Shown: piece after piece, positions 1-64,000 of the stretch
How the letters are laid out: each line of letters starts with the position of its first letter
How positions within the stretch are numbered: the first letter of the stretch is position 1
Assembly (NCBI GenBank): GCA_043821705.1
Contig: JBDRCN010000035.1
Span: forward strand, 43,321-107,320
Direction of reading: 5' to 3'
DNA from: Candidatus Omnitrophota bacterium
GTDB taxonomy: Bacteria > Omnitrophota > Gorgyraeia > Gorgyraeales > Gorgyraeaceae
DNA length: 64,000 bases
Made by a program: the position numbers and the translations under genes
Notes under the pieces: generated by a model
What the model was told of the DNA's origin: nothing
The model's database searches: none
The model's input: the letters and a program-made list of their open reading frames with translations, nothing else

Positions 1-349
1 TGTGAAAGATTGAAACTTGAATCGATCTTGTGAAAATAAAATATAAAAAATAAAATAAACACACACTGGTAAATGTGAACACTATGTCCATAAAGACATC
101 TTCTTTATATAAGATATGTGCCTTTACAACATAGACTAAAAAACCTATAAGAGAATAAAGAAAGATATTCAGCCCGAATGTTGTGATAGAAAATATATCC
201 ACCAAGAGGCCTATTAAAGCCCCTATCAGAACAGTAAAACCAAGCCCTTTTCTGAGTCCAGTAAAGACTACAAGGATCATAAGAAGATTAATGTCCTTTA
301 AAATAGTAAGATTAAGGAGCATGAATATAAAAATAAATATAAATAACAT
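1..349 (-). CDS. mreD: rod shape-determining protein MreD (partial; 3' end beyond the window start)
   Basis: An ATG at 349..347 lies 2 nt downstream of the mreC stop. Hand translation gives a hydrophobic multi-TM protein (MLFIFIFIFMLLNLTILKDINLLMILVVFTGLRKGLGFTVLIGALIG...). The mreB-mreC-mreD gene order is canonical. Confidence 0.5.
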   Translation of the reverse strand, partial: MLFIFIFIFMLLNLTILKDINLLMILVVFTGLRKGLGFTVLIGALIGLLVDIFSITTFGLNIFLYSLIGFLVYVVKAHILYKEDVFMDIVFTFTSVCLFYFLYFIFTRSIQVSIFH

Positions 350-350
350 A

Positions 351-1127
351 TTATTTTACTACTAATACCTCTTCTAGTTTCATGATGTCAGCTTCTGGCC
401 TTATTGTCGCATTTAGATACAGGCCACTTGGGTCTTTTTCTACTTTTATTATTTTTCCTATAAGGATGCCTTTTTCATATATTCCGCTAAAACCAGAAGT
501 GATGACTTCATCGCCTTCTTTGACGTCACAATCTAGTTCAAGATATTTCATGATAAGATTCGATCTATCTTTACCAAATACACTGCCTATATCCCTTGTC
601 CTCTGGACGATCCCGCCTACCACCAGGTCCTTGCTTGTTATCAATATGACCCTACTGATACTATATCCTGTCTCATAGACCCTGCCTACTAATCCATGGC
701 CGCCTACGACAGACATGTCCTTTTTAACATTATGTTTTTTTCCTTTATCAATAATGATCGTACTTTGAGATCCGAGATAATCTCTTCCTATTACCATGCT
801 GGGTATGAGCTTAGGCTTGTCTTCTTCAGTAAAATCCAGAAGTTTTTTTAATCTCTGGTTTTCCAGATGATATTCCCTTAAACTTAGATTTATTTTCTCT
901 AGATTTGCTACTGTCTCTTTCAATACCTTGTTTTTAGTATTAAGTTCCCGGAAGCCAGATGTATCATCCAGGGCATAATAAATGCCTGATATGACCTTTA
1001 AAGGAAAGCGAAACATATCTACTATTTTTATGCGGAAATCTTTTGAGAAAACTTGAGAGAGGAATACTAAGCTAATTATGCAAACAAAGATTATTATAAA
1101 GGAAAAGGATGTTTTTTGTCTTCCCAC
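351..1127 (-). CDS. mreC: rod shape-determining protein MreC
   Basis: 258 aa with an N-terminal TM helix, a coiled-coil segment and a C-terminal beta-rich MreC domain. It lies immediately downstream of mreB. Confidence 0.85.
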   Translation of the reverse strand: MGRQKTSFSFIIIFVCIISLVFLSQVFSKDFRIKIVDMFRFPLKVISGIYYALDDTSGFRELNTKNKVLKETVANLEKINLSLREYHLENQRLKKLLDFTEEDKPKLIPSMVIGRDYLGSQSTIIIDKGKKHNVKKDMSVVGGHGLVGRVYETGYSISRVILITSKDLVVGGIVQRTRDIGSVFGKDRSNLIMKYLELDCDVKEGDEVITSGFSGIYEKGILIGKIIKVEKDPSGLYLNATIRPEADIMKLEEVLVVK

Positions 1128-1145
1128 ACACGAAAGGTCAGTTTT

Positions 1146-2213
1146 TTAGAAATCCAGTTTAGAGCGTACAGTGACTTTCTTTAAATATTTTATCTCGCTT
1201 AATACCTTGCCAGTACCAATAGCAACTGCTGTTAAAGGATCTTCAGCGACATGGACAGGAAGGCCTGTCTCCTCGCTTATCAATTTATCTAAACCCCTTA
1301 AAAGAGCGCCTCCTCCTGCAAGTATTATGCCTCTTTCTATAAGATCTGCTGAAAGTTCAGGCGGTGTCCTCTCTAGGGTCATTCTAGTGGCTTCGAGAAT
1401 AGCTGAAATAGGGCCTGCTACTGCTTCCCTGATCTCTTCAGAAGATATAGTGATAGTCTTAGGAAGACCTGCTACTAGGTCGCGACCGCGCACTTCCATT
1501 GTAAGTTCTTCCTCCAATGGGTAGCTAGATCCTATCTTTATCTTTATATCTTCTGCTGTCCTTTCCCCTATCATTAGATTATATGTCTTTTTAAGATGTT
1601 CAATAATAGCATCATCCAATTCATCTCCGCCTATTCTGATAGAACGTGAAAATACGATCCCTGCTAGAGATATTACAGCTATCTCAGTAGTGCCTCCTCC
1701 AACATCTATTATCATATTTCCGCTTGGTTCCTGGATCGGAAGTCCTACTCCTATAGCTGCTGCAATAGGCTCTTCTACTAGATACACTTCGCGAGCGCCT
1801 GCATGTTCAGCTGAATCTTTCACAGCTCTTTTTTCAACCTCTGTGATGCCAGAAGGTATTGCAATGACCATCCTGGGCCTCACAAACACCCGACGATTAT
1901 GGACCTTTTTTATAAAATATCTAAGCATATCTTCTGTGATCTCAAAATCAGCTATTACACCATCTTTCATTGGCCTTATAGCTACTATGTTGCCCGGGGT
2001 CCTTCCAAGCATCCTCTTTGCCTCTTCGCCTACTGCCAGGACACTATGAGAACCTTTTTGAATAGCTACGACTGAAGGTTCGCAAAGCACGATCCCCTGG
2101 CCTTTTACAAATACCAATGTAGTAGCAGTACCCAGGTCTATCCCCATATCATTTGAGAACATTCCTAGTATATAATTGATACCTTTTTTGATAAGCTTGA
2201 AAAGTTTCGTCAT
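1146..2213 (-). CDS. mreB: actin-like rod-shape protein MreB
   Basis: 355 aa. It carries the MreB/actin-fold phosphate-1 motif (IDLGTATT) and adenosine motif (DVGGGTTE). Confidence 0.95.
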
Positions 2214-2294
2214 TTTTCACCTCAGAATAAGTTTAGTGTGATTTATTTAATCCTAATTTTAACAAAACGTTACAACAATGTCAAATCAATTTGT

Positions 2295-3602
2295 CTATTT
2301 AAGTTTTTTCAAGAAACTCACAAAGCCTGGGAAGGATTTATTTATGCAATCAAGGCCTCTTAGAGTGACTTTAGAATCTGATACGAGACCTGCTACAAGC
2401 AAAGTCATCGCAGTCCTATGGTCCCCAAAACTAGAAACCTGGCCACCAGTCAATCTTCCAGTCCCATTTACAATAAGCTCTTCCTTACTTGTGACATGTG
2501 ACTTGTGACATGTGACTTGTATATCTGCTCCTAGTTTAGTAAGATTCGTGACCATGGACATTATTCTATCTGTTTCTTTATAATGCAGCTCTTTTATCCC
2601 TCTTATAACAGTCTTCCCTTTTGCAAAACAAGCTGCAAGCACTATGATAGGTATCTCATCTATAGCTCTCACAACATCTTTTGGCGAGATAGTTACAGCC
2701 TTTAACCTGCTCGGCTTTACAACAATGTCTCCACTGGGTTCGTGATTCGTGAACCGTGATTCGTGAACCGTGATTCGTGCTCCCATCCGCTTCAAGATAT
2801 CCAATATACCTGTTCTTGTGGGATTCAAACCTACGTCCTTAAGCACTATTTTTTTATCCTGCAAAAGACAACCAGCTACTATAAAAAATGCTGCGCTTGA
2901 TATGTCGCCTGGGATCCTGATATTAGAAGGTGATCTTAATCCTTTAGATGAACCTATGCTGATGCTCAGTCCTTTTATTTTTACAGGATATTTAAAGGTC
3001 TTTAACATCCTCTCTGTATGATCCCTGGACCTTACAGGTTCAGTGATAATAGTCTTGCCTTTTGCGTATAAAGATGCGAGCATTATACAGGATTTTACCT
3101 GGGCACTAGCGATCTTTGAATTATATTTAATAGCTTTAAGTTTTCCTCCGTGGATCATTAGAGGCGGGTAGATTTCTTTTTTACCCCTTCCTGTGACACC
3201 TGCACCCATCTTCCTTAATGGCTTTGCGATCCTCAGCATCGGACGCTTAGATAAAGATCTATCCCCGCTCAAGGCCACATCAAAATCTTGTCCAGCCAAT
3301 ATCCCAGGTAATATCCTCATAGTAGTACCTGAATTGCCTACATATAAAATCTTCTTTGGCTTCTTTAGCCCACGAAGGCCAGTTCCTTTCACTGTGATAT
3401 CTATGGATCGGTTTTCCCTGATGTTCCTTTTTTTAAATTTGATCTCTATGCCCATGGAGCGGAATGCCTCTATGGTATGCAGGCAGTCATCTCCTGCCAA
3501 GAGATTATTTATGCGAGTAGTGCCTTTTGAGATAGCACTGAGCATTATTGCTCTGTGAGATATTGACTTATCTGGTGGGACTATTATTTTAACGACTTTC
3601 AA
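2295..3602 (-). CDS. aroA: 3-phosphoshikimate 1-carboxyvinyltransferase (EPSP synthase), carrying two short in-frame repeat insertions
   Basis: 435 aa. EPSP-synthase N-terminal motif PPDKSISHRAIMLSA...GTTRINNLL..DD, C-terminal DHRTAM and KSFPGF. The DNA contains a 14-bp tandem repeat at 2488-2520 and another at 2741-2780. Confidence 0.85.
   Translation of the reverse strand: MKVVKIIVPPDKSISHRAIMLSAISKGTTRINNLLAGDDCLHTIEAFRSMGIEIKFKKRNIRENRSIDITVKGTGLRGLKKPKKILYVGNSGTTMRILPGILAGQDFDVALSGDRSLSKRPMLRIAKPLRKMGAGVTGRGKKEIYPPLMIHGGKLKAIKYNSKIASAQVKSCIMLASLYAKGKTIITEPVRSRDHTERMLKTFKYPVKIKGLSISIGSSKGLRSPSNIRIPGDISSAAFFIVAGCLLQDKKIVLKDVGLNPTRTGILDILKRMGARITVHESRFTNHEPSGDIVVKPSRLKAVTISPKDVVRAIDEIPIIVLAACFAKGKTVIRGIKELHYKETDRIMSMVTNLTKLGADIQVTCHKSHVTSKEELIVNGTGRLTGGQVSSFGDHRTAMTLLVAGLVSDSKVTLRGLDCINKSFPGFVSFLKKLK
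2488..2520. repeat. tandem 14-bp repeat (cttgtgacatgtga x ~2.4) inside aroA, in frame
   Basis: Direct reading of the sequence. The unit contains the GTGACATGTGAC motif also seen at 24999-25112 and 28604-28690. It encodes the extra peptide VTCHKSHVTSKE in a region where EPSP synthases are normally compact. Confidence 0.8.
2741..2780. repeat. tandem 14-bp repeat (cgtgattcgtgaac x 2 plus cgtgattcgtgc) inside aroA, in frame
   Basis: Direct reading. It is GC-richer than the surrounding sequence and encodes RITVHESRFTNHEPS within AroA. Confidence 0.8.
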
Positions 3603-4395
3603 TAACTATATTGCCTCTTTTTATGGTATTTATATCAGCGCCTTCTAGGAGATTGGCGCTAGACATGGTTTCGTATACTTTATCGATCTCTGCTTCACCT
3701 AGTAAAAGGTTCCTGGAATCCCTTATTTCAATATACATCCCTTGTTCGATCCCGCTACCAAAACCAAGATCCGTGACCACAAAACCATACTCCTTATTTA
3801 CTACGACTACACTGCCTCTTAGAAGATCCTTCTTAGGCTCTGGCCGTCTTGAAGGAGCTCTTTTTTCTACAATAACCTCTTCTTCTGGTTCTTTTAATAC
3901 GATCGTATCCAGGTCTACTGGCCTTCTTTCAAGCTCTACAAGTTTTCTCTCGAGAGATGTTTTTTCCTGTCTTAATTTCGAATGATCTTGATTTAATCTC
4001 TGGTAGCTGATCTGGAGGTCTTGTAGCTTTTTAGCTGTATTTTGGGCTTCTACATCTTTACTTCTTAGAGTCTGTTTCAGATCTTCGAGCTCTTTCTCTT
4101 GCAACGCCGCTGTTCTTCTTTTAGCCCTAGCTTCTCTTAATTCCAGAGAAAGTATCTCCAGATTAGATCTGAGAGACGCATATTCGGAATCTATCTTGTC
4201 TTTTTCTGTCTTTATGGAAAAAACCTCTTTCTCAAGCTTTCTCTTATCTTTCATGATAGAAGAGATCTTGTCTTCCAATAATAACCTTTTTTGATACTCT
4301 TTTTGTTTTTGTTGATAGGTGAGAAACGCAAATCCTGCTAAGACAATAGCTGCAATAAGAATTATTATAAATATTATCTTAAATATACCAGACAT
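3589..4395 (-). CDS. hypothetical membrane-anchored coiled-coil protein with a C-terminal beta-rich domain
   Basis: 268 aa. N-terminal TM helix (IFIIILIAAIVLAGFAFL), a long K/E/R-rich coiled-coil, and a C-terminal ~80-aa domain (VVVVNKEYGFVVTDLGFGSGIEQGMYIEIRD...). I recognise no family. Confidence 0.4.
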   Translation of the reverse strand: MSGIFKIIFIIILIAAIVLAGFAFLTYQQKQKEYQKRLLLEDKISSIMKDKRKLEKEVFSIKTEKDKIDSEYASLRSNLEILSLELREARAKRRTAALQEKELEDLKQTLRSKDVEAQNTAKKLQDLQISYQRLNQDHSKLRQEKTSLERKLVELERRPVDLDTIVLKEPEEEVIVEKRAPSRRPEPKKDLLRGSVVVVNKEYGFVVTDLGFGSGIEQGMYIEIRDSRNLLLGEAEIDKVYETMSSANLLEGADINTIKRGNIVIESR

Positions 4396-4439
4396 ATATA
4401 TCCTTTTTTAAAGAGTATATAGTTAAATAACTTTTTTGT

Positions 4440-4660
4440 CAAGAATAATACCTCAACTATCAGCGGACTGTCTTGTCTCACCCCTATCAGCACCGCTCGG
4501 ATTCCCCCAGCGAGGGAATCCTTCGCTTCGTGAAACTTCTCGCTCTGCAAGACATGTATAATCTAGGGCAACCATGCCCGCTCGAACTTTCAAGATGCTT
4601 CTAGGGGTAAGCCAAGCCATCCGCTAATAGCTACTATAACCAAACCTAGGTTGCATGTAT
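4440..4660. repeat. GC-rich structured intergenic block built from repeat modules (a degenerate hairpin-family copy at ~4460-4500, plus modules shared with 37118-37130 and 58391-58413)
   Basis: 4460-4500 (cagcggactgtcttgtctcacccctatcagcaccgctcgg) aligns with the 5' arm of the 38507/58149/60453 family. gcccgctcgaac recurs at 37121. gtaagccaagccatccRctaata recurs at 58391. Confidence 0.5.
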
Positions 4661-4663
4661 TGG

Positions 4664-4936
4664 CTAGTTGGTCTCGTATGCCTCTAGAGCTATTTCTACT
4701 AGGACATCTTTAAACTCTTTGGTCAGCGGGTAAGCTGTGTTATACCATTTACCATCTTTACTCATTCCACCTGGCATACTTAAAAACAGACCATTCTTCC
4801 CTTCTACGATCTTAAGGCCTTTTACTAAGAACACTCCAGCAAATGCAATGTCCAAAAAAGCCTTGACCTTAGATTCTCCTTCGAGCTTATGCACTCTACG
4901 GACCTCAATACCATTATTATTCGTCATACTTATCAC
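4664..4936 (-). CDS. spoVG: septation protein SpoVG
   Basis: 90 aa. SpoVG-like sequence (VRRVHKLEGESKVKAFLDIAFAGVFLVKGLKIVEGKNGLFLSMP...DGKWYNTAYPL). Confidence 0.85.
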   Translation of the reverse strand: MISMTNNNGIEVRRVHKLEGESKVKAFLDIAFAGVFLVKGLKIVEGKNGLFLSMPGGMSKDGKWYNTAYPLTKEFKDVLVEIALEAYETN

Positions 4937-5375
4937 CTCCTCCTGTTATATTAGACACAGGAGGGGGTGATTTTCTTTCAAACTTTTTTTCTTTTTCTGG
5001 TATTTTTTTAAAGATCATTACTACGCGCCTAGCGCCTTCGCCTTCCATGACCCACTTAAAACCCATCACAACTGCTGCTAGTAAAAACTGCATAAAGTAT
5101 CTTTTTACTATAAAAGAAAGTAAAAATAAGACCAACGCTGCTATCATCCATGGAAGATCGTTCCTCTTTTTCCGCTTTATACCCAGCTTGTCCTTGATCT
5201 TATTCTTTAGCTCTAGAGAAGGGGTTTTTGCCTTCTTTCTACTCTCATGCGCTACTGCTAAAATATCAAGACACTTATTACAAGTTACTATATGCTTTTC
5301 TATTTTTAATCTCTCATCTTTCGAAAGTGCCTCATCCAGATACGAAGAAAGCATTATGTCATCTAAACAATCCAT
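4917..5375 (-). CDS. anti-sigma factor (zf-HC2 type) with a TM helix
   Basis: 152 aa. N-terminal LSSYLDEALSKDERLKIEKHIVTCNKCLD (H-x3-C-x2-C) and a central TM helix. It lies 10 bp downstream of the ECF sigma gene. Confidence 0.6.
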   Translation of the reverse strand: MDCLDDIMLSSYLDEALSKDERLKIEKHIVTCNKCLDILAVAHESRKKAKTPSLELKNKIKDKLGIKRKKRNDLPWMIAALVLFLLSFIVKRYFMQFLLAAVVMGFKWVMEGEGARRVVMIFKKIPEKEKKFERKSPPPVSNITGGGDKYDE

Positions 5376-5385
5376 ATCGATCTCC

Positions 5386-5949
5386 TTATTCTATTTTAAA
5401 CTCCCTTAATTTTTCCTTTAGTACTTTTTTCTTTCTGTGGATTATTGTCGAGACTGTATTTGTAGGCAGCCTCATAAAATCCGCTATCTCTCTATGTGTC
5501 TTTTTATAGATAATATTTAACTTCAGTATTATCTTTTCTCTGTTATTAAAATCCCTTATTATGATATCAAATTCTAAAGGTGTCCCCTTTAACCTAGGCT
5601 CACTAGATATATCCTGGGTGAGATTATCGATCCTATAAAACTCATCTTTCCCCAAAAGCCTTTCTTTTCTCTTCCGCACATAATTAAGAGCTCTACTTTG
5701 AGATACTACGCTAAGCCAGGCAGTTATCTTTTTTCTGTTAGCTATTTCTTTTAATCTGTTCTTTTCCAATATCTCAAGAAAGATACCTTGTACAATATCA
5801 TCCAGGTCTTCCTTTGAAAAACTTATCCCATTCCTCCAAAGCCTCTGCCTGGCAGAATAATACACAAGGCCAGAGAACTTACCTATGAAGGCTTCCCAGG
5901 CCATTTCATCCCTATTTATACATCTTTCTATTAAGCTATGTACATCCAT
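5386..5949 (-). CDS. RNA polymerase sigma-70 factor, ECF subfamily
   Basis: 187 aa. Region-2-like segment (DLDDIVQGIFLEILEK) and region-4 HTH (HREIADFMRLPTNTVSTIIHRKKKVL). Confidence 0.8.
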   Translation of the reverse strand: MDVHSLIERCINRDEMAWEAFIGKFSGLVYYSARQRLWRNGISFSKEDLDDIVQGIFLEILEKNRLKEIANRKKITAWLSVVSQSRALNYVRKRKERLLGKDEFYRIDNLTQDISSEPRLKGTPLEFDIIIRDFNNREKIILKLNIIYKKTHREIADFMRLPTNTVSTIIHRKKKVLKEKLREFKIE

Positions 5950-6038
5950 TTTGTCAATATCTTGTGGATAATTATAATAAAACTACTATAAGTATAATAT
6001 TTTCCAATATGTTGTGCAATCAGAAGTTTTACACACAA

Positions 6039-7013
6039 TTAGCATATATATTTTATTATGTTATTAAGCTCTTCTGGGAGTTCTGCCTCAAACTCCATTT
6101 TCTTTCCCTTCGTAGGGTGGATAAATTCAATGGACCTTGCGTGCAATGCATGATGCTCTAATCCCTGGGATGGAAAAGTGCTATACATTTTGTCACCTAG
6201 TATTGGATATCCTAGATGTAAAAAATGGATACGTATCTGGTGAGTACGGCCTGTCTTTGGCCTAGCTTCGACAATTGTTATGTTTTTCTTCTTATCTCTC
6301 TTTAATACCTTAAAGTACGTTATAGCCTCTTTCCCCTCTTCTATGTCCACTGCCATCCTGCGCCTATCTTTTTTATCATGGCTGAGAGGTGCGTTTATGA
6401 TCCCCTCATCAAACTCTATTATACCTCTACAGACAGCTAGATATTTTTTAGTCATAGACCTTTCTTTTAATTGCTTGGAAAGCTTTCTTAATGCTGGCCC
6501 GTTCTTGGCAACAATCATTACGCCCGAAGTATCTTTATCAAGCCTATGCACTATTCCTGGCCTTAAGACATGGCGCTCATCTTCTGTCTTCCTAGGTTTA
6601 TTGAAGTCTGTCAAAAACCCTTTATAATTTAAAAGCGCATTCACTAATGTGCCAGAATAATTCCCGCATGCCGGATGCACTACCATACCAGCTGGTTTAT
6701 TTACTACTATTATATCATCATCTTCGTAGATTATATTAAGCGGAAGGTCTTCTGCTCTAGGAGTCTTGCCTTCTTCTTCCAGGAGTGATTCTTCTTCTAA
6801 CTTTTCCTCATCTATTTCTATCAGATCATCTGGTTTTACCTTATGAGATGATTTCACTTCTTTTTTATTAAGATGTACATCACCTGATTCTATTAATCTC
6901 TGGATAACAGATCTTGATATTGCAAGCTCTGGCCGAGTATTAGCAATGTTCTTCGTAACAACATTATCTATTCTCTTGCCATTATCATCCAAGGTAACTA
7001 TCAATTCATACAT
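6039..7013 (-). CDS. rluD: 23S rRNA pseudouridine synthase, RluA family (RluD-like), with an acidic insertion
   Basis: 324 aa. N-terminal S4 domain, catalytic HRLDKDTSGVMIVAKN motif, and an acidic E/D-rich linker. Confidence 0.85.
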   Translation of the reverse strand: MYELIVTLDDNGKRIDNVVTKNIANTRPELAISRSVIQRLIESGDVHLNKKEVKSSHKVKPDDLIEIDEEKLEEESLLEEEGKTPRAEDLPLNIIYEDDDIIVVNKPAGMVVHPACGNYSGTLVNALLNYKGFLTDFNKPRKTEDERHVLRPGIVHRLDKDTSGVMIVAKNGPALRKLSKQLKERSMTKKYLAVCRGIIEFDEGIINAPLSHDKKDRRRMAVDIEEGKEAITYFKVLKRDKKKNITIVEARPKTGRTHQIRIHFLHLGYPILGDKMYSTFPSQGLEHHALHARSIEFIHPTKGKKMEFEAELPEELNNIIKYIC

Positions 7014-7040
7014 ATCTATACTCTAGTGTTCCCATCCTAC

Positions 7041-7108
7041 CCCTATTTCCCGAACAACTTGGAAACAGTTTCTAAGTTGTTCGGGAAACTGTTTCCAGAC
7101 TAATAGGG
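7041..7108. terminator. structured element between thrC and rluD, with nested and mutually exclusive inverted repeats
   Basis: A (7049-7060, cccgaacaactt) pairs with A' (7074-7085). B (7061-7072, ggaaacagtttc) pairs with B' (7086-7096). The order is A-B-A'-B'. An outer pair ccctatt (7041) / aataggg (7102) encloses them. Confidence 0.4.
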
Positions 7109-7116
7109 AAAGTGGG

Positions 7117-8178
7117 TCAGTATCCTATTTCTTTTATAATAGCTTCTAGTTTTGCAGGAAGTACATTTGGCTTTTCAATAGATTTTATTGCTCTATCAGG
7201 GTCCTTTAGGCCATGACCAGTCAGGATGCAAATGATCTTTGCTTTTTGTGCTTTCTTGAAAAAACCAGCCTTATTTATCTTTAAGATACCTGCTACAGAT
7301 GCAGCTGATGCAGGCTCCACAAACACGCCTTCTTTATTAGCTAATATCTTATAAGCTTCGAGGATCTCATCATCCGAAACCATATCTATGAGGCCTCCTG
7401 ATTCATCGCGAGCCTCTTCAGCCATCTTCCAACTTGCTGGATTCCCGATACGAATAGCTGTTGCAATAGTCTCTGGTTTTTCAACTACTTTTCCTCGCAC
7501 AATAGGCGCAGCACCTTCAGCTTGGAACCCAAGCATCTTTGGTAGAGATTTTATCTTCCCTTTTGCCTTATATTCTTTGTAACCTTTCCAATACGCAGTA
7601 ATATTCCCTGCATTTCCTACCGGTATAGCATGGAACACTGGAGCTTCTCCATCAAACTGATCGCAGATCTCAAACGCCCCTGTCTTCTGTCCCTCGATCC
7701 TGTAAGGATTCAAAGAATTTACCAGCTGTATAGGATATTTTCGAGCTATCTCTTTTACCAGATTTAATGCCTCATCAAAATTCCCTTTTACAGCTATAAC
7801 TTGGGCATTATGTATCATTGCTTGAGCAAGTTTGCCTAGAGCTATAGCGCCTTCTGGTATCAAGACCACACATTTCATCCTGGCCCTTGCTGAATAAGCT
7901 GCTGCAGAAGCTGAAGTATTCCCAGTAGAAGCACATATGCAAGCCTTTTTCCCTTCTTCAAGCGCCTTTGAGATAGCTAATGTCATGCCTCTATCTTTAA
8001 AAGAACCAGTAGGGTTCAAGCCTTCGTATTTTAGATACACTTCCACATCCCCATCAATAACATCTGAAAGATAACCTGAATAAATGAGAGGAGTATTCCC
8101 CTCATTTAAAGTTATCACAGGAGTCTTCGCACTAATTGGAAGATATTCTTTATACCTATCTATTAAACCTTTATACAT
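7117..8178 (-). CDS. thrC: threonine synthase
   Basis: 353 aa. PLP-lysine motif GSFKDRGMT and a TrpB-fold. Confidence 0.9.
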
Positions 8179-8183
8179 AATAG

Positions 8184-9485
8184 TTATTTCTCCAATCTTA
8201 TAAGTACACTTTTTCGTTTTATTGCATTTAACTTATCTATCTTTCTTAATGCGTTCTGTACGTCAGCTTCCTTAGCTTCATGAGTGATCATCACTACAGG
8301 CACTATCTGTGCAATGCGCCTTTCTTTTTGCACAACGCTTGCGATGCTGATATTGTTTTTTCCCAATATATCAGTGATCCTGGCCAACACGCCTGGTTTA
8401 TCAATAGTAGAAAAATGTATATAATATCTGGTATGTACATCGTCCATCTTCTTTATCTTGTCGATCTCTTGTTTTCTTGCAAAATTGCCTTTGCGGACAT
8501 CTCTCCCTACACTGATAGCATGACCCACATGGATAATATCGCTCAATACTGCACTTGCAGTAGGAAGTTTCCCAGCTCCCTTTCCATAATAGACCTGCTC
8601 CCCTACTAGATCCGCATCAATCGATATAGCATTATATACGCCCGAGACAGATGAAAGCAGATATTCCGATGGGAGTAAAGTCGGGTGCACTCTTAATTCA
8701 AGTTTCCCAGCCTCAGCCTTTGCTATAGCAAGAAGTTTTACTACATAACCAAGCTCTCTCGCGTATTCTATATCGAATGGAGAGATATTCTGGATACCTT
8801 CTGTGTAGATGTCCTTCATCTTGACCCTCTTGCCAAATGCAAGAAGACTCAATATTGATAATTTATGCGCAGAATCCAATCCATTTATATCAAGCGAAGG
8901 GTCTTTTTCAGCATAGCCTTTATCTTGAGCTTCTTTAAGTACTTTTTTAAAATCAGCTCCCTCACTAGTCATCTTTGACAATATATAATTCGAAGTACCG
9001 TTCAAAATGCCAAATATGTTTACAAATCTATTACTAGCCAATCCCTCTCTGATAGATCTTACAATAGGTATGCCGCCAGCTACACTAGCTTCGAAAAGTA
9101 CATATTTCCCTGCCTTCGCTGCCTTACTAAATATTTCATCTCCATTAGTAGCTAGAAGCAATTTATTGGCAGTCACTACGTGCTTACCTTTTGCTAAAGC
9201 CCTAAGCACGAACTCTTTTGCAGGATGTACCCCTCCCACAAGTTCCACGACAATATCTATCTTAGGATCATTGATGACTTTATCTATATCCTTGGTAAGG
9301 ATCCCTTTTGGAAGAGAAACATCTCTCTTGGTAGAGACATCCTTGTCACAGACTGCTTTTAGATTAAGGTCCAGCCCAGTCCTCTCATAAAAGATCTTTC
9401 GTCTTTCACGTAGAAGTTTTACTACCCCAGAACCTATAGTCCCAAAACCTATCACACCAATATTTATTAAATTTTTTTGTGCCAT
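8184..9485 (-). CDS. hom: homoserine dehydrogenase
   Basis: 433 aa. N-terminal NAD(P)-binding [13 protein letters not shown], a catalytic domain and a C-terminal ACT domain. Confidence 0.9.
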
Positions 9486-9496
9486 AACCTCATCCT

Positions 9497-9847
9497 TTAT
9501 TTGCCAGAACCATGTTCAATCACTTCTTTAATAAAATGTAGATCTTTATCTTTTATCTCAATAAACTTGACCCTAGTATCACACAACATCCCAGAACCTC
9601 GCTTTTTTGAATCCACAACTTCTCCTTTTATATCAATATAATCTGCAGCCTGGGGAACTTTTAATTTTATATCTAGCATTGCACCTTGGGCTAACTCTTT
9701 ATCAGTAGTGAACAGGATCCCTCCTTCACTGATATTCCTGGTCTGGGTTATATCAGCCTTTGGACTCTTTACTTCAACAACAGTATATGATACAACAAAA
9801 GACCTATCAACTCTTAAAAATTGTCTGCGTTCAGGTTTACCCTGCAT
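9497..9847 (-). CDS. PilZ-domain protein (c-di-GMP receptor)
   Basis: 116 aa. RRQFLRVDR (RxxxR motif) and NISEGGILF (D/NxSxxG motif). It ends 11 bp from the hom start. Confidence 0.75.
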   Translation of the reverse strand: MQGKPERRQFLRVDRSFVVSYTVVEVKSPKADITQTRNISEGGILFTTDKELAQGAMLDIKLKVPQAADYIDIKGEVVDSKKRGSGMLCDTRVKFIEIKDKDLHFIKEVIEHGSGK

Positions 9848-9968
9848 ATCATACCTCTCTTTTATGAGATTGGTTCTACTACGCCATTCGACTTCTTAAT
9901 CGATAGTATGGCTTCGTAGAAACCATTCCTGCGAAGCTCGAACGCGAAAGCATTCGAGCGTAGCAGAA

Positions 9969-10010
9969 TGGTCGGGGCGACTGGATTCGAACCAGCGACC
10001 CCCTGAACCG
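9969..10010 (-). repeat. 42-nt duplicate of the tRNA-Pro 3' half (anticodon-loop to CCA); candidate att scar
   Basis: Identical to 10177-10218 (tggtcggggcgactggattcgaaccagcgaccccctgaacc). No pairing 5' acceptor strand or anticodon stem follows it, so it is not a complete tRNA. Confidence 0.75.
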
Positions 10011-10176
10011 TCGTTCGCTAACGCTCACTCCTTAAGAAAAAACCCTGATGGTTTTTTCTTAATATTCTTTTTCCTTGCGCAAGGAAGTATAGTACGCCGA
10101 TAAGGGGAAACTATCTTTCCCCTTAAAATCCCCTTGTTGGGTTCAAGGAAAACATGTCTCGCACACGCAAATCAGA

Positions 10177-10255
10177 TGGTCGGGGCGACTGGATTCGAAC
10201 CAGCGACCCCCTGAACCCCATTCAGGTGCGCTAAGCCAATCTGCGCTACGCCCCG
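10177..10255 (-). tRNA. tRNA-Pro (anticodon GGG)
   Basis: Hand-folded from the reverse complement: acceptor cggggcg/cgccccg, D-stem gcgc, anticodon stem cctga/tcagg, loop atGGGgt, T-loop ttcgaat, discriminator A, CCA encoded. Length 79 nt. Confidence 0.85.
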
Positions 10256-10276
10256 TTACAAATTTTAAAAGATCCT

Positions 10277-11281
10277 CTATTGTTCTGCTTTTAGTTCTCT
10301 TGTCATCAATTCTTTTACTGCCAAAAGTGGTGATTTATTTTCAAATATCACTGAATAAACCTCTTTTGTAATAGGTAGATCGATATTATGTCTTTTTCCT
10401 AACTCCACTGCTGCCTTTACGCTCCAAGCCCCTTCTATTTCCATCACGCTATTTTTCAGGAATTCTTTAGGGTCTTTGCCTTTTCCGATCTCTTCGCCAA
10501 ACCCACGGTTCCTTCCTTCTTTGCTGATAGAAGTAGTTATAAGGTCTCCCAGGCCTGTTAATCCATTGAATGTCTCTGGGTATGCCCCCAATCTTTCACC
10601 GAGTCTTGACATCTCTATCAGTCCTCTTGTAAGAAGTGCTGCTTTTGTGTTCGCCCCAAAGCCAAGTCCATCTGAAATACCTACTGCAATAGCGATAATA
10701 TTTTTTAGCGATCCGCCAAGTTCTACACCTACCAGGTCATTATTTGTATAGACCCTAAATCTCTCTGTGCCAAATACATCTCTTATCTTTAAATCCAGAT
10801 CCTTTTTATTCGAAGAGATGACCACTGTTGTAGGAATATTCCTTGCTACTTCTGGTGCAATGCTAGGTCCTGAAAGAACACATAACTTAACATCTCCCAG
10901 GATCTCATCAATAACCTGACTCATTCTCTTTAGGGTCTTGTCTTCAAGCCCCTTTACTACACTTACATATATCGGATCTATACCGTTAAAAATATCTTTA
11001 TTCTTATCTAAGACCTCTCTTAAAAAACGTGATGGGATCGCGAGCACCACCAGATCTCTTCCGCTGACAGATGCCTTAAGATCACAGCTTACCTGGATAG
11101 ATGGTGGTATCTTGACCCCGGGCAAAAATTTCTTATTCTCTTTATTATTATTTATAGCATCTATATTTTCTTTAAATATACCCCAAAGAGATACATCATA
11201 GCCCTTATTGCTTAATAGAACTGCAAGAGCTGTCCCCCAACCACCATCACCCAATACTCCGATCTTCACTTTATCCTCCAC
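10277..11281 (-). CDS. gpsA: NAD(P)H-dependent glycerol-3-phosphate dehydrogenase
   Basis: 334 aa. N-terminal GVLGDGGWGTALA Rossmann motif and the GpsA family fold. Confidence 0.9.
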   Translation of the reverse strand: MEDKVKIGVLGDGGWGTALAVLLSNKGYDVSLWGIFKENIDAINNNKENKKFLPGVKIPPSIQVSCDLKASVSGRDLVVLAIPSRFLREVLDKNKDIFNGIDPIYVSVVKGLEDKTLKRMSQVIDEILGDVKLCVLSGPSIAPEVARNIPTTVVISSNKKDLDLKIRDVFGTERFRVYTNNDLVGVELGGSLKNIIAIAVGISDGLGFGANTKAALLTRGLIEMSRLGERLGAYPETFNGLTGLGDLITTSISKEGRNRGFGEEIGKGKDPKEFLKNSVMEIEGAWSVKAAVELGKRHNIDLPITKEVYSVIFENKSPLLAVKELMTRELKAEQ

Positions 11282-11337
11282 AAGTTAATTAAGTTTATCA
11301 TATAGGAATTAAGTAGTCAATATAATCGAACTACGAC

Positions 11338-11390
11338 AAAAAAACCTAGCACTAATTTTCTGAATAACCCCAGAATAAAATTAGTGCTAG
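11338..11390 (-). terminator. intrinsic terminator for the 11410..11772 gene
   Basis: Perfect 15-bp stem cctagcactaatttt (11345-11359) / aaaattagtgctagg (11376-11390). On the minus strand it is followed by a T7 tract. Confidence 0.65.
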
Positions 11391-11409
11391 GTAACCAAGG
11401 AGATCTTAA

Positions 11410-11772
11410 TTATTTTTTTGTAGTACCTAAAAAATCTATCTCAAAAGAATGCTTGAATGTTATTGGATAAAGGCCATTTTTACATACTGCATAAAATTGG
11501 CCTACCACATCACATACAAAACTATCTTTCTTAGATTTAGTGTCATGTTTCTTAAAAATAAAGACGTGCCTCTTTGAAGGGCTCTTTGATACTGTCTGAG
11601 AAGTGCTTTCTAGCCCTTTTTGGCTATTCATATCAGCAGGCTTACCTATAATATAGACTGAGTGCCTCTTAGTAATAGTCTTAACCCCATTGTTTTCAAT
11701 AACTTCTGATATGTAGAGGTCTCTCCTCTTCTTATCTATTGAGGTTAGGTTTTTAAATACTAATTCTCTCAT
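11410..11772 (-). CDS. hypothetical protein
   Basis: 120-aa ORF, basic, with no motif I recognise. It is followed by a clean terminator. Confidence 0.3.
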   Translation of the reverse strand: MRELVFKNLTSIDKKRRDLYISEVIENNGVKTITKRHSVYIIGKPADMNSQKGLESTSQTVSKSPSKRHVFIFKKHDTKSKKDSFVCDVVGQFYAVCKNGLYPITFKHSFEIDFLGTTKK

Positions 11773-11886
11773 GTCTGCCTTTCACTTAATACTTTATAAA
11801 ACTATTTAGTCGATGTACAAAAAAAATCCATTCTCTATTTATATCTAAAGTATACCATACTGTTCTTTGATTTTCAAGGTAAGTGC

Positions 11887-12384
11887 CTACGATTTTAGGC
11901 AGTTAGGCAAAAGTAAGGATGCTATTAAAAGACAGGTACCTATAGTAATAGAGATATCTGCTATATTAAAGACTGGCCATATCCTAACATCAATAAAATC
12001 AACGACATAGCCCATTTTTAGCCTATCTATAAGGTTCCCAAAAGCCCCAGAAAATATCATAATAAATCCTATATTAAGAACCAGGTCTTTTAGAAGTTCC
12101 CCTTTTTTGATCCTTTTTATTAGGATAGAGGCTATTATTACGATCGCGATTATGGAGATTATTATAAAAAAATGAGTGGAGTTTTTAAATAGTCCAAAGG
12201 CTGCCCCAGTATTTCTGACATATGTAATGTGAAATATGTTCTTTATGAGAGGGATACTCTCCCCGACACCTAGGTTTTCTTTGATAAATAATTTAGTGAA
12301 TCGGTCTAGGATCAGTACTATCGAGACCAGGCAAGTTGCTATTAAAAATTGTTTTTTTCTTCCTTTGACTGGCATTGTATGCAT
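11887..12384 (-). CDS. lspA: lipoprotein signal peptidase II
   Basis: 165 aa. Four TM helices, plus the NTGAAFG and FNIADISI motifs of LspA. Confidence 0.85.
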   Translation of the reverse strand: MHTMPVKGRKKQFLIATCLVSIVLILDRFTKLFIKENLGVGESIPLIKNIFHITYVRNTGAAFGLFKNSTHFFIIISIIAIVIIASILIKRIKKGELLKDLVLNIGFIMIFSGAFGNLIDRLKMGYVVDFIDVRIWPVFNIADISITIGTCLLIASLLLPNCLKS

Positions 12385-12752
12385 TGGGTTGCGTAAGGTA
12401 ATGCGTTTAGGCGCTTGACTGGGATCTTTTTTTCACAAGAGAAGCACTTGCCGTACTTGCCTTCTTTTATGCGCTTTAATGCCTCGTCTATCTTATAGAT
12501 GATCTCTTGTTCACCGCTTGCAATATTAAAGCTCAATTCTCTATCATAACTATCGCTAGCCATATCTGCCATGTGAGAACTATAACTTGAAAGATCACCT
12601 GAAGCTTCTTTTTGAGAAGCCTTGTTCTGCTTAGCGATATTATGTATCTCGTCCATTACCTCTTCTCTTTTTTTAAGAAGTAATTTTTTAAACTTAGCTG
12701 CCTCTGTCTTTATCATGAAAAACCTATCTCCCTTCTTTAATGAGCACATCAC
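12342..12752 (-). CDS. DksA/TraR-family C4 zinc-finger regulator
   Basis: C-terminal CFSCEKKIPVKRLNALPYATQCIQC (C4 finger) and a coiled-coil N-terminal part. It sits in the classical ileS-lspA interval. The start may be the internal ATG at 12716 rather than 12752; the 5' extension overlaps a repeat element. Confidence 0.7.
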   Translation of the reverse strand: MMCSLKKGDRFFMIKTEAAKFKKLLLKKREEVMDEIHNIAKQNKASQKEASGDLSSYSSHMADMASDSYDRELSFNIASGEQEIIYKIDEALKRIKEGKYGKCFSCEKKIPVKRLNALPYATQCIQCQSKEEKNNF

Positions 12753-12890
12753 TTAGCAAACAAAGTGAAGCTAAGTGATTAGTGCGAATTAAATCCCGCC
12801 CCTTTAGTAACTATTATTTAATAGTAGCTAAAAGGGGCGGGATCAAATTCAGACTCATAAGTTACGTCATTTCATTCCGTAACTTATGTC
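12743..12890. repeat. composite hairpin repeat, copy 1 (agcacatcacttagc...gtgcgaattaaatcccgccc...aaaggggcgggat...ataagttacg...cgtaacttat)
   Basis: It shares ~130 nt of ordered hairpin modules with 41422-41548. The central GC stem followed by ATTTAATT on the minus strand resembles an intrinsic terminator for ileS. Confidence 0.7.
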
Positions 12891-12891
12891 T

Positions 12892-15630
12892 TCATTTGAC
12901 AATATCCAAGCATCTCTTGCATAGTGTCGGATGATCAGGATCTTCTCCCAGATCTAAAGTAAAGTTCCAGCATCTTTCGCATTTACTGCCGTCTGCTTTT
13001 ACAACCTCTATTCTTCTATCTTTACTTTTCTCCAGCTGGACCTGTGAGCTTATAAAAAATGCTGCCAGGTCTAACTTGTAATTTGTCAAAAAATTATACT
13101 CTACATCATCTTTCATGTAAAGCTTTATTTTTGCTTCCAGAGGGCTCCCTATTACCTTTGCAGCCCTCTTCTCTTCAATTGCTTTCAATACTTCGACCCT
13201 TAAACTCTCTAATCTCTTAAAATTCTCTTCTAATTCGAGGTTTATAAATTCACTCTCCAGCTTAGGCCAATCTGCCAGATGTATTGAACCCTCTCCCTTA
13301 AAATATCCCCAGACCTCTTCACATGTAAAAGGCAAGATCGGAGCAAGTACCCTTACTAGAATATCCAGTATCTTATAGAGCGCTGTCTGAGCTGAGCGCC
13401 TTTCATTTGATTTTTCCCCAAAAGTATACAGTCTATCCTTTAAAATATCAAGGTAAAAACTGGACATCTCTACTATGCAGAATTTATACACAGTACTTAC
13501 TACTTCATGATATCTATAGTTTTCATACGCCAGAGTAACGCTTTTCAGCATAGAATTAGCCCTGGACAAGGCCCATCTATCTATCTCGAGCATATCCTTT
13601 TTATCTACTTTATCTTTTTCGAGATCAAAATCACAGATATTGCCTAATATATATTTAGCAGTGTTCCTGAATTTTCTATAGGCCTCTACTGTGCGCTGCA
13701 AGATCTCCTCTGATATCTTTATATCATCAAAATACGACGACGCACTCACCCAAAGTCTTAAGACATCTGCGCCTTTTTTAGAGATGATCTCCTGCGGTGC
13801 GATCACATTGCCAGCTGATTTACTCATCTTCTTGCCTTCACCATCTACTACGAAACCATGAGTAAGTACATTTTTAAACGGACTTTTACCTACTACTCCC
13901 ATACCTATTAATAGAGAGGTCTGAAACCACCCTCTGTGTTGATCGCTTCCTTCTAGGTATAGATCTGCTGGAAATCCTAGATTCTCTCTTATCTTTAAGA
14001 CTCCTTGATGACTTGCTCCTGATTCAAACCATACATCCAGGATATCAGTCTCTTTTTTAAATTCACTTCCTCCGCATAAACACTTAAACCCTTCTGGTAA
14101 AAATTCTTTCGCTTCCTTTATAAACCATGCGTCTGAGCCCTGTTTTTCAAAAATCTCTTCTATTAACTTCATGGCTTTTTTATCAATTATCTCCTTATCA
14201 CAAGACATACAGTATATAATAGGTACAGGCACTCCCCAATAACGCTGCCTTGAGAGGCACCAATCAGGCCTAAGCTCTATCATGCCTCTGATCCTCTTCT
14301 CTCCTGCTTCAGGCACCCACTTTATTTTTCCTATCTCTTTTAGGGTCCTTGGGCGAAGTTCTTTTTTATCCACTCCTAAAAACCACTGTTTAGTTGCCCT
14401 GAATATAAGAGGACTATGGCATCTCCAGCAATGTGGGTAAGAATGGGAGGTCTCTTCCCAAAGAAGAAGCGCCTCAGTCTCCATTAAAAGTTTTTTGACT
14501 ATCTCGTTCGTCTTATAGATATCTTTTCCAATGACTTCTTCTGGGACTTCAAATCCTTGAGGCTTAAAGAACTTACCTTTATCATCAATCGGCATAATAG
14601 CAGGAAGGCCGTACTTTAAACCTGCTTGATAGTCTTCCTGGCCATGTCCTGGCGCAATATGTACGCAACCAGTACCATCTTCACTTGAGACATAATCTGC
14701 GAGGACTACTTTCGCTTCTCGGCCGATAAAAGGATGCTTTGTAACTATACCTTCCAATTCTTTTCCTGAAAATCTCTTGATGATCTTTCCATCCAGGTCA
14801 AGTTTTTCAGTCAACTTTTCTAAGAGAGCTTCAGTAAACACTATCACACCGCCGTGCTTTCTCTCAAAAGCAACATATTTTAGGTCAGGATGTATAGCTA
14901 TAGCTACATTTGAGATAAGAGTCCATGGAGTAGTGGTCCATACTAGAAAACATGCATTATTATCTTTTAAGAATCCATCTGATGTGACCTTAAACTCTAC
15001 GTATATTGACGGGGATCTATGTTCTTCATATTCTACTTCAGCTTCTGCTAATGCAGTCTCACATTTACTACACCAGTTTATAGGTTTAAGGCCTCTATAG
15101 ATAAGGCCATCACTTAAGAGCTTATTGAAGCTCGAGATTATTTCCCTTTCATAAGTTTTATCTAATGTAAGGTATGGATCCTCCCAATCACCAAATACAG
15201 CTAGTCTTTTAAACTCATCTTTCTGGATATTGACAAATTTCATAGCAAAGTCATGTGCCATCTTTCTAAATTTCACCTGCAAAACATCGTGCTTGGTCTT
15301 TTTCATCTCCTTGAAAAGCTGGTGTTCTATGGGCATTCCATGGCAATCCCATCCAGGGACATATGGCGCATTAAAACCCTGCATTGTCTTATATTTCACT
15401 ACTATGTCTTTTAGTGTCTTATTTAAGGCGTGGCCTATATGAATATTTCCATTAGCATACGGCGGTCCATCATGAAGTATATATTTAGGAGAATCTTTCC
15501 GGTGCTCTCTGATCTTTTTATATATGTTTTCTTTTTCCCATTTCTCGAGAATAACTGGTTCTTTTTGCGGAAGGTTCCCCTTCATGGGAAATTCAGTCTT
15601 TGGTAAATTCAGGGTTTTCTTGTATTCCAT
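12892..15630 (-). CDS. ileS: isoleucine--tRNA ligase
   Basis: 912 aa. HIGH (PYANGNIHIGHAL), KMSKS (KMSKSAGN) and a C-terminal Zn-finger (CxxC...CxxC). Confidence 0.95.
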   Translation of the reverse strand: MEYKKTLNLPKTEFPMKGNLPQKEPVILEKWEKENIYKKIREHRKDSPKYILHDGPPYANGNIHIGHALNKTLKDIVVKYKTMQGFNAPYVPGWDCHGMPIEHQLFKEMKKTKHDVLQVKFRKMAHDFAMKFVNIQKDEFKRLAVFGDWEDPYLTLDKTYEREIISSFNKLLSDGLIYRGLKPINWCSKCETALAEAEVEYEEHRSPSIYVEFKVTSDGFLKDNNACFLVWTTTPWTLISNVAIAIHPDLKYVAFERKHGGVIVFTEALLEKLTEKLDLDGKIIKRFSGKELEGIVTKHPFIGREAKVVLADYVSSEDGTGCVHIAPGHGQEDYQAGLKYGLPAIMPIDDKGKFFKPQGFEVPEEVIGKDIYKTNEIVKKLLMETEALLLWEETSHSYPHCWRCHSPLIFRATKQWFLGVDKKELRPRTLKEIGKIKWVPEAGEKRIRGMIELRPDWCLSRQRYWGVPVPIIYCMSCDKEIIDKKAMKLIEEIFEKQGSDAWFIKEAKEFLPEGFKCLCGGSEFKKETDILDVWFESGASHQGVLKIRENLGFPADLYLEGSDQHRGWFQTSLLIGMGVVGKSPFKNVLTHGFVVDGEGKKMSKSAGNVIAPQEIISKKGADVLRLWVSASSYFDDIKISEEILQRTVEAYRKFRNTAKYILGNICDFDLEKDKVDKKDMLEIDRWALSRANSMLKSVTLAYENYRYHEVVSTVYKFCIVEMSSFYLDILKDRLYTFGEKSNERRSAQTALYKILDILVRVLAPILPFTCEEVWGYFKGEGSIHLADWPKLESEFINLELEENFKRLESLRVEVLKAIEEKRAAKVIGSPLEAKIKLYMKDDVEYNFLTNYKLDLAAFFISSQVQLEKSKDRRIEVVKADGSKCERCWNFTLDLGEDPDHPTLCKRCLDIVK

Positions 15631-15632
15631 AA

Positions 15633-16496
15633 TTACATGTACTTTCCGATGATTATGTCTAATTTTTTCTTAGTCGTTTCTGGGATCAATTTCCTATCTG
15701 TAATGATCGCATATTTAAGAGCATCTTTGCATTCGCACGCTCTTTCTTTGGCCAGCTCGGGCACTACAGCCTTTATAAGGCGTTTTGCATTCTCTACGTT
15801 CTTAGTCAGATTAGCTATGACCATGTCAATAGTCACCATCTCTTCGTGCCAGCAATCATAATCAGTGACAAATGCGACTGTCGAATAACAAATTTCAGCT
15901 TCTCTTGCTAATCGTGCTTCAGGCATATTAGTCATACCTATAATATCCAGTCCCAGGCCTTTAAATAAAAGAGATTCACCTTTTGTTGAGAATGCTGGGC
16001 CTTCCATGTTTAGGTATGTGCCTTTTGGATGAGCAGTTAATTTAAGCTCCTTTGTGGCTTCAAATATCGTCTCTCTAAGATGCCTACAAACAGGTTCAGC
16101 AAATGTAATGTGCCCGACTATGCCCTCACCGAAGAATGTTGTCTTACGAGCTTGGTTGGTCCTATCTACAAACTGATCAGGAAGTACAATGTCTAAGGGC
16201 TTAAGCTCTTTTTTATAGCTACCTACTGCTGAGATCGAGATAATCCTTTCTACCCCAAGCTTTTTCATACCATATATATTTGCCCTATAATTTAATTCTG
16301 TAGGAAGGATCCTATGGCCTCTACCATGCCTCGGAAGAAATGCTACTTCTATGCCTTCTAATGTTCCAGTGGTATAGCTATCTGAGGGATCACCAAAAGG
16401 CGTATCCATCTTTACTTCTTTTATATTATTTAAGCTATCTATATTATATAGACCACTTCCGCCTATAATGCCAATTTTAGCCATATTTTCCTCCAA
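15633..16496 (-). CDS. mtnP: S-methyl-5'-thioadenosine phosphorylase
   Basis: 287 aa. PNP/MTAP family with IGIIGGSGL at the N-terminus. Confidence 0.85.
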   Translation of the reverse strand: MEENMAKIGIIGGSGLYNIDSLNNIKEVKMDTPFGDPSDSYTTGTLEGIEVAFLPRHGRGHRILPTELNYRANIYGMKKLGVERIISISAVGSYKKELKPLDIVLPDQFVDRTNQARKTTFFGEGIVGHITFAEPVCRHLRETIFEATKELKLTAHPKGTYLNMEGPAFSTKGESLLFKGLGLDIIGMTNMPEARLAREAEICYSTVAFVTDYDCWHEEMVTIDMVIANLTKNVENAKRLIKAVVPELAKERACECKDALKYAIITDRKLIPETTKKKLDIIIGKYM

Positions 16497-16571
16497 ATTT
16501 TAAATTAATTTGATGTGGTATATTATCACATCAGGGAAGGTTATGCAATGATTTTTCTCTATGATTTTTCT

Positions 16572-17633
16572 CTATGAGGATTGATCTTTTTTTAAGGCTC
16601 TTTTGATCATAAACTCTACATTTTCATTAGTATTTTTGTAAATAATGTTTTTGTTCCGATTGTTTGACTTCCATACCCGAAATACCTCATCAGCAAATCC
16701 CTGTCCTACTGTCTCTACACCGTCAAAATCCAATATGATCTCCTCAAATTTATCTAATCCTGTTAAAAGCCTCCTGGCCTGCGATCTAGAGATGTATTCG
16801 GAAGTCATTTTATATAACTTTACAATAACCTTGGTCCTAGTGAATTTAAATGAGTCATCTGCGTAGGCGTTAAAAATATCCCTAAGCTTTCTTTTTGAAT
16901 CAAGGCTTATTGAAAAAAATACTTTTGTGCCTATAAATTTATTTATATCCTTTATAAAAATATCCTGCACTATATTATCAAAGATCAGTTTTTTTGTGGA
17001 ACTTTGAATTCTCAAGATATCAGCTGCCTTTGAGGTAAAAAATATACCCTCGCCGCTATGAGATTTAGGCTGAGTTGACAATTTACCTTTTATAAGATCT
17101 TGTATGGCTTCAGATTCATTCTTAAGCCCCTTTTTCTTTATTATATTGTTATAAATCCCTATTCCCTTATCTCTCACTGAAAATCTGATGCCAATATCAT
17201 CTCTATCCATAACCACTTCTATCTTTTTAGACTCAGAATGCTCAATAGCGTTATTTAACATCTCAGTAAAGGCATATCCCAAAATCGCTGAAACATTTTC
17301 AGAGATGCCAACAAAAATACTTGTTTTATTCTTAATTTTATCAAGAATAATATCCTCGGATAAATCCAAATTATTTAAGATATAATAAGATCTTAATATA
17401 GTTTTTTTAGCCTCTTTTATGTTTTCTTCGTTTGCAATTATATACCGCGCTTTGTTTGCTTTTCCAATAAGAACTATTTTGCCCTCTTCTCTCAATCGTT
17501 GGAAAAATCGGTTTATATACACTCGTGAAAATCCAGTAAGCTTAGTAAGGTCAGAGACCTTCACTTCTTTTTTCTTTTCCAGTAACTGCATTATTGATTT
17601 GGTAATATCCATATTATATCTCCTTAAAAACAT
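16572..17633 (-). CDS. fused wHTH / GHKL ATPase (RsbW/SpoIIAB-like) / DUF4325 (STAS-like) regulator
   Basis: 353 aa. N-terminal winged HTH, central HATPase_c N-box (EMLNNAIEHS) and G1 box (DKGIGI), and a C-terminal DUF4325-like segment (ILDFDGVETVGQGFADEVF). Confidence 0.6.
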   Translation of the reverse strand: MFLRRYNMDITKSIMQLLEKKKEVKVSDLTKLTGFSRVYINRFFQRLREEGKIVLIGKANKARYIIANEENIKEAKKTILRSYYILNNLDLSEDIILDKIKNKTSIFVGISENVSAILGYAFTEMLNNAIEHSESKKIEVVMDRDDIGIRFSVRDKGIGIYNNIIKKKGLKNESEAIQDLIKGKLSTQPKSHSGEGIFFTSKAADILRIQSSTKKLIFDNIVQDIFIKDINKFIGTKVFFSISLDSKRKLRDIFNAYADDSFKFTRTKVIVKLYKMTSEYISRSQARRLLTGLDKFEEIILDFDGVETVGQGFADEVFRVWKSNNRNKNIIYKNTNENVEFMIKRALKKDQSS

Positions 17634-17645
17634 ATTTTGTTAACA

Positions 17646-17770
17646 ACTTATATATAAAATATAAAATTAAAGCTGTTAACAAGTTGTAAACTGCTTAATA
17701 GTCCTCAAAAAGTAGTATTTAGTTTAAAACTATAGTATATACTATAGTTTTAAAGTTGTCAACAAGTTAT
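17646..17770. promoter_or_regulatory. candidate operator/promoter region: three TTGTYAACAAG palindromic sites plus a perfect 32-bp palindrome
   Basis: ttgttaacaa (17646-55), ctgttaacaag (17683-93), ttgtcaacaag (17755-65). The palindrome tttaaaactatagtatatactatagttttaaa lies at ~17717-17748. The region sits immediately upstream of the HTH-ATPase gene start. Confidence 0.45.
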
Positions 17771-18577
17771 CTACTTTTTTGAAAGAGATCTGGATTTGTT
17801 ATAGGCAGATTTTAGGGCGAGTTTGACTATTTTTTCAAAGCCTTTTTTCTTGAATACCTCTAGTGCTGCTTCAGTAGTACCGCCTTTTGAAGCAACTTTC
17901 TTCACAAAATCCTGCATAGAGATATTGCTCTTAGAAGCAACTGCACCCGCCCCTACAAAGGTAGCTAGAGCGAGCTTTCTAGCTAGGTCTTTTTTTAGTC
18001 CGCAGGATATACCAGCTTTTTCTAATAGATCTGTAAGTAGGAAATAATACGCAGGTCCGCTTCCACTTAAAGCAGTAACAGCATGCATCAGACTTTCTTT
18101 TACTACTACTACACCCCCTACTTTCGAGAAGATCTTCTTTGCCTTTTCCATGTCCTTTTTCTTAGCATACTTTCCCTTAGATATAGCAGAGATCCCTTTG
18201 CCTACCATTAAAGGCATGTTAGGCATTACTCTGACTACTCTCACATTACAAAACGAGTAGGGGAGGTTTAAACCTCCCCTACTCGTTAGGGCCTTTTCTA
18301 TAAACTTGGTTTCGATGCCTGCTGCAATAGAAATAATCAATTTATTTTTAGTAAAAGGCGTTATCTCCTTTAAGACGCTTGATATGTTCTGAGGTTTTAC
18401 AGCTAATATTATAATATTGGATCTTTTGACTAGCTCTATATTATTTTTAGCTAGTTTTATTGACCTGATCTTTATCTTGCGAAGTTTCTTTTTATCCAGA
18501 TCACTCAGCAAGAGTCCTTTTCCAATCCTTACTGCAATAGCCTTACCCATATTACCCGCACCGATCATGCCTATCAT
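17771..18577 (-). CDS. proC: pyrroline-5-carboxylate reductase, carrying an in-frame palindromic insertion
   Basis: 268 aa. N-terminal IGMIGAGNMG Rossmann motif and the ProC VVRVMPN motif. A perfect 36-bp palindrome at 18252-18287 encodes an extra ~12-aa segment just before VVRVMPN. Confidence 0.85.
   Translation of the reverse strand: MIGMIGAGNMGKAIAVRIGKGLLLSDLDKKKLRKIKIRSIKLAKNNIELVKRSNIIILAVKPQNISSVLKEITPFTKNKLIISIAAGIETKFIEKALTSRGGLNLPYSFCNVRVVRVMPNMPLMVGKGISAISKGKYAKKKDMEKAKKIFSKVGGVVVVKESLMHAVTALSGSGPAYYFLLTDLLEKAGISCGLKKDLARKLALATFVGAGAVASKSNISMQDFVKKVASKGGTTEAALEVFKKKGFEKIVKLALKSAYNKSRSLSKK
18252..18287. repeat. perfect 36-bp palindrome (aacgagtaggggaggttt|aaacctcccctactcgtt) inside proC
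   Basis: Direct reading. It is GC-rich relative to its surroundings and in frame. Confidence 0.85.
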
Positions 18578-18589
18578 CTTCTCTCCTTA

Positions 18590-19903
18590 TCAAAAATATT
18601 CAGCAAAAAGTTGTTTTATCTTTAATATTAATCTACTGAAAATATTACGCGCATCATGCATTGATGAAGTCCTCTTCTTTGCATGCCTCCTTGCCTCTAA
18701 TCTAAAAAGACCAAGTGCACATGAAAAATCATCATCCTTCATATCATCTGCATTATATAATCTCCCCATCTCAATAGGAATCCCGAATATCTCTTCAACT
18801 GATTCTATAAACCCATCCATCTTAGAGACGCCCCCGATAATATTTGTATACGGTACCTTGCGCCTTTCCTTTAAAAAAGGCTCTATCTTTTTATACACAT
18901 CCTGCATTATGTCTTCTATCTTGGGTGATAAGAGATTTGATATCTCGCGCCTAGAGATAGCCCTGCTTTTAGTTTCAACCTCTGCTATATTGCTGTTATC
19001 TATACCTAAAGTAACATCCAGACCTTCAAGAACTTTCTTTTTATGCTCCCTATCTTTGATCGAAGGGATCAATACTTCAGTAGAATCATACATCTCCTGA
19101 TTGGACTTAGTGACGATCCCGTATTTTATCCTGAGTTCTTCTGCTTCTTCAAATAATATCCTTAATTTATCCTGGAGCACCTGGGTCAAATCGTCGCTGC
19201 CAAACGGGAAATAAAAACAATCTCTAAGTCTTGATTTATCAAAGAGAGCTACTTCTGTAACATCCTTTCCTACATCTATTAAAATAGCTCCTTCTTCTAA
19301 TCTCTTTTCGTCAAATATTGCAAGAGATGTTCCTCGTGCAGATGTTACTATGTCCTCCACTTCATAACCAGCTAAGTTAATTGCCTTTGTAAGGTTATGC
19401 AGTATGCTTACCAGTGATGTTATTATATTCAGGTCTACATCCAATTTGGAACCAAATAGGCCATGAGGATCATCTATCTCTAATTTATCATCAATATAGA
19501 ATTTCTCAGAGATGAGTTCAAGCACCTCTCTGTCGAGCGACATAGCTATAAGTCTAGCTGACTCGATACAGCGTGTGATATCCTCCTCAGTAATCTCACT
19601 GGGCCTATCTGATATATGGACAGAGCCCCTGCTCTTAAAGGTCCTTATATGTACTCCTGAGATATTCGCGATCACTTTTCTTATTTTTACATTAGCTTTG
19701 ATCTCAGCTTTATTGACAGTCTCTTCTATGGCATCTGACAAAAGACTTATATTAGTGACTACTCCTTTTGAAAAACCTTTTGTGGGGGATTTACAGTATG
19801 ACAGGATCTTTTCGCTCTTTAGATCAGGACTAGAAGCTTGAGCGATCAATGCCCTTATAAAAGAAGAACCTATATCTAGGCTACATATCACATCTTTATG
19901 CAT
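18590..19903 (-). CDS. ftsA: cell division protein FtsA
   Basis: 437 aa. Actin/HSP70-fold FtsA with SLDIGSS at the N-terminus. It sits downstream of ftsQ in the dcw cluster. Confidence 0.9.
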   Translation of the reverse strand: MHKDVICSLDIGSSFIRALIAQASSPDLKSEKILSYCKSPTKGFSKGVVTNISLLSDAIEETVNKAEIKANVKIRKVIANISGVHIRTFKSRGSVHISDRPSEITEEDITRCIESARLIAMSLDREVLELISEKFYIDDKLEIDDPHGLFGSKLDVDLNIITSLVSILHNLTKAINLAGYEVEDIVTSARGTSLAIFDEKRLEEGAILIDVGKDVTEVALFDKSRLRDCFYFPFGSDDLTQVLQDKLRILFEEAEELRIKYGIVTKSNQEMYDSTEVLIPSIKDREHKKKVLEGLDVTLGIDNSNIAEVETKSRAISRREISNLLSPKIEDIMQDVYKKIEPFLKERRKVPYTNIIGGVSKMDGFIESVEEIFGIPIEMGRLYNADDMKDDDFSCALGLFRLEARRHAKKRTSSMHDARNIFSRLILKIKQLFAEYF

Positions 19904-19914
19904 ATAGTACCAGG

Positions 19915-20745
19915 TTATTTATATCCGACTATCGGATCCTCAAAACGAAGATCGATGTATTTAAAATCATTGATATCCACGCCGATCTCATTAAGGACAG
20001 TTGCGAGTTTCGCAAGCCTGTCTCGAAAATCAGTATTACCTATCTTTATCTCGACTATTGCCTGGTCCAGAGAAAAAGAAACATTCCCAGGATCATTCAT
20101 ATCGACTAATTTTACCTTATATTTAGACAGGTCTTTATTTTCCGTTATATCATTTATAAGTTCCAATGCCTTGGCCAGCTTATCTTTTTCAAACTTAGCA
20201 AAATTAGGCCTGTCTACCTTAGCAAAATTCACGCCTATTCCTGCTATGATCGGAAGTTCTGGATCAGGAAAATTCCTCACGTCATTTAGCAACACACCTT
20301 CTCTATCTACTAGATAATATCTATCTGAGCGGATCTGCGCTACACTCTTCCTGAGTTCAGCCTTTACTATCAATTTATTGGGAAGAAGCCTTCTTATCAC
20401 AATATCTTTAAACTCAGGGTGATTAGATTCTATGTCCTTCTTCAATGCAGCCAGGTCCAAAAAGAAAATATTTTTTCCTATAATATCTCCATCGCTGATC
20501 TCGCTTAGCTGAAGATCCTTCAAGAAACTGCTTCCATCATGAAGTTTTATAGTACCTTCCTTTATAATAAAATAGTCTGAATCAATAAACATAAATTTTA
20601 TTCTTACAAGGCCTATCCCAATACCAGCTACTATAACTAGGGTTATTATAAACATTAAAAACCCTCTGATATTCAAAGATCTTTTCTTTCTAGTAGAACT
20701 GATCCTTTTTTTAAATTTTACTTTCTGGTTCTTTGGTTTTACCAT
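19915..20745 (-). CDS. ftsQ: cell division protein FtsQ/DivIB
   Basis: 276 aa. Basic N-terminus, one TM helix, and POTRA plus FtsQ beta domains. It lies between ddl and ftsA. Confidence 0.75.
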   Translation of the reverse strand: MVKPKNQKVKFKKRISSTRKKRSLNIRGFLMFIITLVIVAGIGIGLVRIKFMFIDSDYFIIKEGTIKLHDGSSFLKDLQLSEISDGDIIGKNIFFLDLAALKKDIESNHPEFKDIVIRRLLPNKLIVKAELRKSVAQIRSDRYYLVDREGVLLNDVRNFPDPELPIIAGIGVNFAKVDRPNFAKFEKDKLAKALELINDITENKDLSKYKVKLVDMNDPGNVSFSLDQAIVEIKIGNTDFRDRLAKLATVLNEIGVDINDFKYIDLRFEDPIVGYK

Positions 20746-21677
20746 ATTGCTGACTCCAAGATCTTCAATGTTAGTTCTTCGAAATCGATCCCTGCTTCAT
20801 TAGCTGCCTTAGGCAATAAAGATGTCTCTGTCAACCCAGGTATAGTATTTACTTCCAATATATAAGGGATGTTATCCTTACTTAGTATTATGTCAACACG
20901 TGAAAAAAAACGCGCACCCAATGCCTTATGTGCTTTTAATGCTGCACTCTGGCATTCAGCATAAATACTATCATCAATCTTAGCAGGAGATATGTATTCA
21001 GTAAAACCTTTCTTGTACTTTGCCTCAAAATCAAAGAACTTATTCTTGGGTATTATCTCTACTATCGGCAAAGGAGTATCTCCCAAAATACCTACTGTGA
21101 TCTCTCGACCTACTATATATTCTTCTAGTATTACCTTATTGCTGTACTTAAACGCATCTTCCAGAGCACTATCCAGGCCTTCTTTTTTATCTACTATATA
21201 AAGACCGATACTGGATCCCTTATCATAGGGTTTTACTACTATAGGTAGGCCTAACTCTTCCAGATATTTATCAAATCCTTTATCCAGATCAGCTTTGGAT
21301 ATCTTTTTATAGCAAGGTGTTGGAATATTAGAAGCCTTAAATATCTCTTTTGATTCTATCTTATCCATACCTATCCTGGATGCATCCACCCTGCTGCCAG
21401 TATATGGTATATTCATGTCCTCAAGGATCCTTTGTATGCCTCCATCTTCTCCAAATTCTCCATGCAAAGCAATGAAAGCAATGTCTATGTTCGAAGACCT
21501 TATCTTTTCCTTTACTTCTTTTGCGTAATCAACATTGCAATTTACCTTATCCAGCTCTAAAGAGATCGCATTAATGCCTTTTTTTATTAATGCATTATAG
21601 ACCGCTCTCCCGGATCTTATAGAAATATCACTTTCAGGAGAAGGTCCCCCCATTAATATCCCAACTCTCTTCTTCAT
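20739..21677 (-). CDS. ddl: D-alanine--D-alanine ligase
   Basis: 312 aa. ATP-grasp fold, with GILMGGPSPE and HGEFGEDGGIQ motifs. Confidence 0.9.
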   Translation of the reverse strand: MKKRVGILMGGPSPESDISIRSGRAVYNALIKKGINAISLELDKVNCNVDYAKEVKEKIRSSNIDIAFIALHGEFGEDGGIQRILEDMNIPYTGSRVDASRIGMDKIESKEIFKASNIPTPCYKKISKADLDKGFDKYLEELGLPIVVKPYDKGSSIGLYIVDKKEGLDSALEDAFKYSNKVILEEYIVGREITVGILGDTPLPIVEIIPKNKFFDFEAKYKKGFTEYISPAKIDDSIYAECQSAALKAHKALGARFFSRVDIILSKDNIPYILEVNTIPGLTETSLLPKAANEAGIDFEELTLKILESAIW

Positions 21678-22555
21678 ATTATCTTCAACTCTAGCTCGAG
21701 GTCTATGTTGAATTTTTCTTTTACGCTTTTTTTAGCAAGCTCTATCAGCTCCAGTACATCTTTCGAGCTCGCATTGCCTCTATTCACTATAAAATTAGCA
21801 TGTTCTTCTGAGATCAGAGCATCACCTATACTATAACCTTTAAGGCCGCAATCTTCTATAAGACTGCCTGCGCTTTCTCCGCTGTCCGGGTTTTTAAAGA
21901 CACTGCCTGCTGAAGGATAAAAAAGTTTGTTCATCCATATCCTTCTTTCCCGAAAAGTATTTATCTTATCATCGATCTCTTTTTCACTGCCAGGATCTAA
22001 TCCTATCTTAGCACTAAGAACTATTTTTTCTGAAAGCCCAGATGACCTATATTTAAAAGGTATATCATCTTTTTTTAATATCTTTCGCTTCTTATTATTT
22101 AGGTCCAAGACCTCTACTTCTTCTATTATATCTTTTATCTCGATCCTGCCTTTTTCTCCTCCAGTATCCCTGACGCCTGCATTCATAAATACTGCACCGC
22201 CAAAAGACCCTGGTATGCCCAATAAAAATTCACATCCTGTAAGAGTTAGGTCCTTACATTGCGCTATTAGCTTTGACATAAGCACAGCTGAACCTACTTT
22301 TAAGGAATCTCCATGTCTTTCTATATAATTAAAATCGTCCCCTAGCTTTACGACGATACCATCGAATCCAGCATCACTAAAAAGTATATTGCTTCCATTC
22401 CCGATTACCTTTATATCCTTGTCCTCTTTTTTAGCTATATCTATAGCTTCCAGGAGGGCTTTATAGGTCACTGCTTCTACAAAACAAAATACAGGCCCAC
22501 CTATCTTAAAAGTCGTTGCATTATTCATTAATTTACCGTATTCGCACTTAAGCAT
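21674..22555 (-). CDS. murB: UDP-N-acetylenolpyruvoylglucosamine reductase
   Basis: 293 aa. FAD-binding domain (GNGSNILFSD) and a MurB C-terminal domain. Confidence 0.9.
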   Translation of the reverse strand: MLKCEYGKLMNNATTFKIGGPVFCFVEAVTYKALLEAIDIAKKEDKDIKVIGNGSNILFSDAGFDGIVVKLGDDFNYIERHGDSLKVGSAVLMSKLIAQCKDLTLTGCEFLLGIPGSFGGAVFMNAGVRDTGGEKGRIEIKDIIEEVEVLDLNNKKRKILKKDDIPFKYRSSGLSEKIVLSAKIGLDPGSEKEIDDKINTFRERRIWMNKLFYPSAGSVFKNPDSGESAGSLIEDCGLKGYSIGDALISEEHANFIVNRGNASSKDVLELIELAKKSVKEKFNIDLELELKII

Positions 22556-23930
22556 TGCCTGCCTTACCTCCCTCTAATGCCTTTACTATATCTTCAGGTA
22601 ATTCATCTATATCTCCTGCGCCCAGTATAAAAAGCGCGTCACCTGGCTTAATTACCCTCATAAGATGTTTTACTATATTTTGTTTTGATATAAAATTTAC
22701 ATCCTTATGTCCTGCCTTCTCCACACTGTTACATATATCGCGCGCAGTCACTCCATCTATTGGTTTCTCATGGGCTGAATAGATATCAGTTATCACGAGG
22801 TGATCTGCCATGTCAAAAGAAGTACTAAACTCTTCCTTTAGATATTTTGTCCTGGAATATCTATGCGGCTGGAACACAGCTATGATCCTCTTCCCAGAGT
22901 CTTCCATGCCTTTTAATGTAGCTTTTATCTCAGTAGGATGATGAGCATAGTCATCTATCACTACTATATCTGAATCAAGCCTTCTTACACTAAACCTCCT
23001 ATCAGCTCCTTTAAAATCAACTATTGCCTCTTTTATAGAAGAGAAATCCACTCCTAGATCCATTGAAAGGCCTATGGCAGCTAAGCTGTTCAATATATTA
23101 TGCTCACCTATTAAAGATATCTTTATAGCCCCTAATAGTTTTCCTTTAAGTATTAGATCAAACTCTGAACCTCCCAGTCCCAGGAGTTTTACATTAGTTG
23201 CCCTAATATCAGCATCCTCTGAAAAACCATAACTAAGAACTCTCTTTGAAGCTGAAGCAGCGATCTCCCTTAGATTCTTATCATCAATGCACACAAGGCT
23301 ACAGCCATAATCTCGGGTATTCTGGATAAATTGTTTATAGGAAGCTAGCACATTATCCATGCTTGAATAATAATCCATATGCTCCCTGTCGATATTAGTG
23401 GAGATAGTGTATAAAGGGTTTAATAATAGGAATGATCCATCTGACTCATCAGCTTCTGTCACCACTATGTCACCTTTTCCGTAATGCGCGTTCCCCCCCA
23501 GAAAAGAGACATCAGCTCCTATAAATACAGTAGGATCAAAATCTGCTTTAATAAGCAGGTACGCTATCAAGGATGTAGTAGTAGTCTTGCCATGAGTGCC
23601 TGAGACTGCAATAAGGTCCTTGTCCTTTAAAAGCATGTTGAGCGCTTCTATGCGTTTTAAGATAAATATCTTTTTTCTCTTTGCCTCTATGATCTCTGGG
23701 TTTGTCTCTTTTATGCATGATGAATAGACAACAAAATCCGCGTTCTTCACATTCACTGCATCATGCGATTCTTGAACATGTATGCCGAGTACCTCTAATC
23801 TAGCAGTTACCTTTGTCTTTTTTATATCAGATCCTTGGACATTATAACCATTGTAATGGAAGACCTCTGCTAATCCGCTCATCCCTGCTCCACCTATGCC
23901 GATAAAATGTATCGTAGCTTTCTTTTTCAC
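22548..23930 (-). CDS. murC: UDP-N-acetylmuramate--L-alanine ligase
   Basis: 460 aa. FIGIGGAGMSGLA at the N-terminus, Mur-ligase P-loop (GTHGKTTTT) and central/C-terminal domains. Confidence 0.9.
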   Translation of the reverse strand: MKKKATIHFIGIGGAGMSGLAEVFHYNGYNVQGSDIKKTKVTARLEVLGIHVQESHDAVNVKNADFVVYSSCIKETNPEIIEAKRKKIFILKRIEALNMLLKDKDLIAVSGTHGKTTTTSLIAYLLIKADFDPTVFIGADVSFLGGNAHYGKGDIVVTEADESDGSFLLLNPLYTISTNIDREHMDYYSSMDNVLASYKQFIQNTRDYGCSLVCIDDKNLREIAASASKRVLSYGFSEDADIRATNVKLLGLGGSEFDLILKGKLLGAIKISLIGEHNILNSLAAIGLSMDLGVDFSSIKEAIVDFKGADRRFSVRRLDSDIVVIDDYAHHPTEIKATLKGMEDSGKRIIAVFQPHRYSRTKYLKEEFSTSFDMADHLVITDIYSAHEKPIDGVTARDICNSVEKAGHKDVNFISKQNIVKHLMRVIKPGDALFILGAGDIDELPEDIVKALEGGKAGNA

Positions 23931-24985
23931 CTAAGGATCTCCTCTACTAAGATTCTAGAGGCATCATTGCTGACTATACCAGCTTTTTTTGACATATCAT
24001 TTAATCTTCCTCTATCCATAAAACCAGTTAAGATGTCTACCAACTTCCTGGTAGTAATGCTTTTTTCTTCTATGATCACGCCGCTACCTATCTTTTCTAG
24101 TACTTTTGCATTATGTATCTGATGTCTATCCCCATATGGATAAGGAACTAATATCGCAGGTTTACCTAAATGCATGAGTTCTGAGATAGTTGTAGCACCT
24201 GCTCTCGCTACTACGAAATCACATTCATTATAAAGTTTATCTATTGCCTCTGTAAAGGATAAAACTCTACTTTTTATACCTTTCTCTTTATAATTTTTTG
24301 CAACAGATTCCCTGTCCTTTGCCCCTGATATGTGCACTAACTCTAAAGATCTTTTTTTCTCTTCGCCCATAAGGCCTATTGCCTCTGGTAAAAATCTATT
24401 TAGTGCGCTAGAACCTTGACTGCCTCCCATGATAAGTACCTTAAATATATCTTCTTTTTTCTCAAGGTCTTTAAGTAAAAGTATCTCTTTTCTTAGAATA
24501 TTCCCTGAAAAGATTATCTTTTTTTGCGAACACTTCAAATGCTTCCTGGTCTCAGGGAAACTTATAGCTACCCTTCCCACAAATCTGGCTAATATCTTAT
24601 TGGTCTTGCCAGGATACACGTTCTGCTCGTGTATCATGGTCTTTATCCTAAACAAACATGCTAGTAGTAAAACCGGGCCTGATACATAACCTCCAAACCC
24701 TACCACATAACTTGGCTTGATACGAAAAAGGAGTATTGCGGACCTGATCGTGCCTAATGTTAAGTAAAATAAAAAATCCAAGACTGATATTATGCCTTTA
24801 GAGCGTAGATTTTTAATAGGAAGAGTAAAAAACTTTATATTTTTATTTTCCAGGATATTAGAATCCTGCATACGAGAAGATGTCAGTATAAAAGGTTCAC
24901 TCCCTTTTAATAATATCTCTTCAGCTAATCTGATCGCTGGAAAAAGATGCCCTCCTGTACCCCCAGCAGCAATTATTACTCTCAT
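23927..24985 (-). CDS. murG: undecaprenyldiphospho-muramoylpentapeptide beta-N-acetylglucosaminyltransferase
   Basis: 352 aa. GT28 fold with AAGGTGGHLFPA at the N-terminus. Confidence 0.9.
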   Translation of the reverse strand: MRVIIAAGGTGGHLFPAIRLAEEILLKGSEPFILTSSRMQDSNILENKNIKFFTLPIKNLRSKGIISVLDFLFYLTLGTIRSAILLFRIKPSYVVGFGGYVSGPVLLLACLFRIKTMIHEQNVYPGKTNKILARFVGRVAISFPETRKHLKCSQKKIIFSGNILRKEILLLKDLEKKEDIFKVLIMGGSQGSSALNRFLPEAIGLMGEEKKRSLELVHISGAKDRESVAKNYKEKGIKSRVLSFTEAIDKLYNECDFVVARAGATTISELMHLGKPAILVPYPYGDRHQIHNAKVLEKIGSGVIIEEKSITTRKLVDILTGFMDRGRLNDMSKKAGIVSNDASRILVEEILR

Positions 24986-24998
24986 ATTAACTCCCTAT

Positions 24999-25112
24999 CA
25001 AGTCACATGTCACACGAACCTGAAACCTGCTTGCCCTCCGAAGCCAGCCTATTGAACTACAATTCGCAAAGGCGTAGGAGGGTTACCTGTGACATGTGTC
25101 TTGTGTCCTGCG
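24999..25112. repeat. GTGACATGTGAC-motif element filling the murG|ftsW intergenic gap
   Basis: caagtcacatgtcacacg at 24999-25016 and ctgtgacatgtgtcttgtgtcctgcgac at 25087-25112, in inverted orientation to each other. The motif also occurs at 2488-2520 and 28604-28690. Confidence 0.7.
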
Positions 25113-25113
25113 A

Positions 25114-26217
25114 CTACCTCTTTGCTATACTCAAAATAAGTGCCACACTGACCATATTCATTATCAGGGCTGTGCCTCCATAACTAATAAATGGTAAAGG
25201 CAGTCCCTTAGTAGGTATGGCACCTGTTGAAACAGCAATATTTATAATAGCCCTAAGCCCTATGTTCACTGTCAGGCCAAATGCAACAAGTTTACCAAAC
25301 ATATCTTTTGTAGTCGCTGATATTTTTATGCCCTGCCAGATAAATATACAAAATAAAAAAACCACACTTAGCGTGGCTACTAGGCCAAGCTCTTCCCCTA
25401 TTATTGAAAATATGAAATCAGTATGTGCCTGCGGAAGATAGAATAATTTCTGACGGCTACATCCAAGCCCGACCCCTAAAAGTCCGCCTGACCCCAATGC
25501 TAAGAAGGACTGTATGATCTGAAAACCTGCGTTCTGTGCATCATTCCATGGATCAAGGTATCCTATGATACGCCTTAATCTATATGGCACTTTGAAGATA
25601 AGAAAATAAAATGCTGGCAGAACCAATCCTATAAAAGGCAAAAAATACATCATATTCGCTCCAGCTGCAAACATCATAAGAACTGATACTGTTAAAAGCG
25701 TGACCGCAGTACCCAAGTCAGGCTGGAGCAGGACCAAAAACACTATAGAGCCAGATATCACTAATGGAGGCATGAACCCGTATAAAATGTTCTTGATAAA
25801 AAGTTCTTTTCTTTCCAGAAGGTCAGCTAGATACAGGATAAGACATAGACACGAGAGTTCTGATGGTTGAAATCCTATTGGACCGATCTTTATCCATCTT
25901 CTCGCGCCACCTGCTTCATGTCCTATACCTGGTAAAAATACCACTAATAAGCTTATTACTGAAAATGCAAGTAGCCACTTAGTATAATTTTTTATTCTTA
26001 GGTAATTGACCCTATATACCAATAAAAAAAGCACCAGCCCTACTGAAAAATTTATCAAATGTCTTTTCAGGTAAAATGCACTGTCATAAGAGTCCTCATA
26101 AGCATTACAGCTTGAAGCAGAATAGACCATAACAATACCAAGGCATATCAAGAGCATGGTCACTATCAATAATATGCTGGCATCCTTACTTAACGAGACT
26201 CTTTTAATCTCCTGCAT
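25114..26217 (-). CDS. ftsW: peptidoglycan glycosyltransferase FtsW (SEDS family)
   Basis: 367 aa. Ten-TM SEDS protein in dcw context between murD and murG. Confidence 0.85.
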   Translation of the reverse strand: MQEIKRVSLSKDASILLIVTMLLICLGIVMVYSASSCNAYEDSYDSAFYLKRHLINFSVGLVLFLLVYRVNYLRIKNYTKWLLAFSVISLLVVFLPGIGHEAGGARRWIKIGPIGFQPSELSCLCLILYLADLLERKELFIKNILYGFMPPLVISGSIVFLVLLQPDLGTAVTLLTVSVLMMFAAGANMMYFLPFIGLVLPAFYFLIFKVPYRLRRIIGYLDPWNDAQNAGFQIIQSFLALGSGGLLGVGLGCSRQKLFYLPQAHTDFIFSIIGEELGLVATLSVVFLFCIFIWQGIKISATTKDMFGKLVAFGLTVNIGLRAIINIAVSTGAIPTKGLPLPFISYGGTALIMNMVSVALILSIAKR

Positions 26218-27467
26218 AATTCCTTAAAAGACCTTCCTCTCTCTTCGTAATCTTTGAACATATCAAAACTTGAACATCCTGGTGAAAGCAAAACCTTGTC
26301 CCCTTTTCTTGATTCTTTTACTGCCTTATTGAATGCTTCTTCAAATGTCCTGCCTTCTATAATATTACTAAAGTTCTTTAGATCGCTCTTTATTCTTTCC
26401 TTAGCCTCTCCTATAGCAACAATAGATGATACTTTTTTTTCTAGATAAGGTTCTAGCCTGCTAAAATCTCCACCTTTATAACGTCCTCCTAAAATAAGGA
26501 CTATCTTTCCTTCCAGTGACTTTAATGCCCACTCGACACTCGAGATAGTAGTAGCCTTAGAATCATTGATGAACTGAACGCCATCCACAACTCTCACTTT
26601 CTCTAATCTATGTTCGATCCCATTAAACTCTTTGATGACCGCCAGCATGTCTTCCTCGTTCACTCCTTCATAAGATGCAATAGACATTGCAGCTTGAAAA
26701 TCCTCATTGTCTATGGATAACTTATTTCTAAAATCCAAATGATCATTGAAGAATTCGACCTTAGGCCCTGATACTTTCTCTCTGATGTCCTTTAATATCC
26801 TGTCCTTACTATTTAAAAACAATATATCTCCATCACGCTGATTAGAAAAGATCTTCATCTTTAAAGAAATGTATTCATCCATGTCTTTATGCCTATCCAA
26901 ATGATTTGTAGAAATATTTAATATTGCACTTACTTTAGGCCTAAAGTTATTTATCCACTCCAGCTGAAAAGAACTTACCTCAAGCACTACTATAGAATCC
27001 TTATCGAGCCCTTTTATCTCCCCGCTCAATGGGTTCCCGATATTTCCACATATACATGCTCGACGGCCAGCTTTTTTTAACATCCTCCCTATCAATGTAG
27101 TGACAGTGGTCTTCCCGCTAGTACCAGTTATAGCTATTATAGGTGCTGGACAATAGGAAAAAGCAAGTTCCAGTTCACTGACGACAGGGATATTTTTCTC
27201 TTGTGCTATCTTTATAGGAAGGGCTGTGTTTTTTACCCCAGGACTTACTACTACGAGGTCTATGTTTTCTGTAAATCTCTCTGTATGGCCACCAAATTCT
27301 ATATTCTCTTTTTTGACAATATTGTCTCTAATAAGAGGTCCTAAAAAAACTCTACTCTCATCTTCTTTTTTCACCTCAGTAATAAAGACCTGTCTACTAT
27401 GTTCTGCTAAAAGCCTTGCAGTAGACATACCACTTTTACCTAGTCCGACTACTAATGCATTTTTCAT
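26190..27467 (-). CDS. murD: UDP-N-acetylmuramoylalanine--D-glutamate ligase
   Basis: 425 aa. VVGLGKSG at the N-terminus and Mur-ligase P-loop GTSGKTTVT. Confidence 0.9.
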   Translation of the reverse strand: MKNALVVGLGKSGMSTARLLAEHSRQVFITEVKKEDESRVFLGPLIRDNIVKKENIEFGGHTERFTENIDLVVVSPGVKNTALPIKIAQEKNIPVVSELELAFSYCPAPIIAITGTSGKTTVTTLIGRMLKKAGRRACICGNIGNPLSGEIKGLDKDSIVVLEVSSFQLEWINNFRPKVSAILNISTNHLDRHKDMDEYISLKMKIFSNQRDGDILFLNSKDRILKDIREKVSGPKVEFFNDHLDFRNKLSIDNEDFQAAMSIASYEGVNEEDMLAVIKEFNGIEHRLEKVRVVDGVQFINDSKATTISSVEWALKSLEGKIVLILGGRYKGGDFSRLEPYLEKKVSSIVAIGEAKERIKSDLKNFSNIIEGRTFEEAFNKAVKESRKGDKVLLSPGCSSFDMFKDYEERGRSFKELCRRLKESR

Positions 27468-27489
27468 ATCTTTAGATCCTTTGGTCCTA

Positions 27490-28587
27490 TTACCTTAACT
27501 TTAGAGTAGCAAAACTCAATAGTACCAATATTATTGCAACTATCCAGAATCTAACTGTTATCTTTGGCTCTGACCAACCCAGCATCTGGAAATGATGATG
27601 AAGCGGAGCTATCTTAAAAATACGCTTACCCGTGGTCCTAAAAGAGATTATCTGTAGAAGCACTGACAATGCTTCTACAACAAATATCCCGCCTACTAAA
27701 AACAAGACTATCTCTTTTTTTATAAAACAAGCTACTGTCCCGATCGCTCCTCCTAAAGACAGCGCTCCAGTATCTCCCATAAATATAGAAGCTGGAAAAG
27801 AGTTATACCATAAAAATCCAAGGCCTGCTCCTGCAATAGCAGCGCAAAAGACTGTCAGTTCTCCTGCCTGAGGATGATAATATATACCTAGATAATTTGC
27901 CATACTGAAATGTCCAGCTACATAACTCATGCCAGTATATGCTACAGCGGTCAAGACTATACAACCTACTGCTAGGCCATCCAGGCCATCAGTGATATTT
28001 ACTGCATTGCTGGATGCAGTTATCACTAATATGATAAAAGGTATATAAAGAATGCCCAGATTTATCGCTGATTCCTTTAAGAAAGGCATCTCTAGAATAG
28101 TATTTATACTTGGTTCCATGTAAATATAAAGTCCGATCAAAAAGCCTACTGTGACCTGAAAAAGAAGCTTAGTCCTTTTATTAAGACCTCTCTTGCTCTT
28201 TCCCGAAGCTGATAAAAGTTTTTTATAATCATCTATAAACCCTACCCCACCTAAAAAACCTGTCACCATAAGCGCTAAAAGCACAAATCCATTTTTCATA
28301 TCAGCCCAAAGGATGGTCGAGGTAAACACGCCTATCAACATCAATAGGCCTCCCATTGTAGGAGTACCTTTTTTATCCTTGTGCAGGGCATAAAGGTGTT
28401 CTACATGTTTCTGTCTTATGGTTTCACCGACTTTAAGTGCTTTAAGTTTATTTATAATAGGAGGGGCAAAGACTACTGTTATTAAAAAAGCTGTGATACT
28501 GCTAAAGGCAGCTCTAAAGGTAATGTATTTAAATACATTGAATCCAAAAAAGTATTCACGAAGGGGATAAAGTAAGTAATATAACAT
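27490..28587 (-). CDS. mraY: phospho-N-acetylmuramoyl-pentapeptide transferase
   Basis: 365 aa. Polytopic membrane protein with NAVNITDGLDGLA and the HHH motif (APLHHHF). Confidence 0.95.
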   Translation of the reverse strand: MLYYLLYPLREYFFGFNVFKYITFRAAFSSITAFLITVVFAPPIINKLKALKVGETIRQKHVEHLYALHKDKKGTPTMGGLLMLIGVFTSTILWADMKNGFVLLALMVTGFLGGVGFIDDYKKLLSASGKSKRGLNKRTKLLFQVTVGFLIGLYIYMEPSINTILEMPFLKESAINLGILYIPFIILVITASSNAVNITDGLDGLAVGCIVLTAVAYTGMSYVAGHFSMANYLGIYYHPQAGELTVFCAAIAGAGLGFLWYNSFPASIFMGDTGALSLGGAIGTVACFIKKEIVLFLVGGIFVVEALSVLLQIISFRTTGKRIFKIAPLHHHFQMLGWSEPKITVRFWIVAIILVLLSFATLKLR

Positions 28588-28603
28588 GCTTAAAAATTCC
28601 TTT

Positions 28604-28690
28604 GGTCACAAGACACATCTACATGTTAATCAACATGTAGACACAAGTCACATGTGTTATGTGTCGTGTGTCATGTGTCTTATGTTTTGA
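28604..28690. repeat. GTGACATGTG-motif element filling the mraY|murF gap (it overlaps the murF stop codon)
   Basis: ggtcacaagacacat, then hairpin ctacatgtt-aatc-aacatgtag, then acacaagtcacatgtg and tgtgtcgtgtgtcatgtgtcttatg. It shares motifs with 24999-25112 and 2488-2520. Confidence 0.7.
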
Positions 28691-30056
28691 ACTGCATCTC
28701 CAACTCTCTGACGATCTCTTCCATCCTCATAGCGCGGGATCCTTTTACCAACACTGTATCTCCTTTCTTTATAAGCTCTGATACAGCTTCTGAAGCCTGC
28801 TTTGTAAGATTATAGAGCTTTATCTTTTTTTCGCTCATACCCGCTTCCTGAGCTCCTTTTGATATATGCTCAGCGAGTTTTCCTACTGCTACTATTAGGT
28901 CTACTCCTGATTCAGCTGCCTGTCTCCCTACTAGATGATGGAACCTTCCAGAGAACGTGCCTAATTCGAGCATATCTCCTGCTACTAATATCTTCCTTCC
29001 TTTAGTAGTCATATCTCTAAGCGCTTCTATGGCCTGCTTCATTGAAAGTGGATTAGAATTATAAGAGTCGTTTATGATCTTTATGTTAGCCAGATTTTTG
29101 ACCTCCATTCTCATATTCGGCACTCTAAACTCTCTAAGTGCTTCTTTTATATCATCAATAGTCACGCCATAATTCCAGGTAGCAGCTATTGCAGCAAGCG
29201 CATTATATACATTGTGGCGTCCTACAACACTTAGATTTATCTCATCTTTACCATTTAATCTGAAGTTTATACCATCAGCTTCTATATTTACCTTGTCTGC
29301 ATAAAAATCAAATTCTTTATCCAAGCCAAACTTTATTACCTTTAATTTAGTCTTGAGTTTTTTCAAGAGCTCATCATCCCCATTCAATATCACCTTAGAA
29401 TCCTTTGGCATATAATCCAATATCTCACATTTTGCCTTAAGCACTGTAGAAAGGTCATTAAGATATTCTAAGTGCGATGGTCCGATATTAGTTATAAGTG
29501 CCACTGTAGGATTAGCTATCTCTGAAAGTCTTCCTATCTCCCCTAGATGATTTGTTCCCATCTCCAGCACTGCAAATTTATGATTAGAATTGAGGCGCAT
29601 AAGAGTAATAGGTACCCCTATGTGGTTATTCTCTGTGCCATAATTTTTAAGTGTGCTGAATTTTTTATTGAGAATTGCTGCTATCATCTCTTTAGTGGTG
29701 GTCTTGCCATTAGAGCCAGTGATACCAATAAGAGGGATATTAAATCTCTTCCTATGGAAGCATGCTATATCTCCCAGTGCCTTCATGGTGTCTCTGGCAC
29801 ACATAAAAGACACATCAGTGCCTTTAAAATTAGACTTTACGACACAGCCTTCCTGTACTAGTACACCTCCAGCACCTTTACTGACCGCATCTAATATAAA
29901 ATTGTGGCCATTGAACCTCTCACCTTTTAATGCCACGAACAAGTCTCCGTTTTTAATGCGGCGGGTATCTGTCGAGACACCAGTCAACATGGTGTTCTCA
30001 TTGCCAGAAAGCAAGACACCTTCAGTTGAAACCAATACATCATTTACTGTGAACAT
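28680..30056 (-). CDS. murF: UDP-N-acetylmuramoyl-tripeptide--D-alanyl-D-alanine ligase
   Basis: 458 aa. Mur-ligase P-loop GITGSNGKTTTK, in dcw context. Confidence 0.9.
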   Translation of the reverse strand: MFTVNDVLVSTEGVLLSGNENTMLTGVSTDTRRIKNGDLFVALKGERFNGHNFILDAVSKGAGGVLVQEGCVVKSNFKGTDVSFMCARDTMKALGDIACFHRKRFNIPLIGITGSNGKTTTKEMIAAILNKKFSTLKNYGTENNHIGVPITLMRLNSNHKFAVLEMGTNHLGEIGRLSEIANPTVALITNIGPSHLEYLNDLSTVLKAKCEILDYMPKDSKVILNGDDELLKKLKTKLKVIKFGLDKEFDFYADKVNIEADGINFRLNGKDEINLSVVGRHNVYNALAAIAATWNYGVTIDDIKEALREFRVPNMRMEVKNLANIKIINDSYNSNPLSMKQAIEALRDMTTKGRKILVAGDMLELGTFSGRFHHLVGRQAAESGVDLIVAVGKLAEHISKGAQEAGMSEKKIKLYNLTKQASEAVSELIKKGDTVLVKGSRAMRMEEIVRELEMQFKT

Positions 30057-31528
30057 AAATTCCTCCTTACTGTTTCCCTATCATCAAAGGGAAGAGTATT
30101 ATTTTTAAAGACCTGGTATGTTTCATGCCCTTTGCCAGCTACTAAGACGATATCGCCTTTTTTAGCTTCTTCCAGCGCTATGCTTATAGCATTGGCCCTA
30201 TCTATCTCAACTATATAATTATTTTTATTGTTTTTTATGCCTTTTATGATCTCTCTGATGATCTCCATAGGTTCTTCGCTTCTAGGATTATCACTTGTCA
30301 AGATCACTTTATCAGAAAGCTCTGATGATACCTTGCCCATATTAGGCCTTTTATGCTTGTCCCTGTCACCTCCGCACCCAAAAATAGTTATGAGCCTCTT
30401 TGGATTTAATTCCCTCAGTGACTCTAGCACATTCTGCAGTCCATTTTCTGTATGAGCATAATCTACGAATACCAAAAAATCCTGTCCGCAATCTATCCTC
30501 TCAAGCCTTCCAGGAAGGGTTTCGAGGGCCTCGATACCTTTTTTTATCTCTTCCAAGCTCGTCTCTAAGGCTATGCCGCATGCAAAACTTGCCAGGATAT
30601 TATATACATTATGACGGCCTATTAACTTTGAGATGATCTTGGTAGTCTCTTTATCTGTATGGACTGTGAACTCCAGGCCATTAAAAGAAGTATTCAGGTT
30701 AGAAGCATATACATCCTTACCTTTATCTATGCCATAAGTAATGATCTTAATGCCAGTATCTGAACTTAGATCATCTACGATCCTTCGGCCATATTCATCG
30801 TCTAGGTTGATAACAGCCTTACCGCCTGTCTTTAGTTTCTTGAAAAGCTTTAGCTTTGACCTGAAATAATCCTCCATATCCTTATGATAATCCAGATGCT
30901 CCCTTGTAAGATTTGTAAATATTGCTACATCAAAAAATATACCATCCAGCCTGCCCTGAGCCAGAGAATGGCTAGATGCTTCCAGTACTGCATTAGTTAT
31001 ATCCTGCTTCTTCATGCTGCTTAATAAATAATACATGTCTAATATCCCTGGAGTGGTGTTAAATGCTGGTATGAGACGGTCCCCAAATCTATAATTAACA
31101 GTACCTATTACACCTATCTCTTTAGAATTAGACTTAAATAAACTCTCCACTAGATATGTAATGGTTGTCTTTCCATTAGTACCGCTCACTCCGATAAGGT
31201 CCATGCTTTTAGAGACATCCCCGTAAAACACCTTACATAACTGAGGCAGGACATTCTTTATTGACCTTACATATAAAAACGTCTTTCCTTTTCGGGGAGC
31301 TATGATCTTGTCCTTTGAAGATTCCAATATCACTGCGCTCACGCCTCTATCAATAGCCTCATCAATGAAATCCCTTCCATCAAATCTATTTCCCTTTAAA
31401 GCAATAAAGATATGACCTTCTTTAACTGTCTTTGAATCGCACGTTATGCCTGTTATATCCAAAGAAAGTTTTCCTTCTATGCTGTCGATATCATTATCTA
31501 TATTTCTTGCGATCATATTCAATCTCAT
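30044..31528 (-). CDS. murE: UDP-N-acetylmuramoyl-L-alanyl-D-glutamate--2,6-diaminopimelate (or L-lysine) ligase
   Basis: 494 aa. GVSGTNGKTT P-loop and MurE domain order. Confidence 0.9.
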   Translation of the reverse strand: MRLNMIARNIDNDIDSIEGKLSLDITGITCDSKTVKEGHIFIALKGNRFDGRDFIDEAIDRGVSAVILESSKDKIIAPRKGKTFLYVRSIKNVLPQLCKVFYGDVSKSMDLIGVSGTNGKTTITYLVESLFKSNSKEIGVIGTVNYRFGDRLIPAFNTTPGILDMYYLLSSMKKQDITNAVLEASSHSLAQGRLDGIFFDVAIFTNLTREHLDYHKDMEDYFRSKLKLFKKLKTGGKAVINLDDEYGRRIVDDLSSDTGIKIITYGIDKGKDVYASNLNTSFNGLEFTVHTDKETTKIISKLIGRHNVYNILASFACGIALETSLEEIKKGIEALETLPGRLERIDCGQDFLVFVDYAHTENGLQNVLESLRELNPKRLITIFGCGGDRDKHKRPNMGKVSSELSDKVILTSDNPRSEEPMEIIREIIKGIKNNKNNYIVEIDRANAISIALEEAKKGDIVLVAGKGHETYQVFKNNTLPFDDRETVRRNLCSQ

Positions 31529-33216
31529 GTCTCTATCCCTACTTGTTTTTCTATCTTATAGTAACGCATTAATTCTTCTGCTACATTCTTGAATACTGGA
31601 GCGCAGACCGTGCCTCCATAATACTGAGGCCTGGGCTCATCCAATATCACCACTGTTACGAACTTAGGGTCATCATAAGGCAATAGACCTATGAAAGAAG
31701 CTGTGTATTTACTATGAGAATAGGTACCGTTCGGTTCTATCTTCTGCGCTGTGCCAGTCTTGCCTGCTGGAAAATATCCTTCGATCTCAGCTTTTTTAGC
31801 AGTGCCTTCTTCGACTACTCCGCGCAATATTCTCCTTAGCTTCATAGCGGATTCTTCTGACATGACCCTATGCCTCTTTTCTACCTCAAATCTCTCCAAT
31901 ACATTGCCGCTTTTATCCTGGATCCTGTCGATTATCCTAGGCCTTACATAACATCCACCATTCGCTACGCTGGACAATGCGCATGCAAGTTGCATTGCTG
32001 TTACAGTGATCTCCTGCCCCATTGAGATGCTGCATAAGGACAGCTTAGACCATTGATCAGGGCTCCTTGAGATACCTTCTACTTCACCTGGTAAGTCAAT
32101 ATCCGTCTTCTTGCCAAAACCAAATCTCTTAATATACCTATATAATCTAGTCTCTCCTAACTTTAACGCGACCTTCATAGTTCCAATATTTGAAGAATAT
32201 TTTATAATATCCTTAAAAGCTAACCAACCGTGTGGTTTAGTGTCATGATAGGTATGCTTGGTCCATTTGAATTCTCCGTTTTCACAAAATATCTCATCAT
32301 CAAGGCCGATCATATTCTCTTCTATTGCTGCAGAAGCTGTAACTATCTTAAAACTTGACCCAGGTTCAAAAAAATCACTTATTGCTCTATTTCTCCTGTT
32401 CTCAACAGGATATCCATTTACATTATTAAGGTCATAAGTAGGCCTATTAGCAAGTGCGATCACATCTCCTGTATAAGGATCCATAACGATCACTGAACCG
32501 CCATCTGCATTATATTTTGTAACTGCTTTATCTAATTCACGTTCTGCTACAGACTGTATCATGCTGTCAATAGTAAGTACTATATCATTGCCATCAGCAG
32601 GAGGGATCTCCTTGTATTCATAACCATGCACTTCTCTTCTTTTAGCATCCCTTATTGTATATATCCACCCTATAGTCCCTTTTAGATGCTTATCAAACTT
32701 AAGCTCCAGCCCCTCGAGTCCCTCATTATCAAGGCCTACAAATCCTATCACATGGCTTAGAAGCATACCATGTGGATAAGCTCTATTTGACTCCTTTATA
32801 AAACCTACACCTTTAATATTAAGGCGTCTCAGGGCCCTTTCGATCTCAGGCTCTACTTTTCTAGTGAGCCAGATAAAGCGTTTTTTCTGATCCAGTTTCT
32901 CTAATATATCTTTTTCTTCCAACCCCAGCACTCCAGCTATATCCCTGGCTGCTTTATCCTTATCCTCCACTATAAAAGGATCCAGGAATACAGAGCTAAG
33001 GTTTATAGATACAGCTAGTTTTCTAAGGTTAGAATCATATATAATGCCTCTTCTTGGGAGTATTGAAGCAAATGTCTTATATTGATCCGAAGCAAGCTTG
33101 GATAAGGCATTAGCTGATCCTAATTGTACAGATAAAAGTCTTACAGAAAGAAGTGCGAAAAATATTAATAAAGTGTATAGTACTTTTCTTGTTCGAGGGG
33201 TGACTACTCTGTGCAC
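31525..33216 (-). CDS. ftsI: peptidoglycan D,D-transpeptidase (class B PBP, FtsI)
   Basis: 563 aa. N-terminal TM helix, PBP dimerisation domain, and a transpeptidase domain with SSFK (SxxK), SSN and KTGT motifs. Confidence 0.85.
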   Translation of the reverse strand: MHRVVTPRTRKVLYTLLIFFALLSVRLLSVQLGSANALSKLASDQYKTFASILPRRGIIYDSNLRKLAVSINLSSVFLDPFIVEDKDKAARDIAGVLGLEEKDILEKLDQKKRFIWLTRKVEPEIERALRRLNIKGVGFIKESNRAYPHGMLLSHVIGFVGLDNEGLEGLELKFDKHLKGTIGWIYTIRDAKRREVHGYEYKEIPPADGNDIVLTIDSMIQSVAERELDKAVTKYNADGGSVIVMDPYTGDVIALANRPTYDLNNVNGYPVENRRNRAISDFFEPGSSFKIVTASAAIEENMIGLDDEIFCENGEFKWTKHTYHDTKPHGWLAFKDIIKYSSNIGTMKVALKLGETRLYRYIKRFGFGKKTDIDLPGEVEGISRSPDQWSKLSLCSISMGQEITVTAMQLACALSSVANGGCYVRPRIIDRIQDKSGNVLERFEVEKRHRVMSEESAMKLRRILRGVVEEGTAKKAEIEGYFPAGKTGTAQKIEPNGTYSHSKYTASFIGLLPYDDPKFVTVVILDEPRPQYYGGTVCAPVFKNVAEELMRYYKIEKQVGIET

Positions 33217-33280
33217 AACAAGTTCCTCAATTTTTAATTATATATAGTATATTACGAGGTAGATTAATTATAAAATTATA

Positions 33281-33664
33281 TTAAAAACTATTAATGTTCG
33301 GGCTGGCCTCTGCTTCCCGACCTAAACTTAACAGATTGGCAAAGAGACCTCTTTTTACTGCAATCGTCCTAGCAAACTTCTCTGGGGAATCCTTCAGTCT
33401 GACTACCTGCCACTTGTGGGGCATATTCATTTCCACCTTTTTGGCTAAAAGTTTTGCCTCGAGGTTAACAGGTGATTTCAAATTAAGAACATTATATACT
33501 AAAATCCTATTCTGGTCAACAAGCTTTGAGTATATATTAGCATTCTCTTTTACTTTTAAACCCATCTGGTAGACAAGGACCTGCTGATTGACATACATGA
33601 TAGCAACTATTGTTAAAAGAACGATCAGGATCATTATATTATGTATTTTTAATATAGATCTCAT
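33281..33664 (-). CDS. ftsL: cell division protein FtsL-like
   Basis: 127 aa. Single TM helix plus coiled-coil, located between rsmH and ftsI. Confidence 0.55.
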   Translation of the reverse strand: MRSILKIHNIMILIVLLTIVAIMYVNQQVLVYQMGLKVKENANIYSKLVDQNRILVYNVLNLKSPVNLEAKLLAKKVEMNMPHKWQVVRLKDSPEKFARTIAVKRGLFANLLSLGREAEASPNINSF

Positions 33665-34560
33665 GCTATCCTTTCTGCCACTCTAAGCTTAGCACTTCTG
33701 GCCCTGGGATTCCTTTTCAATTCTTCTTCTCCTGGTGTAATAGGTTTTTTTACGACATTGCGAAAAATTCCTGAAGACTTGAACTCTTTAAAGATAGTCT
33801 TGGCTATTCTATCTTCCAAAGAGTGAAAAGATATTACGCTTACTCTGCCTCCTTTCTTTAGTATGTGCGGTGTGTATCTAAGTGCTGTTTCTATAGAACT
33901 AAGTTCATTGTTTACCTTGATCCGGATCGCCTGAAATACCCTGGTTGCTGGATGTATGCGCTCTCTTTTATTCTTGAAAGGCATGCTTCGTAAGACAATG
34001 TCAGCTAACTGTGCTGTCTCAGTTATCCTTTTCTTGCTTCTATAGTAAACGATCGACTTTGCTATCCTTCTATAGAAACGCTCTTCTCCTAAATCCTTAA
34101 AGATCTTTCCTAATTCTAATTCTGAAAACCCATTTACGATCTCTTCTGCATTAAGGCGTTGGTCTTTATCCATACGCATATCTAACGGACCATTATGTTT
34201 TATACTGAATCCTCTAGCCTCACTTTCCATCTGTAGGCTAGATATCCCGAGATCAAATAAGATCCCGTCCACTTCCCCTAACTTCAATCTATCGACAACT
34301 TCCTTAAGGTTCCTAAAATCTTCTTTTATTAATTCAAATGAGCCTTTATACTCGGCAAGCCTGTTTCTAGCTATCTCTAATGCTTCTTTATCCCTATCGA
34401 TTCCTATGAGCCTACCTTTGGGGTGAATGATCCTTAATATCTCTTCTGAATGACCTGCTGCTCCGACTGTGGCATCAATTACTGTCTTCCCTGGTGAAAG
34501 ATTTAAAAGATCAATGCTCTCTCTAAGTAAAACGCTCTTATGCAAAAAGCTTTCTTCCAT
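33661..34560 (-). CDS. rsmH: 16S rRNA (cytosine1402-N4)-methyltransferase
   Basis: 299 aa. MraW family; SAM-binding GAAGHSEEIL, and DLGISS. Confidence 0.9.
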   Translation of the reverse strand: MEESFLHKSVLLRESIDLLNLSPGKTVIDATVGAAGHSEEILRIIHPKGRLIGIDRDKEALEIARNRLAEYKGSFELIKEDFRNLKEVVDRLKLGEVDGILFDLGISSLQMESEARGFSIKHNGPLDMRMDKDQRLNAEEIVNGFSELELGKIFKDLGEERFYRRIAKSIVYYRSKKRITETAQLADIVLRSMPFKNKRERIHPATRVFQAIRIKVNNELSSIETALRYTPHILKKGGRVSVISFHSLEDRIAKTIFKEFKSSGIFRNVVKKPITPGEEELKRNPRARSAKLRVAERIA

Positions 34561-34732
34561 TAGAACTCTTTAATATCTTGTATATTTCCCTGCTTACATG
34601 GCAACACGTATTGTCTACATTAAGCTTCCTCGTCTTCCTTATACATTCTATTGGAATACTGTCAAATACTCCGGGCTCCAATCTTCTCTGTCTTGAAAAA
34701 CTATTGTTACGAGAATGCATGATACCTCCTTG

Positions 34733-35173
34733 TTATCCCAGATCTATTAATTTTTCAGCTATCTCTTCGAAATTTTCCTTTGATGTTGAATAATATTCTA
34801 ACCACTTCTCTTTTGACCATATCTCTATCCTGTTTGATACCCCGATGATGAACACGTTCTTTTTTATATCAGCATATTCTTTTAAATAATTCGGTAAAAG
34901 TATCCTCCCTTGTTTGTCAGGTACCAAGTCACACGCGCCTGAAAAATACAACCTATTGAACCGCCTGTATTCTGACTTTGTGAATGACATTGCCTTGAAT
35001 TTCTGCTCCTGAAGTTTCCACTCATCTTCAGCAAACATAAATAAACATTTATCCAGGCCTCTTGTGAGAAAGAACCTTTCTATATAATGATCTTTCAATG
35101 CATCCCTGAACTTAGAAGGAATTATCAGTCTTCCTTTTCTATCCAGTGTATGATCAAATTCTCCGTAAAACAT
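34733..35173 (-). CDS. mraZ: transcriptional regulator MraZ
   Basis: 146 aa. Two MraZ/SpoVT-AbrB repeats (DHTLDRKGRLIIP...; PDKQGRILLP). Confidence 0.9.
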   Translation of the reverse strand: MFYGEFDHTLDRKGRLIIPSKFRDALKDHYIERFFLTRGLDKCLFMFAEDEWKLQEQKFKAMSFTKSEYRRFNRLYFSGACDLVPDKQGRILLPNYLKEYADIKKNVFIIGVSNRIEIWSKEKWLEYYSTSKENFEEIAEKLIDLG

Positions 35174-35181
35174 CTATTCCT

Positions 35182-35246
35182 CCACTTTACTCCACTTCTC
35201 ACCACTCTGTAGTTTAAAGTTTACACGAATAGAAAAACCCTGTCAA
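35182..35246 (-). promoter_or_regulatory. Pmra: sigma70-like promoter with three MraZ-box direct repeats
   Basis: On the minus strand: TTGACA (35246..35241), a 17-nt spacer, TAAACT (35223..35218). Then AGTGGtgagaAGTGGagtaaAGTGGagg: three AGTGG repeats on an exact 10-bp pitch (plus-strand ccact at 35182, 35192 and 35202), ending 8 nt before the mraZ ATG. Confidence 0.65.
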
Positions 35247-35306
35247 GATAAAATTCAATCTTTTTTAACTTATACTATATGATGGGGTTACATCAAGGCC
35301 TGTATG

Positions 35307-36227
35307 CTAAATATAGGGGGTTTGTTTGGCGTGCGATATATCTTTTTTTATCTGTGTTTTCAATGCTTCAGCATTTTTAAATCTTAATTCATTTCTTAAT
35401 TTTTTTATGAACATTATTTCTACGTCTTTACCATATACATTTTTTTTAAAATCTAATATATGTAATTCTATTGTAGGTTCAATATCCTTCATAAATGTCG
35501 GCCTAGTACCTATATTTAGAACTCCTCTATAAAGTGATTTATTCAACAGGACATCTACGGCATACACCCCGCTCGGAGGAATGGATTCATGGTGCGGATT
35601 TATATTTGCAGTCGGAAAACCTAAGTCCCTTCCTACTCTTCTTCCTTTAACGACTGTACCAAAAACTGTGACCTTCCTTCCAAGGAGGATCTCAGCGTCT
35701 TTAAGTGTTCCTTTTTCTATTAGCTTGCGTATTCTTGTGCTGGAAACATATCTTTTATTTTTCTTAACATCGTCTATGCCATAGACGATGAATGAACAGG
35801 ATTTGCCTATTTTTTTTAGTAGCGAAAAATCTCCTTTCTTTTTATTGCCGAATAAAAAATCTTTTCCTACTACCATCCCTTTTAGATTAAAATGTTTTAG
35901 TAAAATATGTTCTATAAATTGCACAGCATCCATCCTGGCAAGGCCCTTAGTAAACTTTAAGGCTAGAAAATAATCTATCCCTATCTTTTCTATGATATTT
36001 TTTTTATGTTCTATAGATGTTAGGAAAGGTATTGTTATATCAGGATCGAGGACTTTTCTGGGATGAGGATAGAATGTTATGACCAGGCTCTTCGCATCAA
36101 GCTCTTTTGTAACCTTGACTAGTTTTTTTAAGATCTTCTGATGGCCTAGATGCACTCCGTCAAAAATTCCTATAGAGACACAGACCTTTTTTGATCTAGA
36201 TATGTCGGATATCTTCTTTATTAACAT
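35307..36227 (-). CDS. ribF: bifunctional riboflavin kinase / FMN adenylyltransferase
   Basis: 306 aa. FAD-synthetase N-terminal region (GIFDGVHLGHQKIL) and a C-terminal riboflavin-kinase domain. Confidence 0.85.
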   Translation of the reverse strand: MLIKKISDISRSKKVCVSIGIFDGVHLGHQKILKKLVKVTKELDAKSLVITFYPHPRKVLDPDITIPFLTSIEHKKNIIEKIGIDYFLALKFTKGLARMDAVQFIEHILLKHFNLKGMVVGKDFLFGNKKKGDFSLLKKIGKSCSFIVYGIDDVKKNKRYVSSTRIRKLIEKGTLKDAEILLGRKVTVFGTVVKGRRVGRDLGFPTANINPHHESIPPSGVYAVDVLLNKSLYRGVLNIGTRPTFMKDIEPTIELHILDFKKNVYGKDVEIMFIKKLRNELRFKNAEALKTQIKKDISHAKQTPYI

Positions 36228-36852
36228 TGTCTAATATGAAAGCATCTTTTAGATTAAATCTCCCTGATCTTGTACGTCTTAAGCTGGACATATGAGCAGG
36301 ATAACCTAATCTTTTACCAATATCCTCGCATAAGGTCCTGATGTAAGTACCTTTTGAACAGACCACGCGAAAACTTATATCTGGTAATCTATGTTCTAAT
36401 ATCTCAATATCATGTATTACTATTTTCGAAGGACACCTAGCTACTACCTTGCCGCGCCTGGCAAGTTTATAAAGTTTAATACCTTTATGTTTTTTTGCAG
36501 ATGTCATAGGAGGTATCTGGAGGTATTCTCCTAAAAAACTATTGAATGTCTCTTCTATAATATCCTTATCTATATTATCTACTGGTTTCTCTTCTACTAT
36601 CTTGCCTGTAGAATCCTGCGTATCAGTAGACTTCCCTAAAGAAAGCGTAGCTATGTATTCTTTATCATCCTGTATCAGGGAGCTACAGAGCTTTGTAGCT
36701 TTTCCAATAAGAAGTACCAATACCCCTGTTGCCATAGGATCCAGCGTGCCTGCGTGGCCTACTTTCTTTACCTTGAACCTCTTCCTTATAACACTTACTA
36801 TTGTATGAGAAGTAAGGCCTTTGGGTTTATCTATCAGTAGTATTCCATCCAT
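36196..36852 (-). CDS. truB: tRNA pseudouridine(55) synthase
   Basis: 218 aa. GILLIDKPKGLTSH and the catalytic HAGTLDPMATGVL motif. Confidence 0.85.
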   Translation of the reverse strand: MDGILLIDKPKGLTSHTIVSVIRKRFKVKKVGHAGTLDPMATGVLVLLIGKATKLCSSLIQDDKEYIATLSLGKSTDTQDSTGKIVEEKPVDNIDKDIIEETFNSFLGEYLQIPPMTSAKKHKGIKLYKLARRGKVVARCPSKIVIHDIEILEHRLPDISFRVVCSKGTYIRTLCEDIGKRLGYPAHMSSLRRTRSGRFNLKDAFILDNVNKEDIRHI

Positions 36853-36859
36853 TGATTAT

Positions 36860-37154
36860 CCTTGCTAATCCTGGCAAGCGTAAAGAAACAACGCTTGTCT
36901 GCCCCAGCGTGGCAGACTTCGCTCGATGCTGCTTCTCGCTCGTCTTTCTGACTGAGGAGGCCTGAAAAAACCTCTTTATTTTGCGAAACAAAAGATCCTG
37001 CCTCACCTACATACTGCCTGTCAAAATAAAATGGAGTGAGGCCCCACATCTACAAATTTCTAACACTGGGCCGAACGATTTTTGAAGGCTCTCCTTAGGA
37101 AGAAAGACACCGTGCCCGCTCGAACCAGCAACGTTTTTCTTTACGCTTGCCAGG
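36860..37154. mobile_element. MITE-like element (~295 bp) with 19-bp perfect terminal inverted repeats
   Basis: Left TIR cctggcaagcgtaaagaaa (36860-36878) matches the reverse complement of right TIR tttctttacgcttgccagg (37136-37154). The interior is GC-rich and hairpin-dense (ctgccccagcgtggcag; gtgcccgctcgaac), with modules shared in inverted orientation with 58431-58587 and with 4577-4590. No ORF longer than a 71-aa shadow. Confidence 0.6.
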
Positions 37155-37168
37155 CTTAGCTATGAAAT

Positions 37169-38134
37169 TCATTTGTTAGTCATCTTAATAGCCTTATCGA
37201 TGACTTTCTTTTCTACAGCTTTTAATTTACCGAAGACAGTCGCGCCACTTGCTGTCTTATGGCCTCCACCCTGAAAACCTGATGCCAGTTTATTTACATC
37301 TACTTTACCTTTTGAACGAAAGCTCACCTTTACCCTGTCCTTTGTCCCAGTCTCCCTGAAGAATATTGCTACTTCTACGCCTTTCAATGACCTGGCAAAA
37401 TTTATTATTCCCTCAGTGCCTTCGAGAGAGGCCTTTGTCTTCTTTAGCATCTTCTTCGTGACCCAGAGCCATGCTATTTTTTTATTTTCCGAGACCTTAA
37501 GTGTCTTTAGGGCTTCTGCTAGAAGATCTGTATCTTCGACAGTGCTGGATTCATAGATATTCGTATATATCTCATATGGCTTGATGCCTTTTTCAATAAG
37601 TTTACTGATGGCCTTGTGTGTCTTTGAAGAAGTATTGCTATATTTGAAAGAACCCGTATCTGTCATAATAGCCACGTACATGGCTAGTGCTGCATCATGA
37701 TCTATTTTTACCTTGCAGGCTTCGAATAATCTGAATATCATTTCACCTACACTTGAAGATCCTGCATCTACCCAATTATATTTTCCAAAACCTTCATTAG
37801 AAACATGGTGATCAATATTGATAATGACCTTGTCCTTGGAGATATATTTAGCTACAGTCCCTATCCTTGAGAAATCAGGGCAATCCAGGACTAAAACAGC
37901 ATCAAAATCAAAGCCATCCGGGATCTCTTTTAATATCTCTTCTGAACCGCTTATAAATTGGAGCGTATTAGGAACATGGCTTTCATTTACTATCAATGCT
38001 TCTTTACCCATTTTACTGAGTAGCACCTTTAACGCGATCTGGCTTCCAATAGAATCGCCTTCAGGATTTATGTGAGCTGTTATAAGAAAACTACTAAATC
38101 TTTTTATCGCATTACTGATCGTTCTTTCGCTCAT
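37169..38134 (-). CDS. nrnA: DHH-family phosphoesterase (NrnA-like oligoribonuclease / pAp phosphatase)
   Basis: 321 aa. DHH motif (IDHHVSNEGFG), a DHHA1 C-terminal GGGH motif, and the rbfA-nrnA-truB neighbourhood. Confidence 0.75.
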   Translation of the reverse strand: MSERTISNAIKRFSSFLITAHINPEGDSIGSQIALKVLLSKMGKEALIVNESHVPNTLQFISGSEEILKEIPDGFDFDAVLVLDCPDFSRIGTVAKYISKDKVIINIDHHVSNEGFGKYNWVDAGSSSVGEMIFRLFEACKVKIDHDAALAMYVAIMTDTGSFKYSNTSSKTHKAISKLIEKGIKPYEIYTNIYESSTVEDTDLLAEALKTLKVSENKKIAWLWVTKKMLKKTKASLEGTEGIINFARSLKGVEVAIFFRETGTKDRVKVSFRSKGKVDVNKLASGFQGGGHKTASGATVFGKLKAVEKKVIDKAIKMTNK

Positions 38135-38468
38135 CTCTTATCCTTTCAAATGTCTTCTCTAGATCAATACTGTATTCTATTGATCTATCAAATATAAAAG
38201 TAAGTTCTGGTACGTATTTTAATTGTAACCTTTCCCCGATAAGCTTTCTTATGTATTTAGATGCGCTTTGTATTCCTTCTTCACACTCTTCCTTGTTAGC
38301 ATCTTCACCTATCATGCTAAAATAGACCTTTGCATGCCTGAGGTCTCCTGTCAGGTCGATCCTGGTTATTGTTACGAAACCTACGCGAGGATCTTTTAGA
38401 TCATCACGCAATATGATAGACAACTCCTTTTTTAATTCTCCCTTCACCCTCTCTGAACGTATGCCCAT
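38112..38468 (-). CDS. rbfA: ribosome-binding factor A
   Basis: RbfA KH-like domain (RVKGELKKELSIILRDDLKDPRVGFVTITRIDLTGDLRHAKVYFS). I place the start at the ATG at 38468, 8 nt downstream of an AAGGAG Shine-Dalgarno. The ORF track's longer 38579 start would translate the GC-rich repeat. Confidence 0.8.
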   Translation of the reverse strand: MGIRSERVKGELKKELSIILRDDLKDPRVGFVTITRIDLTGDLRHAKVYFSMIGEDANKEECEEGIQSASKYIRKLIGERLQLKYVPELTFIFDRSIEYSIDLEKTFERIRDERKNDQ

Positions 38469-38506
38469 GTTCTCTCTCCTTAAGTTAATTTCTAATCTAT
38501 TAATTA

Positions 38507-38623
38507 GGAGCGGGTCCCCTCCTACGCTAAAGCTTCGGAGGGCAGGCTGTCCGTGATTCACCCCGTAAGTGCTCGGCATTTGCCTGCGCGCTTACAGGGA
38601 CCCCAATCGCGGCCACCCGCTAC
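38507..38623. repeat. GC-rich ~100-nt hairpin repeat, copy A (with an extra internal stem-loop)
   Basis: ggagcgggtcc...ctgtccgtgattcaccccgtaagtgctcgg...cctgcgcgcttacagggaccccaatcgcggccacccgctac. It aligns with copies at 58149-58236 and 60453-60543. The inner helix shows compensatory changes (ccccgTaag/cttAcagg versus ccccgCaag/cttGcggg). Confidence 0.8.
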
Positions 38624-38640
38624 TATAGCATATATAGATC

Positions 38641-38887
38641 AATGAACAACTAATAAATTTTATGTCTTAGGGTTTCCCGGGAGTCTATGCGGCGCATCAG
38701 GAACATAGCGGCATCCCGTAATATTCAAGCACGAAGTGTTCAAGGCTTTAGAGCGAGATCGAGCCTAACTAAAGGCGAAAGCTCGATTCGTAGAGCGAGC
38801 TCTAAACCGTAGAACACGGCGCGGTGTTCCAGCGCCGTATAGAACTCCTGGGGAGCTCTAGGACAGCATCTTTATATTTGCATTGCG
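38641..38887. other. GC-rich, hairpin-dense 250-bp intergenic block; possible ncRNA or repeat remnant
   Basis: Multiple stems, for example acggcgc-ggtgttcca-gcgccgt and atcgagc...gctcgat. Composition differs markedly from the AT-rich surroundings. Confidence 0.3.
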
Positions 38888-39592
38888 TTACATAAGTTTA
38901 GAAAAGCTCGCCAGGCATTTCAATGGATCCTTCTCTCTCAGAAATGCCTCTATCTCTTTTCTTATGCGGCCTTTATTCACTTCACCTACATAACCCTTCA
39001 TGACAGCTTCTTTCATCAAACTTTTAGTCTTATCGTCTATCTTAAAATCAAATCTAGTGGCAAACCTTACAGCCCTAAAGATCCTGGTAGGATCATCTTT
39101 AAAACTATCTTTATGTAAGATCTTTATCTTTTTACCCATAAGATCATTATAACCATTGTAAAAATCTACTAAATTGCCAAATGTCTTTTTATTTAGTGCT
39201 ATTGCCATAGCATTTATTGTAAAATCCCTTCTATAAAGATCTTCTCTTATAGATGCAGGCTTTACTTTAGGATAAGAAGCTATCCTTTCATAGGATTCTT
39301 TTCTCGCAGTAGCAAGATCTATGCTTATTTTTTTTAAAGTAATAGTAGCTGTCTTAAAAGCAGGGTGTTTTTTTACGCTTCCCTTTAACTGAGAATTCAG
39401 TTTTTCAGCAAAAGAAATTGCATCACCCTCTATCACGAAATCCAGGTCATGGTTATCTCTTCCAAGAAATATATCTCTTACAGGCCCTCCTACCAGACAA
39501 ACATCTACACCAATAGAATCTCCTGATCTAGATACAGAATTTAAGATATTTAAAAAACTTTTTGAGACTTTTTTACGTAGATCAATCTTCAT
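38888..39592 (-). CDS. tRNA nucleotidyltransferase / poly(A) polymerase head-domain protein (short; possibly truncated CCA enzyme)
   Basis: 234 aa. Nucleotidyltransferase motif GGPVRD...DLDF and RRDFTINAMA of the PolyA_pol head domain. It is roughly half the length of typical CCA-adding enzymes and ends at the GC-rich block. Confidence 0.6.
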   Translation of the reverse strand: MKIDLRKKVSKSFLNILNSVSRSGDSIGVDVCLVGGPVRDIFLGRDNHDLDFVIEGDAISFAEKLNSQLKGSVKKHPAFKTATITLKKISIDLATARKESYERIASYPKVKPASIREDLYRRDFTINAMAIALNKKTFGNLVDFYNGYNDLMGKKIKILHKDSFKDDPTRIFRAVRFATRFDFKIDDKTKSLMKEAVMKGYVGEVNKGRIRKEIEAFLREKDPLKCLASFSKLM

Positions 39593-40712
39593 TTTCTAAT
39601 ATGAAATCAGCTATCCTTTTCGATGCATCCTTATATGAAAAATGTTCCATCCTGGATCTTATGTGCTGCATCTTTTTAGGAGAGACCAACAGCTCCTTTA
39701 AATAAGTTACTATATCTTTTGGGTGTTCTATCTTTACTGCTACCCCATGCTTAGCAAGTAATTTAGCATTCCTTGTCTCTTGGCCAAAGATAGGATTTAC
39801 TATGACCATGGGCAAATTCTTTGAAAGTGCCTCTGAAATAGTAAGGCCCCCTGATTTGCTTATCAAAAGATCGCTCACCTCCATCAACTCATCAATATTG
39901 TCCATAAAACCAAATACCTTTAAGTTGACATCTGTGGCCCCTTTCTTTTTATTTAGTTTCTCGTAAAGAACCTTATTTTTCCCACATATAACAAGCATCT
40001 GCAATTTATATTTTAGAATACCTTCTATCTTATCTAGGGAATCTATAATATCTTCCACTGGCCCTGCGCCAAACCCCCCTCCCATAATAAGTATATTGAA
40101 AAGATCTTTTTCTATCCCTATCTTTTCTATCAACTGGGTGCGATCTTTAGTAATACTGAATTTAGGGTCACAGGGTATGCCTAATACCTTGATCTTTTCT
40201 TTTTTTATACCGCGTCTTAATAGGTCATTTCTTGTCTCTTCCAGGCATACGATAAAACAGTCAGAATATCTCGCCATCCAAAAACTGTGAGAAATAAAAT
40301 CAGTGACCACTGTATAGAGTTTACCTTTATATCTCTTTTTCTTTTTTAAACGTGACACTACTTCAGCAGGCAAAAAATGAGTACAAAGTATGACATCAGG
40401 TTGTGTCTTATCTATAAGATCGATAAACTTTCTTGCAGTAATAGAATGAACTAACCCTCTTACAGGTGAAACTAATCTATCTACTATCTTTATCTCGAAA
40501 AAATAATATAACAAACCCCATAAAAAAGGTATTTTATTTATTAAAAATAGATAAATGTTAGGATATAAAAACTTAAAGACAGGATTTGTATAATCCAAAA
40601 CATCTACTGTCTTTACTTTAGCATCTTTAAAACCTAATAATGAACTTTCTACAGCTAAAGCTGCTTTTTTATGTCCTATCCCAGCATATGCATGAGCGAT
40701 CAATATATTCAT
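39582..40712 (-). CDS. diacylglycerol glycosyltransferase (MGDG-synthase / UgtP-like, GT28)
   Basis: 376 aa. N-terminal MGDG-synthase-like domain (HAYAGIGHKKAALA) and a C-terminal GT28 C-domain (GGGFGAGP...GQE). Confidence 0.65.
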   Translation of the reverse strand: MNILIAHAYAGIGHKKAALAVESSLLGFKDAKVKTVDVLDYTNPVFKFLYPNIYLFLINKIPFLWGLLYYFFEIKIVDRLVSPVRGLVHSITARKFIDLIDKTQPDVILCTHFLPAEVVSRLKKKKRYKGKLYTVVTDFISHSFWMARYSDCFIVCLEETRNDLLRRGIKKEKIKVLGIPCDPKFSITKDRTQLIEKIGIEKDLFNILIMGGGFGAGPVEDIIDSLDKIEGILKYKLQMLVICGKNKVLYEKLNKKKGATDVNLKVFGFMDNIDELMEVSDLLISKSGGLTISEALSKNLPMVIVNPIFGQETRNAKLLAKHGVAVKIEHPKDIVTYLKELLVSPKKMQHIRSRMEHFSYKDASKRIADFILENED

Positions 40713-40859
40713 ATTAAAATAATGTGTATATAAAAGGTGCTACTGCGCTAGACTGTGTAAAGAATATCAATAATCCGAATAGAAGCAGTACTACTACTAT
40801 GGGTATCATCCACCAAAGCTTCCTCTCCCAGAAAAATGTAAATAATTCCTTAATAATAT

Positions 40860-41405
40860 TTAGTCTTTTCCCAATACCCATTCTACAGCCTCCTTAAGAT
40901 CGTTTTTTATAAGATCGGGCTTTGCTTCCCAATCATCAATGCTCTTTGGATCTTCCTTGCCAGTTAAGAGAAGTATGGTCTTGCAACCTGCGTTCTTGCC
41001 TGCTCCTATATCAAGCCTTGAATCTCCTATAAAATATGTATTTTTAAAGTCTATTTCCATACCCTCTGTTGCTTTTTCTATTAATCCTGTATTGGGTTTT
41101 CTACATGAACAATCTTCATCAGGAAGATGGACGCAATAATTCACTGATTCTATTTTGCCTCCATTTTTTTCTATCTCCTTTAACATGTTGTCTGTTATGT
41201 CTTCCAGATCATCGCTTGTATAAAGCCCCTTACTTACCCCTGCTTGATTCGATATTACAAATATGCTGTAGCCTGCTTTATTCAATCTTTTAATAGCCTC
41301 TATGGAACCAGGAAAAAACTCAAATTCCTTCCATGATTTTATATAATCTCCTTTTCCAGGATCTATATTTATCACTCCATCTCTATCCAGGAATATTGCT
41401 TTCAT
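40860..41405 (-). CDS. gmhB: D-glycero-D-manno-heptose 1,7-bisphosphate phosphatase (HAD)
   Basis: HAD motif I FLDRDGVIN, SNQ motif, the Zn-binding CxH..C.C cluster of GmhB (CVHLPDEDCSCRKP) and GDS. I place the start at the ATG at 41405, preceded by AAGGAG. The ORF track starts it at 41426. Confidence 0.75.
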   Translation of the reverse strand: MKAIFLDRDGVINIDPGKGDYIKSWKEFEFFPGSIEAIKRLNKAGYSIFVISNQAGVSKGLYTSDDLEDITDNMLKEIEKNGGKIESVNYCVHLPDEDCSCRKPNTGLIEKATEGMEIDFKNTYFIGDSRLDIGAGKNAGCKTILLLTGKEDPKSIDDWEAKPDLIKNDLKEAVEWVLGKD

Positions 41406-41421
41406 TCCTTCTCCTTTAATA

Positions 41422-41548
41422 AGCACATCACTTAGCGAATCAAGTAAAGCTAAGTGATAAGTGCGAATTAAATCCCGCCCTTTTTAACTGCTACTATAGC
41501 ATAGTTACTAAAAGGGCGGGATAAAACAATAACCTATAAGTTATGTCC
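41422..41548. repeat. composite hairpin repeat, copy 2 (agcacatcacttagc...gtgcgaattaaatcccgccc...aaaagggcgggat...)
   Basis: Same module order as 12743-12890. It lies between the GT2 gene stop (41534) and the gmhB start. Confidence 0.7.
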
Positions 41549-42301
41549 TTGTTTTATCTCCCAATACTTAGCATAACTAAAAAATTGATACAGCGCTCCA
41601 TTTACTGCAATAATAAAACCTATCACGCCATCTTTATACCCTTTTTTCCTAACATATGCCCTGAAAAACCTGTCAAATGCCTTCCAAAGCATCTTTCCTA
41701 CCCCTATTTTTCTTTTCTCGTTAAACCATTTCTCCGCCTCAAGGCTCGTCTGTTTATTCAAGACATAAAAAAGATTGGAAAAATCTGAATGGCCAAAATG
41801 AACAATGTCCTTTGTAAGATGCCCGCATTTGCCGTCAAGAATTATCTTCGGGTGAACATTCGTTTCTTCATATCTAAACTTTGATTTTTTAAAAAGCCTC
41901 AGCTTACCTGCCGGATACCAGCCGCCGTATCTAACCCAGTAATCACCTATATAAGTCCTTCGGGGGATACTGTAGGCACTAAACTCAGTATCTCGTGATA
42001 TAGTATCCTTTATCTCCTTTTTTAACTCTTCTGTAACTATCTCATCCGCATCAAGGCTCAAGACCCATTCATTTTTTGCTTTCTGGCCCATCCAATTCCT
42101 ATGCACGCCTTCCACCTCCATCTTTCTCTTGAATATCTTATCCGTATATTCTCGTGCAACCTCGATCGTCCTGTCAGTACTGTAATCATCCACTATTATA
42201 TGCTCGTCTGCCCAGTCCTGTGTGCTTTTAAGGCAGCCCTCTATCCTGTGTTCTTCATTATACGCGATCGTAACTACTGATAACGGTAATTTCCCTTCCA
42301 T
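41534..42301 (-). CDS. glycosyltransferase family 2
   Basis: 255 aa. GT-A fold with VVTIAYNEE...DD.STD...DADE (DxD). Confidence 0.7.
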   Translation of the reverse strand: MEGKLPLSVVTIAYNEEHRIEGCLKSTQDWADEHIIVDDYSTDRTIEVAREYTDKIFKRKMEVEGVHRNWMGQKAKNEWVLSLDADEIVTEELKKEIKDTISRDTEFSAYSIPRRTYIGDYWVRYGGWYPAGKLRLFKKSKFRYEETNVHPKIILDGKCGHLTKDIVHFGHSDFSNLFYVLNKQTSLEAEKWFNEKRKIGVGKMLWKAFDRFFRAYVRKKGYKDGVIGFIIAVNGALYQFFSYAKYWEIKQGHNL

Positions 42302-42309
42302 AAAACCCC

Positions 42310-43098
42310 CTATATTTTTTTAACTACGGCTAAAAGCTGATCACCTAGTCCTAAAATATTTCCCAATTGTGCAATAGTAGCCATGGTATTTTTGTGAAAA
42401 GATTTTGAAAAAGGGTAATACTGGCTATTTTGGATTATCTCTTTAATTTTAAAACCATTATTAGATAATAAATTTCCAAAACTTCCCCTATCAAAATGCC
42501 ATACATGTTCTCCATTGCCCCATCCATACCATCTGGCCTTATATAGTCTTGCCACCAGGCTATTATGATTTGGCACTCCTATCACTACTATACCTTTTTC
42601 TGCAACAAAATCCTTTATATCTTCTATAAATCCATTCAACTCGACAATATGCTCTAGCACATGGTTCAATATAATAACATCAAAAGATTCTCCAGGGTTC
42701 AAGACATCTTTAAGCATGCCACTTTTTACAGTTAAGCCTTTTGATAAACATATCTCTGATGCTTTTTTATTGAGCTCTATACCTTCTGCTTTGAAACCCA
42801 GCCTTTTAGCCTCTTCAAGCAAAAGTCCAATACTACAGCCAACATCCAAAAGCCTGCCTTCTTTTTTGTGTTTAACTACTAAATTCATAATATCTTCGGA
42901 AAACATCTTAAATTTATCTTCATTTTTCAAATAATGTTCACAATAAAGGCCTTGATCAGTATAATCTGTAAGAAGATAAGGCCTGCTTCTAAATGTCTTA
43001 CAACTATTGCACATGACTATCTCTTTTTTCTGATCATGAAAATCAAGATATTTTTTATAGCTATGAGAACTACATATATTACATCTATCCTGATTCAT
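42310..43098 (-). CDS. class I SAM-dependent methyltransferase with an N-terminal Cys4 zinc ribbon
   Basis: 262 aa. CNICSS...CNSC ribbon, SAM motif I LLDVGCSIGLL and a post-I acidic residue. Confidence 0.7.
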   Translation of the reverse strand: MNQDRCNICSSHSYKKYLDFHDQKKEIVMCNSCKTFRSRPYLLTDYTDQGLYCEHYLKNEDKFKMFSEDIMNLVVKHKKEGRLLDVGCSIGLLLEEAKRLGFKAEGIELNKKASEICLSKGLTVKSGMLKDVLNPGESFDVIILNHVLEHIVELNGFIEDIKDFVAEKGIVVIGVPNHNSLVARLYKARWYGWGNGEHVWHFDRGSFGNLLSNNGFKIKEIIQNSQYYPFSKSFHKNTMATIAQLGNILGLGDQLLAVVKKI

Positions 43099-43868
43099 AT
43101 TTTACCCTTATGATATCTTCCGTAATAGACTCCCCATATAGCAAAGTGCCTCCAGGCATTCAGTATTGAAAAAATAAATCCATGCATGCCATCCCTAAAG
43201 CCCTGTTTTCTTATATATAATTTAAAGAATAATTTCAATGGCCTAAAATAAAGATGGTATTTTATTTCTTTCAGGGTGATCTTGTCCCCTCTATCCTCAT
43301 GCATAACCCTTGCTTCAATGCCAGCGTAGTAAAGCTGCCTATCGATGAATTGTGCTATAGAATCAAATGCAAAATGGTCTAGATCTCCTTTTAAGTCCCC
43401 TATGGAACCATTCACACCCAATGTCTCATGCACATTATGCCCCACATAGCGTGCTTTATCTTTTCTAAATAAGCGTACATGTCTTTCGTGCCAGCCACCG
43501 TACTTCATGAACTTTTTTAAAAAATAATTTTTTCTTCCTATTCTATAAGCTGAGAAATGATTGCTATCTTTCAAAGAGCTCTTTATCTCGTTCCTTAATT
43601 CAGGCGTCACTCTCTCATCTGCATCAAGCTGCAATACCCATTCGCTATTTGAATTATCTATACCGACATTCCGCTGCATATCATGGTTACCATTTGAAGC
43701 GTGAGCTACAAGATTTGCTTTAAATCTGCGGCAGATCTGATGAGTATTATCTACACTCATATCATCCACCACTACTATCTCATCACACCATTTAACGCTC
43801 TCAAGGCACGGCGCGATACGCTTTTCTTCATTCTTTGCTATTATAACTGCTGTTATCTTATGTTTCAT
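43095..43868 (-). CDS. glycosyltransferase family 2
   Basis: 257 aa. ITAVIIAKNEE...VVDD.S.D...LDADE. Confidence 0.7.
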   Translation of the reverse strand: MKHKITAVIIAKNEEKRIAPCLESVKWCDEIVVVDDMSVDNTHQICRRFKANLVAHASNGNHDMQRNVGIDNSNSEWVLQLDADERVTPELRNEIKSSLKDSNHFSAYRIGRKNYFLKKFMKYGGWHERHVRLFRKDKARYVGHNVHETLGVNGSIGDLKGDLDHFAFDSIAQFIDRQLYYAGIEARVMHEDRGDKITLKEIKYHLYFRPLKLFFKLYIRKQGFRDGMHGFIFSILNAWRHFAIWGVYYGRYHKGKI

Positions 43869-43869
43869 A

Positions 43870-44574
43870 CTATATATCCTTAGGGTCTATCTTTAGGCCA
43901 AATCTATAATTAAATATACATTTTAGATAAGCTATCCCGCTTCGAAGTTTTTGTAGTTTTACTTCTCCTATTCTTATCTTGTAAGGTATATCTATTTCTT
44001 TATGTTTAAATTTTCCTAGATTAGTCCTGACAATTATCTCGCAAGGCAAAGAATAATTAGTCTCCCAGTTTATAGATTCTTTTAAGTTCTTTCTTATACA
44101 AAACATCCCTGTTGAAACATCATGTACGTTTATTCCATATAACAACCTCACTAAAAATGCAAATCCCATATTTGCCAATCTATTCATAAAAGGCATCTCT
44201 TTCTTAAGCTCTTTGTTTAACCTATTGCAAGATACTAGATCATATTCCCCAGAAAGTTCTACAAGCTTTGGGATAAAACTCATAGGATAAGTGTTGTCGC
44301 AGTCTGCTGTTATTATAATATCATTTTTCGCTTCTTTTATAGCAGTCCTGAGTGCAATGCCATGGCCTTGAGGTTTTTGGGCCAATACCTTGACTCCCAT
44401 ACGTTTAGCGATATCTACAGTAGAATCAGAACTAGAATCAACTATAACTATCTCTGTCTCATATCCTTTTGTGTATGTTCTGATATCCTCTATAACCTTA
44501 CCAATAGCCTTTTCCTCATTAAATGTCGGCATAACCACAGATACCTTGATATTTTTATCCATTATCTTCTCCAT
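43870..44574 (-). CDS. polyprenol-phosphate glycosyltransferase (Dpm1/ArnC/GtrB-like GT2, soluble form)
   Basis: 234 aa. VSVVMPTFNEE...VIVDSSSDST...ITADCDNTYP, which is the Dpm1-like signature. Confidence 0.65.
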   Translation of the reverse strand: MEKIMDKNIKVSVVMPTFNEEKAIGKVIEDIRTYTKGYETEIVIVDSSSDSTVDIAKRMGVKVLAQKPQGHGIALRTAIKEAKNDIIITADCDNTYPMSFIPKLVELSGEYDLVSCNRLNKELKKEMPFMNRLANMGFAFLVRLLYGINVHDVSTGMFCIRKNLKESINWETNYSLPCEIIVRTNLGKFKHKEIDIPYKIRIGEVKLQKLRSGIAYLKCIFNYRFGLKIDPKDI

Positions 44575-45850
44575 TAAGTTTTCTAGCTAGATCATAGCTA
44601 TGTTCGATTATCTTATCCATATTAAGATATTCAAATTCTGCGAACCTACCGCAGGAATATATCCCCATATTTAATACGTAGTCCAGGGCTTTGTCAATAT
44701 TATTCCTATGACCTAAGTCGTATATGACATAGGCGTATCTAAAGCTCTTGATATCTACAGAAGTAATATCATTTCTTGAGACAAGGCCATTCTTTTCCAG
44801 ATCAGTTATGACCTTTTCTCTTATCTCCTTTTTACTTAAGCTCGCCAAAGGACTATCCTGCCTGTAAGTTATCTCTATCAAAAGGGTAGAAACATTATCT
44901 TCTCCGCAATAATTTTCCCCCAAGAAATTAAGCTTACTTAAACGATGGAATATCATATTCTTATCAGCAAATGTAACTGCAAAATTATCCCCAATATTGT
45001 CCTTCTTGGCCTGAAGCGCTACTATGTATATTGAATTATACTTAAGATCCCCCAGGCTGGCCATAACATCTTTTGGTGCATCTAAAAATCTAAAAAGCTC
45101 ATGGATAGGCATGCAATTTATCAAGGCATCTCCCTTAAAACTACCCTTATCTGTTTCCACCACCCACTTGTCTTTCTTTTTAGATATACTGGTTATCTTG
45201 GTAGAAGTCATAACCTTAGCTTTATCCTTTATACGTTCTCTGTATCCTGAGATCAAACTTTGTATCCCGTTGGACTTCGGATAATAAAAATATAATTGAT
45301 GAAGATATCCCTCTGTCTGTATACCTTTTGAGGACTTTATAATATCTTCTTTGGGAGGTTTTGGTATCCTCTCTACCATCTGCATGTCCATAAAACTGGG
45401 GTCAAACTTCCATATCTTTTCATTATATGGCTCTAGGTATAATCTAGTAATGCCTTCCCCAAATGTCTTTAAAAAAAACTGAAGCATATTCTGTGGCGTG
45501 GAATTCTCATGAGGATTATTCAAAAATTCCTTAACACAATAATCCCTGTCAGTATCATCTAATGCTGCTAGATCATTTTCAAAAGGATACTTTACAAATC
45601 TATCTTTATGAAAGATCTTATTTGACCTCTTTATCTTATTTGTCTCTGTCAATAAAGTAAGTTCATTAAGCATATCTTTATTTTTTGAGAATAATATATG
45701 CGGCCCAATATCATAATAGATGCCATTTAACTCAAAACTTCTACACAACCCTCCTAAGACATTTTCTTTTTCTAGCACAAGGGTCCTTTTATTTAAAAAA
45801 TGCGCTAGGCTGAGTCCTGCCAGCCCTCCACCTAAGATTATATATTCCAT
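44555..45850 (-). CDS. FAD-dependent oxidoreductase, UDP-galactopyranose-mutase-like
   Basis: 431 aa. N-terminal dinucleotide motif ILGGGLAGLSLA, IGPHILF, and C-terminal CGRFAEFEYLNMD resembling the Glf GRxxxYxYxxMD motif. It is longer than typical Glf. Confidence 0.45.
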   Translation of the reverse strand: MEYIILGGGLAGLSLAHFLNKRTLVLEKENVLGGLCRSFELNGIYYDIGPHILFSKNKDMLNELTLLTETNKIKRSNKIFHKDRFVKYPFENDLAALDDTDRDYCVKEFLNNPHENSTPQNMLQFFLKTFGEGITRLYLEPYNEKIWKFDPSFMDMQMVERIPKPPKEDIIKSSKGIQTEGYLHQLYFYYPKSNGIQSLISGYRERIKDKAKVMTSTKITSISKKKDKWVVETDKGSFKGDALINCMPIHELFRFLDAPKDVMASLGDLKYNSIYIVALQAKKDNIGDNFAVTFADKNMIFHRLSKLNFLGENYCGEDNVSTLLIEITYRQDSPLASLSKKEIREKVITDLEKNGLVSRNDITSVDIKSFRYAYVIYDLGHRNNIDKALDYVLNMGIYSCGRFAEFEYLNMDKIIEHSYDLARKLNGEDNG

Positions 45851-45864
45851 AAAGTATCTCTCTC

Positions 45865-47271
45865 TTAAAATCTTCTTATGTATAGATCCCTATACTCAGC
45901 TGATCTTATATAATTATCGCGAATGACCTTGTTCTCTATATCTTCAATATAGTAATCAGAAATGATCTTTGGCTTTTTAAGGCCTATCAGGCTATAGATA
46001 TCATAACTATATGGTGTGATCTTACGATATGCTGAAAGCGCTCCTGTGTTCGGCCTAAGTGCATACCAAAAGAAATCCAGATCTTTTCTAAATAGGTTAA
46101 ATCTGGCATCTCCGTCATATACAAAATCTTTTGGATCTGTATTCTCCAGAACATAGCTAACCTTTTTCAGTTGGTCTTTATTAGTAAGTTTAAAAGCATA
46201 TTTGATAGTCCTACTTAAACACGTAACCAATAGAAGTATCAATATGAAACACATGATCTTCCTCTTGTTGCCAAAAAACCTGTTTATGGATAAGCTCGAT
46301 ATAATCGCTATAAAAGGCATGGCCATCATATAATATTGCTGAAAAGAACTTTTTGTCAAAAGAAGGGTCAAAAGCAAACCTATAGAGAACAATCCTATAC
46401 TCTTATGTTTATAGTTTCTCAAATGGAACGCCATGCCTGTTATATAAAACATCCAAAGGATCGTATTTTTCCTAAGACTTCTCACTAGTTCTGCAAAAGG
46501 AGTAAAATCACTCAAGCCCTTTATATGTGCATTAAATATCCAGTTGAATATCATGTATTCACTTACTGAGCCTTTTATGATCAGGTATACCAGATAAGGA
46601 CATAGTCCACAGAAAAATATAAAAAGATATAAGATGCATTCTTTTAGGCCTATTTCTTTCTTGAACAGCTTAAAGATAAACAAGCAACCCAGTACCATAA
46701 TAAAAAATACTGCTCTTTGTAGAAATAAAAACGATACTGACAAGGCTAAGGCGCTAAAGATCAAAAAAGAGACCTTGTTTTTATCAAAATAATAGTATAA
46801 AAATAAAACTGACAACATGCTAAACAATACCTGAGGCACATCTGGCCTTATCTCTATAGCCTTTCCAGTAAATATAATAGTGGTTAAAAGAAGTGCCGTG
46901 CTTATAAGCGCTATATCCCTGTCCGCTACTTTCTTAGCCAATAAATAGGAAATAAAAACAATAGATAAAAAAAGTATGAATATAAAAATTCTTGCACAAT
47001 ATAAAACAATCAGCCTTTCCCCGAAAAAAGTGATAAAAGGAACAAGGCAATAATATAAAAGTGGATTGTGGTGTTGAAAGAAATCTTTATAGATCACCTC
47101 CCCCTTGGATATCTTCCAGGAACTATGTATGACCTCAAATTCATCATAGTCAAACTGCCTGTTCAAAGAAGTAATAAATAAAAGGGGAAGCATCACCCCT
47201 ATTATGAGGTAAGTAATAATATTTGTATCTAGCACATTGAACTGTCTTTTCATATTAATCCAGGAACCCAT
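45865..47271 (-). CDS. GT-C fold polyprenol-P-sugar-dependent glycosyltransferase (PMT/ArnT-like, GT39/83-like)
   Basis: 468 aa. At least 10 predicted TM helices. An acidic DE motif (FDYDEFEVIH) lies in the first extracytoplasmic loop after TM1, and there is a C-terminal soluble domain. Confidence 0.55.
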   Translation of the reverse strand: MGSWINMKRQFNVLDTNIITYLIIGVMLPLLFITSLNRQFDYDEFEVIHSSWKISKGEVIYKDFFQHHNPLLYYCLVPFITFFGERLIVLYCARIFIFILFLSIVFISYLLAKKVADRDIALISTALLLTTIIFTGKAIEIRPDVPQVLFSMLSVLFLYYYFDKNKVSFLIFSALALSVSFLFLQRAVFFIMVLGCLFIFKLFKKEIGLKECILYLFIFFCGLCPYLVYLIIKGSVSEYMIFNWIFNAHIKGLSDFTPFAELVRSLRKNTILWMFYITGMAFHLRNYKHKSIGLFSIGLLLTLLLTKSSFQQYYMMAMPFIAIISSLSINRFFGNKRKIMCFILILLLVTCLSRTIKYAFKLTNKDQLKKVSYVLENTDPKDFVYDGDARFNLFRKDLDFFWYALRPNTGALSAYRKITPYSYDIYSLIGLKKPKIISDYYIEDIENKVIRDNYIRSAEYRDLYIRRF

Positions 47272-49003
47272 AAAACTTGTCAGTCTTGCCTTCTGCTATA
47301 TCGATCATATTTTGTACGCGATGAGCTGTCGTGTGTTTTTCCTCTGCTAAGCATTGAGCATTTTTCCCTATCTCTTCTCTTTCTTTATCATGCTTAAGAT
47401 AATAATCTATTAAGTCGAACATCTCTAATTCACTTTCAAACCAAAGTATATGTTCTTTATTTCTAGCAAATCTTTCTATACCAGAGAACCTCTTAGTAAG
47501 GTAGACTGAACCACATCCCATAGCAATAAAGAATCTATTGGAAGTGTAATACAGGTAAGGAAAATCACTTACCCCAAAGACAAACTTGGACCGAGTATAA
47601 AATTCTACAACATTGCTTCTTACATTATTCCTTATAGAGACCTTATATCTCTCTTTTAGTTTTTCTAGTAAGACCCTACGTGTAGAATGGACAGACGCCT
47701 TACTTAAGGCTCCTGTAAAAGCAACATCATGCTCCTGGGGGACATCCATGCGATGAAATACATATGGCATGTAAGACTGTGCCATAAAATATACCCTATC
47801 AAGCTTAAAGATCTTCTTATATTCTTCTATAAGTCCTGCATTACTAAGGAACATGACATCGACCACCCCTCTCAAGTCAACATCACTAGGCAAAGTAGGA
47901 TCAGTAAACCAAAACAATACCTTTGTACCAGCCTCTCTTAGTTCTTTTTTTATATCAAAGAGTACGGGCAATACCTCTTTTAATCTTGTTACTATATATT
48001 TTGGCTTATAAGAAAGGATGGCGTCCTGAATGACCTTATGGTTTATGTTTCTCATACCGTCTATAGAAAAGCAATCATAGCCTAATTTTTCAAAAGCAAG
48101 CGGAAGCCCATCCTCATCAAAGCCAAGATGAGTATTCCTAAACATAAGATAATGTTCTATACAGCAGACCCTCTTTTTGACTTCAGTCTTGGTAGCTAAC
48201 TTGGATATTTTTATATGCTTTGTAAGGGTTGCTTTTATCAATCCATCCTTTGTCTCAAGTTTCTCAAGTGAAAATCCTATCCCGCGCAATATATGTACTA
48301 GATTAGATTTATCAAAGAAATTTAAAAGCCTTCCATCCTCTTCTAGCGTTTCTATCTTTACAAATATATCCACGATAGTATTTTCATTGATACTATCAAA
48401 AAGTTCTTGAAGGAACTTTAACATGTCCACTGGATTCAAACATTCCAATATGTTCTTTATAACAATATTGGATTCTTTTTTGGATCTTTCTAATATCCCG
48501 CTTACATCTACGCTGCTTTTAACATCTTTTGGAGAGCATAAAAAATGTGCAATAGGTAAAAGACCTTTTGAATCCTTGCAGATAAACTCGAATCCCGCCT
48601 TTTTCAACATACCCAATACTTTTCTATCCCTATCCATATTAAAATTATCTAATGTCAGAACAGAATTCAGTACCATGACTCTTGTCCATTCTCTAAAGAC
48701 ATTTTCTAAGTCATACTTTTTAGTATTAATAGCCTCGAGATCAGATATAATGAACTTCACATTATTTTTACCAAAAGGAAGCCTGTCCATTCTAGCTACA
48801 AAGACCCTGCCTTTTGTCCTAGTGTCCTCGATATTCACATAACCATAGTAAGCATCCCCTCTACAGTTCAGGTTGAGCCTGTAGAACCTGGAATCATCGA
48901 ATAGAAGTGCACCTTTCTTCTTCTCTATCATAAAAGGAGTGATCTTATAGCGGATGGTGTTTAAAAGAGTTGAGTTGTTGTAAAAGCTTTTTAGCATCTT
49001 CAT
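47255..49003 (-). CDS. two-domain protein with a C-terminal CgeB-like / GT1-like glycosyltransferase domain
   Basis: 582 aa. The C-terminal ~250 aa resemble the CgeB/DUF3880 glycosyltransferase fold. The N-terminal half is unassigned. Confidence 0.4.
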   Translation of the reverse strand: MKMLKSFYNNSTLLNTIRYKITPFMIEKKKGALLFDDSRFYRLNLNCRGDAYYGYVNIEDTRTKGRVFVARMDRLPFGKNNVKFIISDLEAINTKKYDLENVFREWTRVMVLNSVLTLDNFNMDRDRKVLGMLKKAGFEFICKDSKGLLPIAHFLCSPKDVKSSVDVSGILERSKKESNIVIKNILECLNPVDMLKFLQELFDSINENTIVDIFVKIETLEEDGRLLNFFDKSNLVHILRGIGFSLEKLETKDGLIKATLTKHIKISKLATKTEVKKRVCCIEHYLMFRNTHLGFDEDGLPLAFEKLGYDCFSIDGMRNINHKVIQDAILSYKPKYIVTRLKEVLPVLFDIKKELREAGTKVLFWFTDPTLPSDVDLRGVVDVMFLSNAGLIEEYKKIFKLDRVYFMAQSYMPYVFHRMDVPQEHDVAFTGALSKASVHSTRRVLLEKLKERYKVSIRNNVRSNVVEFYTRSKFVFGVSDFPYLYYTSNRFFIAMGCGSVYLTKRFSGIERFARNKEHILWFESELEMFDLIDYYLKHDKEREEIGKNAQCLAEEKHTTAHRVQNMIDIAEGKTDKFYGFLD

Positions 49004-49008
49004 CTACG

Positions 49009-49695
49009 TTAAAACTTATATATCTTTCTTTTTTTAACAAGCGACAGGCTCTTGCCTTTGACTTTCTTTGCTTTTATATAATATTGATAGGTAAGCAGGT
49101 CTTTTAATACACCAAATAATAAGAAATTGGCTATCTTAAAACCTCTTGCACTAGAGATATTGCGCTCAATCCTTACTATCTCACATCCTGCATCCATGAA
49201 TAACTCTTTCATATTTACCAAAGTAAAAAATCTAACATGATGCTTCCATAATATGCCTTCATCAGTATAATCCCATGTTCCTCCGAATAATAACCTGATA
49301 ATAACCTTATAATAGCGCACATTCGCCATACTAGCGACTATATGACCATCATCTTTCAGATATAGCATATATTTATTTAGAATAGACAGCGGATCTTTAA
49401 AGCAATCTAATACATCGCCGCATAATATACAATCGAAATAGCCTTCTTGATATGGAAGATCTATGTCCTTAAGATCTCCTAAATAGACCTCGTCTAGTTT
49501 CCCCTTGGCTATATCTATTGATCCCTTATCCATATCTATACCTACGACGGTCTTGCCTTTGGACTTTAATCTGTCTCCCAAACTGCCATCATTGCAGCCA
49601 AGATCCAGTATTTTATTGCTGTCTTCAGAAATAAGCGCCAGGAAATTATCTCTTTTGACTTTTTTCTTCTTTTTGATCATGATCTTTAATCCCAT
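49009..49695 (-). CDS. class I SAM-dependent methyltransferase
   Basis: 228 aa. SAM motif I ILDLGCNDGSLG and motif II DCILCGDVL. Confidence 0.65.
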   Translation of the reverse strand: MGLKIMIKKKKKVKRDNFLALISEDSNKILDLGCNDGSLGDRLKSKGKTVVGIDMDKGSIDIAKGKLDEVYLGDLKDIDLPYQEGYFDCILCGDVLDCFKDPLSILNKYMLYLKDDGHIVASMANVRYYKVIIRLLFGGTWDYTDEGILWKHHVRFFTLVNMKELFMDAGCEIVRIERNISSARGFKIANFLLFGVLKDLLTYQYYIKAKKVKGKSLSLVKKRKIYKF

Positions 49696-50627
49696 CTTTC
49701 TTTGATAAGACTGTCTATTGCCTTATCAATAGCCTCAAGTGAACTATATCTTGTCTTCCACCCTAATTTTTTCATCTTTTTTGTATCTAATAGCATCAAT
49801 GGTACATCGCCCTGCCATCCACGATCAGAACCAGTATATTCGAGTTTAACTTTCTTGAGGCCAAGTTTTTTTACTACTAACTCTCCTATCTTGCTTATAA
49901 GAATGTCATCATCTGATGCTAGATTAAAGACATTGACATCATCCTTAGCCTTATTAAATGCATAAAGAATACCATCTACGCAATCTTCCACCAGGAGATA
50001 GGACTTTCTTTGCTTACCATTTCCCATGATCTGGAGTCTTGTTTTATCTTTCTTTAATTTTTCAATAAAGTCCACTAATATCCCGTGTGTACCTCTTTTT
50101 CCAATGATATTGGCAAATCTAAATATCCAACACTTGAACCCGAACATGTGACAATAACTAGCTATAAACCCTTCACATGCTAATTTGCTTGCACCATAGA
50201 TAGATATAGGAAGCATTGGCCCATAGTCTTCAGGCGTAGGTCTTATAGAAACTTCTCCAAATACAGTAGAACTTGAAGAAAACACTATATTCTTAATATT
50301 ATTGAGCCTCATCGCTTCCAATAGATTATATGTCGCTACTATGCCTTGATTAAAATCCACTTCTGGTGAATGAACGCCACATCTGATGTCAGGGTTAGCA
50401 GCTAGATGGAACACAGCGTCACAGCCTTTAATTGATCTTCTTAATGTGTCTATATCCAATAGATCGGCTTTGATAAATGTCACGTTTTTCTTATTTAGAT
50501 GACCTTCAATAAAGGCTTTTTTTCCAGAACTAAGATTATCATATATAACGACCTCGCCCTTTGAGACCAATCTATCTACTATATGGCTTCCGATAAAACC
50601 GCAACCTCCAGTAATGAAGTATTTCAA
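49686..50627 (-). CDS. NAD-dependent epimerase/dehydratase (extended SDR; UDP-sugar 4-epimerase-like)
   Basis: 313 aa. TGGCGFIGSH Rossmann motif and catalytic YGASK (YxxxK). Confidence 0.85.
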   Translation of the reverse strand: MKYFITGGCGFIGSHIVDRLVSKGEVVIYDNLSSGKKAFIEGHLNKKNVTFIKADLLDIDTLRRSIKGCDAVFHLAANPDIRCGVHSPEVDFNQGIVATYNLLEAMRLNNIKNIVFSSSSTVFGEVSIRPTPEDYGPMLPISIYGASKLACEGFIASYCHMFGFKCWIFRFANIIGKRGTHGILVDFIEKLKKDKTRLQIMGNGKQRKSYLLVEDCVDGILYAFNKAKDDVNVFNLASDDDILISKIGELVVKKLGLKKVKLEYTGSDRGWQGDVPLMLLDTKKMKKLGWKTRYSSLEAIDKAIDSLIKERWD

Positions 50628-50643
50628 ACCTTGCCTCCTAATT

Positions 50644-51213
50644 TTAATACTTATTTTCTATCTGTTCCTTTAAGAAAAGTTTTATCATATGGAGAATTAT
50701 TAGATGGATATCTTCTACCTGTTCCATTACATTGGACTCTACTACTATACTTAAAGAAGCAAGATCTCGCAATCTTCCCCCTTTAAATCCTGTAAGCCCT
50801 ATAGTTATTGCAGAATGCTTATTTGCAGCTTCTATTGCATTTAATATGTTAGGGGAATTCCCGCTTGCACTTATCCCTATAACAACATCACTCTCTTTTA
50901 CTATATTTAAGAGCTGTTCAACAAATATGTTATCGTAACCGCAGTCATTTGCATATGCGGTAGTAGTCGCTACATTATCACATAAAGCAAATATCTTAAA
51001 TCTTTTTTTACCTTTCAGAGAAAGTCCCTTACCAATATCACAAGCAAAATGTGATGCAGTACTGGCGCTTCCTCCGTTACCCATTACTATTATGTGGTTT
51101 CCTTTTTTATAAGCCTCACACAAAATATCAGCTACTTTTTTAAGCTTCTCTATTGCAACACTATCTAATCCGGAATTAATCCCTTCTAAATAAGACCTTA
51201 AAAAATTTTCCAT
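50644..51213 (-). CDS. gmhA: phosphoheptose isomerase (SIS domain)
   Basis: 189 aa. SIS domain with GNGGSASTASH, in a heptose-pathway context. Confidence 0.8.
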   Translation of the reverse strand: MENFLRSYLEGINSGLDSVAIEKLKKVADILCEAYKKGNHIIVMGNGGSASTASHFACDIGKGLSLKGKKRFKIFALCDNVATTTAYANDCGYDNIFVEQLLNIVKESDVVIGISASGNSPNILNAIEAANKHSAITIGLTGFKGGRLRDLASLSIVVESNVMEQVEDIHLIILHMIKLFLKEQIENKY

Positions 51214-51215
51214 AC

Positions 51216-52196
51216 TTACCTCTCTGCGTAAATTATTCTAGAACCGCTTTGTTCAAACTTTATAGGCATATAGTGCAGCTCGCTTAATGCTTTCCTTACG
51301 GTCTTTTGATGTTTCTTCTTGCAATAAAGAAGCATAAAACCTCCCCCTCCTGCTCCTACTACCTTTCCTCCTAAAGCACCTGCATCCAATGCCTTCTTAT
51401 ACCAATCATCTATCAGATGATTGGTAATGCTAGATGTCATCTTTTTCTTAAGTTCCCATCCCTTATTCAGAAGATAGCCAAAATCTTCCAGCCTGGATCG
51501 CTTTTTTTCAAGACATGACTTGAATTCACCTACCATGGCCTTTAGATCACGCAGGATATGTATCCTTCCATGGCTATTCGCCTTCTGCTGGCCCAATATA
51601 ATACCTGCATCTCTTGAGATATTTGTATAAAAAAGCATAAGATTACCTTCTAATCTCTTCATTCTATTCTTATTATCCAACACTGGCTCTACCACAACAT
51701 CTTCACTCTCTTTAAAGATAATGTGTTTCAACCCTCCAAAAGCAGCAATATATTGATCTTGTTTACCTATAGGCTCTCCTACTATATCTATTTCTAACTT
51801 ACAAGCTTCCTCTGCGAGCCTTCTAGGCGTGACCCTCTCACCCTTATAACCATAAAGCGCATTTAAAAGTCCTACTGTAAGACTGCTTGATGAGCCAAGG
51901 CCTGTACCCTTTGCAGGCACATCAGCAATAGTTGTGATCTCTACGCCTTTAGTAACACCGGTCAGTTTCATTGCCTCTCTTACTAGTTCATGGTGCAATT
52001 CATCTACATGGTCTACTATCTCTGTTTTCGTGTAACTAAGACGTATCGAATCATCAAATCTTTTATTTACTGTCACATACATGTACTTGTCTATAGCTGT
52101 TGAGATCACTTCCCCGCCCTCTTTCTTATAAAAAACAGCAAGGTCAGTACCTCCTCCTGCAAAACTTATTCTAAGGGGAGTCCTAGATATTATCAC
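51216..52196 (-). CDS. hddA: D-glycero-alpha-D-manno-heptose 7-phosphate kinase (GHMP kinase)
   Basis: 326 aa. GHMP motifs PLRISFAGGGTD and PAKGTGLGSSSS. It is adjacent to gmhA and a guanylyltransferase. Confidence 0.75.
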   Translation of the reverse strand: MIISRTPLRISFAGGGTDLAVFYKKEGGEVISTAIDKYMYVTVNKRFDDSIRLSYTKTEIVDHVDELHHELVREAMKLTGVTKGVEITTIADVPAKGTGLGSSSSLTVGLLNALYGYKGERVTPRRLAEEACKLEIDIVGEPIGKQDQYIAAFGGLKHIIFKESEDVVVEPVLDNKNRMKRLEGNLMLFYTNISRDAGIILGQQKANSHGRIHILRDLKAMVGEFKSCLEKKRSRLEDFGYLLNKGWELKKKMTSSITNHLIDDWYKKALDAGALGGKVVGAGGGGFMLLYCKKKHQKTVRKALSELHYMPIKFEQSGSRIIYAER

Positions 52197-52882
52197 GCAA
52201 GCACCTCCTCAATATCCTTTATCCCTTCTAGGGTGCCAATATCATAAAATCTCTTAGAGACAACATATCCAGCGAGTTGCCTTTTTTGTATCAAAGAAGG
52301 GTATATTTCTTCCTCTAGTGAAACTTGTCTATCGCCTGGTATCAGATCTAGCACTTTTTTATTAAATATTGCCACACCCGCATCTATATGATCCATGCCA
52401 TGCTCTGAAACCTTGCTATAACCAGTTATCATATTTTTCTCATTAAGCTGGATATTATTCTTCAAAATATTAATTTGATTATCATAAGAGACTATTGTAC
52501 CTAGATAATCATTGTTCAAAGAAAATTCCACCAATCCATGATAATCTATATCCAGATATGAATCGCCATTTAAAAAAAGGAATTTATCAGTAATAAGCTT
52601 CTTTGCATTCTTTAGCGCTCCGCCTGTCCCTAGAAAATCTTTTTCTATCGAATATTCAATATTAACATCAAATTCTGAACCATCTCTGAAATAATCCATG
52701 ATGACTTCTTTTAGATAACAGCAGCAAATAACAAAACTAGTGATCTTATAGGATCTTAATAGGTTTATCTGGTATTCTAGAAAGGGTTTATCCAATATCT
52801 TCACCATAGCCTTAGGAATATTATTAGTGATAGGGCGGAGTCTTGTACCTTTTCCACCTGCAAGTATAACAGCTTTGATCAT
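52193..52882 (-). CDS. hddC: D-glycero-alpha-D-manno-heptose 1-phosphate guanylyltransferase
   Basis: 229 aa. Sugar nucleotidyltransferase motif ILAGGKGTRLRPIT. Confidence 0.7.
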   Translation of the reverse strand: MIKAVILAGGKGTRLRPITNNIPKAMVKILDKPFLEYQINLLRSYKITSFVICCCYLKEVIMDYFRDGSEFDVNIEYSIEKDFLGTGGALKNAKKLITDKFLFLNGDSYLDIDYHGLVEFSLNNDYLGTIVSYDNQINILKNNIQLNEKNMITGYSKVSEHGMDHIDAGVAIFNKKVLDLIPGDRQVSLEEEIYPSLIQKRQLAGYVVSKRFYDIGTLEGIKDIEEVLA

Positions 52883-52895
52883 TTTCAGTTTCTTT

Positions 52896-53939
52896 CTACT
52901 TTTCCAAGAGCTTTAGTTCAGCTTTATGTATCTTCTTAAACATTTCGAATCTGCCTAATAGTGATTTGCTGTTTACATTTATAGAATCGTACTTTTTCTT
53001 CTTTGTAAGTACCTTGAACATCAAAAACACATTAAAAAAAGAGTCCTCATAAAAGATCTTTCTGATATTCCCGTGATTCAGGTCTTTTATCTCTTCTATG
53101 TCGCTCTTTTTCATCATAACATCTATCCAGTTGCCAGCATCAGCAAATGAATACATATTCTCTTTTATCATCTGAAACCCTTCATTCTTGGCATCCTTTA
53201 TCACATAAAGCATCCTTTTCGGCTTTCTATACAACTTATAGAATTTTTCCTTGCTTTCATTAAAAAGTTTTTCAAAGTGTTCCTTCTTTTCTCTGCCTTT
53301 GAAAGAAGCGTGTTCTTCATGGTACACATAGGATCCCAAGGCCATCACTGATTTATATCCTTTTTGTTTGGCCCTCATTGAATATTCAGTGTCTTCAAAA
53401 TATCCTGGCGAGAACCTCTCGTCCCAGACCCCTATCTCATTTATAAGTTTACGCTTTACTAGATAGCAAAACCCTACTGCTGTACCTATCTCGACGAACT
53501 TGCCGGAATTTTCCCTCACGAGCCTTCCAGTAAAATCCTCCAAGGACTCCATCTTCTTTTTTCTTAGCCCAAAAGTATTACTCGAAGGATTTACTATACC
53601 TATATCATCTGAAGCCTCAGCTACCTTTACCATCTCGACTAACCAGTCTTTGCACACAATAGTATCATTATCCAATATACACACATACTCTGCATCTCCG
53701 TAAGTCATGCCCTGGACACCCGCAGTAGTATTCCCCAAGTTTTCCTTATTGACTATTAATTTTATTCTATCAGGGTTATCGCTGGCTGTTTTCTCAAGAT
53801 ATTTTCTGGTATCATCTTTGCTCGCATTATCTATCAATAAAACAGTGTAGGGGAATATAGTGTTGGATAAGATATGATCCACGCATCTTTTCGTAAGTTG
53901 TTTTTTATTCCAGACAGGTATTACTATATCACACTTCAT
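52896..53939 (-). CDS. glycosyltransferase family 2
   Basis: 347 aa. CDIVIPVWN...LLIDNASKDDT...LDNDT (DxD). Confidence 0.7.
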   Translation of the reverse strand: MKCDIVIPVWNKKQLTKRCVDHILSNTIFPYTVLLIDNASKDDTRKYLEKTASDNPDRIKLIVNKENLGNTTAGVQGMTYGDAEYVCILDNDTIVCKDWLVEMVKVAEASDDIGIVNPSSNTFGLRKKKMESLEDFTGRLVRENSGKFVEIGTAVGFCYLVKRKLINEIGVWDERFSPGYFEDTEYSMRAKQKGYKSVMALGSYVYHEEHASFKGREKKEHFEKLFNESKEKFYKLYRKPKRMLYVIKDAKNEGFQMIKENMYSFADAGNWIDVMMKKSDIEEIKDLNHGNIRKIFYEDSFFNVFLMFKVLTKKKKYDSINVNSKSLLGRFEMFKKIHKAELKLLEK

Positions 53940-53940
53940 G

Positions 53941-55035
53941 TCACCATCCGCTCTTTATGGTCTTTATAACTTTTTCTACATCATTATCTGTAAGGTTATA
54001 GTGTAGTGGGATAGAGACATATTCTGGTTCTACTTCATTCATGACCTCTAATTCCTCTAGTCTCTTACCCCCAAAGATAGGATATATATCGCATCTTACA
54101 TGTACCATATGAGATTCAATATCATTGGCTAAAAGTTTTTTCATAAAACCTTTCCTATCCTTGACCCTCATAGTAAACAGCCAATTACCACTTACCCTAT
54201 CATCCTTTTTAGAAAGTAATGTAAGGCCTTCGACACCTTTTAACCCATCTCTATATCTATCAGATATCTCTCTACGCTTTTTTAAAACTTTCTTCAGATC
54301 GTCGAGCTGATCTACGATCATGCTGGCAGCAATATCATTCATGTGATATTTATAACCTACTTCTTTTATCTGGTATTTCCAATATATATCTCCACGGAAC
54401 TCCCTGTCTATGCCATACCACCTTAAAAGTTTAGCTCTTTTATATTGATCCTGTTTTAAGACTGTCAAAAGGCCTCCATCCCCGGAAGTGATCTGTTTTA
54501 TGGCCTGGAAAGAAAAACAAGTAAAATCTCCAATGCTACCGATATTTTTCCCTTTATAAGTCGCCCCAAAAGCATGAGCAGCATCCTCTATCACCGGAAC
54601 ATTATGTTCCTTGCCTATCTTCAGTATCTCGTCCATATCGCATGGATAACCTGCCCAATGGACAACAAGTATGGCCTTTGTCCTGTCCGTTATCTTCTTT
54701 TTTATGCTTTCCGGGTCTATGTTCAATGTATCTCTCTGGATATCCGCAAACACTGTTTTAGCGCCAGTGTAAAGTATGGGTATATTAGTAGCGGAACATG
54801 TCATAGGAGTGGTCACGACTTCGTTATCACTTTTTACTCCTGACATGATCAAAGCAAGATGTATGGCAGAAGTACATGAATTCACAGTGACTGGATAAGC
54901 AAACCCCAGCATCTTCTTAAACTTTCTTTCAGCTTCTTCTACTTTAGGCCCTTGCCCGATCCATCTGGTCTTTAAAACTTCTTTTAGATTATCATATACC
55001 TTCTCTGACATATACGGCCAAAACATATTGATCAT
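53941..55035 (-). CDS. DegT/DnrJ/EryC1/StrS-family sugar aminotransferase (PLP)
   Basis: 364 aa. Fold-type I aminotransferase with the PLP-lysine region FSFQAIKQI. Confidence 0.85.
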   Translation of the reverse strand: MINMFWPYMSEKVYDNLKEVLKTRWIGQGPKVEEAERKFKKMLGFAYPVTVNSCTSAIHLALIMSGVKSDNEVVTTPMTCSATNIPILYTGAKTVFADIQRDTLNIDPESIKKKITDRTKAILVVHWAGYPCDMDEILKIGKEHNVPVIEDAAHAFGATYKGKNIGSIGDFTCFSFQAIKQITSGDGGLLTVLKQDQYKRAKLLRWYGIDREFRGDIYWKYQIKEVGYKYHMNDIAASMIVDQLDDLKKVLKKRREISDRYRDGLKGVEGLTLLSKKDDRVSGNWLFTMRVKDRKGFMKKLLANDIESHMVHVRCDIYPIFGGKRLEELEVMNEVEPEYVSIPLHYNLTDNDVEKVIKTIKSGW

Positions 55036-55913
55036 AGTTCCATCTCCTCTCTTAATAATTTTAAACCTTCATTACAAGTATGCACAGGAACATCCAGCTC
55101 TTTCTTTATTTTTTCTACACACAGGCCTGCCTTTTTAGGCCTTTTTGCTTTAAGCTTTAGGTCCTTTAGGCTGACCTTTTCTATCAAATCCTTATTTAAG
55201 TTGAATATATTTGCTATTTTCTCTATGAATTCCACTCTATTTATAAAATCAGTCCCTGCTACATGATAGGTCCCATTTTTTCTAGACTCAATAAGCTTAA
55301 TAATAGCTAAAGAAAGATCTCCCACATAAGTAGGCGTACAATAAAAATCCTCTGCTGCATATACTTTCTTATTGCTGCGCATATTATTTATGATCTTTAA
55401 TGAAAAATTCACTCCATTTTTTTCTTTCCCAAAAAGTTGAGCTGTTCTAATGATCAAATAATCGTTAAGCCTCTTTTTTATCTCGTTTTCGACTTTTAGT
55501 TTAGTCATACCATAGATATTAAGAGGAGATGGTATGTCCTCTTCTCTATAAGGCCCTTTTTTTCCATCAAATACATAATCAGTTGAAAGAAATACTATTT
55601 TTTTATTCCGTTCCTTTATCTTTTTTATTAATTCAATTGATCCTTCCACATTTATATCTTCTGCTAGATCTTTCTCTGATTCACATAAGTCTACATTAGT
55701 AACACCGCCTGACAATATCGCTATATCTGGATCAAAAGAATCTATGGTTTTTTCTATACCTTCCCTGTCCCTTAGGTCAAGATATGTCATGCCTTCCTCT
55801 GGCGCAGGCTCACAGTATGTGCCTAGCGCTTTCCATCCTTGATTTTTTAGATCTATATATAACCTGCTTCCTAGAACACCTGTTGCTCCAACTAGCAAAA
55901 CTTTCATAAGCAT
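55032..55913 (-). CDS. SDR-family sugar-nucleotide reductase (RmlD / dTDP-4-dehydrorhamnose reductase-like)
   Basis: 293 aa. [12 protein letters not shown] Rossmann motif, YGMTK (YxxxK), and RmlD-like length. Confidence 0.7.
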
Positions 55914-57007
55914 TCCCCTAGACTGTCTACTATATATTTGATCTCTTCTTCTTTGAGCTCAGGGTACATCGGAAGGCTAAGGACTTCTTCGCAACACTTT
56001 TCTGATATTGGGAAGTCTCCCTTTTTATGGCCTAGCTCTTTATACGCTTCCTGCAGATGGACAGGTATTGGGTAATGGATTATAGTAGGTATGTCCTTGC
56101 TAGTCAAATACTCTATTACCTTTGATCTATTTTTTATCCTCACAACATATTGGTGATATATATGCTTTGCATATTCTGCTTCATATGGCAATACTATATC
56201 AATACCTCTTTTTTTAAATAAATCAGTGTATATAGATGCATTCTTTCTTCTTTTTTCATTCCATTCGTCTAGATATCTTAATTTTACCCTAAGTACTGCA
56301 GCTTGTATTGTATCCAACCTGGAGTTATACCCTTTTATAATATTTTCATATCTGTCTTTTCTTCCATAATCACGTAGAAGTAATAGTCTTTTTTTCATCT
56401 CTTCTGACCTTGTAAGTGCCATGCCTCCATCACCAAAAGCCCCAAGGTTCTTTGTAGGATAAAACGAAAAACAGCCAATATCCCCTATGCTTCCTGCTTT
56501 TTTATTTTTATAGAGCGACCCATGTGCTTGAGCAGCGTCTTCTATGACCTTTAAGTTGTGCTCTCTAGCGATCTCCATGATAGGGTCCATGTCAGCAGCA
56601 TGGCCATAAAGATGTACTGGCAGTATTGCCTTTGTCTTTTTAGTGATAGCTTTTTTTATCTTAACTGGGTCTATGTTATATATCTTCTTGTCTATGTCTA
56701 CAAACACGGGCTTAGCCCCTGTCATTGATATAGCTAATGCTGTCGCGATGTATGTATAACTCATAGTGATAACTTCATCGCCTTTCCCTATCCCGCAAGC
56801 AAGGCATGCTAAAAATAATGCATCTGTCCCAGAATTTAGTCCTATGCCATAATCTGTATTACAGTATCTTGCAAACTCTTCTTCAAAAAGAATCACATCT
56901 TTACCCAGAATAAATCCACACGAATTTAAAACATTCTCTAGAGGGGCCTTTAACTCATCTTTAATAGATTCATATTGCCTCTTGAGTGTAAAAAAATCTA
57001 TCTTCAT
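55904..57007 (-). CDS. DegT/DnrJ/EryC1/StrS-family sugar aminotransferase (PLP)
   Basis: 367 aa. PLP-lysine FSFYPTKNL. It is a paralog of 53941..55035. Confidence 0.85.
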
Positions 57008-57016
57008 CTCTTCCCC

Positions 57017-58093
57017 CTATTCGATCATATGTAAAACTTTATCAAAAACATCGTCTACGCTCAATGTTTCCAAACATCTTTTATGGCTGCATTCTGGGAC
57101 CTTGAACCTCTTATAACAAGGCCTGCAATCCACTTCTTTAGTAACACTGATATTAGCTAGGCCAGAAGGATAAGCACCATATACTGATTCATCAACTGGC
57201 CCGAATATTGATACAGTCTTAATACCTTGGCTAGAAGCAATATGTAGCGGCCCTCCTTCACTACAGATAAATAATTTTAATCTCTTGCAAAGCTCTGCCA
57301 TCTGCCTTACTGTAGTCCTAGGAGCGATCAGCGTTTTTCTCTCCATGCTATTTTTAATATCTTCTACAAGCCCTTCTTCCCCTGGCCCCCAGATAAAAAC
57401 AACTTTTGCATTAAATTTCTCTATGAGTTTATCAGCTAATAGACTAAATTTATCAGCTGGCCATCTTCTCATACCTCCTTTTTCCTTGCCGAAACTCACT
57501 CCTCCGCCTGGAGCTATGCCTATCAAAACATCTTCATGTCCTATACCTGAAGTCTTTAAAAAACTATCTATATATTCTTTGTCTTCCTTTAAAGTGATAA
57601 GAGTTGTTTTAATGCCTTTAAATCTAGAAAGGTCTATCCTTGAGCATATAAGATCCAGATAATATTCAGCTACTGGCTTGTCATTAAATCCAAAAAATGG
57701 AGTCTTCCCTGTTAAGAATCTCCCTCTTCCTTTATAGTTAAATCCTATTCTTTCTTTAATGCCTATAAGCCAAGAGAGAAATGCATATTCCTTACCAAGA
57801 GAAAGATCTACCACTATGTCGATATTCCTTTTTTTTATCTTCATCCAGAAATCAATTATTTTTCTTAAGGAACCTACCTTATCCCTTTTCCAAAGTGCCC
57901 TATACTCACCCCTGTCAAATACAAATACCTCATCTATGTCAGTATTTGTCTCTAAGATCTCTTTAGTCCTTATATTACATATATAAGCTATATAGCTCTT
58001 TGAGTCAGCCTTTTTCAATACTGAGACTAAAGGCGTAGAAAACAGAACATCCCCAATACCAAATGGATTGATTATAAGTATCCTTTTACCCAT
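57017..58093 (-). CDS. glycosyltransferase family 9 (heptosyltransferase, WaaC/WaaF-like)
   Basis: 358 aa. KRILIINPFGIGDVLFSTP at the N-terminus and the GT9 C-terminal domain (GGPLHIASSQG). Confidence 0.8.
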   Translation of the reverse strand: MGKRILIINPFGIGDVLFSTPLVSVLKKADSKSYIAYICNIRTKEILETNTDIDEVFVFDRGEYRALWKRDKVGSLRKIIDFWMKIKKRNIDIVVDLSLGKEYAFLSWLIGIKERIGFNYKGRGRFLTGKTPFFGFNDKPVAEYYLDLICSRIDLSRFKGIKTTLITLKEDKEYIDSFLKTSGIGHEDVLIGIAPGGGVSFGKEKGGMRRWPADKFSLLADKLIEKFNAKVVFIWGPGEEGLVEDIKNSMERKTLIAPRTTVRQMAELCKRLKLFICSEGGPLHIASSQGIKTVSIFGPVDESVYGAYPSGLANISVTKEVDCRPCYKRFKVPECSHKRCLETLSVDDVFDKVLHMIE

Positions 58094-58148
58094 AAGAATC
58101 AGGATATTATACCATAATATACCTTAATCTATCTATGATTTTATTATG

Positions 58149-58236
58149 ACAGCGGGTCCTGTCCGAGATTCACCCCACAAGTGCTCGCCAAACGCTGCGC
58201 GCTTGCGGGGAACCCCAATCTCGGCCACCCGTTTCG
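58149..58236. repeat. GC-rich ~100-nt hairpin repeat, copy B
   Basis: gacagcgggtcctgtccgagattcaccccacaagtgctcgcc...ctgcgcgcttgcggggaaccccaatctcggccacccg. It is inverted relative to copy C at 60453-60543, which lies on the other side of the 58609..60384 gene. Confidence 0.8.
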
Positions 58237-58430
58237 CTATCATAATATACTAGAATTACTGTGTTATAAGCTAAAGAAAAGCTGTACGCGAATTTGAAAA
58301 TTTAGGCTTTTATGAAGCGTTTTTCGGGCTTGAAGAACTTGCCACCACAAAATACCATACCGGACATACCGGACCCGGGGTCCGATATGGTTAAGCCAAG
58401 CCATCCACTAATAAATAGATCTAAGTCTTA

Positions 58431-58587
58431 CTGCCAACCTGGTAGGCATGAGAAAAGCCTTGCTTTTTTGAGCGGGCACGGTCCCCGCCTATTTTAGCAC
58501 GATGCGGGGGAGCGAAAAAAAGCATGGAGTGAAAGCTGCCACGCTGGGGCAGCTAAACGTCTTTTCGAAGGCCTGCCAGGTTGGCAG
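58431..58587. mobile_element. MITE-like element (~157 bp) with 17-bp TIRs (1 mismatch)
   Basis: ctgccaacctggtaggc (58431-47) versus the reverse complement of gcctgccaggttggcag (58571-87). The interior gagcgggcacggt and ctgccacgctggggcag are reverse complements of modules in the 36860-37154 element. 58391-58413 shares gtaagccaagccatccRctaata with 4605-4627. Confidence 0.55.
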
Positions 58588-58608
58588 ATGGATGTAGGGA
58601 AAGTTTAA

Positions 58609-60384
58609 TTAATATTTCTGGAATATGTTGTAGATATTGACGAAACGTTCTATGTTAGGGTCTTCTATCTCCTCATAGTCATCCATATATGCTAAAAATT
58701 CTTTCTGGAGGGTCTTAGAATCTTTCCCGAGTATCTCAAAGAGCCACTCTACATCCTCTGATTCTTCGGTCTTGACCTCTGCTAATTTATTCTGGTACTT
58801 CACGAATTCATCTTTATAGTTATCCATCAAGAAATTCACAAATGCCCAGCTTTGAGCATACATATCGAGCATTATACCTGAATAGACACCTGGAAAACTC
58901 CCAAGCTTATAGTTTGTCAAAAATTCTATAGGATAAGCTGGTCCTTTTCTCAGCATCTCTTGAAATGTATAAAGAAGCATGTCATCTTGCTCTCCTAATG
59001 CAGATGTCTGGCAATAAGTAGCAGTACCTTCTGCAAGCCATGAATTAGCAGCTCTCATATCTATAGGAACATCCTGATTTGACTGCGTCATAAGAGTCTT
59101 AAAAAGTCTTGCTTTCTTCTTAGGGTCTTTTGTCTCAAGAAACTCTTTCTTTCTTCTTACCAAGTCGCTCGTTTCTCCTTTGAATTTAGAGACAATCACG
59201 CTTTGGATCCCCCAATTATGGAACACCTCATGTGCAAATTCATGCCTTAATACACTCATGGTCGAATCCCTGAACATATTTCTATAATAACTGTATGCTT
59301 CCCAGAACTTGTCCTTTATCTTTTTTGCCATGCCTTCTATAAAAATATGATATCTTTTATCGACCATACCCTGTACATCCTCGACGATATCATCTATGGT
59401 TCTCCCAGTCTCCCCTACCCAGGCCTCGAACATAAATTCTGAAAATCTATCTCCTAAAATGTTATACATATATAAAACTCTCTGCTGCGGATCAAAATAT
59501 CCCATAACAGCCCATCCTGGCACACCATCTGAAACAGCGTATTCAATAAAATCACTATAGTCATCAAATATGACCACGAAATTCTGCATCATAGGCTCTC
59601 TGTCTTTAAAGACATCGAAAAACTCAAGATATATATCTGTATATGTCCTTCTCAAAGTACCCTTACATTCCTTTACCCAAGTAGCATATGAATCAGTGAC
59701 TATAGTAAAGTTCCCTTCCGTATAAAATTCCATTTTTGAGAATAATTCCTCTAGATTCCTTCTTACCTTTCTCGTCTCTTCATTATCCACTGGCTTAAAT
59801 ATAATATTTTCTAATTGATCTCTTTCTATCTCTTGTTCAAAACGCGCTTCTTCTTCGCCGCCATAAAGTAAGGTCAACCTATCATCAGTAACATTGATTA
59901 TCTTCGCATCCAATATATTTGTATTTTTTAATCTTATTACAACACTATGCTCATAAGGCCAGTGCTCTGATATCTCTTTATTCGATAGTGTATCTTTTTC
60001 TCTAAGCGCTTCCTCAGGGTCTCCAATACGTTCTACCAGCCCAGCAAATACTATAGTCTCTTCATCTTTATACATGATCCTATATTCATCTTCTGTCTTA
60101 CTGATAAGCTCACCTATTATCATACTTCCATCCTTAAAATGTATAGCGATCTTTTCAAGCTTGTTATCTTTATATCTCTTCTCAAGTATGGCATCGCGTA
60201 TATTATCTTTTATTGAGCTTATAAAACCAGTGACCTTACCTAATGCACTCCAACTTCTAACATAAGGTAATCCTCTCTTCTCATCCTGCCTGAATTCTAT
60301 CAACCTATGGACGCTGCCGCCTATCACCAACAAAGAGATGACTACCACCAATATCTTTTTGACCATCTTTCCCTCCTTATGCAC
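58609..60384 (-). CDS. membrane-anchored HEXXH protein (putative zinc metallopeptidase-like, gluzincin-type)
   Basis: 591 aa. N-terminal signal anchor, HEFAHEVFH (HExxH) with a downstream Glu (AEGTATY), and an acidic C-terminus. It is flanked by inverted copies of the GC-rich hairpin repeat. Confidence 0.45.
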   Translation of the reverse strand: MHKEGKMVKKILVVVISLLVIGGSVHRLIEFRQDEKRGLPYVRSWSALGKVTGFISSIKDNIRDAILEKRYKDNKLEKIAIHFKDGSMIIGELISKTEDEYRIMYKDEETIVFAGLVERIGDPEEALREKDTLSNKEISEHWPYEHSVVIRLKNTNILDAKIINVTDDRLTLLYGGEEEARFEQEIERDQLENIIFKPVDNEETRKVRRNLEELFSKMEFYTEGNFTIVTDSYATWVKECKGTLRRTYTDIYLEFFDVFKDREPMMQNFVVIFDDYSDFIEYAVSDGVPGWAVMGYFDPQQRVLYMYNILGDRFSEFMFEAWVGETGRTIDDIVEDVQGMVDKRYHIFIEGMAKKIKDKFWEAYSYYRNMFRDSTMSVLRHEFAHEVFHNWGIQSVIVSKFKGETSDLVRRKKEFLETKDPKKKARLFKTLMTQSNQDVPIDMRAANSWLAEGTATYCQTSALGEQDDMLLYTFQEMLRKGPAYPIEFLTNYKLGSFPGVYSGIMLDMYAQSWAFVNFLMDNYKDEFVKYQNKLAEVKTEESEDVEWLFEILGKDSKTLQKEFLAYMDDYEEIEDPNIERFVNIYNIFQKY

Positions 60385-60444
60385 TAAGTATAATTATATA
60401 GCGCCCAAGCCCCAAAAACAACCTCAAACAACTCTCTGATAAAG

Positions 60445-60552
60445 TTTCAATAGCAGCGGGTGGTCGGCGATTGGGGACCCCGCAAGCGCGCAAGGCAAAG
60501 CCTGAGCACTTGCGGGGTGAATCGGCGGACAGGACCCGCTGCTATTGAAACT
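60445..60552. repeat. GC-rich ~100-nt hairpin repeat, copy C (near-perfect long palindrome)
   Basis: tttcaatagcagcgggtgg...cccgcaagcgcgcaaggcaaagcctgagcacttgcgggg...caggacccgctgctattgaaa. The outer arms extend the inverted repeat to ~108 nt. Confidence 0.8.
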
Positions 60553-60581
60553 CTAATACTTATCTGCTATACTATTTATCT

Positions 60582-61721
60582 ATGGAAAATGACTTTAAAG
60601 AAGGTTATCTTAAGGCGCAGTCAGAGCTTACAATGCTTTATGAGATAGGCAATGCCATGCGCACTACCCTGAACCTCGAAGAGATCCTATATGTAATACT
60701 CACTGCTGTAACCTCTCATACTGGCCTCAGTTTTAACAGGGCTATGCTATTTTTAGTAAATGAAAAAGATAACAAGCTTGAAGGCAAGATGGGCATAGGG
60801 CCGGATAGCGGGCAAGACGCGAATGTGATCTGGGCACATATTAAGAAACATAAACTAGGTCTTGAAGAGCTTATAGATGTCAGAGGCCTGGATCATCTTA
60901 AAATCTCCCAGCTCAATAAAAATGTAAAATCAATAAAGATCCCTATCTCTAATGATCTGGGCATAGTCTCTTATTCAGTGACAGAGGGCATGCCTTTTAT
61001 AATCAGTATCGATGAGATAAAAGACACCCCTGAGTTCGAATATCTGACACTTTTAAATCTAGAACTCTTTGTCACAGTGCCTCTTAAGGCAAGGGATAAG
61101 ATAATCGGCATTATATTCGCTGATAATCTCTTTGATAAAAAACCTATCACAGAAGATGACATACGCATGCTTACAATGTTTGCAAACCAGGCAGGACTTG
61201 CCATAGAAAATTCCAGGCTTTACGAAAGGACTGTCACTCTTTCAAATACAGATTCCCTCACTGGGCTATGGCATCATGGATTTTTCCAATATCTTCTAAA
61301 CCGGGCCATAGAAAATGCACTCTCTGAAAAATCATACTTTAGCTTACTCATGATAGATATAGATAATTTTAAGCAATATAATGATACATACGGCCATCAA
61401 GCTGGCGACAAGATACTGAAGGACATATCAAATATATTTAAAGACGCCTCTAGAAAGATAGACGATGTCGCTAGATATGGTGGTGAAGAATTCTCTGTCA
61501 TCCTACCTGACACTAGAAAAGAAGAAGCCAAGATACTTGCTGAGAGGCTTAGGAAGACTATCGAGAAAAGCCCTAGCCTTCAAGGAATAAAAGTAAGTAT
61601 CGGAGTATCCTCATTCCCAGACGATGCAGAAGTCAAAGAAGAACTTATCCTAAAAGCTGACAAAGCACTGTATAAAGCAAAAAAATCAGGAAAAAACAAG
61701 GTCTGTATAAGCAATATTTAG
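60582..61721 (+). CDS. GAF-domain diguanylate cyclase (GGDEF)
   Basis: 379 aa. N-terminal GAF domain and a C-terminal GGDEF domain with RYGGEEFSVIL (GGEEF A-site) and an upstream RxxD-like region. Confidence 0.85.
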   Translation: MENDFKEGYLKAQSELTMLYEIGNAMRTTLNLEEILYVILTAVTSHTGLSFNRAMLFLVNEKDNKLEGKMGIGPDSGQDANVIWAHIKKHKLGLEELIDVRGLDHLKISQLNKNVKSIKIPISNDLGIVSYSVTEGMPFIISIDEIKDTPEFEYLTLLNLELFVTVPLKARDKIIGIIFADNLFDKKPITEDDIRMLTMFANQAGLAIENSRLYERTVTLSNTDSLTGLWHHGFFQYLLNRAIENALSEKSYFSLLMIDIDNFKQYNDTYGHQAGDKILKDISNIFKDASRKIDDVARYGGEEFSVILPDTRKEEAKILAERLRKTIEKSPSLQGIKVSIGVSSFPDDAEVKEELILKADKALYKAKKSGKNKVCISNI

Positions 61722-61728
61722 TGAGAGA

Positions 61729-64000
61729 TCAGGCTGGTACGTCAGCTGGTTTTTCTTTTTTTGCTTCGTGGAATTTTACACTTACTACTTTCGATATCCC
61801 AGACTGCTGCATAGTTATGCCATACATCACATCTGCCCTATCAATAGTCTTTTTATTATGCGTGATGACAATGAATTGTGAAGTATTTGTAAACATATCT
61901 AGGCTTCTTGAAAACCTATCAACGTTTGATTCATCCAAAGGCGCGTCTATCTCATCCAACACACAGAACGGGCTAGGTTTGACCTTAAATATAGCGAATA
62001 TAAGTGAGATCGCAGTAAGTGCTCTTTCACCCCCTGAAAGCAGGCTCACGTTCTGAAGCCTCTTCCCAGGAGGACGAGCCACTATCTCTATGCCTGATTC
62101 AAGCACATTACCTTCGTCTAAGAGTATAAGTTCTCCCTCGCCACCGCCAAACATCATCTTGAAGAAATTCCTGAATTCGACTTGGATACTCCTAAACGTC
62201 TCTATAAAAAGTTCTTTTGTAGTCTTATTTATCTTGTCTATAGCCTTTAAAAGACTATCTTTTGCCTTCAGGAGGTCATCTCTCTGATTTGTCAAAAACT
62301 GGAACCTATCCTGCAACTCTGTGTGTTCTTCTATAGCTACAAGATTTACAGTGCCCATCAAATCCAGTTTTTCCCTTTTCTCATCGACTTCATTCTTGAG
62401 GGGGTCCAATTCTACATCTTGCCATCCCTCGCCAAGCTCTGTTTCTTTAAGGTCGACTTTATAGACATCCTTCATCCTTTGGCAGAGGTTATCAATACTA
62501 TAGCTCGTCTCCACTTTCTTCAGATCAGCGTTGTGGAAGTTCGATCTCAATCCATTTAGTTCTTCTTCTAATATCTTATAGGACTTATTGATCCTCTCTA
62601 TATTGGATATCAATTCTCTATATACGTTCTCAATTTCAAAAAGCGCATTGTCACTATCTATCTTTTTTGTAGATAGTTCACTTACTCTATTCTCAAGGAT
62701 CGATATATCTCTAGTCAATTCATCCACCTTGATGATCGAGTTCTTTATCTCATTATTTCTAGTCTCCAGGGAAAATTCCAAATCCCTCAATGAAGACTCT
62801 AATATCTGTAATGTACTGGAAAGCCCTTCTTTCTTGCTCTCCAGGGAACCAAGTTCTGTCTTCTGCTCTGCAGTCTCTATGAGAAGTTGTTCTTTCTCTT
62901 TCGCGTATTCATTAAGAAGCACCTCGGATTCTCTTATCCTTGCCTGATTCAACCTGGCTTCATTCTCAGCTTCATCTAAAGAGTTCTTCAGAGTCCCTTC
63001 TTCTCCTTTGAGCCTGGTGAGCTCCTGAGTAACTTCATCCAACTCCAGGTTCACTAATGCTATTTCATCTGAGACAGTCTTTATGTTCTCTTCTAGATGT
63101 TCTCTTCTAGTACTTACATTAGCCAAGAGGATCTCTTTTCCGCCTAAGACACTTGCTAGCCCTTTTATCTCTTCTTCTAGCTTTATTTTTCTAGATTCGC
63201 GATCCAGCTTTTCTTCTTCAAGTCCCTTGGAACGTTTTTCTGCCTCCTCGATAGATATATGAAGCTCTTTTATCCTGGCATCCCTATTTACCAGAGTAAA
63301 TCCTTCTTGCGAGACATCTCCTCCTGAAATAAAACCATTACTTACCATCTCCCCTAAAAGCGTGACAAGCCTGATATTCCCAGAAGAAGCTCTCTCGTTC
63401 AATATCCCGCGGGCTTCTATAAGATTTTTTACAATAAATATATTCTTTAACAGATTCTTTACGATCAAGCTGTAATGTTCGTCAATACGTATAAAGTCCA
63501 CTGCCTTACCTAATATTCTCGAATCGCTGATATCTATATCCTGGCCAAGTTCTCCTGGATCACTAAAAGACGGAGGATGTATAAATGAAGCCCTGCCAGA
63601 AGAATTATCCTTTAAGTAATCTATTGCTTTTTCTGCTGCGATCTTTTCATCTACTACAATAGACTGTAAATAATTTCCGAGTGAAGACTCTATAGCAACC
63701 TCATATCCATTCTCTACACTCAAAAGATTAGCTAAGACATCTTTTATCCCCTCTATGCCGTGCTGGGTCTTGCTTTCGCTCCCTAAAAGCGCCTTTACCC
63801 CAGAAGAAAAACCTTCATATTTTGCCTTTGCCTCTTCCAAGGCTTCGAGCTTGGACATATCTACAGCTAATGTCCTATTAAGTTGCTGAAGATTATCCAC
63901 AACACTTGCTATAGCAAGTGTTGTCTCATCAATGTTCTTAGAGCATTCTTCTTTTTGGCTTCTTATAGAACTGACTTCTTCTTCCAGTCCTCTCTGTTCC
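61729..64000 (-). CDS. smc: chromosome segregation protein SMC (3' portion; the N-terminus lies beyond the window end)
   Basis: The reading frame stays open to position 64000; the ORF track's 63900 start is an internal GTG. Long coiled-coil, hinge-like GG region, ABC signature LSGGERALTAISL, and Walker B LDEIDAPLD. Confidence 0.85.
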   Translation of the reverse strand, partial: EQRGLEEEVSSIRSQKEECSKNIDETTLAIASVVDNLQQLNRTLAVDMSKLEALEEAKAKYEGFSSGVKALLGSESKTQHGIEGIKDVLANLLSVENGYEVAIESSLGNYLQSIVVDEKIAAEKAIDYLKDNSSGRASFIHPPSFSDPGELGQDIDISDSRILGKAVDFIRIDEHYSLIVKNLLKNIFIVKNLIEARGILNERASSGNIRLVTLLGEMVSNGFISGGDVSQEGFTLVNRDARIKELHISIEEAEKRSKGLEEEKLDRESRKIKLEEEIKGLASVLGGKEILLANVSTRREHLEENIKTVSDEIALVNLELDEVTQELTRLKGEEGTLKNSLDEAENEARLNQARIRESEVLLNEYAKEKEQLLIETAEQKTELGSLESKKEGLSSTLQILESSLRDLEFSLETRNNEIKNSIIKVDELTRDISILENRVSELSTKKIDSDNALFEIENVYRELISNIERINKSYKILEEELNGLRSNFHNADLKKVETSYSIDNLCQRMKDVYKVDLKETELGEGWQDVELDPLKNEVDEKREKLDLMGTVNLVAIEEHTELQDRFQFLTNQRDDLLKAKDSLLKAIDKINKTTKELFIETFRSIQVEFRNFFKMMFGGGEGELILLDEGNVLESGIEIVARPPGKRLQNVSLLSGGERALTAISLIFAIFKVKPSPFCVLDEIDAPLDESNVDRFSRSLDMFTNTSQFIVITHNKKTIDRADVMYGITMQQSGISKVVSVKFHEAKKEKPADVPA

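Follow-up and report, generated by a model that had tools for sequence, protein, structure and literature searches.

RPE-1, a Rickettsia palindromic element (RPE) of about 100 to 150 bp, is known from Rickettsia only. These elements were reportedly described by Ogata et al. in 2000 and 2002 and by Claverie and Ogata in 2003. The short RPE-4 and RPE-6 belong, according to the 2013 survey of GTAG REPs by Di Nocera, De Gregorio and Rocco, to a superfamily tagged CGTC and not GTAG (PMC3733652). The survey documents intragenic GTAG REPs, most numerous in Opitutus terrae (PVC group, like Omnitrophota), and its abstract and the sections consulted do not list Omnitrophota among the species and phyla. 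Heptameric repeats form a separate body of work, which includes the STRR of heterocystous cyanobacteria and the GGGNATC repeats of Xanthomonas and Nostoc (PMC4692102). Additionally, TAACTGA repeats have been found upstream of start codons in Beggiatoaceae, Cyanobacteria and Bacteroidetes and are shared across phyla (PMC4679880).

The DNA analyzed here, the window, is a 64-kb part of an uncultured Omnitrophota genome (MAG) with a GC content of about 38%; all positions are window coordinates. It contains two unrelated classes of short repeat, a REP palindrome in proC and heptamer tandem arrays in aroA, and this pair of assignments is the best explanation of the locus as a whole, one that we consider probable. 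The initial annotation had treated the proC palindrome and two aroA arrays alike, as GC-rich, RPE-like repeats each adding about 11 to 13 residues. None of the three belongs to the Rickettsia palindromic elements, and their GC enrichment is only mild (43 to 50% by our own count, against about 38% for the window).

The palindromic insert of proC

The gene and its insert are laid out as follows.

17771 to 18577, minus strand: proC (pyrroline-5-carboxylate reductase), host of the palindrome; uninterrupted ORF of 268 aa, with PDB P5CR matches to E=1.9e-33
18252 to 18287, no strand assigned: perfect 36-bp palindrome; GTAG-tagged REP core GTAGGGGAGGTTTAAACCTCCCCTAC at 18257-18282 plus 5-bp complementary outer arms, read as T98-F109 (TSRGGLNLPYSF)

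The palindrome was recovered exactly as first reported. The window has no second example, 100 shuffles gave 0 matches, and the RNA hairpin of the palindrome has a calculated folding energy of -30.2 kcal/mol (z=-6.7). An Omnitrophota MAG protein in NCBI, P0121, has 100% identity with this ProC. When 22 Omnitrophota ProC orthologues were aligned, 20 showed a gap of 11 to 12 columns opposite the insert (12 in 17, 11 in three), and the 12 extra residues were confined to the window protein and that of a sister genome (74% identical). The number of added residues given originally therefore stands for proC, where ortholog alignment identifies the segment as a lineage-specific insertion. In the AF2 model, the insert lies in a coil (residues 99-112) between helix 90-98 and strand 113-118, and pLDDT falls below 50 at residues 101-108, so that mapping onto structure also agrees with a loop insertion. 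The proC palindrome is a true lineage-specific insertion of 12 codons in a disordered surface loop.

The sister genome carries the insert at the identical proC site as ACGAGTAGGGGAACTTTAAAGTTCCCCTACTCGT, where the perfect palindrome is retained and a GG>AC change is mirrored by CC>GT. The surrounding DNA is only about 68 to 70% identical between the two genomes, and the REP element is better conserved than this flanking coding DNA. A single insertion of the 36-bp unit (26-bp core and 5-bp arms) into proC probably predates the divergence of the two genomes. Its persistence can be explained by its length of 12 codons, by a tolerant loop and by its reading in the only stop-free frame of three (RGGLNLPY, on both strands). 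The arms most likely stay exactly complementary through events at the DNA level, either arm-to-arm copying (quasipalindrome correction or template switching) or conversion with other copies of the REP as donors. Selection on the peptide was also considered as a cause of the retained symmetry, and it does not account for the complementarity.

A dispersed REP family and its RAYT gene

A 20-nt core of the element was found at 119 or more loci, at least; among the matches listed, nearly all were Omnitrophota MAGs, and about 20 loci came from one MAG (JAUYBI01). At one locus (L030), five copies lie within 8 kb. The conserved part is the 26-bp core GTAG...CTAC, and the flanks are copy-specific but complementary, extending the palindrome by a mean of 3.9 nt versus about 0.33 nt expected for random flanks. 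Most of the 142 copies have GTAG before the stem, GCAG being among the minority variants. In-frame copies in Pfam-confirmed genes amount to 9 of the 142 (~6%), every one read as RGGLNLPY, in host genes with no functional relation; the peptide and its REP DNA also occur inside the AroA of another species. Furthermore, ten variants of the element are 100% Watson-Crick paired, with 15 double-sided changes, no one-sided change and no G-U pair, and a tail of TTATCCACA, which matches the DnaA-box consensus, is present on 22 of 130 copies (~17%).

In two genomes, the copies flank a RAYT gene.

L080 REPtron: RAYT at 1406-1897; REP copies on both sides, at 1311-1350, 1365-1392 and 1899-1940
L021 REPtron: RAYT at 6301-6792; REP copies on both sides, at 6259-6300 and 6793-6836

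For the RAYT genes beside REP copies, Pfam gives Y1_Tnp (4e-12 and 8.6e-09), and the top PDB hit is 4ER8 (TnpA-REP; E=4.7e-11), aligned over the full length. No RAYT gene and no further REP copy were found in the 64-kb window, where the element, at one copy, is not a high-copy repeat. Taken across genomes, four sequence traits of a REP were found: a short palindromic stem-forming unit, a GTAG tag, dispersed and mainly extragenic copies, and a REP-flanked RAYT gene. From these sequences, we infer that RAYT, a Y1/HUH tyrosine transposase, may mobilize the family, with putative binding and cleavage of the REP. Standard Y1 transposition gives no explanation for flanks that are copy-specific yet complementary, and this counts against the REP reading, as do the single copy and missing RAYT gene in the window and a GTAG tag that is base-paired.

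The GTAG REP survey describes close counterparts (PMC3733652): the proC-type element is likewise a palindrome of 26 to 36 bp starting with GTAG, its copies are numerous, dispersed and chiefly extragenic, its subfamilies show compensated stem changes, and a minority of copies lie in frame in known genes. A Y1_Tnp/RAYT gene between REP copies is likewise the arrangement of REPtrons (PMC3733652; E. coli TnpA-REP structure 4ER8). The proC element is thus a fresh example of an event already described, the intragenic REP of Di Nocera et al. 2013 (PMC3733652). In contrast with classical REPs, the Omnitrophota REP is a loopless perfect palindrome centered on TTTAAA, its GTAG is paired with CTAC whereas the classical tag is unpaired, its outer arms are copy-specific yet complementary, some 17% of copies carry the tail mentioned above, and no G-T pairs were seen.

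The resemblance to RPEs is one of behavior. Like them, the proC palindrome is a selfish repeat tolerated in frame at a surface-exposed site of an essential protein and inherited vertically after insertion, and this in-frame use of a permissive site was found for proC only. Unlike RPEs, it measures 26 to 36 bp, is GTAG-tagged and RAYT-linked and has an Omnitrophota host, a distinction drawn from tag and description. Consequently, the original comparison holds for proC as regards behavior (palindrome, reading frame, essential enzyme, loop) and fails as regards family membership.

Heptamer arrays in aroA and between genes

Two arrays lie in aroA, and related clusters and elements lie further along the window.

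2295 to 3602, minus strand: aroA (class II EPSP synthase), host of two heptamer arrays; uninterrupted ORF, with PDB matches to E=1.5e-109
2487 to 2520, minus strand: heptamer array 1; coding strand CAA GTCACAT GTCACAA GTCACAT GTCACAA GT; QVTCHKSHVTS, residues 362-372
2738 to 2782, minus strand: heptamer array 2; coding strand (CACGAAT CACGGTT) x2.9; ARITVHESRFTNHEP, residues 275-289
25002 to 25015, 25087 to 25107, 28605 to 28618 and 28640 to 28679: related GWCACAN heptamer clusters
24986 to 25113, minus strand: intergenic element A, in the ftsW-murG spacer; hairpin of ~105 nt with arms of GWCACAN/CACGAAC heptamers; fold -42 kcal/mol, z=-2.2
28588 to 28679, minus strand: intergenic element B, in the murF-mraY spacer; GACACAT-type arrays, direct and inverted, around a 9-bp hairpin; fold z=-2.95

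The tandem 14-mers had been placed correctly: TRF gives period 14 x2.4 for array 1 (2487-2520; period 7 x4.4, TGTGACA) and a 14-mer x2.8 for array 2 (2741-2779; period 7 x5.9, TTCGTGA), both at 100% match. The open frames and peptides reported for aroA and proC were likewise correct. The aroA 14-mers are heptamer tandem arrays with units of the form NTCACNN, and not palindromes; their fold z-scores are 0 and -1.4, as direct repeats without hairpin potential. The AroA sequence is matched at 100% identity by P0001, an Omnitrophota MAG protein in NCBI with a single member on a single contig, and no independent assembly supports the arrays.

The two arrays differ in their effect on the protein. 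Array 1 lies in a variable beta-hairpin loop (E360-367 and E372-380 in the AF2 model). The sister genome has 4 residues fewer there, and the shortest orthologues have about 8 to 10 fewer. The peptide of array 2 aligns gap-free to solved class II EPSP synthases (PDB) and has the canonical loop length; the loop of the sister genome at this site has 17 aa of unrelated sequence and is 2 residues longer. Thus, array 2 is a length-neutral replacement of sequence and adds no residues, and the 11 to 13 extra residues originally assigned to each repeat apply to neither array. RPE-like behavior, which had been extended to the aroA 14-mers, is not supported for them either, since they are direct heptamer arrays with no fold signal and array 2 is not an insertion.

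Both arrays are absent from the sister aroA, and because their copies are also perfect, they appear to be recent in this lineage. Only the sense orientation can persist, as the antisense has TGA in every frame. We regard the aroA arrays as passengers that do nothing for the protein, and we propose that both repeat classes survive inside genes only where selection permits.

Period 7/14 was the sole enriched short tandem period in a period scan of the window, and period 7 likewise dominated among tandem periods in 875 kb of further DNA from Omnitrophota. GWCACAN clusters number 5 in the window versus 0.45 expected, and the intergenic relatives of the aroA unit noted at first were found again near 25002-25107 and 28605-28679. 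Array 1 and element A have the 16-nt CAAGTCACATGTCACA in common. Elements A and B are absent at the syntenic sister loci, where murF and mraY are about 15 nt apart. HypF, AlaRS and LeuRS carry in-frame heptamer arrays too, the one in LeuRS being length-neutral, and another AroA has a 14-mer tandem. An exact 24-mer of array 2 was found in 27 metagenome contigs of 35 to 68% GC, mostly in intergenic positions; in 11 of them it closely precedes, on the 5' side, an open frame longer than 220 codons, and in at least 7 of the 27 an inverted array is present in the upstream flank too. The arrays belong to an NTCACNN repeat class that is present between genes and in other phyla as well.

As in the heptameric repeats already described, the NTCACNN arrays consist of a few 7-nt units placed head-to-tail, mostly intergenic and near gene starts or ends; the unit is common to distant phyla, occasional copies occur in ORFs, and stop codons bar one orientation from coding sequence. 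They differ from those repeats in their unit family (GTCACAT/GTCACAA; CACGAAT/CACGGTT), in the frequent alternation of two units, which gives a 14-nt period, and in the inverted arms often found around a hairpin. Moreover, they lie mid-protein in essential enzymes (AroA, LeuRS, AlaRS, HypF), whereas known heptameric repeats lie at protein termini, and the two arrays checked for it, array 2 and that of LeuRS, leave loop length unchanged.

Alternative origins and the formation of the arrays

How the heptamer arrays form is the question of greatest remaining interest. Slipped-strand or template-switch replication may produce them. Simple slippage predicts a change in length, and the length-neutral arrays of AroA and LeuRS count against it; exact identity with arrays of distant phyla is hard to reconcile with a purely local process of this kind.

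An unlikely alternative, though the one that survives best, is templated homogenization in place, in which template switching overwrites tolerant stretches with a neighboring 7- or 14-nt register and perfects inverted repeats without any import of DNA. Array 2, the LeuRS array and a 26-bp palindrome in smc are all length-neutral, as this explanation would have it, and it would account for that palindrome and for the kept symmetry in proC, which paired changes have left perfect and in which G-U intermediates are absent. Quasipalindrome template-switch mutagenesis is reportedly established in E. coli (Ripley in 1982; Lovett laboratory), which speaks in its favor. Canonical residues are kept at both ends of the array-2 peptide, which shares I, V, R, E and P with the canonical loop; this may indicate that the array arose where it stands, and it counts against our main reading. 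On the other side, the exact 24-mer in 27 unrelated contigs of wide GC range implies that the native aroA sequence does not determine the array-2 unit. Array 1 also has its 16 nt in common with element A, and the proC core plainly belongs to a dispersed family and was not formed locally.

It is very unlikely that an RPE-like selfish repeat, palindromic or GC-rich, accounts for each of the three features and adds 11 to 13 residues at a compact position every time. The proC element fits, the array 1 loop is 8 to 10 residues shorter in many orthologues and related heptamers are scattered through the window; the aroA repeats are nevertheless direct, non-palindromic and without a fold signal, and the gap-free PDB alignments already contradict an addition at array 2, which is shorter than the sister loop. 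The proC element itself is a GTAG REP with RAYT and not a Rickettsia RPE (PMC3733652).

We regard as similarly improbable that the NTCACNN arrays are the footprint of an active sequence-specific process common to several phyla, the candidates being a conserved factor that binds the arrays and a mechanism of templated writing or conversion driven by an enzyme. This process, if it existed, could overwrite tolerant coding loops at constant length, as in array 2 and LeuRS, and would lead to rapid loop turnover in essential Omnitrophota enzymes.

We give little credence to a functional explanation, in which the arrays are candidate sites for a conserved protein that binds RNA or DNA, the REP hairpin is a selected pausing, mRNA-stabilizing or protein-binding structure, and selection would keep both inside the mRNAs. 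Conservation of the unit across phyla, the tendency of arrays to lie just 5' of ORFs, the TAACTGA precedent (PMC4679880), a highly stable hairpin (-30 kcal/mol) and conservation of the REP element beyond the surrounding coding DNA all agree with it. Neither arrays nor hairpin are needed for gene function, however, because both arrays are missing from the sister aroA and the hairpin from the other 20 aligned ProC orthologues; the strictly Watson-Crick covariation without G-U pairs indicates DNA rather than RNA, and the genes hosting intragenic REPs are functionally unrelated. Assembly artefacts, such as collapsed or chimeric reads, would suit a MAG source and an AroA known from one contig, but they are hardly credible given a proC insert at the identical site in an independently assembled sister genome, repeats of 33 to 45 nt (judged to be below typical read length), frames open at all three features, folds predicted with high confidence around them and comparable in-frame repeats in many independent assemblies.

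With the aroA 14-mers read as heptamer arrays, the two EPSP synthase loops that hold them, beta-hairpin loops that are equivalent in structure, are probably hot spots at which repeats turn over throughout the phylum. AroA proteins of Omnitrophota vary in length from 396 to 559 aa, since palindromic or tandem repeats occupy about five main variable regions.

Host genes and the two classes of repeat

The repeats considered here lie in two genes whose products, AroA and ProC, are each 100% identical to an NCBI entry from a Candidatus Omnitrophota MAG, where the contig measures 123,082 bp.

Host genes, their repeats and the related intergenic elements of the window
2295-3602, minus strand: aroA, class II EPSP synthase (PDB match, E=1.5e-109), ORF uninterrupted
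2487-2520: array 1, in aroA, 14-mer ACTTGTGACATGTG x2.4, 100% match; period-7 call TGTGACA x4.4
2741-2779: array 2, in aroA, 14-mer CGTGATTCGTGAAC x2.8, 100% match; period-7 call TTCGTGA x5.9
17771-18577, minus strand: proC, pyrroline-5-carboxylate reductase (PDB match, E=1.9e-33), ORF uninterrupted
18252-18287: perfect 36-bp palindrome, in proC
24986-25113: element A, intergenic hairpin between ftsW and murG, arms of GWCACAN heptamers
28588-28679: element B, intergenic hairpin between murF and mraY, arms of GWCACAN heptamers

Tandem Repeats Finder recovered both 14-mer tandems that the initial annotation had placed in aroA, and the palindrome it had described in proC was found exactly as proposed; the uninterrupted reading frames likewise bear out its statement that both genes stay open and encode the peptides it quoted. 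The 7/14 periodicity was the sole enriched short period in a self-match scan of the window, and the 36-bp palindrome has no second there. Chance origin of the repeats was ruled out by shuffles, none of which gave an equal of the palindrome, and by the dispersed families described below. The best-supported reading is that two repeat classes are present in the window: a palindromic repeat of the REP type, associated with a tyrosine transposase (RAYT), in proC, and heptamer arrays in aroA. Both classes would be seen within genes only after a filter that requires a stop-free unit, a length divisible by three and a loop that tolerates the repeat.

The proC palindrome and the GTAG-tagged REP family

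Of 22 aligned Omnitrophota ProC proteins, just two have the 12 residues TSRGGLNLPYSF: that of the window and its closest relative (P0122, 74% identity). The remaining 20 show a gap here, 11-12 columns wide, which is shared by three solved P5CR structures; the palindrome is an insertion. A structure model places it in a coil (residues 99-112) between a helix (90-98) and a strand (113-118), with pLDDT <50 at 101-108. The sister genome GCA_043814965.1 shows synteny with the window over the mur-fts-proC region and carries the insert at the identical codon, and its DNA (ACGAGTAGGGGAACTTTAAAGTTCCCCTACTCGT) is likewise a perfect palindrome, in which a GG>AC change in one arm is mirrored by CC>GT in the other. 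The DNA around the insert is ~68-70% identical between the two genomes, and the encoded peptides differ at three residues. Consequently, the element has either been inherited since before the genomes split or been re-converted since, and its symmetry is kept at the nucleic-acid level.

The 20-nt core GGGGAGGTTTAAACCTCCCC was found in at least 119 stretches of a species-representative genome collection; among the matches listed, these come nearly throughout from Omnitrophota MAGs, some of which hold many copies. Alignment of 142 copies defined a conserved unit of 26 bp (GTAGGGGAGGTTTAAACCTCCCCTAC), with flanks that are copy-specific yet complementary; palindromy extends past the 24-nt TAGG...CCTA core by a mean of 3.9 nt, against ~0.33 expected. 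The ten sequence variants among the loci are each a perfect palindrome, and their pairs are 100% Watson-Crick: 15 cells are changed on two sides, one-sided changes are absent and G-U pairs do not occur. Since such intermediates are absent, DNA-level copying is favored over selection acting on RNA, and we infer that symmetry may be maintained either by arm-to-arm copying or by conversion from other REP copies. The former could proceed through template switching or quasipalindrome correction, which is established in Escherichia coli. As mRNA, the proC element is predicted to form a 16-bp hairpin (-30.2 kcal/mol, z=-6.7). Having passed through a speciation event as a perfect palindrome, the proC copy offers a natural test case for whether symmetry is upheld by DNA-level arm copying or by selection.

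A 163-aa protein with a Pfam Y1_Tnp match, encoded at 1406-1897 in L080, directly adjoins REP copies in two genomes, and its best solved relative is 4ER8, the REP-associated transposase of E. coli (E=4.7e-11, full length). Both genomes have REP units on either side of this RAYT gene, each with a GTTATCCACA tail, which is the REPtron arrangement known from GTAG REPs (PMC3733652). The proC palindrome is a GTAG-tagged REP. Intragenic copies of this group are already published, with many cases in the PVC bacterium Opitutus terrae (PMC3733652), so the proC element falls within a known kind. The initial annotation had likened all the repeats to Rickettsia palindromic elements (RPEs). The comparison suits proC insofar as this is an in-frame palindromic insertion, albeit a GTAG REP, but does not extend to the direct repeats of aroA; some RPEs have been described as equivalent to CGTC REPs (PMC3733652).

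Of the three REP reading frames, a single one is stop-free, and its reading is identical on the two strands; RGGLNLPY is therefore what all intragenic copies encode. Long ORFs contain 11 of the 142 copies, nine of them in Pfam-confirmed genes; the hosts are an RmlB-like dehydratase (three genomes), GT2, GT4, LpxB, a DUF2341 protein, a polysaccharide deacetylase and a TPR/CBM60 protein. The same element is present in AroA of another species. A REP/RAYT system is thereby newly documented for the large uncultured phylum Omnitrophota, in which housekeeping enzymes provide clean cases of in-frame copies.

Two further observations concern the same loci from other genomes. The motif TTATCCACA, identical to the DnaA-box consensus of E. 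coli, forms a tail on the REP units beside the RAYT gene (L080, 1311-1940; L021, 6259-6836) and on 22 of 130 REP copies (~17%) in L001-L119, where about half of its occurrences adjoin a REP. Additionally, L046 (1617-2300) and L112 (945-1628), both of which have REP copies as well, encode a second Y1_Tnp protein (Pfam E=2.6e-14); at 228 aa it is longer than the 163-aa RAYT, to which it is ~30% identical.

The heptamer arrays of aroA and their relatives

The aroA arrays are direct repeats and belong to a different class from the proC REP; no fold signal was present in either (z=-1.4 and 0.0). On the coding strand, array 1 reads CAA-GTCACAT-GTCACAA-GTCACAT-GTCACAA-GT and encodes QVTCHKSHVTS. It is a modest insertion, longer by 4 residues than the sister sequence, by ~8 than that of Bacillus and by ~9 to 10 than the shortest Omnitrophota orthologues. 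Array 2, (CACGAAT-CACGGTT) x2.9, encodes ARITVHESRFTNHEP (residues 275-289), which aligns without gaps to class II enzymes of Acinetobacter and Bacillus (e.g., DLTVENERIAGGEP) and retains I, V, R, E and P where the canonical loop has them; its loop has 2 residues less than the sister's, and the array is not an insertion. Thus, the ~11-13 residues that each repeat had been thought to add hold for proC and for neither aroA array. In the structure model, the array segments are beta-hairpins (E276-281/E290-296 and E360-367/E372-380).

Three units are enough to bring TGA into all frames of the antisense strand of such arrays; hence, only the sense orientation can survive in a gene, and it is the one seen in aroA. 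Their perfect copies mark the arrays as recent, and both of them, together with elements A and B, are missing from the corresponding places in the syntenic sister genome, where the spacers are ~15-20 nt. A diversity-generating retroelement was considered for the length-neutral replacement and rejected by argument, since the product is a tandem heptamer array and such elements are not known to target genes like aroA.

Related units are dispersed between genes, as originally noted. The window has five GWCACAN clusters against 0.45 expected, and a 16-nt stretch (CAAGTCACATGTCACA) is common to array 1 and one arm of element A. Neither A nor B matched a curated RNA family in Rfam at gathering thresholds, one tRNA being the only match in the window. 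Period 7 also dominates in other Omnitrophota DNA, of which 875 kb yielded 11 arrays of this period, compared with 0-2 for most others; their units vary from genome to genome. Some lie in frame (AGCTGRA, GTAGGYA, AACCGAR and GGAGGAC) in genes for HypF, AlaRS and LeuRS.

In-frame heptamer arrays in HypF, AlaRS and LeuRS genes of other Omnitrophota
L078: 859-898 and 1304-1335
L015: 4264-4306
L114: 7251-7290

The LeuRS array overlies an existing loop and is nearly length-neutral, with a 2-residue difference from Thermus LeuRS. Furthermore, 27 metagenome contigs share the exact 24-mer CACGAATCACGGTTCACGAATCAC of array 2, and their GC content, 35% to 68%, must reflect organisms of different lineages. 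The 24-mer is flanked by arrays of related units (TCACGCA, TCACCAG, ATTCACC and GATTACG), and at least 7 of the 27 contigs have an inverted array in the upstream flank displayed. For 11 copies the position is among the first 46 codons of an open frame of >220 codons, which we read as just 5' of a gene.

Heptamer repeats common to several phyla and located near start codons have been described with the units TAACTGA (PMC4679880) and GGGNATC (PMC4692102), and the present arrays are of this known but poorly understood kind. They differ in their new unit family and in the unusual, length-neutral position mid-enzyme in aroA; a full-text literature search on the unit sequences gave a single, unrelated paper and no description of the family, and a search on these repeats in Omnitrophota found nothing relevant. 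That the arrays arise by heptamer writing is, in our judgment, improbable. Three rival accounts would explain the repeats by templated homogenization in place, as functional binding sites or as an assembly artefact. Arrays common to several phyla and length-neutral in coding loops could indicate an unrecognized mutational or regulatory mechanism.

AroA loops and other repeats in the window

Repeat-derived loop inserts make the length of AroA vary within Omnitrophota from 396 to 559 aa. The alignment of these proteins has about five main variable regions, most of which follow a conserved "MG(A/V)xI"-type strand, and these are probably the beta-hairpin turns that correspond to one another among the repeated fold units. 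Both window arrays occupy such hot-spot loops (two of about five). In three other genomes, the DNA of the AroA inserts consists of nested palindromes or tandem repeats (e.g., CCCTCTCCCCAAAGGGGAGAGGG, CTCGCTCGAAGAATATTGTTCGAGCGAG and GTCATTGCGAG), and another AroA (P0012) has a 14-mer tandem in a loop other than those of the window arrays. The peptides FSTR..SKNIVRA, LTLSPKGRGKGEG, VIASEAKQS and PRLRSGQ recur at the same loops, where the DNA consists of nested palindromes (L123, L124 and L125). It is important for annotation and alignment that peptides like RGGLNLPY, LTLSPKGRGKGEG and FSTR..SKNIVRA represent translated repeats rather than domains.

Three other repeats were observed in the window. 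The spacer directly downstream of proC holds a perfect 32-bp AT-rich palindrome (TTTAAAACTATAGTATATACTATAGTTTTAAA, 17723-17754) flanked by GTTAACAAGTTG / GTCAACAAGTTA motifs. Within the coiled-coil region of smc, a gene that runs past the window end, a perfect 26-bp palindrome (ACAACACTTGCTATAGCAAGTGTTGT, 63899-63924, in the stretch 63893-63924) directly follows TTATCCACA, the peptide there being ETTLAIASVVD; we estimate its chance expectation at ~1e-3 per window. It was considered as a further insertion and rejected: the only spanning orthologue (P0241) shows no gap or length difference, so it is not an obvious insertion. Finally, an intergenic repeat of ~130 nt is present in two copies of 85% identity (12740-12870 and 41420-41545); with its GC-rich hairpin (ATCCCGCCCC...GGGGCGGGAT) and AGTGA-type short repeats on the flanks, it is probably a dispersed element with a terminator.

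Follow-up and report, generated by a model that had tools for sequence, protein, structure and literature searches.

A low-copy GC-rich hairpin repeat of Candidatus Omnitrophota, probably a palindromic insertion element

A stretch of a Candidatus Omnitrophota genome, 64,000 nucleotides long (hereafter the window), carries three copies of a GC-rich hairpin of about 90 bases each. Such a repeat raises the question of whether it is a mobile element, a structured RNA or a binding site in the DNA itself, and whether two of the copies delimit a mobile cassette. Herein, the copies, their fold, their gene context and a further copy in a second genome are examined.

Copies of the repeat in the window

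The copies and their extensions are as follows.

38508..38622, minus strand: copy A, sense form GCGGGTGG...GGACAG...GACCCGC, on the strand of its downstream gene
38517..38546, minus strand: 30-nt insertion found only in copy A, within the 3' internal loop, with a small hairpin of its own (CCCTCC...GGAGGG)
58150..58234, minus strand: copy B, found by motif and covariance model
58142..58247, minus strand: copy B with the AT-rich flanks that prolong its palindrome (TATTATGA / TCATAATA)
60454..60541, plus strand: copy C, in a divergent intergenic region, found by motif and covariance model
60443..60552, plus strand: copy C with the 11-bp perfect inverted flanks that prolong its stem (AGTTTCAATAG / CTATTGAAACT; shuffle p about 0.0015)

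The GC content of the copies is 64–69%, against 37% for the genome, and their pairwise identity is 80–84%. An earlier note on this DNA had reported three hairpin repeats at essentially these positions, and both the motif search and the covariance model confirmed them. A 20-mer core motif, allowing up to 3 mismatches, matched exactly the A, B and C sites, with 0 matches expected. With filters off, the covariance model recovered 38508–38622(-), 58150–58234(-) and 60454–60541(+) in the 64 kb and nothing else above 12 bits; because it was trained on A, B and C themselves, its scores are uninformative, and its informative part is the lack of further matches. A proposed degenerate copy at 4460–4500 was not upheld, as it gave neither a covariance-model match at E<=10 (filters off) nor a blastn match at E<=0.01. 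The likeness there is loose and extends over only about 25 nt, in a region with a GC-rich hairpin of another kind and a fragment of a separate repeat family. No solo arms of the hairpin were found within the window. The copies share no long ORF, and a six-frame peptide search returned no match. With G(C/T)AGCGGGT...ACCCGCT(G/C)C as the ends, A, B and C have TA on both sides; this TA may instead belong to a conserved TAG.

A comparison with catalogued families gave no match in Rfam, E. coli genomes, plasmids or phages. No Rfam family overlapped any copy even at E<=10, the sole match in the window at the gathering threshold being a tRNA elsewhere. In addition, blastn (word size 11) against 5,426 E. 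coli genomes found no match, and neither did searches of plasmids, phages, viral contigs and JGI metagenomes. In the literature searched, no such repeat has been described for the phylum Omnitrophota.

A shared hairpin and its variation

All copies share one long imperfect hairpin with three helices and conserved internal loops. The single long hairpin was already proposed in the earlier note and is supported by the folding z-scores of each copy (-2.9 to -12 as RNA; about -6 as DNA for copy C). As RNA, the hairpin is very stable (-54 to -72 kcal/mol). The conserved core of about 86 nt comprises P1 (CAGCGGGT/ACCCGCUG), P2 (about CCGGCGAUU/AAUCG.CGG) and P3 (CCCCGCAAGCGCGC/GAGCACUUGCGGGG). Between these helices lie invariant internal loops rich in purines (GG, GGGGN, UG and ACAGG). 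Among copies, the apical loop differs in sequence and length. The copies differ in their stems, while the unpaired nucleotides of the internal loops stay invariant. No copy was flagged as an intrinsic terminator on either strand, and T-runs are missing from the flanks; an intrinsic terminator was accordingly rejected as an identity for the element, there being no U-tract after the stem-loop of any copy.

Covariation is present but not significant with four sequences (A, B, C and copy D of a second genome, described below): 2 of the 28 pairs show double changes, a count equalled by 29 of 500 shuffles, and it does not separate selection on RNA from selection on DNA. The inner-helix covariation described in the earlier note stands for copy A, which has a compensatory C-G to T-A change. 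It does not stand for B, which had been taken as identical to C; on the strand used in that note its inner helix reads CACAAG/CTTGCG, with an A.C mismatch that is G.U on the other strand. The wider claim that the structure is under selection as RNA or ssDNA was not established, covariation in four sequences being too thin. Single changes yield sense-strand G.U pairs in B and D (pair 29–64), A (28–65) and C (11–79). Position 34–59 is a conserved C.A that becomes G.U when read on the opposite strand, so wobble counts cannot pick a strand. Mobile hairpin repeats, REPINs among them, also normally show compensatory changes (PMC3116915).

Gene context and a filled site in a second genome

The genes and promoter-like sites around the copies are the following.

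38112..38468, minus strand: rbfA, with its likely true start at ATG 38468 and a AAGGAGAG ribosome-binding site upstream
58106..58135, minus strand: promoter-like site TAGATA-18-TATAAT with TG, between copy B and the heptosyltransferase ATG, outside the element
58609..60366, minus strand: HEXXH/DUF1570 gene, 585 aa, identical to NCBI ABH848_03840
60545..60573, plus strand: promoter-like site TTGAAA-17-TATACT with TG, the best of its region, outside the conserved element

Copy A precedes the true rbfA start by 39 nt and follows the preceding gene at a distance of 265 nt. Copy B precedes a GT9 heptosyltransferase start (58093) by 56 nt and follows the stop of the HEXXH gene at a distance of 374 nt. 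Copy C is upstream of two genes, with a GAF-GGDEF start (60582) 40 nt away on one side and the HEXXH start (60366) 87 nt away on the other. The mechanical rbfA ORF (38112–38579) reaches into copy A, which its first 37 codons overlap. This N-terminal extension is spurious, as the earlier note had suspected, because the Pfam RBFA domain begins at residue 41 of that ORF and the AAGGAGAG site precedes ATG 38468.

The site at 60545..60573 starts 4 nt past copy C and ends 9 nt ahead of the GGDEF ATG. The genes downstream of B and C have no obvious ribosome-binding site. Given this and the promoter-like sites downstream of them, copies B and C probably lie outside the mRNAs of the genes that they precede, which would be evidence against a uniform leader-RNA role. 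Promoter-like sites were no more numerous in the scans than in shuffled sequences.

One further copy, D, was found at an unrelated locus in another Candidatus Omnitrophota MAG (L012), with an identity to the window copies of 78–82%, as high as that within the genome. The exact 18-base motif occurs a single time in the whole of that genome (L002/L012). Copy D separates the Fer4 gene from the Zn-ribbon gene in an Rrf2-Fer4-x-hcp operon, 7 nt past a stop codon and 14 nt ahead of a start codon. In the related genomes L013 and L050 the site is empty and the same two flanking genes overlap by ATGA with no spacer, and in L014/L015 both the small gene and the element are missing. A 10-nt direct repeat, AAAGGAGACC, surrounds copy D (shuffle p about 0.005) and re-creates the ribosome-binding site (Shine-Dalgarno) of the downstream gene. 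Owing to the empty site in relatives and this flanking repeat, copy D is an insertion, with probably at least 10 nt of target duplicated. Copy B is likewise flanked by a 10-nt direct repeat, GTATATTATG (p about 0.01). In both cases the repeat abuts the core on one side only, its other unit being 15 nt away in D and 27 nt away in B; no flanking direct repeats were found for A and C. The element inserts into intergenic DNA near gene starts.

A probable palindromic insertion element and its rivals

The repeat is probably, though by no means certainly, a low-copy family of non-coding, non-autonomous palindromic insertion elements of the MITE, REPIN or ERIC kind, and within the reach of the searches it is confined to a narrow set of Candidatus Omnitrophota genomes. 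This reading is supported by the dispersal of copies at unrelated loci in two MAGs with identity as high between the genomes as within one, the filled site in L012 against the empty site in L013 and L050, the direct repeats flanking D and B, and the lack of both a conserved long ORF and an Rfam match. It is further supported by the insert of copy A, which resembles the long and short forms of Correia elements (PMC2229807), by compensated hairpins as typical of REPINs together with a REP/RAYT system known in a genome of the phylum, and by the TA flanks of A, B and C, which fit the termini of many bacterial MITEs (PMC2229807). The enzyme that makes the copies would be encoded elsewhere in the genome and would recognise the hairpin in its folded form together with the conserved loops; it would be a transposase or an enzyme that acts on single-stranded DNA in the manner of RAYT. 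High GC content and compensatory changes would be kept because the folded form is what gets recognised. The element must be transcribed in the hcp operon and probably is upstream of rbfA; there, the hairpin would serve as a passive processing or exonuclease barrier between cistrons, like REP and ERIC, and not as a specific sensor.

Among known repeats, REPINs and REPs (Bertels and Rainey, 2011; PMC3116915) are likewise extragenic, GC-rich and dispersed. They measure about 100 nt, form a single long hairpin and have two conserved arms around a less conserved spacer, with compensatory changes across the hairpin. They are also non-coding and presumably mobilised in trans, and another Omnitrophota genome (L007) has a classical REP/RAYT system. 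Unlike in REPINs, the arms of the element alone are not significant palindromes as DNA (z -0.85 and -0.65 against shuffles), each allowing only a 5-bp GCGGG/CCCGC stem around an 18-nt loop. GTAG/CTAC is not conserved, with GTAG in copy A only, ATAG in B and C, and neither in D. Copy number also seems very low in the second genome, the Gorgyraea REP shows no sequence similarity to the element, and no RAYT gene was found in the 64-kb window (tblastn with the L007 RAYT; Pfam) or in the part of the second genome retrieved as L012.

ERIC/IRU and Correia/NEMIS MITEs (Delihas, 2008; PMC2229807) share with the element the form of an imperfect palindrome (100–150 nt), a location in intergenic DNA that is often transcribed, transcripts with a long stem-loop, and sites that are filled in some relatives and empty in others. 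An internal insert like that of copy A distinguishes their long forms from the short ones. They also share TA termini (A, B and C) and an orientation-dependent placement next to gene starts. The P1 terminal inverted repeats (CAGCGGGT/ACCCGCTG) and the non-coding core of 85–115 nt are likewise those of a bacterial MITE of the Correia, ERIC or RUP type. Differences lie in the GC content (64–69% rather than AT-rich), in putative target duplications that, where seen, span 10 nt or more and do not sit flush against the core, instead of a simple TA, and in internal loops conserved as strictly as the termini. Nothing similar in sequence to the element, as enterobacterial ERIC, REP or BIME would be, occurs in the E. 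coli genomes. GC-rich palindromic mobile elements in AT-rich genomes are represented by Rickettsia palindromic elements and the GC clusters of yeast mitochondrial DNA. The Rickettsia elements often insert in frame into genes, whereas all copies here are intergenic, and both groups are unrelated in lineage and sequence. An integron attC site (RYYYAAC/GTTRRRY cores, cassettes arrayed in one orientation) was rejected, given the ends CAGCGGGT/ACCCGCTG, the inverted and distant copies, and the lack of an integrase among the annotated ORFs of the window.

Several observations count against an insertion element. With only four copies known, the sample behind any statement on copy number, orientation bias or insertion rules is very small, and a proliferating element would not be expected to leave the exact 18-base motif just once in all of the L002/L012 genome. 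No gene for mobilisation turned up in the window, whose genes are housekeeping only and include no transposase (Pfam). The direct repeats are not flush with the core on both sides and are missing at A and C, and most bacterial MITEs are AT-rich. All four copies share the orientation of the downstream gene at no more than 56 nt from its start codon, and invariant loops, varying stems and equal identity between and within genomes are also the pattern of a functional structured RNA.

It is fairly unlikely that the element is a cis-acting structured RNA, that is, a protein- or ligand-binding leader or an intercistronic control of the next gene with the internal loops as binding site. All four copies are sense to the downstream gene and end 14–56 nt before its start, even though two of the intergenic regions are long (419 and 515 nt). 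This placement, the invariant loops and compensated stem changes, the variable apical loop, the optional extra hairpin of one copy, the sense-strand G.U pairs in B, D, A and C, and the equal identity between and within genomes all agree with it; the placement, the conserved loops and the covarying stems are also those of riboswitches and leader RNAs in Rfam. However, unrelated genes follow the four copies (rbfA, a heptosyltransferase, a GAF-GGDEF protein and the Zn-ribbon/hcp operon), the hcp operon of relatives works with overlapping genes and no element, and the best promoter-like sites lie downstream of B and C. The conserved C.A at 34–59 leaves wobble counts without a strand, covariation is not significant (29/500), and Rfam gave no match. 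A functional RNA module of an Omnitrophota clade, such as a regulator or nuclease binding site, a ribozyme or a sensor copied 5' of unrelated genes, with the invariant purine-rich loops and conserved C.A and G.A as active or binding surface, is also unlikely.

A binding platform or insulator between transcription units at the DNA level is quite improbable. As duplex or cruciform, it would be bound by a nucleoid protein, gyrase or a dimeric regulator, like BIME/REP clusters, and it could be a domesticated mobile repeat. Near-perfect dyad symmetry prolonged by the flanks, the position of B and C directly upstream of the -35 regions of strong promoter-like sites, and that of copy C between two divergent genes all agree with it. 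Copy D does not, being inside an operon with a stop codon 7 nt ahead of it and a start codon 14 nt behind, where no promoter fits; the conserved asymmetric internal loops are unneeded by a duplex-binding dimer, and there is no known candidate for the bound protein. That the copies are small RNA genes, each transcribed from a promoter of its own, is very improbable. A 9/12 promoter-like site (ATAACA-17-TATGAT) does end 5 nt before copy B, and weak -10-like hexamers can be read ahead of A and D, but copy C has no such site upstream, no copy is followed by a terminator-like U-tract on either strand, and AT-rich flanks produce -10-like hexamers by chance, the scans being no richer than shuffles.

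The earlier note had also suggested that B and C, correctly described as inverted and about 2.2 kb apart around the HEXXH gene, a single protein gene, form a composite mobile unit or recombination cassette. There is next to no probability that they are the inverted ends of such a unit. The arrangement has a simpler explanation, since each copy points like the gene just downstream (for B the heptosyltransferase gene, for C the GGDEF gene), a rule that also holds for A and D. More than 100 HEXXH/DUF1570 homologues (32–58% identity) occur among Omnitrophota-type proteins, and the three gene neighbourhoods fetched differ in their neighbours and all lack the element. The B..C interval includes about 370 nt of unrelated repeat material, and neither a direct repeat flanking the whole unit nor a transposase gene was found. 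The HEXXH/DUF1570 gene is a resident between B and C, not cargo, and a composite transposon was rejected, the elements being non-coding and the supposed cargo phylum-wide in differing contexts.

Altogether, the hairpin repeat looks like a familiar kind of bacterial repeat, but of a family absent from every library searched. If the repeat were a functional RNA module, an uncultivated lineage would have yielded a new class of RNA; present evidence does not favour this reading. As a palindromic insertion element, the repeat accounts for a mis-called rbfA start and for some long GC-rich intergenic regions, and is therefore useful for annotating these MAGs. In the hcp operon, it indicates that insertion in an overlapping stop/start junction is tolerable when the ribosome-binding site is duplicated, and the phylum, known from metagenomes alone, gains a repeat family.

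Copies and fold of the hairpin element

The three full copies of a GC-rich hairpin repeat described in the earlier note are confirmed: the core 20-mer, with up to three mismatches allowed, matches only at 38555, 58167 and 60504, against none expected by chance. The window itself is AT-rich (37.5% GC), with nearly all genes on the minus strand. Its gene content comprises mreBC, the dcw cell-wall cluster (mraZ to ftsA), ribF-truB-nrnA-rbfA, a long glycan/heptose cluster, a HEXXH/DUF1570 gene, a GAF-GGDEF gene and smc. A covariance model was trained on all four known copies, namely copies A to C and copy D from a second Omnitrophota MAG (JBDRJN010000002.1), and the window was scanned with filters off.

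Copies of the element, with distances to the neighbouring genes
38508-38622, minus strand: copy A; 39 nt to the start codon of rbfA downstream, 265 nt to the upstream gene
58150-58234, minus strand: copy B; 56 nt to the start codon of the GT9 heptosyltransferase downstream, 374 nt to the upstream gene
60454-60541, plus strand: copy C; 40 nt to the start codon of the GAF-GGDEF gene downstream, divergent region on the upstream side
Second MAG: copy D; 14 nt to the start codon of Zn-ribbon/hcp downstream, 7 nt to the upstream gene

Copies A-C score highly because the model was built from them; the informative part is the absence of any further match above 12 bits across the 64 kb. Their cores contain 64–69% GC and their pairwise identity is 80–84%. 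A fourth, degenerate copy proposed at 4460-4500 is supported neither by the covariance model nor by blastn; the intergenic region around it has a GC-rich hairpin of another kind and part of a separate repeat family. The spurious N-terminal extension of rbfA ascribed to copy A is real: the mechanical ORF begins at 38579, within the copy, the RBFA domain does not start until residue 41, and the ATG at 38468 has a good ribosome-binding site in front of it.

The predicted long imperfect hairpin was recovered in each copy and is far more stable than shuffled controls, with RNA folding energies of -54 to -75 kcal/mol (z -2.9 to -12) and a DNA folding z of about -6 for copy C. The parts are listed with the element written on the strand of its downstream gene.

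Parts of the hairpin, from the base to the apex
P1: CAGCGGGU / ACCCGCUG
P1-P2 internal loop: 5' arm GG, 3' arm ACAGG
P2: roughly CCGGCGAUU / AAUCG.CGG; one position is mismatched
P2-P3 internal loop: 5' arm GGGGN, 3' arm UG
P3: CCCCGCAAGCGCGC / GAGCACUUGCGGGG, with conserved C.A and G.A positions
Apical loop: 11-18 nt, variable, forming a small stem

The internal-loop nucleotides are the same in all four copies, variation being confined to the stems and apical loop, and copy A carries an extra 30-nt hairpin within the ACAGG loop. In the four-copy alignment, 94.5% of pairs are standard, and several are G.U intermediates. As for the claimed covariation, double-sided changes do exist at two pairs (C-G to U-A, in P1 of copy D and P3 of copy A), but four sequences do not establish it statistically, since 29 of 500 column shuffles equalled the observed value. 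The strand could not be read from wobble pairs, as A-D have sense-strand G.U pairs yet the conserved C.A at 34-59 favours the opposite strand, nor from folding energies, whose mixed values pick neither. No copy has a U-tract, so these are not canonical terminators.

Distribution and the site of copy D

Among 185,579 GTDB species genomes, a search with 18 specified core bases returned one true copy (D) and two chance hits, while a different 20-base pattern gave three chance hits and no true copy in JGI metagenome contigs. Three pattern scans of viral contigs yielded 0, 0 and 33 stretches, with no convincing member by covariance model; the best of these (L033, 21.7 bits, E 0.05) was judged a non-member on reading its sequence. 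The element was unmatched in plasmid, phage and E. coli genome collections, and its six-frame translations, aimed at other copies translated by gene callers, found nothing at E<=10 in a set of 5.8 billion proteins. In Rfam, the copies were unmatched at the gathering threshold and even at E<=10. These null searches, together with the single additional copy, indicate that the family is rare in public data and uncatalogued. Copy D is 78–82% identical to A-C, on par with A-C among themselves; the 21 kb surrounding it (L012) has no detectable protein-coding similarity to the window.

Copy D lies in an operon encoding Rrf2, a Fer4 protein, a small Zn-ribbon protein and Hcp, where it begins 7 nt past the Fer4 stop codon and ends 14 nt ahead of the small-gene start. 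In the same operon of two related Omnitrophota contigs (L013 and L050), there is no intergenic DNA between the Fer4 gene and the small gene, which share an ATGA overlap; L014/L015 lack both the small gene and the element. At 66–78% identity in coding DNA, L012 and L013 are not close strains; even so, a compact junction present in two lineages is most simply the ancestral state. On either side of copy D is a perfect direct repeat of 10 nt, AAAGGAGACC (shuffle p ~0.005): the left copy encodes the Fer4 C-terminus, and the right one directly adjoins the element and provides the small gene with its Shine-Dalgarno sequence. The empty sites and this repeat mark copy D as an insertion. Adjacent bases suggest that the repeat may be what is left of a longer duplication, since decayed, that spanned the entire stop/start junction.

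Placement beside genes and flanking sequence

All four copies share the orientation of the following gene and end near its start codon, although the orientation bias is not significant with three informative orientations. Copies B and C are inverted because each faces its own downstream gene, B to the left (glycan cluster) and C to the right (GGDEF). In both cases a promoter-like site with 10/12 matches plus TG separates the element from the start codon, these two being the best in the region, and no Shine-Dalgarno sequence is visible for either the heptosyltransferase (start 58093) or the GAF-GGDEF gene (start 60582). Strong promoter-like -10 boxes end 9–13 nt ahead of both ATGs, and the sequence suggests that the two mRNAs may be leaderless or near-leaderless. 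Given the promoter-like sites 3' of B and C and the lack of an obvious ribosome-binding site, these copies probably lie upstream of the promoters and outside the mRNAs. Copies A and D, directly followed by ribosome-binding sites, must be co-transcribed with their neighbouring genes. Such mixed placement is more readily explained by an inserted element than by a dedicated regulatory leader.

A 10-nt direct repeat, GTATATTATG, stands 6 nt off the 5' end and 27 nt off the 3' end of copy B (p ~0.01); none was found around A or C. The flanks extend the palindrome by 11 perfect base pairs at C (p ~0.0015) and by 8–11 bp at B, and these AT-rich sequences are mutually unrelated. Two tentative explanations are that the element inserted into AT-rich palindromes with TA at the centre, or that template switching made the palindrome grow outward. 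Similar empty AT-rich palindromes were sought elsewhere in the window, and none was found.

The earlier proposal that B, the HEXXH gene and C form a composite mobile unit or cassette is rejected: the gene is widespread, its neighbours vary among the three neighbourhoods fetched, and neither a transposase gene nor a direct repeat lies outside the unit. The HEXXH protein (P0001) is 100% identical to NCBI ABH848_03840 (Candidatus Omnitrophota MAG, 123-kb contig), and more than 100 HEXXH/DUF1570 homologues (32–58% identity) come essentially all from Omnitrophota-type genomes. Those neighbourhoods (L007, L008-L010 and L011) are unlike one another and unlike the window, and the element is absent from all of them. 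The B-C interval includes about 370 nt of other repeat material. An attC site was ruled out by sequence and context.

Other repeats and the nature of the element

Several other repeats were observed. One family is common to both MAGs (79% identity) and unmatched in Rfam; its window copies precede a dksA-like gene and a HAD (gmhB-like) gene.

Second repeat family
12732-12871 and 41411-41550, minus strand: window copies
L012 4794-4854: copy in the second MAG

It comprises an AT-rich palindrome ATCCCGCCCCTTT...AAAGGGGCGGGAT, a conserved hairpin GCAC-TAATCACTTAGC...GCTAAGTGAT-GTGC, and then AAAGGAGG; its second hairpin shows four compensatory pairs relative to the L012 copy. The family may be a leader motif or a further mobile repeat. 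A third, GC-rich family (36853-37171, 58431-58587 and part of 4565-4630) shares the inner blocks ACCGTGCCCGCTC and GCTGCCCCAGCGTGGCAGC and carries terminal inverted repeats of its own (36853-36893 / 37132-37171, 85% complementary); one copy occupies the nrnA-truB spacer and another adjoins copy B. A 35-nt segment upstream of copy B (58289-58323), 86% identical to intergenic L002 225-257, may be another small repeat common to both MAGs. Short TGTGACATGTGAC-type repeats (2485-2517, 25083-25115 and 28648-28680) lie in the murA and dcw regions, apparently at gene boundaries. The 3' half of tRNA-Pro(GGG) (10177-10255, minus strand) is exactly duplicated over 42 nt (9968-10009 and 10176-10217, 208 nt apart), a pattern resembling the scar left by integration of an element into this tRNA gene. 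In L013, an intein with a LAGLIDADG domain (16092-17885; precomputed Pfam hits) splits a GDP-mannose dehydratase/epimerase gene.

The element resembles REPINs, ERIC and Correia-type MITEs in being small, non-coding, hairpin-forming and intergenic, with filled and empty sites and long and short forms. Transcribed copies of those repeats affect neighbouring transcripts (PMC3116915; PMC2229807). REPINs are described as commonly showing compensatory changes between the two sides of the hairpin, so covariation is no argument for novelty (PMC3116915). Unlike a REPIN or REP doublet, however, its arms taken singly are not palindromes; the GTAG of REP is not conserved among its copies, no RAYT or transposase occurs within the window, and it is GC-rich whereas most MITEs are AT-rich. 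Enterobacterial repeats share no sequence similarity with it (E. coli genomes searched). A classical REP/RAYT system is present in the phylum: in Gorgyraea atricola (L007), a Y1_Tnp gene (RAYT, 12523-13008; HUH and Y motifs) is flanked by GTAGGCCAGGTTTAAACCTGGCCTAC repeats, 26-nt GTAG...CTAC palindromes with six copies in 22 kb, also in nearby intergenic regions (209-237, 9860-9888, 12476-12504, 13023-13083 and 14647-14675). The element is not demonstrably a member of the REPIN, ERIC or Correia-type MITE families.

That it is instead a functional structured RNA is improbable, even though its internal loops are invariant, it lies in sense, 5'-proximal to genes, and its identity within a genome equals that between genomes. 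With moderate confidence, it is regarded as an uncatalogued, low-copy palindromic insertion element of Omnitrophota. Two more GC-rich, hairpin-prone islands (38668-38720 and 38787-38870) occupy the 419-nt spacer upstream of copy A. With 58359-58409, these segments show that long intergenic regions of the source genome are mosaics of GC-rich structured segments.

Follow-up and report, generated by a model that had tools for sequence, protein, structure and literature searches.

A stretch of 19 genes in an Omnitrophota genome is best read as an envelope-glycan operon whose conserved, self-contained core module would supply a modified heptose, linked to a lipid phosphate, for glycosylation on the outward-facing side of the inner membrane; we assign this reading a probability of roughly 0.55. 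The genes occupy positions 39582-58093 of the window (the whole 64,000-nt stretch of DNA that was analysed), where 19 intact open reading frames lie on the minus strand, each with a significant family match in a profile search (Table 1). The intergenic spacing is −20 to +16 nt across the 17 genes from the GT9 gene to the last GT2 gene, and gmhB is set off by a 107-nt gap upstream. Since the GT28 gene has a 147-nt gap upstream and overlaps the downstream tRNA-nucleotidyltransferase-like (CCA-like) gene by 11 nt, it is probably part of the downstream unit and outside the operon, and it showed no association with the cassette described below or with the GT-C family in other loci. The block is flanked by housekeeping genes, with SMC, GGDEF, and DUF1570 on one side and CCA-like, RbfA, DHH, TruB, RibF, and dcw genes on the other. 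The first-pass annotation had tentatively read the locus as a periplasmic glycan modification or protein O-glycosylation system, and its gene families, HddA route, GT-C, soluble GT2, common orientation, and tight packing were all recovered, while its ArnA/ArnB logic, its emphasis on the GT9, and its inclusion of the diacylglycerol glycosyltransferase were not.

Table 1. Genes of the locus in order of transcription (positions in the window)
Position	Strand	Product	Supporting match
57017-58093	-	GT9-family glycosyltransferase, 358 aa, first gene of the operon	PF01075 E 1.8e-23
55904-57007	-	DegT sugar aminotransferase, C3-aminotransferase type (DegT1)	PF01041 E 1e-123
55032-55913	-	RmlD-like NDP-4-keto-sugar reductase (SDR)	PF04321 E 2e-61; TIGR01214 201.6 bits, just below the cut-off of 224
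53941-55035	-	DegT sugar aminotransferase, C4-aminotransferase type	PF01041 E 2.8e-100
52896-53939	-	GT2 glycosyltransferase, 347 aa, no predicted TM segment	PF00535 E 7e-24
52193-52882	-	HddC-like sugar-1-phosphate nucleotidyltransferase	PF00483 (NTP_transferase)
51216-52196	-	HddA-type GHMP kinase, heptose-7-phosphate 1-kinase	GHMP N and C domains; best NCBIfam match HddA
50644-51213	-	GmhA-like sedoheptulose-7-phosphate isomerase	SIS_2; top four NCBIfam matches all GmhA, 118 bits
49686-50627	-	NDP-sugar 4-epimerase-type SDR, GDP-sugar 4-epimerase subgroup	PDB 3ehe, 8rdg
49009-49695	-	Class I SAM methyltransferase, 228 aa	Methyltransf_23/11/12
47255-49003	-	582-aa protein with CgeB-like glycosyltransferase C-terminus	PF13524 (Glyco_trans_1_2), residues 462-568, E 8.5e-21
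45865-47271	-	GT-C (ArnT-like fold) membrane glycosyltransferase, 468 aa	PF13231 (PMT_2); Foldseek ArnT
44555-45850	-	Eukaryote-type UDP-galactopyranose-mutase (UGM)-like flavoenzyme, 431 aa	Amino_oxidase/GLF; PDB 4dsg
43870-44574	-	Dpm1/DPM-synthase-like GT2, 234 aa, no TM	NCBIfam dolichyl-phosphate hexose transferase 198 bits (whole profile), AglJ 106 bits
43095-43868	-	Small GT2, 257 aa, paralog of 41534-42301	PF00535 E 2e-17
42310-43098	-	SAM methyltransferase, N-terminal CxxC...CxxC zinc-ribbon-like motif	Methyltransf_23 E 3.6e-24; CNICSS...CNSCKTF
41534-42301	-	Small GT2, 255 aa, paralog of 43095-43868, closes the tightly packed block	PF00535 E 6e-18
40860-41426	-	GmhB heptose-1,7-bisphosphate 7-phosphatase (HAD-IIIA)	NF006506 184.8 bits (cut-off 178); NF050049 131.9 bits
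39582-40712	-	GT28/MGDG-synthase-like diacylglycerol glycosyltransferase	PF06925 and PF04101; diglucosyl-DAG synthase 214 bits, below cut-off

In the pathway that we infer, GmhA, HddA, HddC, and GmhB would most likely supply a GDP-activated seven-carbon sugar, the GalE-type SDR would invert C4 of the GDP-heptose, and the UGM-like flavoenzyme may contract the pyranose ring to a furanose. The Dpm1-like GT2 would transfer the sugar to polyprenyl phosphate and, after flipping, the GT-C would pass it to an acceptor outside the cytoplasm. The GT9, the three further GT2 proteins, the CgeB-like glycosyltransferase, the two methyltransferases, the C3- and C4-aminotransferases, and the RmlD-like reductase would build and decorate the acceptor glycan; that the two aminotransferases and this reductase have no defined step in the pathway counts against the reading. 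Genes for an initiating phosphoglycosyltransferase, Wzx/Wzy, an ABC exporter, or a ligase are missing from the locus, so the acceptor is most likely the LPS core or a different glycan whose synthesis begins elsewhere. There is no flippase gene in the locus, and a GtrA-type flippase is absent from the window.

The heptose genes follow the GHMP-kinase (HddA) route rather than the PfkB/HldE route, with the kinase matching the heptose kinases 3k85 (1e-41) and WcbL (4usk) in the PDB. The GmhA-like protein carries the GNGGSASTASHF motif. GmhB alone exceeds its NCBIfam equivalog cut-off, the HddA, HddC, and GmhA proteins each remaining below theirs. The nucleotidyltransferase is probably a guanylyltransferase, judging from its NCBIfam scores of 138 bits for Man-1-P GTase and 123 bits for HddC, each under the cut-off, and from its PDB match to HddC of Y. 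pseudotuberculosis (5xhw, 2.7e-26); its best PDB match is annotated as a UTP-glucose-1-P uridylyltransferase. In other loci this protein is fused to a GmhB-type HAD domain, and the window GmhB is homologous to the HAD half of such fusions in cassette loci. The SDR encoded beside gmhA, which had been considered ArnA-like, is instead related to GDP-sugar 4-epimerases, with PDB matches to GalE-1 of A. fulgidus (3ehe, 2e-103) and to PhGal4E_1 of P. horikoshii (8rdg, 5e-95), an enzyme that prefers GDP-sugars. Its SSSSTVFG and YGASK motifs are present, and a motif check of the sequence found no TDE dehydratase motif. Three independent pointers, namely the HddC/ManC-like enzyme, the PhGal4E_1-like SDR, and the GT2, which is closest to the GDP-mannose-using DPM synthase, indicate GDP as the likely nucleotide.

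The eight core genes are found again, arranged as a compact cassette, both in other bacteria and in MAGs that are labelled archaeal. The fullest case (L171) is a single co-directional run on an independent contig, comprising GT-C (39% identical), GtrA, flavoenzyme (57%), GT2 (71%), SDR (45%), HddC/GmhB, HddA (45%), and GmhA (46%), without DegT or GT9. The flavoenzyme, SDR, HddC-GmhB fusion, HddA, and GmhA are consecutive in three other loci (L088, L089, L090), the first two of which also contain the Dpm1-like GT2 and the second also GtrA, and in L095 the cassette is adjoined by two PMT_2 GT-Cs. Among 45 metagenome loci no shorter than 8 kb around flavoenzyme homologs, strong homologs within 6 kb of the flavoenzyme were found for the SDR in 27, HddA in 26, HddC/GmhB in 26, and GmhA in 19. 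A strong Dpm1-like GT2 was present in only six of the 45 loci and a GT-C of the window family in none; therefore, most genomes probably use the NDP-heptose directly through cytoplasmic glycosyltransferases. Judged by equal "longest contig" values in two match tables, 21 of the best 120 flavoenzyme matches apparently share a contig with the best 120 Dpm1-like GT2 matches. GT9 relatives near the cassette are rare and only 22-27% identical to the window GT9. The heptose genes are thus tied to the 4-epimerase-like SDR, the flavoenzyme, and, in the subclade of this flavoenzyme, the Dpm1-like GT2, not to the GT9, whose apparent conflict with a GDP-heptose route, pointed out in the first-pass annotation, is not central to the locus. 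The searchable literature yielded neither a described member of the cassette nor a description of this gene arrangement, in line with the first-pass annotation. Homologs of the 228-aa methyltransferase (73-99 bits) occur near the cassette in a few loci, and the two small GT2 proteins are 35% identical to each other. The CgeB-like gene shares 17 nt with the GT-C gene, and its position next to the GT-C is not conserved in that family; beyond the C-terminal PF13524 domain, its product gave no domain match even at E ≤ 1 across the N-terminal 460 aa.

The soluble GT2 matches the P. furiosus DPMS (5mlz, 1.2e-17) and ArnC (6.5e-8) in the PDB. Its gene has 20 nt in common with the flavoenzyme gene, its homologs (55-71% identical) adjoin the flavoenzyme family in other loci, and we propose it as a candidate polyprenyl-phosphate heptosyltransferase. 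The GT-C has about nine or more TM helices and a small C-terminal soluble domain of about 100 aa, and, across 99% of its length, matches a protein from a Candidatus Omnitrophota MAG at NCBI with 100% identity. Its AF2 model (pLDDT 94) gave ArnT as the best Foldseek match (5f15, TM 0.70), followed by STT3/PglB/Pmt4/ALG/Aft, which identifies it as neither an unrelated transporter nor an O-antigen ligase. D43-E44-x-E46 in loop 1, R142-P143-D144, and Q185 are invariant in the family, and K186 is nearly so. A UGM-like gene lies within 10 kb of the GT-C in 53 of 80 genomes of this family from many phyla, and directly adjacent in 34. In 30 of the 31 such neighbours checked the tested mutase residues are kept with occasional substitutions; for most GT-C homologs, the neighbouring mutase-like gene is only a distant paralog (30-126 bits) of the gene for the window flavoenzyme.

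The locus could alternatively be an ordinary LPS core or outer-core operon, in which the GT9 and cytoplasmic GT2 proteins consume the NDP-heptose, while the Dpm1-like GT2 and the GT-C form a separate ArnC/ArnT-type module adding a DegT-made amino sugar to lipid A or core. We regard this as unlikely, although the GT9 belongs to the LPS heptosyltransferase family, the locus encodes two DegT aminotransferases as well as an SDR reductase, and the ArnT and ArnC matches agree with it, as do the missing initiating transferase, flippase, polymerase, and ligase genes, the common direct use of NDP-heptose, and the lack of the Dpm1-like GT2 in most flavoenzyme/heptose loci. The GT9, however, scores far below every WaaC/WaaF/WaaQ equivalog cut-off in NCBIfam, and its sole PDB sequence match is a Veillonella protein deposited as "Glycosyl transferase family 9" (3tov). 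DegT1 is a C3-type enzyme (QdtB, 3frk, E 1.3e-123, then DesV, WlaRG, and WbpE); the second DegT matches AtmS13 (4zwv, 1.7e-68), CalS13, and ArnB (2e-52), and neither comes near the ArnB cut-off (214 and 237 bits versus 631). The locus pairs one QdtB-like C3-aminotransferase with one C4 type and has no ArnA-type formyltransferase/decarboxylase, ArnD, or ArnE/F, and an ArnA/ArnB-like logic is not supported. Moreover, the close GT2 homologs adjoin the heptose-linked flavoenzyme, the L171 cassette joins the two to GtrA and a GT-C homolog in the absence of DegT and GT9, and the GT-C family has members in Saccharibacteria, Falkowbacteria, and Moranbacteria, which are not known to have LPS.

PMT-type protein O-glycosylation, in which the GT-C would glycosylate Ser/Thr residues on secreted or surface proteins with the lipid-linked heptose, instead of LPS or another glycan, appears quite improbable. 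In its favour, the Pfam family of the GT-C is PMT_2, Pmt4 is among the structural matches, an OST3/OST6-thioredoxin-like gene occurs in the context of L005, and the GT-C family, having members in CPR bacteria and Dependentiae, is not tied to LPS. Nevertheless, ArnT is a better structural match than Pmt4 (TM 0.70 versus 0.56), the GT-C has no MIR or other peptide-binding domain and a C-terminal soluble domain of only about 100 aa, and the operon encodes five further cytoplasmic glycosyltransferases typical of glycan assembly; this explanation differs from our preferred reading solely in the acceptor, which cannot be read from sequence.

The flavoenzyme matches the T. cruzi UGM along its full length (4dsg, E 1e-25) in the PDB sequence search, and its AF2 model (pLDDT 90) matches TcUGM in Foldseek (TM 0.88, E 1e-31). 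H51, R161, R303, Y374, R402, and Y408, which correspond to AfUGM H63, R182, R327, Y419, R447, and Y453, are invariant in 30 homologs, as are the His loop and every Arg/Tyr residue that binds the diphosphate. The sugar-contacting positions differ from UGM, the sites matching AfUGM N207, W315, and Y317 (numbered by counting along the alignment) not being conserved. It is still less probable that the protein is an FAD-dependent NDP-sugar oxidase providing a keto-heptose to the C3/C4 aminotransferases for a methylated, transferred amino-heptose, as its amine-oxidase/PPO-type fold, its divergent sugar contacts, the DegT genes beside it in L093 and L116, and the two DegT and keto-reductase-like RmlD genes of an operon with no dehydratase to supply a keto group might suggest, because UGMs rank above oxidases in sequence and structure searches (E 1e-31 versus 1e-25; TM 0.88), the His loop, all four diphosphate-binding residues, and R402 are invariant, and only 2 of 45 loci have DegT genes near the flavoenzyme versus 27 with the 4-epimerase-type SDR.

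Since the subfamilies of the flavoenzyme, the GT2, and the GT-C have no characterised member, every substrate given here is a prediction, as are the GDP nucleotide, the inversion at C4, the furanose product, the lipid carrier, and the acceptor. The gene content, folds, conserved catalytic residues, gene packing, and linkage across genomes are what the analysis shows. C. jejuni HS:10 and HS:41 offer a precedent, having both heptofuranoses and predicted GDP-heptopyranose mutases, and on the basis of its residues and modelled fold we propose the flavoenzyme of the lipid-linked heptose module as a putative NDP-heptose pyranose/furanose mutase. The 4-epimerase SDR and the flavoenzyme would then form the GDP-heptose counterpart of the GalE and Glf pair.

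The heptose/mutase/GT-C module of this locus is real and widespread. It lies in a block of 19 consecutive open reading frames, all on the minus strand, whose coordinates are collected in the table. The genes followed each other with spacings of -20 to +16 nt across 17 genes, from the GT9 gene to the last GT2 gene, after which gmhB came at a gap of 107 nt and a GT28/MGDG-synthase-like gene at a gap of 147 nt. Since this GT28 gene was preceded by the 147-nt gap and overlapped the next gene, a tRNA-nucleotidyltransferase-like (CCA-like) gene, by 11 nt, it probably belongs to the following housekeeping unit. The boundaries drawn in the first-pass annotation were right overall, with the exception of this last gene. 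Significant Pfam matches were obtained for all 19 ORFs and agreed with the families named in that annotation, and NCBIfam models refined the assignments.

Positions in the window of the genes and sequence elements of the glycan locus and its borders
Feature	Position	Strand	Remark
Glycan locus	39582-58093	-	19 genes
GT9	57017-58093	-	first in transcription order
DegT1	55904-57007	-	aminotransferase
RmlD-like reductase	55032-55913	-	
DegT2	53941-55035	-	aminotransferase
HddC-like nucleotidyltransferase	52193-52882	-	
HddA-type GHMP kinase	51216-52196	-	
GmhA-like SIS protein	50644-51213	-	
SDR	49686-50627	-	
582-aa protein	47255-49003	-	
GT-C	45865-47271	-	
UGM-like flavoenzyme	44555-45850	-	
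Dpm1-like small GT2	43870-44574	-	
GT2	41534-42301	-	end of the tightly spaced genes
GmhB	40860-41426	-	
tRNA-nucleotidyltransferase-like gene	38888-39592	-	234 aa only, PolyA_pol head domain
Gap after the CCA-like gene	38580-38887		308 nt
GC-rich hairpin element, first copy	38547-38619	+	intergenic; three copies, ~75-85 nt, 84-85% identical
GC-rich hairpin element, second copy	58159-58231	+	intergenic
GC-rich hairpin element, third copy	60450-60523	-	intergenic
TG-extended -10 sequence	58135-58106		from the promoter scan
GGDEF gene	60582-61721	+	

The kinase contained both the N- and C-terminal GHMP domains, its top NCBIfam match was HddA (153.6 bits, cut-off 600), and its best PDB matches were the heptose kinases 3k85 (E 1e-41) and WcbL (4usk). 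Pfam, NCBIfam, and PDB searches thus upheld the earlier proposal of a GDP-heptose-type kinase, placing the protein in the GHMP family with HddA and not with the PfkB-type HldE/HldA. The four best NCBIfam matches of the SIS protein, which carries the GNGGSASTASHF motif, were all GmhA (118 bits, cut-off 209), while GmhB scored 184.8 bits with NF006506, above the curated cut-off of 178; GmhA-like and GmhB proteins both co-occurred with HddA in the cassette loci. The nucleotidyltransferase remained below the equivalog cut-offs with HddC (122.8 bits, cut-off 300), mannose-1-phosphate guanylyltransferase (138 bits), and MurU (121 bits). Its single best PDB match was a UTP-glucose-1-phosphate uridylyltransferase, with Yersinia HddC (5xhw) close behind (E 2.7e-26). 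The nucleotide is probably GDP, which is favored by three independent sequence affinities, namely the HddC/ManC-like transferase, the PhGal4E_1-like SDR, and the GDP-mannose-type GT2.

In the PDB sequence search, the SDR matched Archaeoglobus fulgidus "GalE-1" (3ehe, E 2e-103) and, over its full length, Pyrococcus horikoshii PhGal4E_1 (8rdg/8rdh; 322 bits, E 5e-95). Its sequence contained the motifs SSSSTVFG and YGASK, and the dehydratase Thr-Asp-Glu signature was absent from it. An ArnA-like identity was ruled out by these matches of the GDP-sugar 4-epimerase type. PhGal4E_1 is the founding member of the GDP-sugar 4-epimerase subgroup and a promiscuous enzyme that prefers GDP-sugars; the paper describing it names no natural substrate and never mentions heptose (PMC12171764). 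Unlike PhGal4E_1, its homolog in the window is embedded in a heptose pathway.

The flavoenzyme matched the UDP-galactopyranose mutase (UGM) of Trypanosoma cruzi over its full length in the PDB sequence search (4dsg, E 1e-25), followed by the UGM of Aspergillus fumigatus (AfUGM), and bacterial UGMs aligned with it in the N-terminal FAD-binding part only. PDB entry 7XPT, an "NDP-pyranose mutase", was discarded as a comparison, being an unrelated Mn-dependent GT75 enzyme. The AlphaFold (AF2) model of the flavoenzyme (pLDDT 90) had the three-domain fold of UGM, and Foldseek ranked T. cruzi UGM first (TM 0.88, E 1e-31), with protoporphyrinogen oxidases behind (1e-25). Residues H51, R161, R303, Y374, R402, and Y408 aligned with AfUGM H63, R182, R327, Y419, R447, and Y453, and these His, Arg, and Tyr residues were invariant in 30 homologs. 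The PYNxKxW segment was kept as well, with one Y/H variant at the PYN tyrosine among the 30 homologs. The histidine loop of AfUGM and its Arg and Tyr residues binding the NDP diphosphate were matched, the loop reading G-P-H and not G-G-H; an invariant Glu stood where AfUGM has Q107, and several sugar-pocket positions were unlike UGM. With the UGM fold and the catalytic residues kept but the Q107 position and the sugar pocket changed, alignment and model fit a pyranose/furanose mutase that acts on an NDP-sugar other than UDP-galactose. Among the homologs listed, the best 120 were all 56-66% identical to the flavoenzyme, and eukaryote-type UGM homologs in prokaryotes formed 441 clusters at 50% identity (E<=1e-30).

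A rival reading, in which the flavoenzyme is an oxidase supplying transamination instead of a mutase, stays alive because neither the aminotransferase pair nor the RmlD-like reductase has an explained role in the locus. DegT1 was of the sugar C3-aminotransferase type, matching QdtB (E 1.3e-123) and then DesV, WlaRG, and WbpE, and DegT2 was of the C4 type, with AtmS13, CalS13, and ArnB as its matches. With the ArnB model, the two proteins scored 214 and 237 bits (cut-off 631), and the Pfam search of the locus detected neither a formyltransferase nor a deformylase nor EamA-type genes. The Arn-like amino-sugar logic suggested previously did not hold, as ArnA, ArnD, and ArnE/F were missing and DegT1 was QdtB-like.

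The small GT2 matched the dolichyl-phosphate hexose transferase model NF041391 at 197.8 bits (cut-off 375) over profile positions 1-207 of 213, AglJ at 106 bits, and the dolichyl-phosphate mannose (DPM) synthase of Pyrococcus furiosus at E 1.2e-17. Its sequence contained the D-C-D motif of the GT-A type, nearest to polyprenyl-phosphate transferases. The protein has 234 aa and no hydrophobic segment, so that the C-terminal transmembrane (TM) anchor of bacterial and archaeal members is missing, in agreement with the soluble Dpm1/ArnC-like GT2 described in the first-pass annotation. The eukaryotic DPM1 type is soluble, and the small GT2 resembles it in lacking a TM anchor. More than one TM segment was predicted in the GT-C alone among the products of the locus. 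A small paralogous GT2 pair of the locus shared 35% identity.

The GT-C had no PDB sequence match at E<=1, and an AF2 model was obtained from 41 homologs with a pLDDT of 94 and a pTM of 0.92. Compared with ArnT, PMT, and PglB, the model showed the polytopic GT-C fold that had been expected, and Foldseek placed ArnT (5f15/5ezm, TM 0.70) first, followed by STT3, PglB, AglB, Pmt4, ALG9/12, and mycobacterial AftA/AftB/Emb, with a probability of 1.00 for ArnT, STT3, PglB, AglB, Pmt4, ALG9/12, and AftA/B. ArnT proper was rejected as its identity, since NCBIfam returned no ArnT match (only Agl23, 18.6 bits) and PDB no sequence match. Residues D43, E44, and E46, directly after TM1 in the first extracytoplasmic loop, were invariant in the 41 sequences; therefore, the DE motif in loop 1 had been recognized correctly. 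R142-P143-D144 and Q185 were also invariant, and K186 nearly so. A relative of the GT-C was encoded in 310 stretches of GTDB species-representative genomes, covering Omnitrophota, Planctomycetota, Bacteroidota, Desulfobacterota, cyanobacteria, Dependentiae, and CPR bacteria (Saccharibacteria, Falkowbacteria, Moranbacteria), with Reichenbachiella faecimaris DSM 26133 (Bacteroidota) as a cultured carrier. Since CPR bacteria to our knowledge lack LPS, the family as a whole is not lipid-A-specific. The flavoenzyme, small-GT2, and GT-C subfamilies are all without a characterized member.

A UGM-like gene lay within 10 kb of a GT-C family gene in 53 of 80 loci and was directly adjacent in 34 of the 80, mostly upstream and co-directional. 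The mutases near most GT-C homologs were longer paralogs of the window flavoenzyme, not orthologs (~440-540 aa, 30-126 bits), and nearly all of the 31 GT-C-linked paralogs examined retained the His, Arg, and Tyr residues of the mutase. The GT-C family also occurred with another module, consisting of an SDR, an NTP-transferase, a GHMP kinase, the GT-C, and a GT2 (comparison locus L087), and two PMT_2 GT-Cs stood beside the cassette in L095. In the Candidatus Falkowbacteria loci L001/L011 (2517-20750), three GT-C genes of the family stood amid five genes of the sulfatase family; the stretch also encoded a UGM-like flavoenzyme, a small GT2, a carbamoyltransferase, and a QueC-like protein. Such a pairing of GT-Cs and sulfatase/phosphodiesterase-like enzymes, seen here in a CPR genome, is unusual.

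The flavoenzyme itself was linked to the heptose genes. A common row of flavoenzyme, epimerase-type SDR, HddC-GmhB (NTP-transferase/HAD) fusion, GHMP kinase, and SIS isomerase was present in L088, assigned to an "uncultured archaeon", and in the metagenome assemblies L089 and L090 (ENA, one also NCBI); the small GT2 was also present in L088 and L089, with GtrA upstream in L089. We surveyed 45 additional metagenome loci, each 8 kb or longer, for strong homologs no farther than 6 kb from the flavoenzyme; because many contigs are truncated, the counts are lower bounds: 27 loci for the SDR, 26 each for HddA and HddC/GmhB, 19 for GmhA, 6 for the Dpm1-like small GT2, and 2 for DegT. The position of the SDR homologs in heptose pathways in those 27 loci suggests that the physiological substrate in the GDP-sugar 4-epimerase subgroup is GDP-heptose. 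The small-GT2 family was tight (53-71% identical), and when tables of best matches were compared, 21 of its best 120 relatives shared their "longest contig" value with the best 120 flavoenzyme matches. This reciprocal test agrees with the flavoenzyme linkage. Most heptose/flavoenzyme loci probably feed cytoplasmic glycosyltransferases directly, with the Dpm1-like GT2 confined to a subclade.

The most complete arrangement was found in the 541-kb contig ctg13428l of ENA ERZ21878193 (L171), where eight co-directional genes spaced -14 to +74 nt apart form a cassette. It encodes a GT-C (39% identical to the window protein), GtrA, flavoenzyme (57%), small GT2 (71%), SDR (45%), an HddC/GmhB fusion, HddA (45%), and GmhA (46%). 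Within L171 1-20669, the cassette was flanked by Transposase_20 upstream and by Y2_Tnp, a DruA/Tn5-like gene, and IS66 downstream, and it adjoined a NeuB/Epimerase_2/CTP_transf_3 nonulosonic-acid set. The transposase-family genes and the nonulosonic-acid set alongside suggest that the cassette is mobile. A variant without the GHMP kinase and GmhA was present in GCA_016782615.1 (L172), labelled Nanoarchaeota archaeon, with two GT9 genes, three radical-SAM genes, and a split HldE-like pair (PfkB and CTP_transf_like) adjoining a GT2, an SDR, an NTP/HAD/PRK fusion, and the flavoenzyme. This arrangement indicates that the flavoenzyme/GT2 pair may also run on a PfkB-type heptose kinase. Human gut contigs (L106-L109, L113) encoded flavoenzyme homologs with 53% identity, with genes for HddA, GmhA, HddC/GmhB, and SDR homologs 2-8 kb away; the heptose/mutase module is therefore not confined to environmental lineages.

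The most far-reaching reading, to which we assign a probability of about one in three, is that the GT-C belongs to a widespread family of extracytoplasmic furanosyltransferases, carried by at least 310 species-level genomes and fed by UGM-like mutases, and that its donor here and in the L171-type cassette is polyprenyl-phosphate heptofuranose. All chemical steps of the pathway that we propose for the locus are ones that we infer. The SDR would invert C4 of the NDP-heptose, the flavoenzyme would contract the ring to the furanose, and the DPM-synthase-like GT2 would make polyprenyl-phosphate-heptose. The lipid-linked sugar would then be flipped, a flippase gene not being found in the locus, and transferred by the ArnT-fold GT-C, while the other glycosyltransferases, the methyltransferases, and the aminotransferases probably assemble or further decorate the acceptor. 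Archaeal heptoses with inverted C4 exist, as in the D-glycero-D-galacto-heptose of the Thermoplasma N-glycan.

Pfam and NCBIfam found no initiating phosphoglycosyltransferase, Wzx/Wzy, ABC exporter, or ligase among the 19 products. Because initiation and export genes are missing and a GT9 is present, the LPS core is favored as the acceptor, and a protein or another polymer may take its place. The 582-aa protein encoded upstream of the GT-C gene is not a conserved GT-C partner: a relaxed Pfam search found a C-terminal CgeB-like domain alone, and the protein had no similarity to the neighboring methyltransferase. That the GT9 consumes the heptose is neither supported nor excluded. Its assignment to the GT9 family stood (PF01075, 83.6 bits), but it did not score as a WaaC/F-type heptosyltransferase equivalog, the protein being divergent and far under the cut-offs of all WaaC/WaaF/WaaQ models (TIGR02195, 88.8 against 134.6; TIGR02201, 85.8 against 170; TIGR02193, 50 against 185). 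Its sole PDB match was 3tov, a Veillonella protein deposited as "Glycosyl transferase family 9". A GT9 match of any strength was present in just 1 of the 45 flavoenzyme loci, and the GT9s near other cassettes (L172, L025) were just 22-27% identical to it. An autonomous O-antigen or capsule locus was ruled out by the absence of initiation, Wzx/Wzy, export, and ligase families.

Judged by analogy, the locus with its proposed polyprenyl-phosphate heptofuranose donor would functionally resemble the lipid-A and core decoration systems ArnC/ArnT, Rgt, Flm, and Lgm. In the ArnC/ArnT system for lipid A L-Ara4N, a GT2 on the cytoplasmic side loads the sugar onto undecaprenyl phosphate, from which a periplasmically acting GT-C of the ArnT fold transfers it; ArnT was the best structural match of the GT-C, and ArnC was a PDB match of the small GT2. 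Relatives of this system are Rhizobium RgtE/RgtA-D, Francisella FlmF/FlmK, and Bordetella LgmA/LgmB. In contrast to ArnC/ArnT, the window has no ArnA, ArnD, or ArnE/F, its GT2 lacks TM segments and is nearer to DPM synthase, its sugar supply combines a heptose pathway with an epimerase and a mutase, and its GT-C family also occurs in lineages without LPS. The mycobacterial decaprenyl-phospho-arabinofuranose/Emb-Aft pathway likewise provides a lipid-phosphate furanose donor for GT-Cs outside the cytoplasm. Its gene order of the GtrA-like Rv3789, DprE1, DprE2, and AftA recalls the GtrA-like, flavoenzyme, and GT-C neighborhood of L171 and L003, and AftA, AftB, and Emb were among the structural matches of the GT-C. 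However, DprE1 has another flavoprotein fold and takes part in oxidation/reduction on the lipid-linked sugar, whereas the window flavoenzyme is UGM-like with its NDP-diphosphate-binding residues kept, and the sugar of the window would be a heptose made from sedoheptulose-7-phosphate. Unlike the three-component Gtr-type system (GtrA, a GtrB GT2, and a GT-C), the window has no GtrA: tblastn with the L171 protein gave only a 35-aa match inside the SMC gene, and L003 as well as the homologous cassettes L171 and L089 encode GtrA.

GalE plus Glf also combines a 4-epimerase-type SDR with a subsequent UGM-fold flavoenzyme that has the same catalytic His, Arg, and Tyr, but in the window the nucleotide is probably GDP, the sugar would be a heptose, an invariant Glu occupies the Q107 position, and the sugar-pocket residues differ. 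Heptofuranoses occur in the HS:10 and HS:41 capsules of Campylobacter jejuni, and the GDP-heptopyranose mutases predicted for them were uncharacterized as of 2023 (PMC10680097). These GDP-heptose pathways share SDR modification with the window and have predicted flavin mutases, HS10.16/HS41.15, that would convert GDP-6-deoxy-heptopyranose to GDP-heptofuranose (PMC10680097). In contrast, capsule glycosyltransferases of the cytoplasm use their products, a Dpm1-like GT2 and a GT-C being absent, and the route involves 4,6-dehydration and C4 reduction, whereas the window SDR is of the 4-epimerase type without a dehydratase motif; the window mutase is of the eukaryote-like UGM type, HS10.16/HS41.15 being compared by description.

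The locus was bordered upstream by housekeeping genes (SMC, a GGDEF protein, and a DUF1570-like protein) and downstream by the CCA-like gene, RbfA, a DHH protein, TruB, RibF, and then the dcw cluster. Its G+C content of 0.345-0.372 was slightly lower than that of the flanks (0.385-0.40). The strand bias was extreme, the GGDEF gene being the sole real-looking plus-strand gene in or flanking the locus, and GC skew was below zero in all 2-kb steps of window 1-64000 (-0.09 to -0.31). Scans for promoter-like and terminator-like sites gave no excess over shuffled sequence (68 against 76 +/- 11 and 10 against 8.7); a TG-extended -10 sequence from the promoter scan, as a whole no better than shuffled sequence, lay before the GT9 gene. 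The Rfam scan of the window returned one tRNA only, with no match in the operon leader.

The core of the hairpin element, GATTCACCCCNNAAGTGCTC, had 3 matches against 0.02 expected, and RNAalifold predicted a 26-pair hairpin with one compensatory pair. The element had no Rfam match, and no copy was present in the 172 comparison loci. Each copy lay ~60-80 nt 5' of a start codon and was oriented the same way relative to it; the genes concerned are the GT9 gene, the GGDEF gene, and probably rbfA. The two direct copies bracket the glycan locus and the CCA-like gene. A REP-like repeat, a regulatory or leader hairpin, and the boundary of an island are possible identities of the element. The best NCBIfam match of the CCA-like gene, an 880-aa A-adding enzyme model, covered profile positions 457-683 only, and the gap after the gene held no ORF longer than 41 aa and part of one hairpin copy. 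The gene may encode a truncated or stand-alone head-domain protein.

In the literature searched, neither a heptose nor galactofuranose or another UGM-derived furanose was described as a lipid-linked donor, and no mutase/GT-C pairing was found, an absence that is weak evidence because many subscription papers lay outside the search. If the pathway model fails, the locus is a well-annotated, ordinary LPS-type glycan operon. If it is true, we know of no earlier lipid-linked heptose donor or heptofuranosyl GT-C. Systems that combine a lipid-phosphate sugar with a GT-C, such as ArnT, Emb/Aft, and PMT, shape antibiotic resistance, cell-wall assembly, and surface recognition. The L171 set would then be a portable eight-gene cassette that is directly testable in a heterologous host, and a function would be assigned to the 441 clusters of eukaryote-type UGM homologs that make up a large prokaryotic clade. 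The GDP-sugar 4-epimerase subgroup of PhGal4E_1 would gain GDP-heptose as a physiological substrate, a candidate natural substrate for enzymes studied in biotechnology, and there would be a functional handle on a GT-C family of many poorly known phyla, including the CPR.
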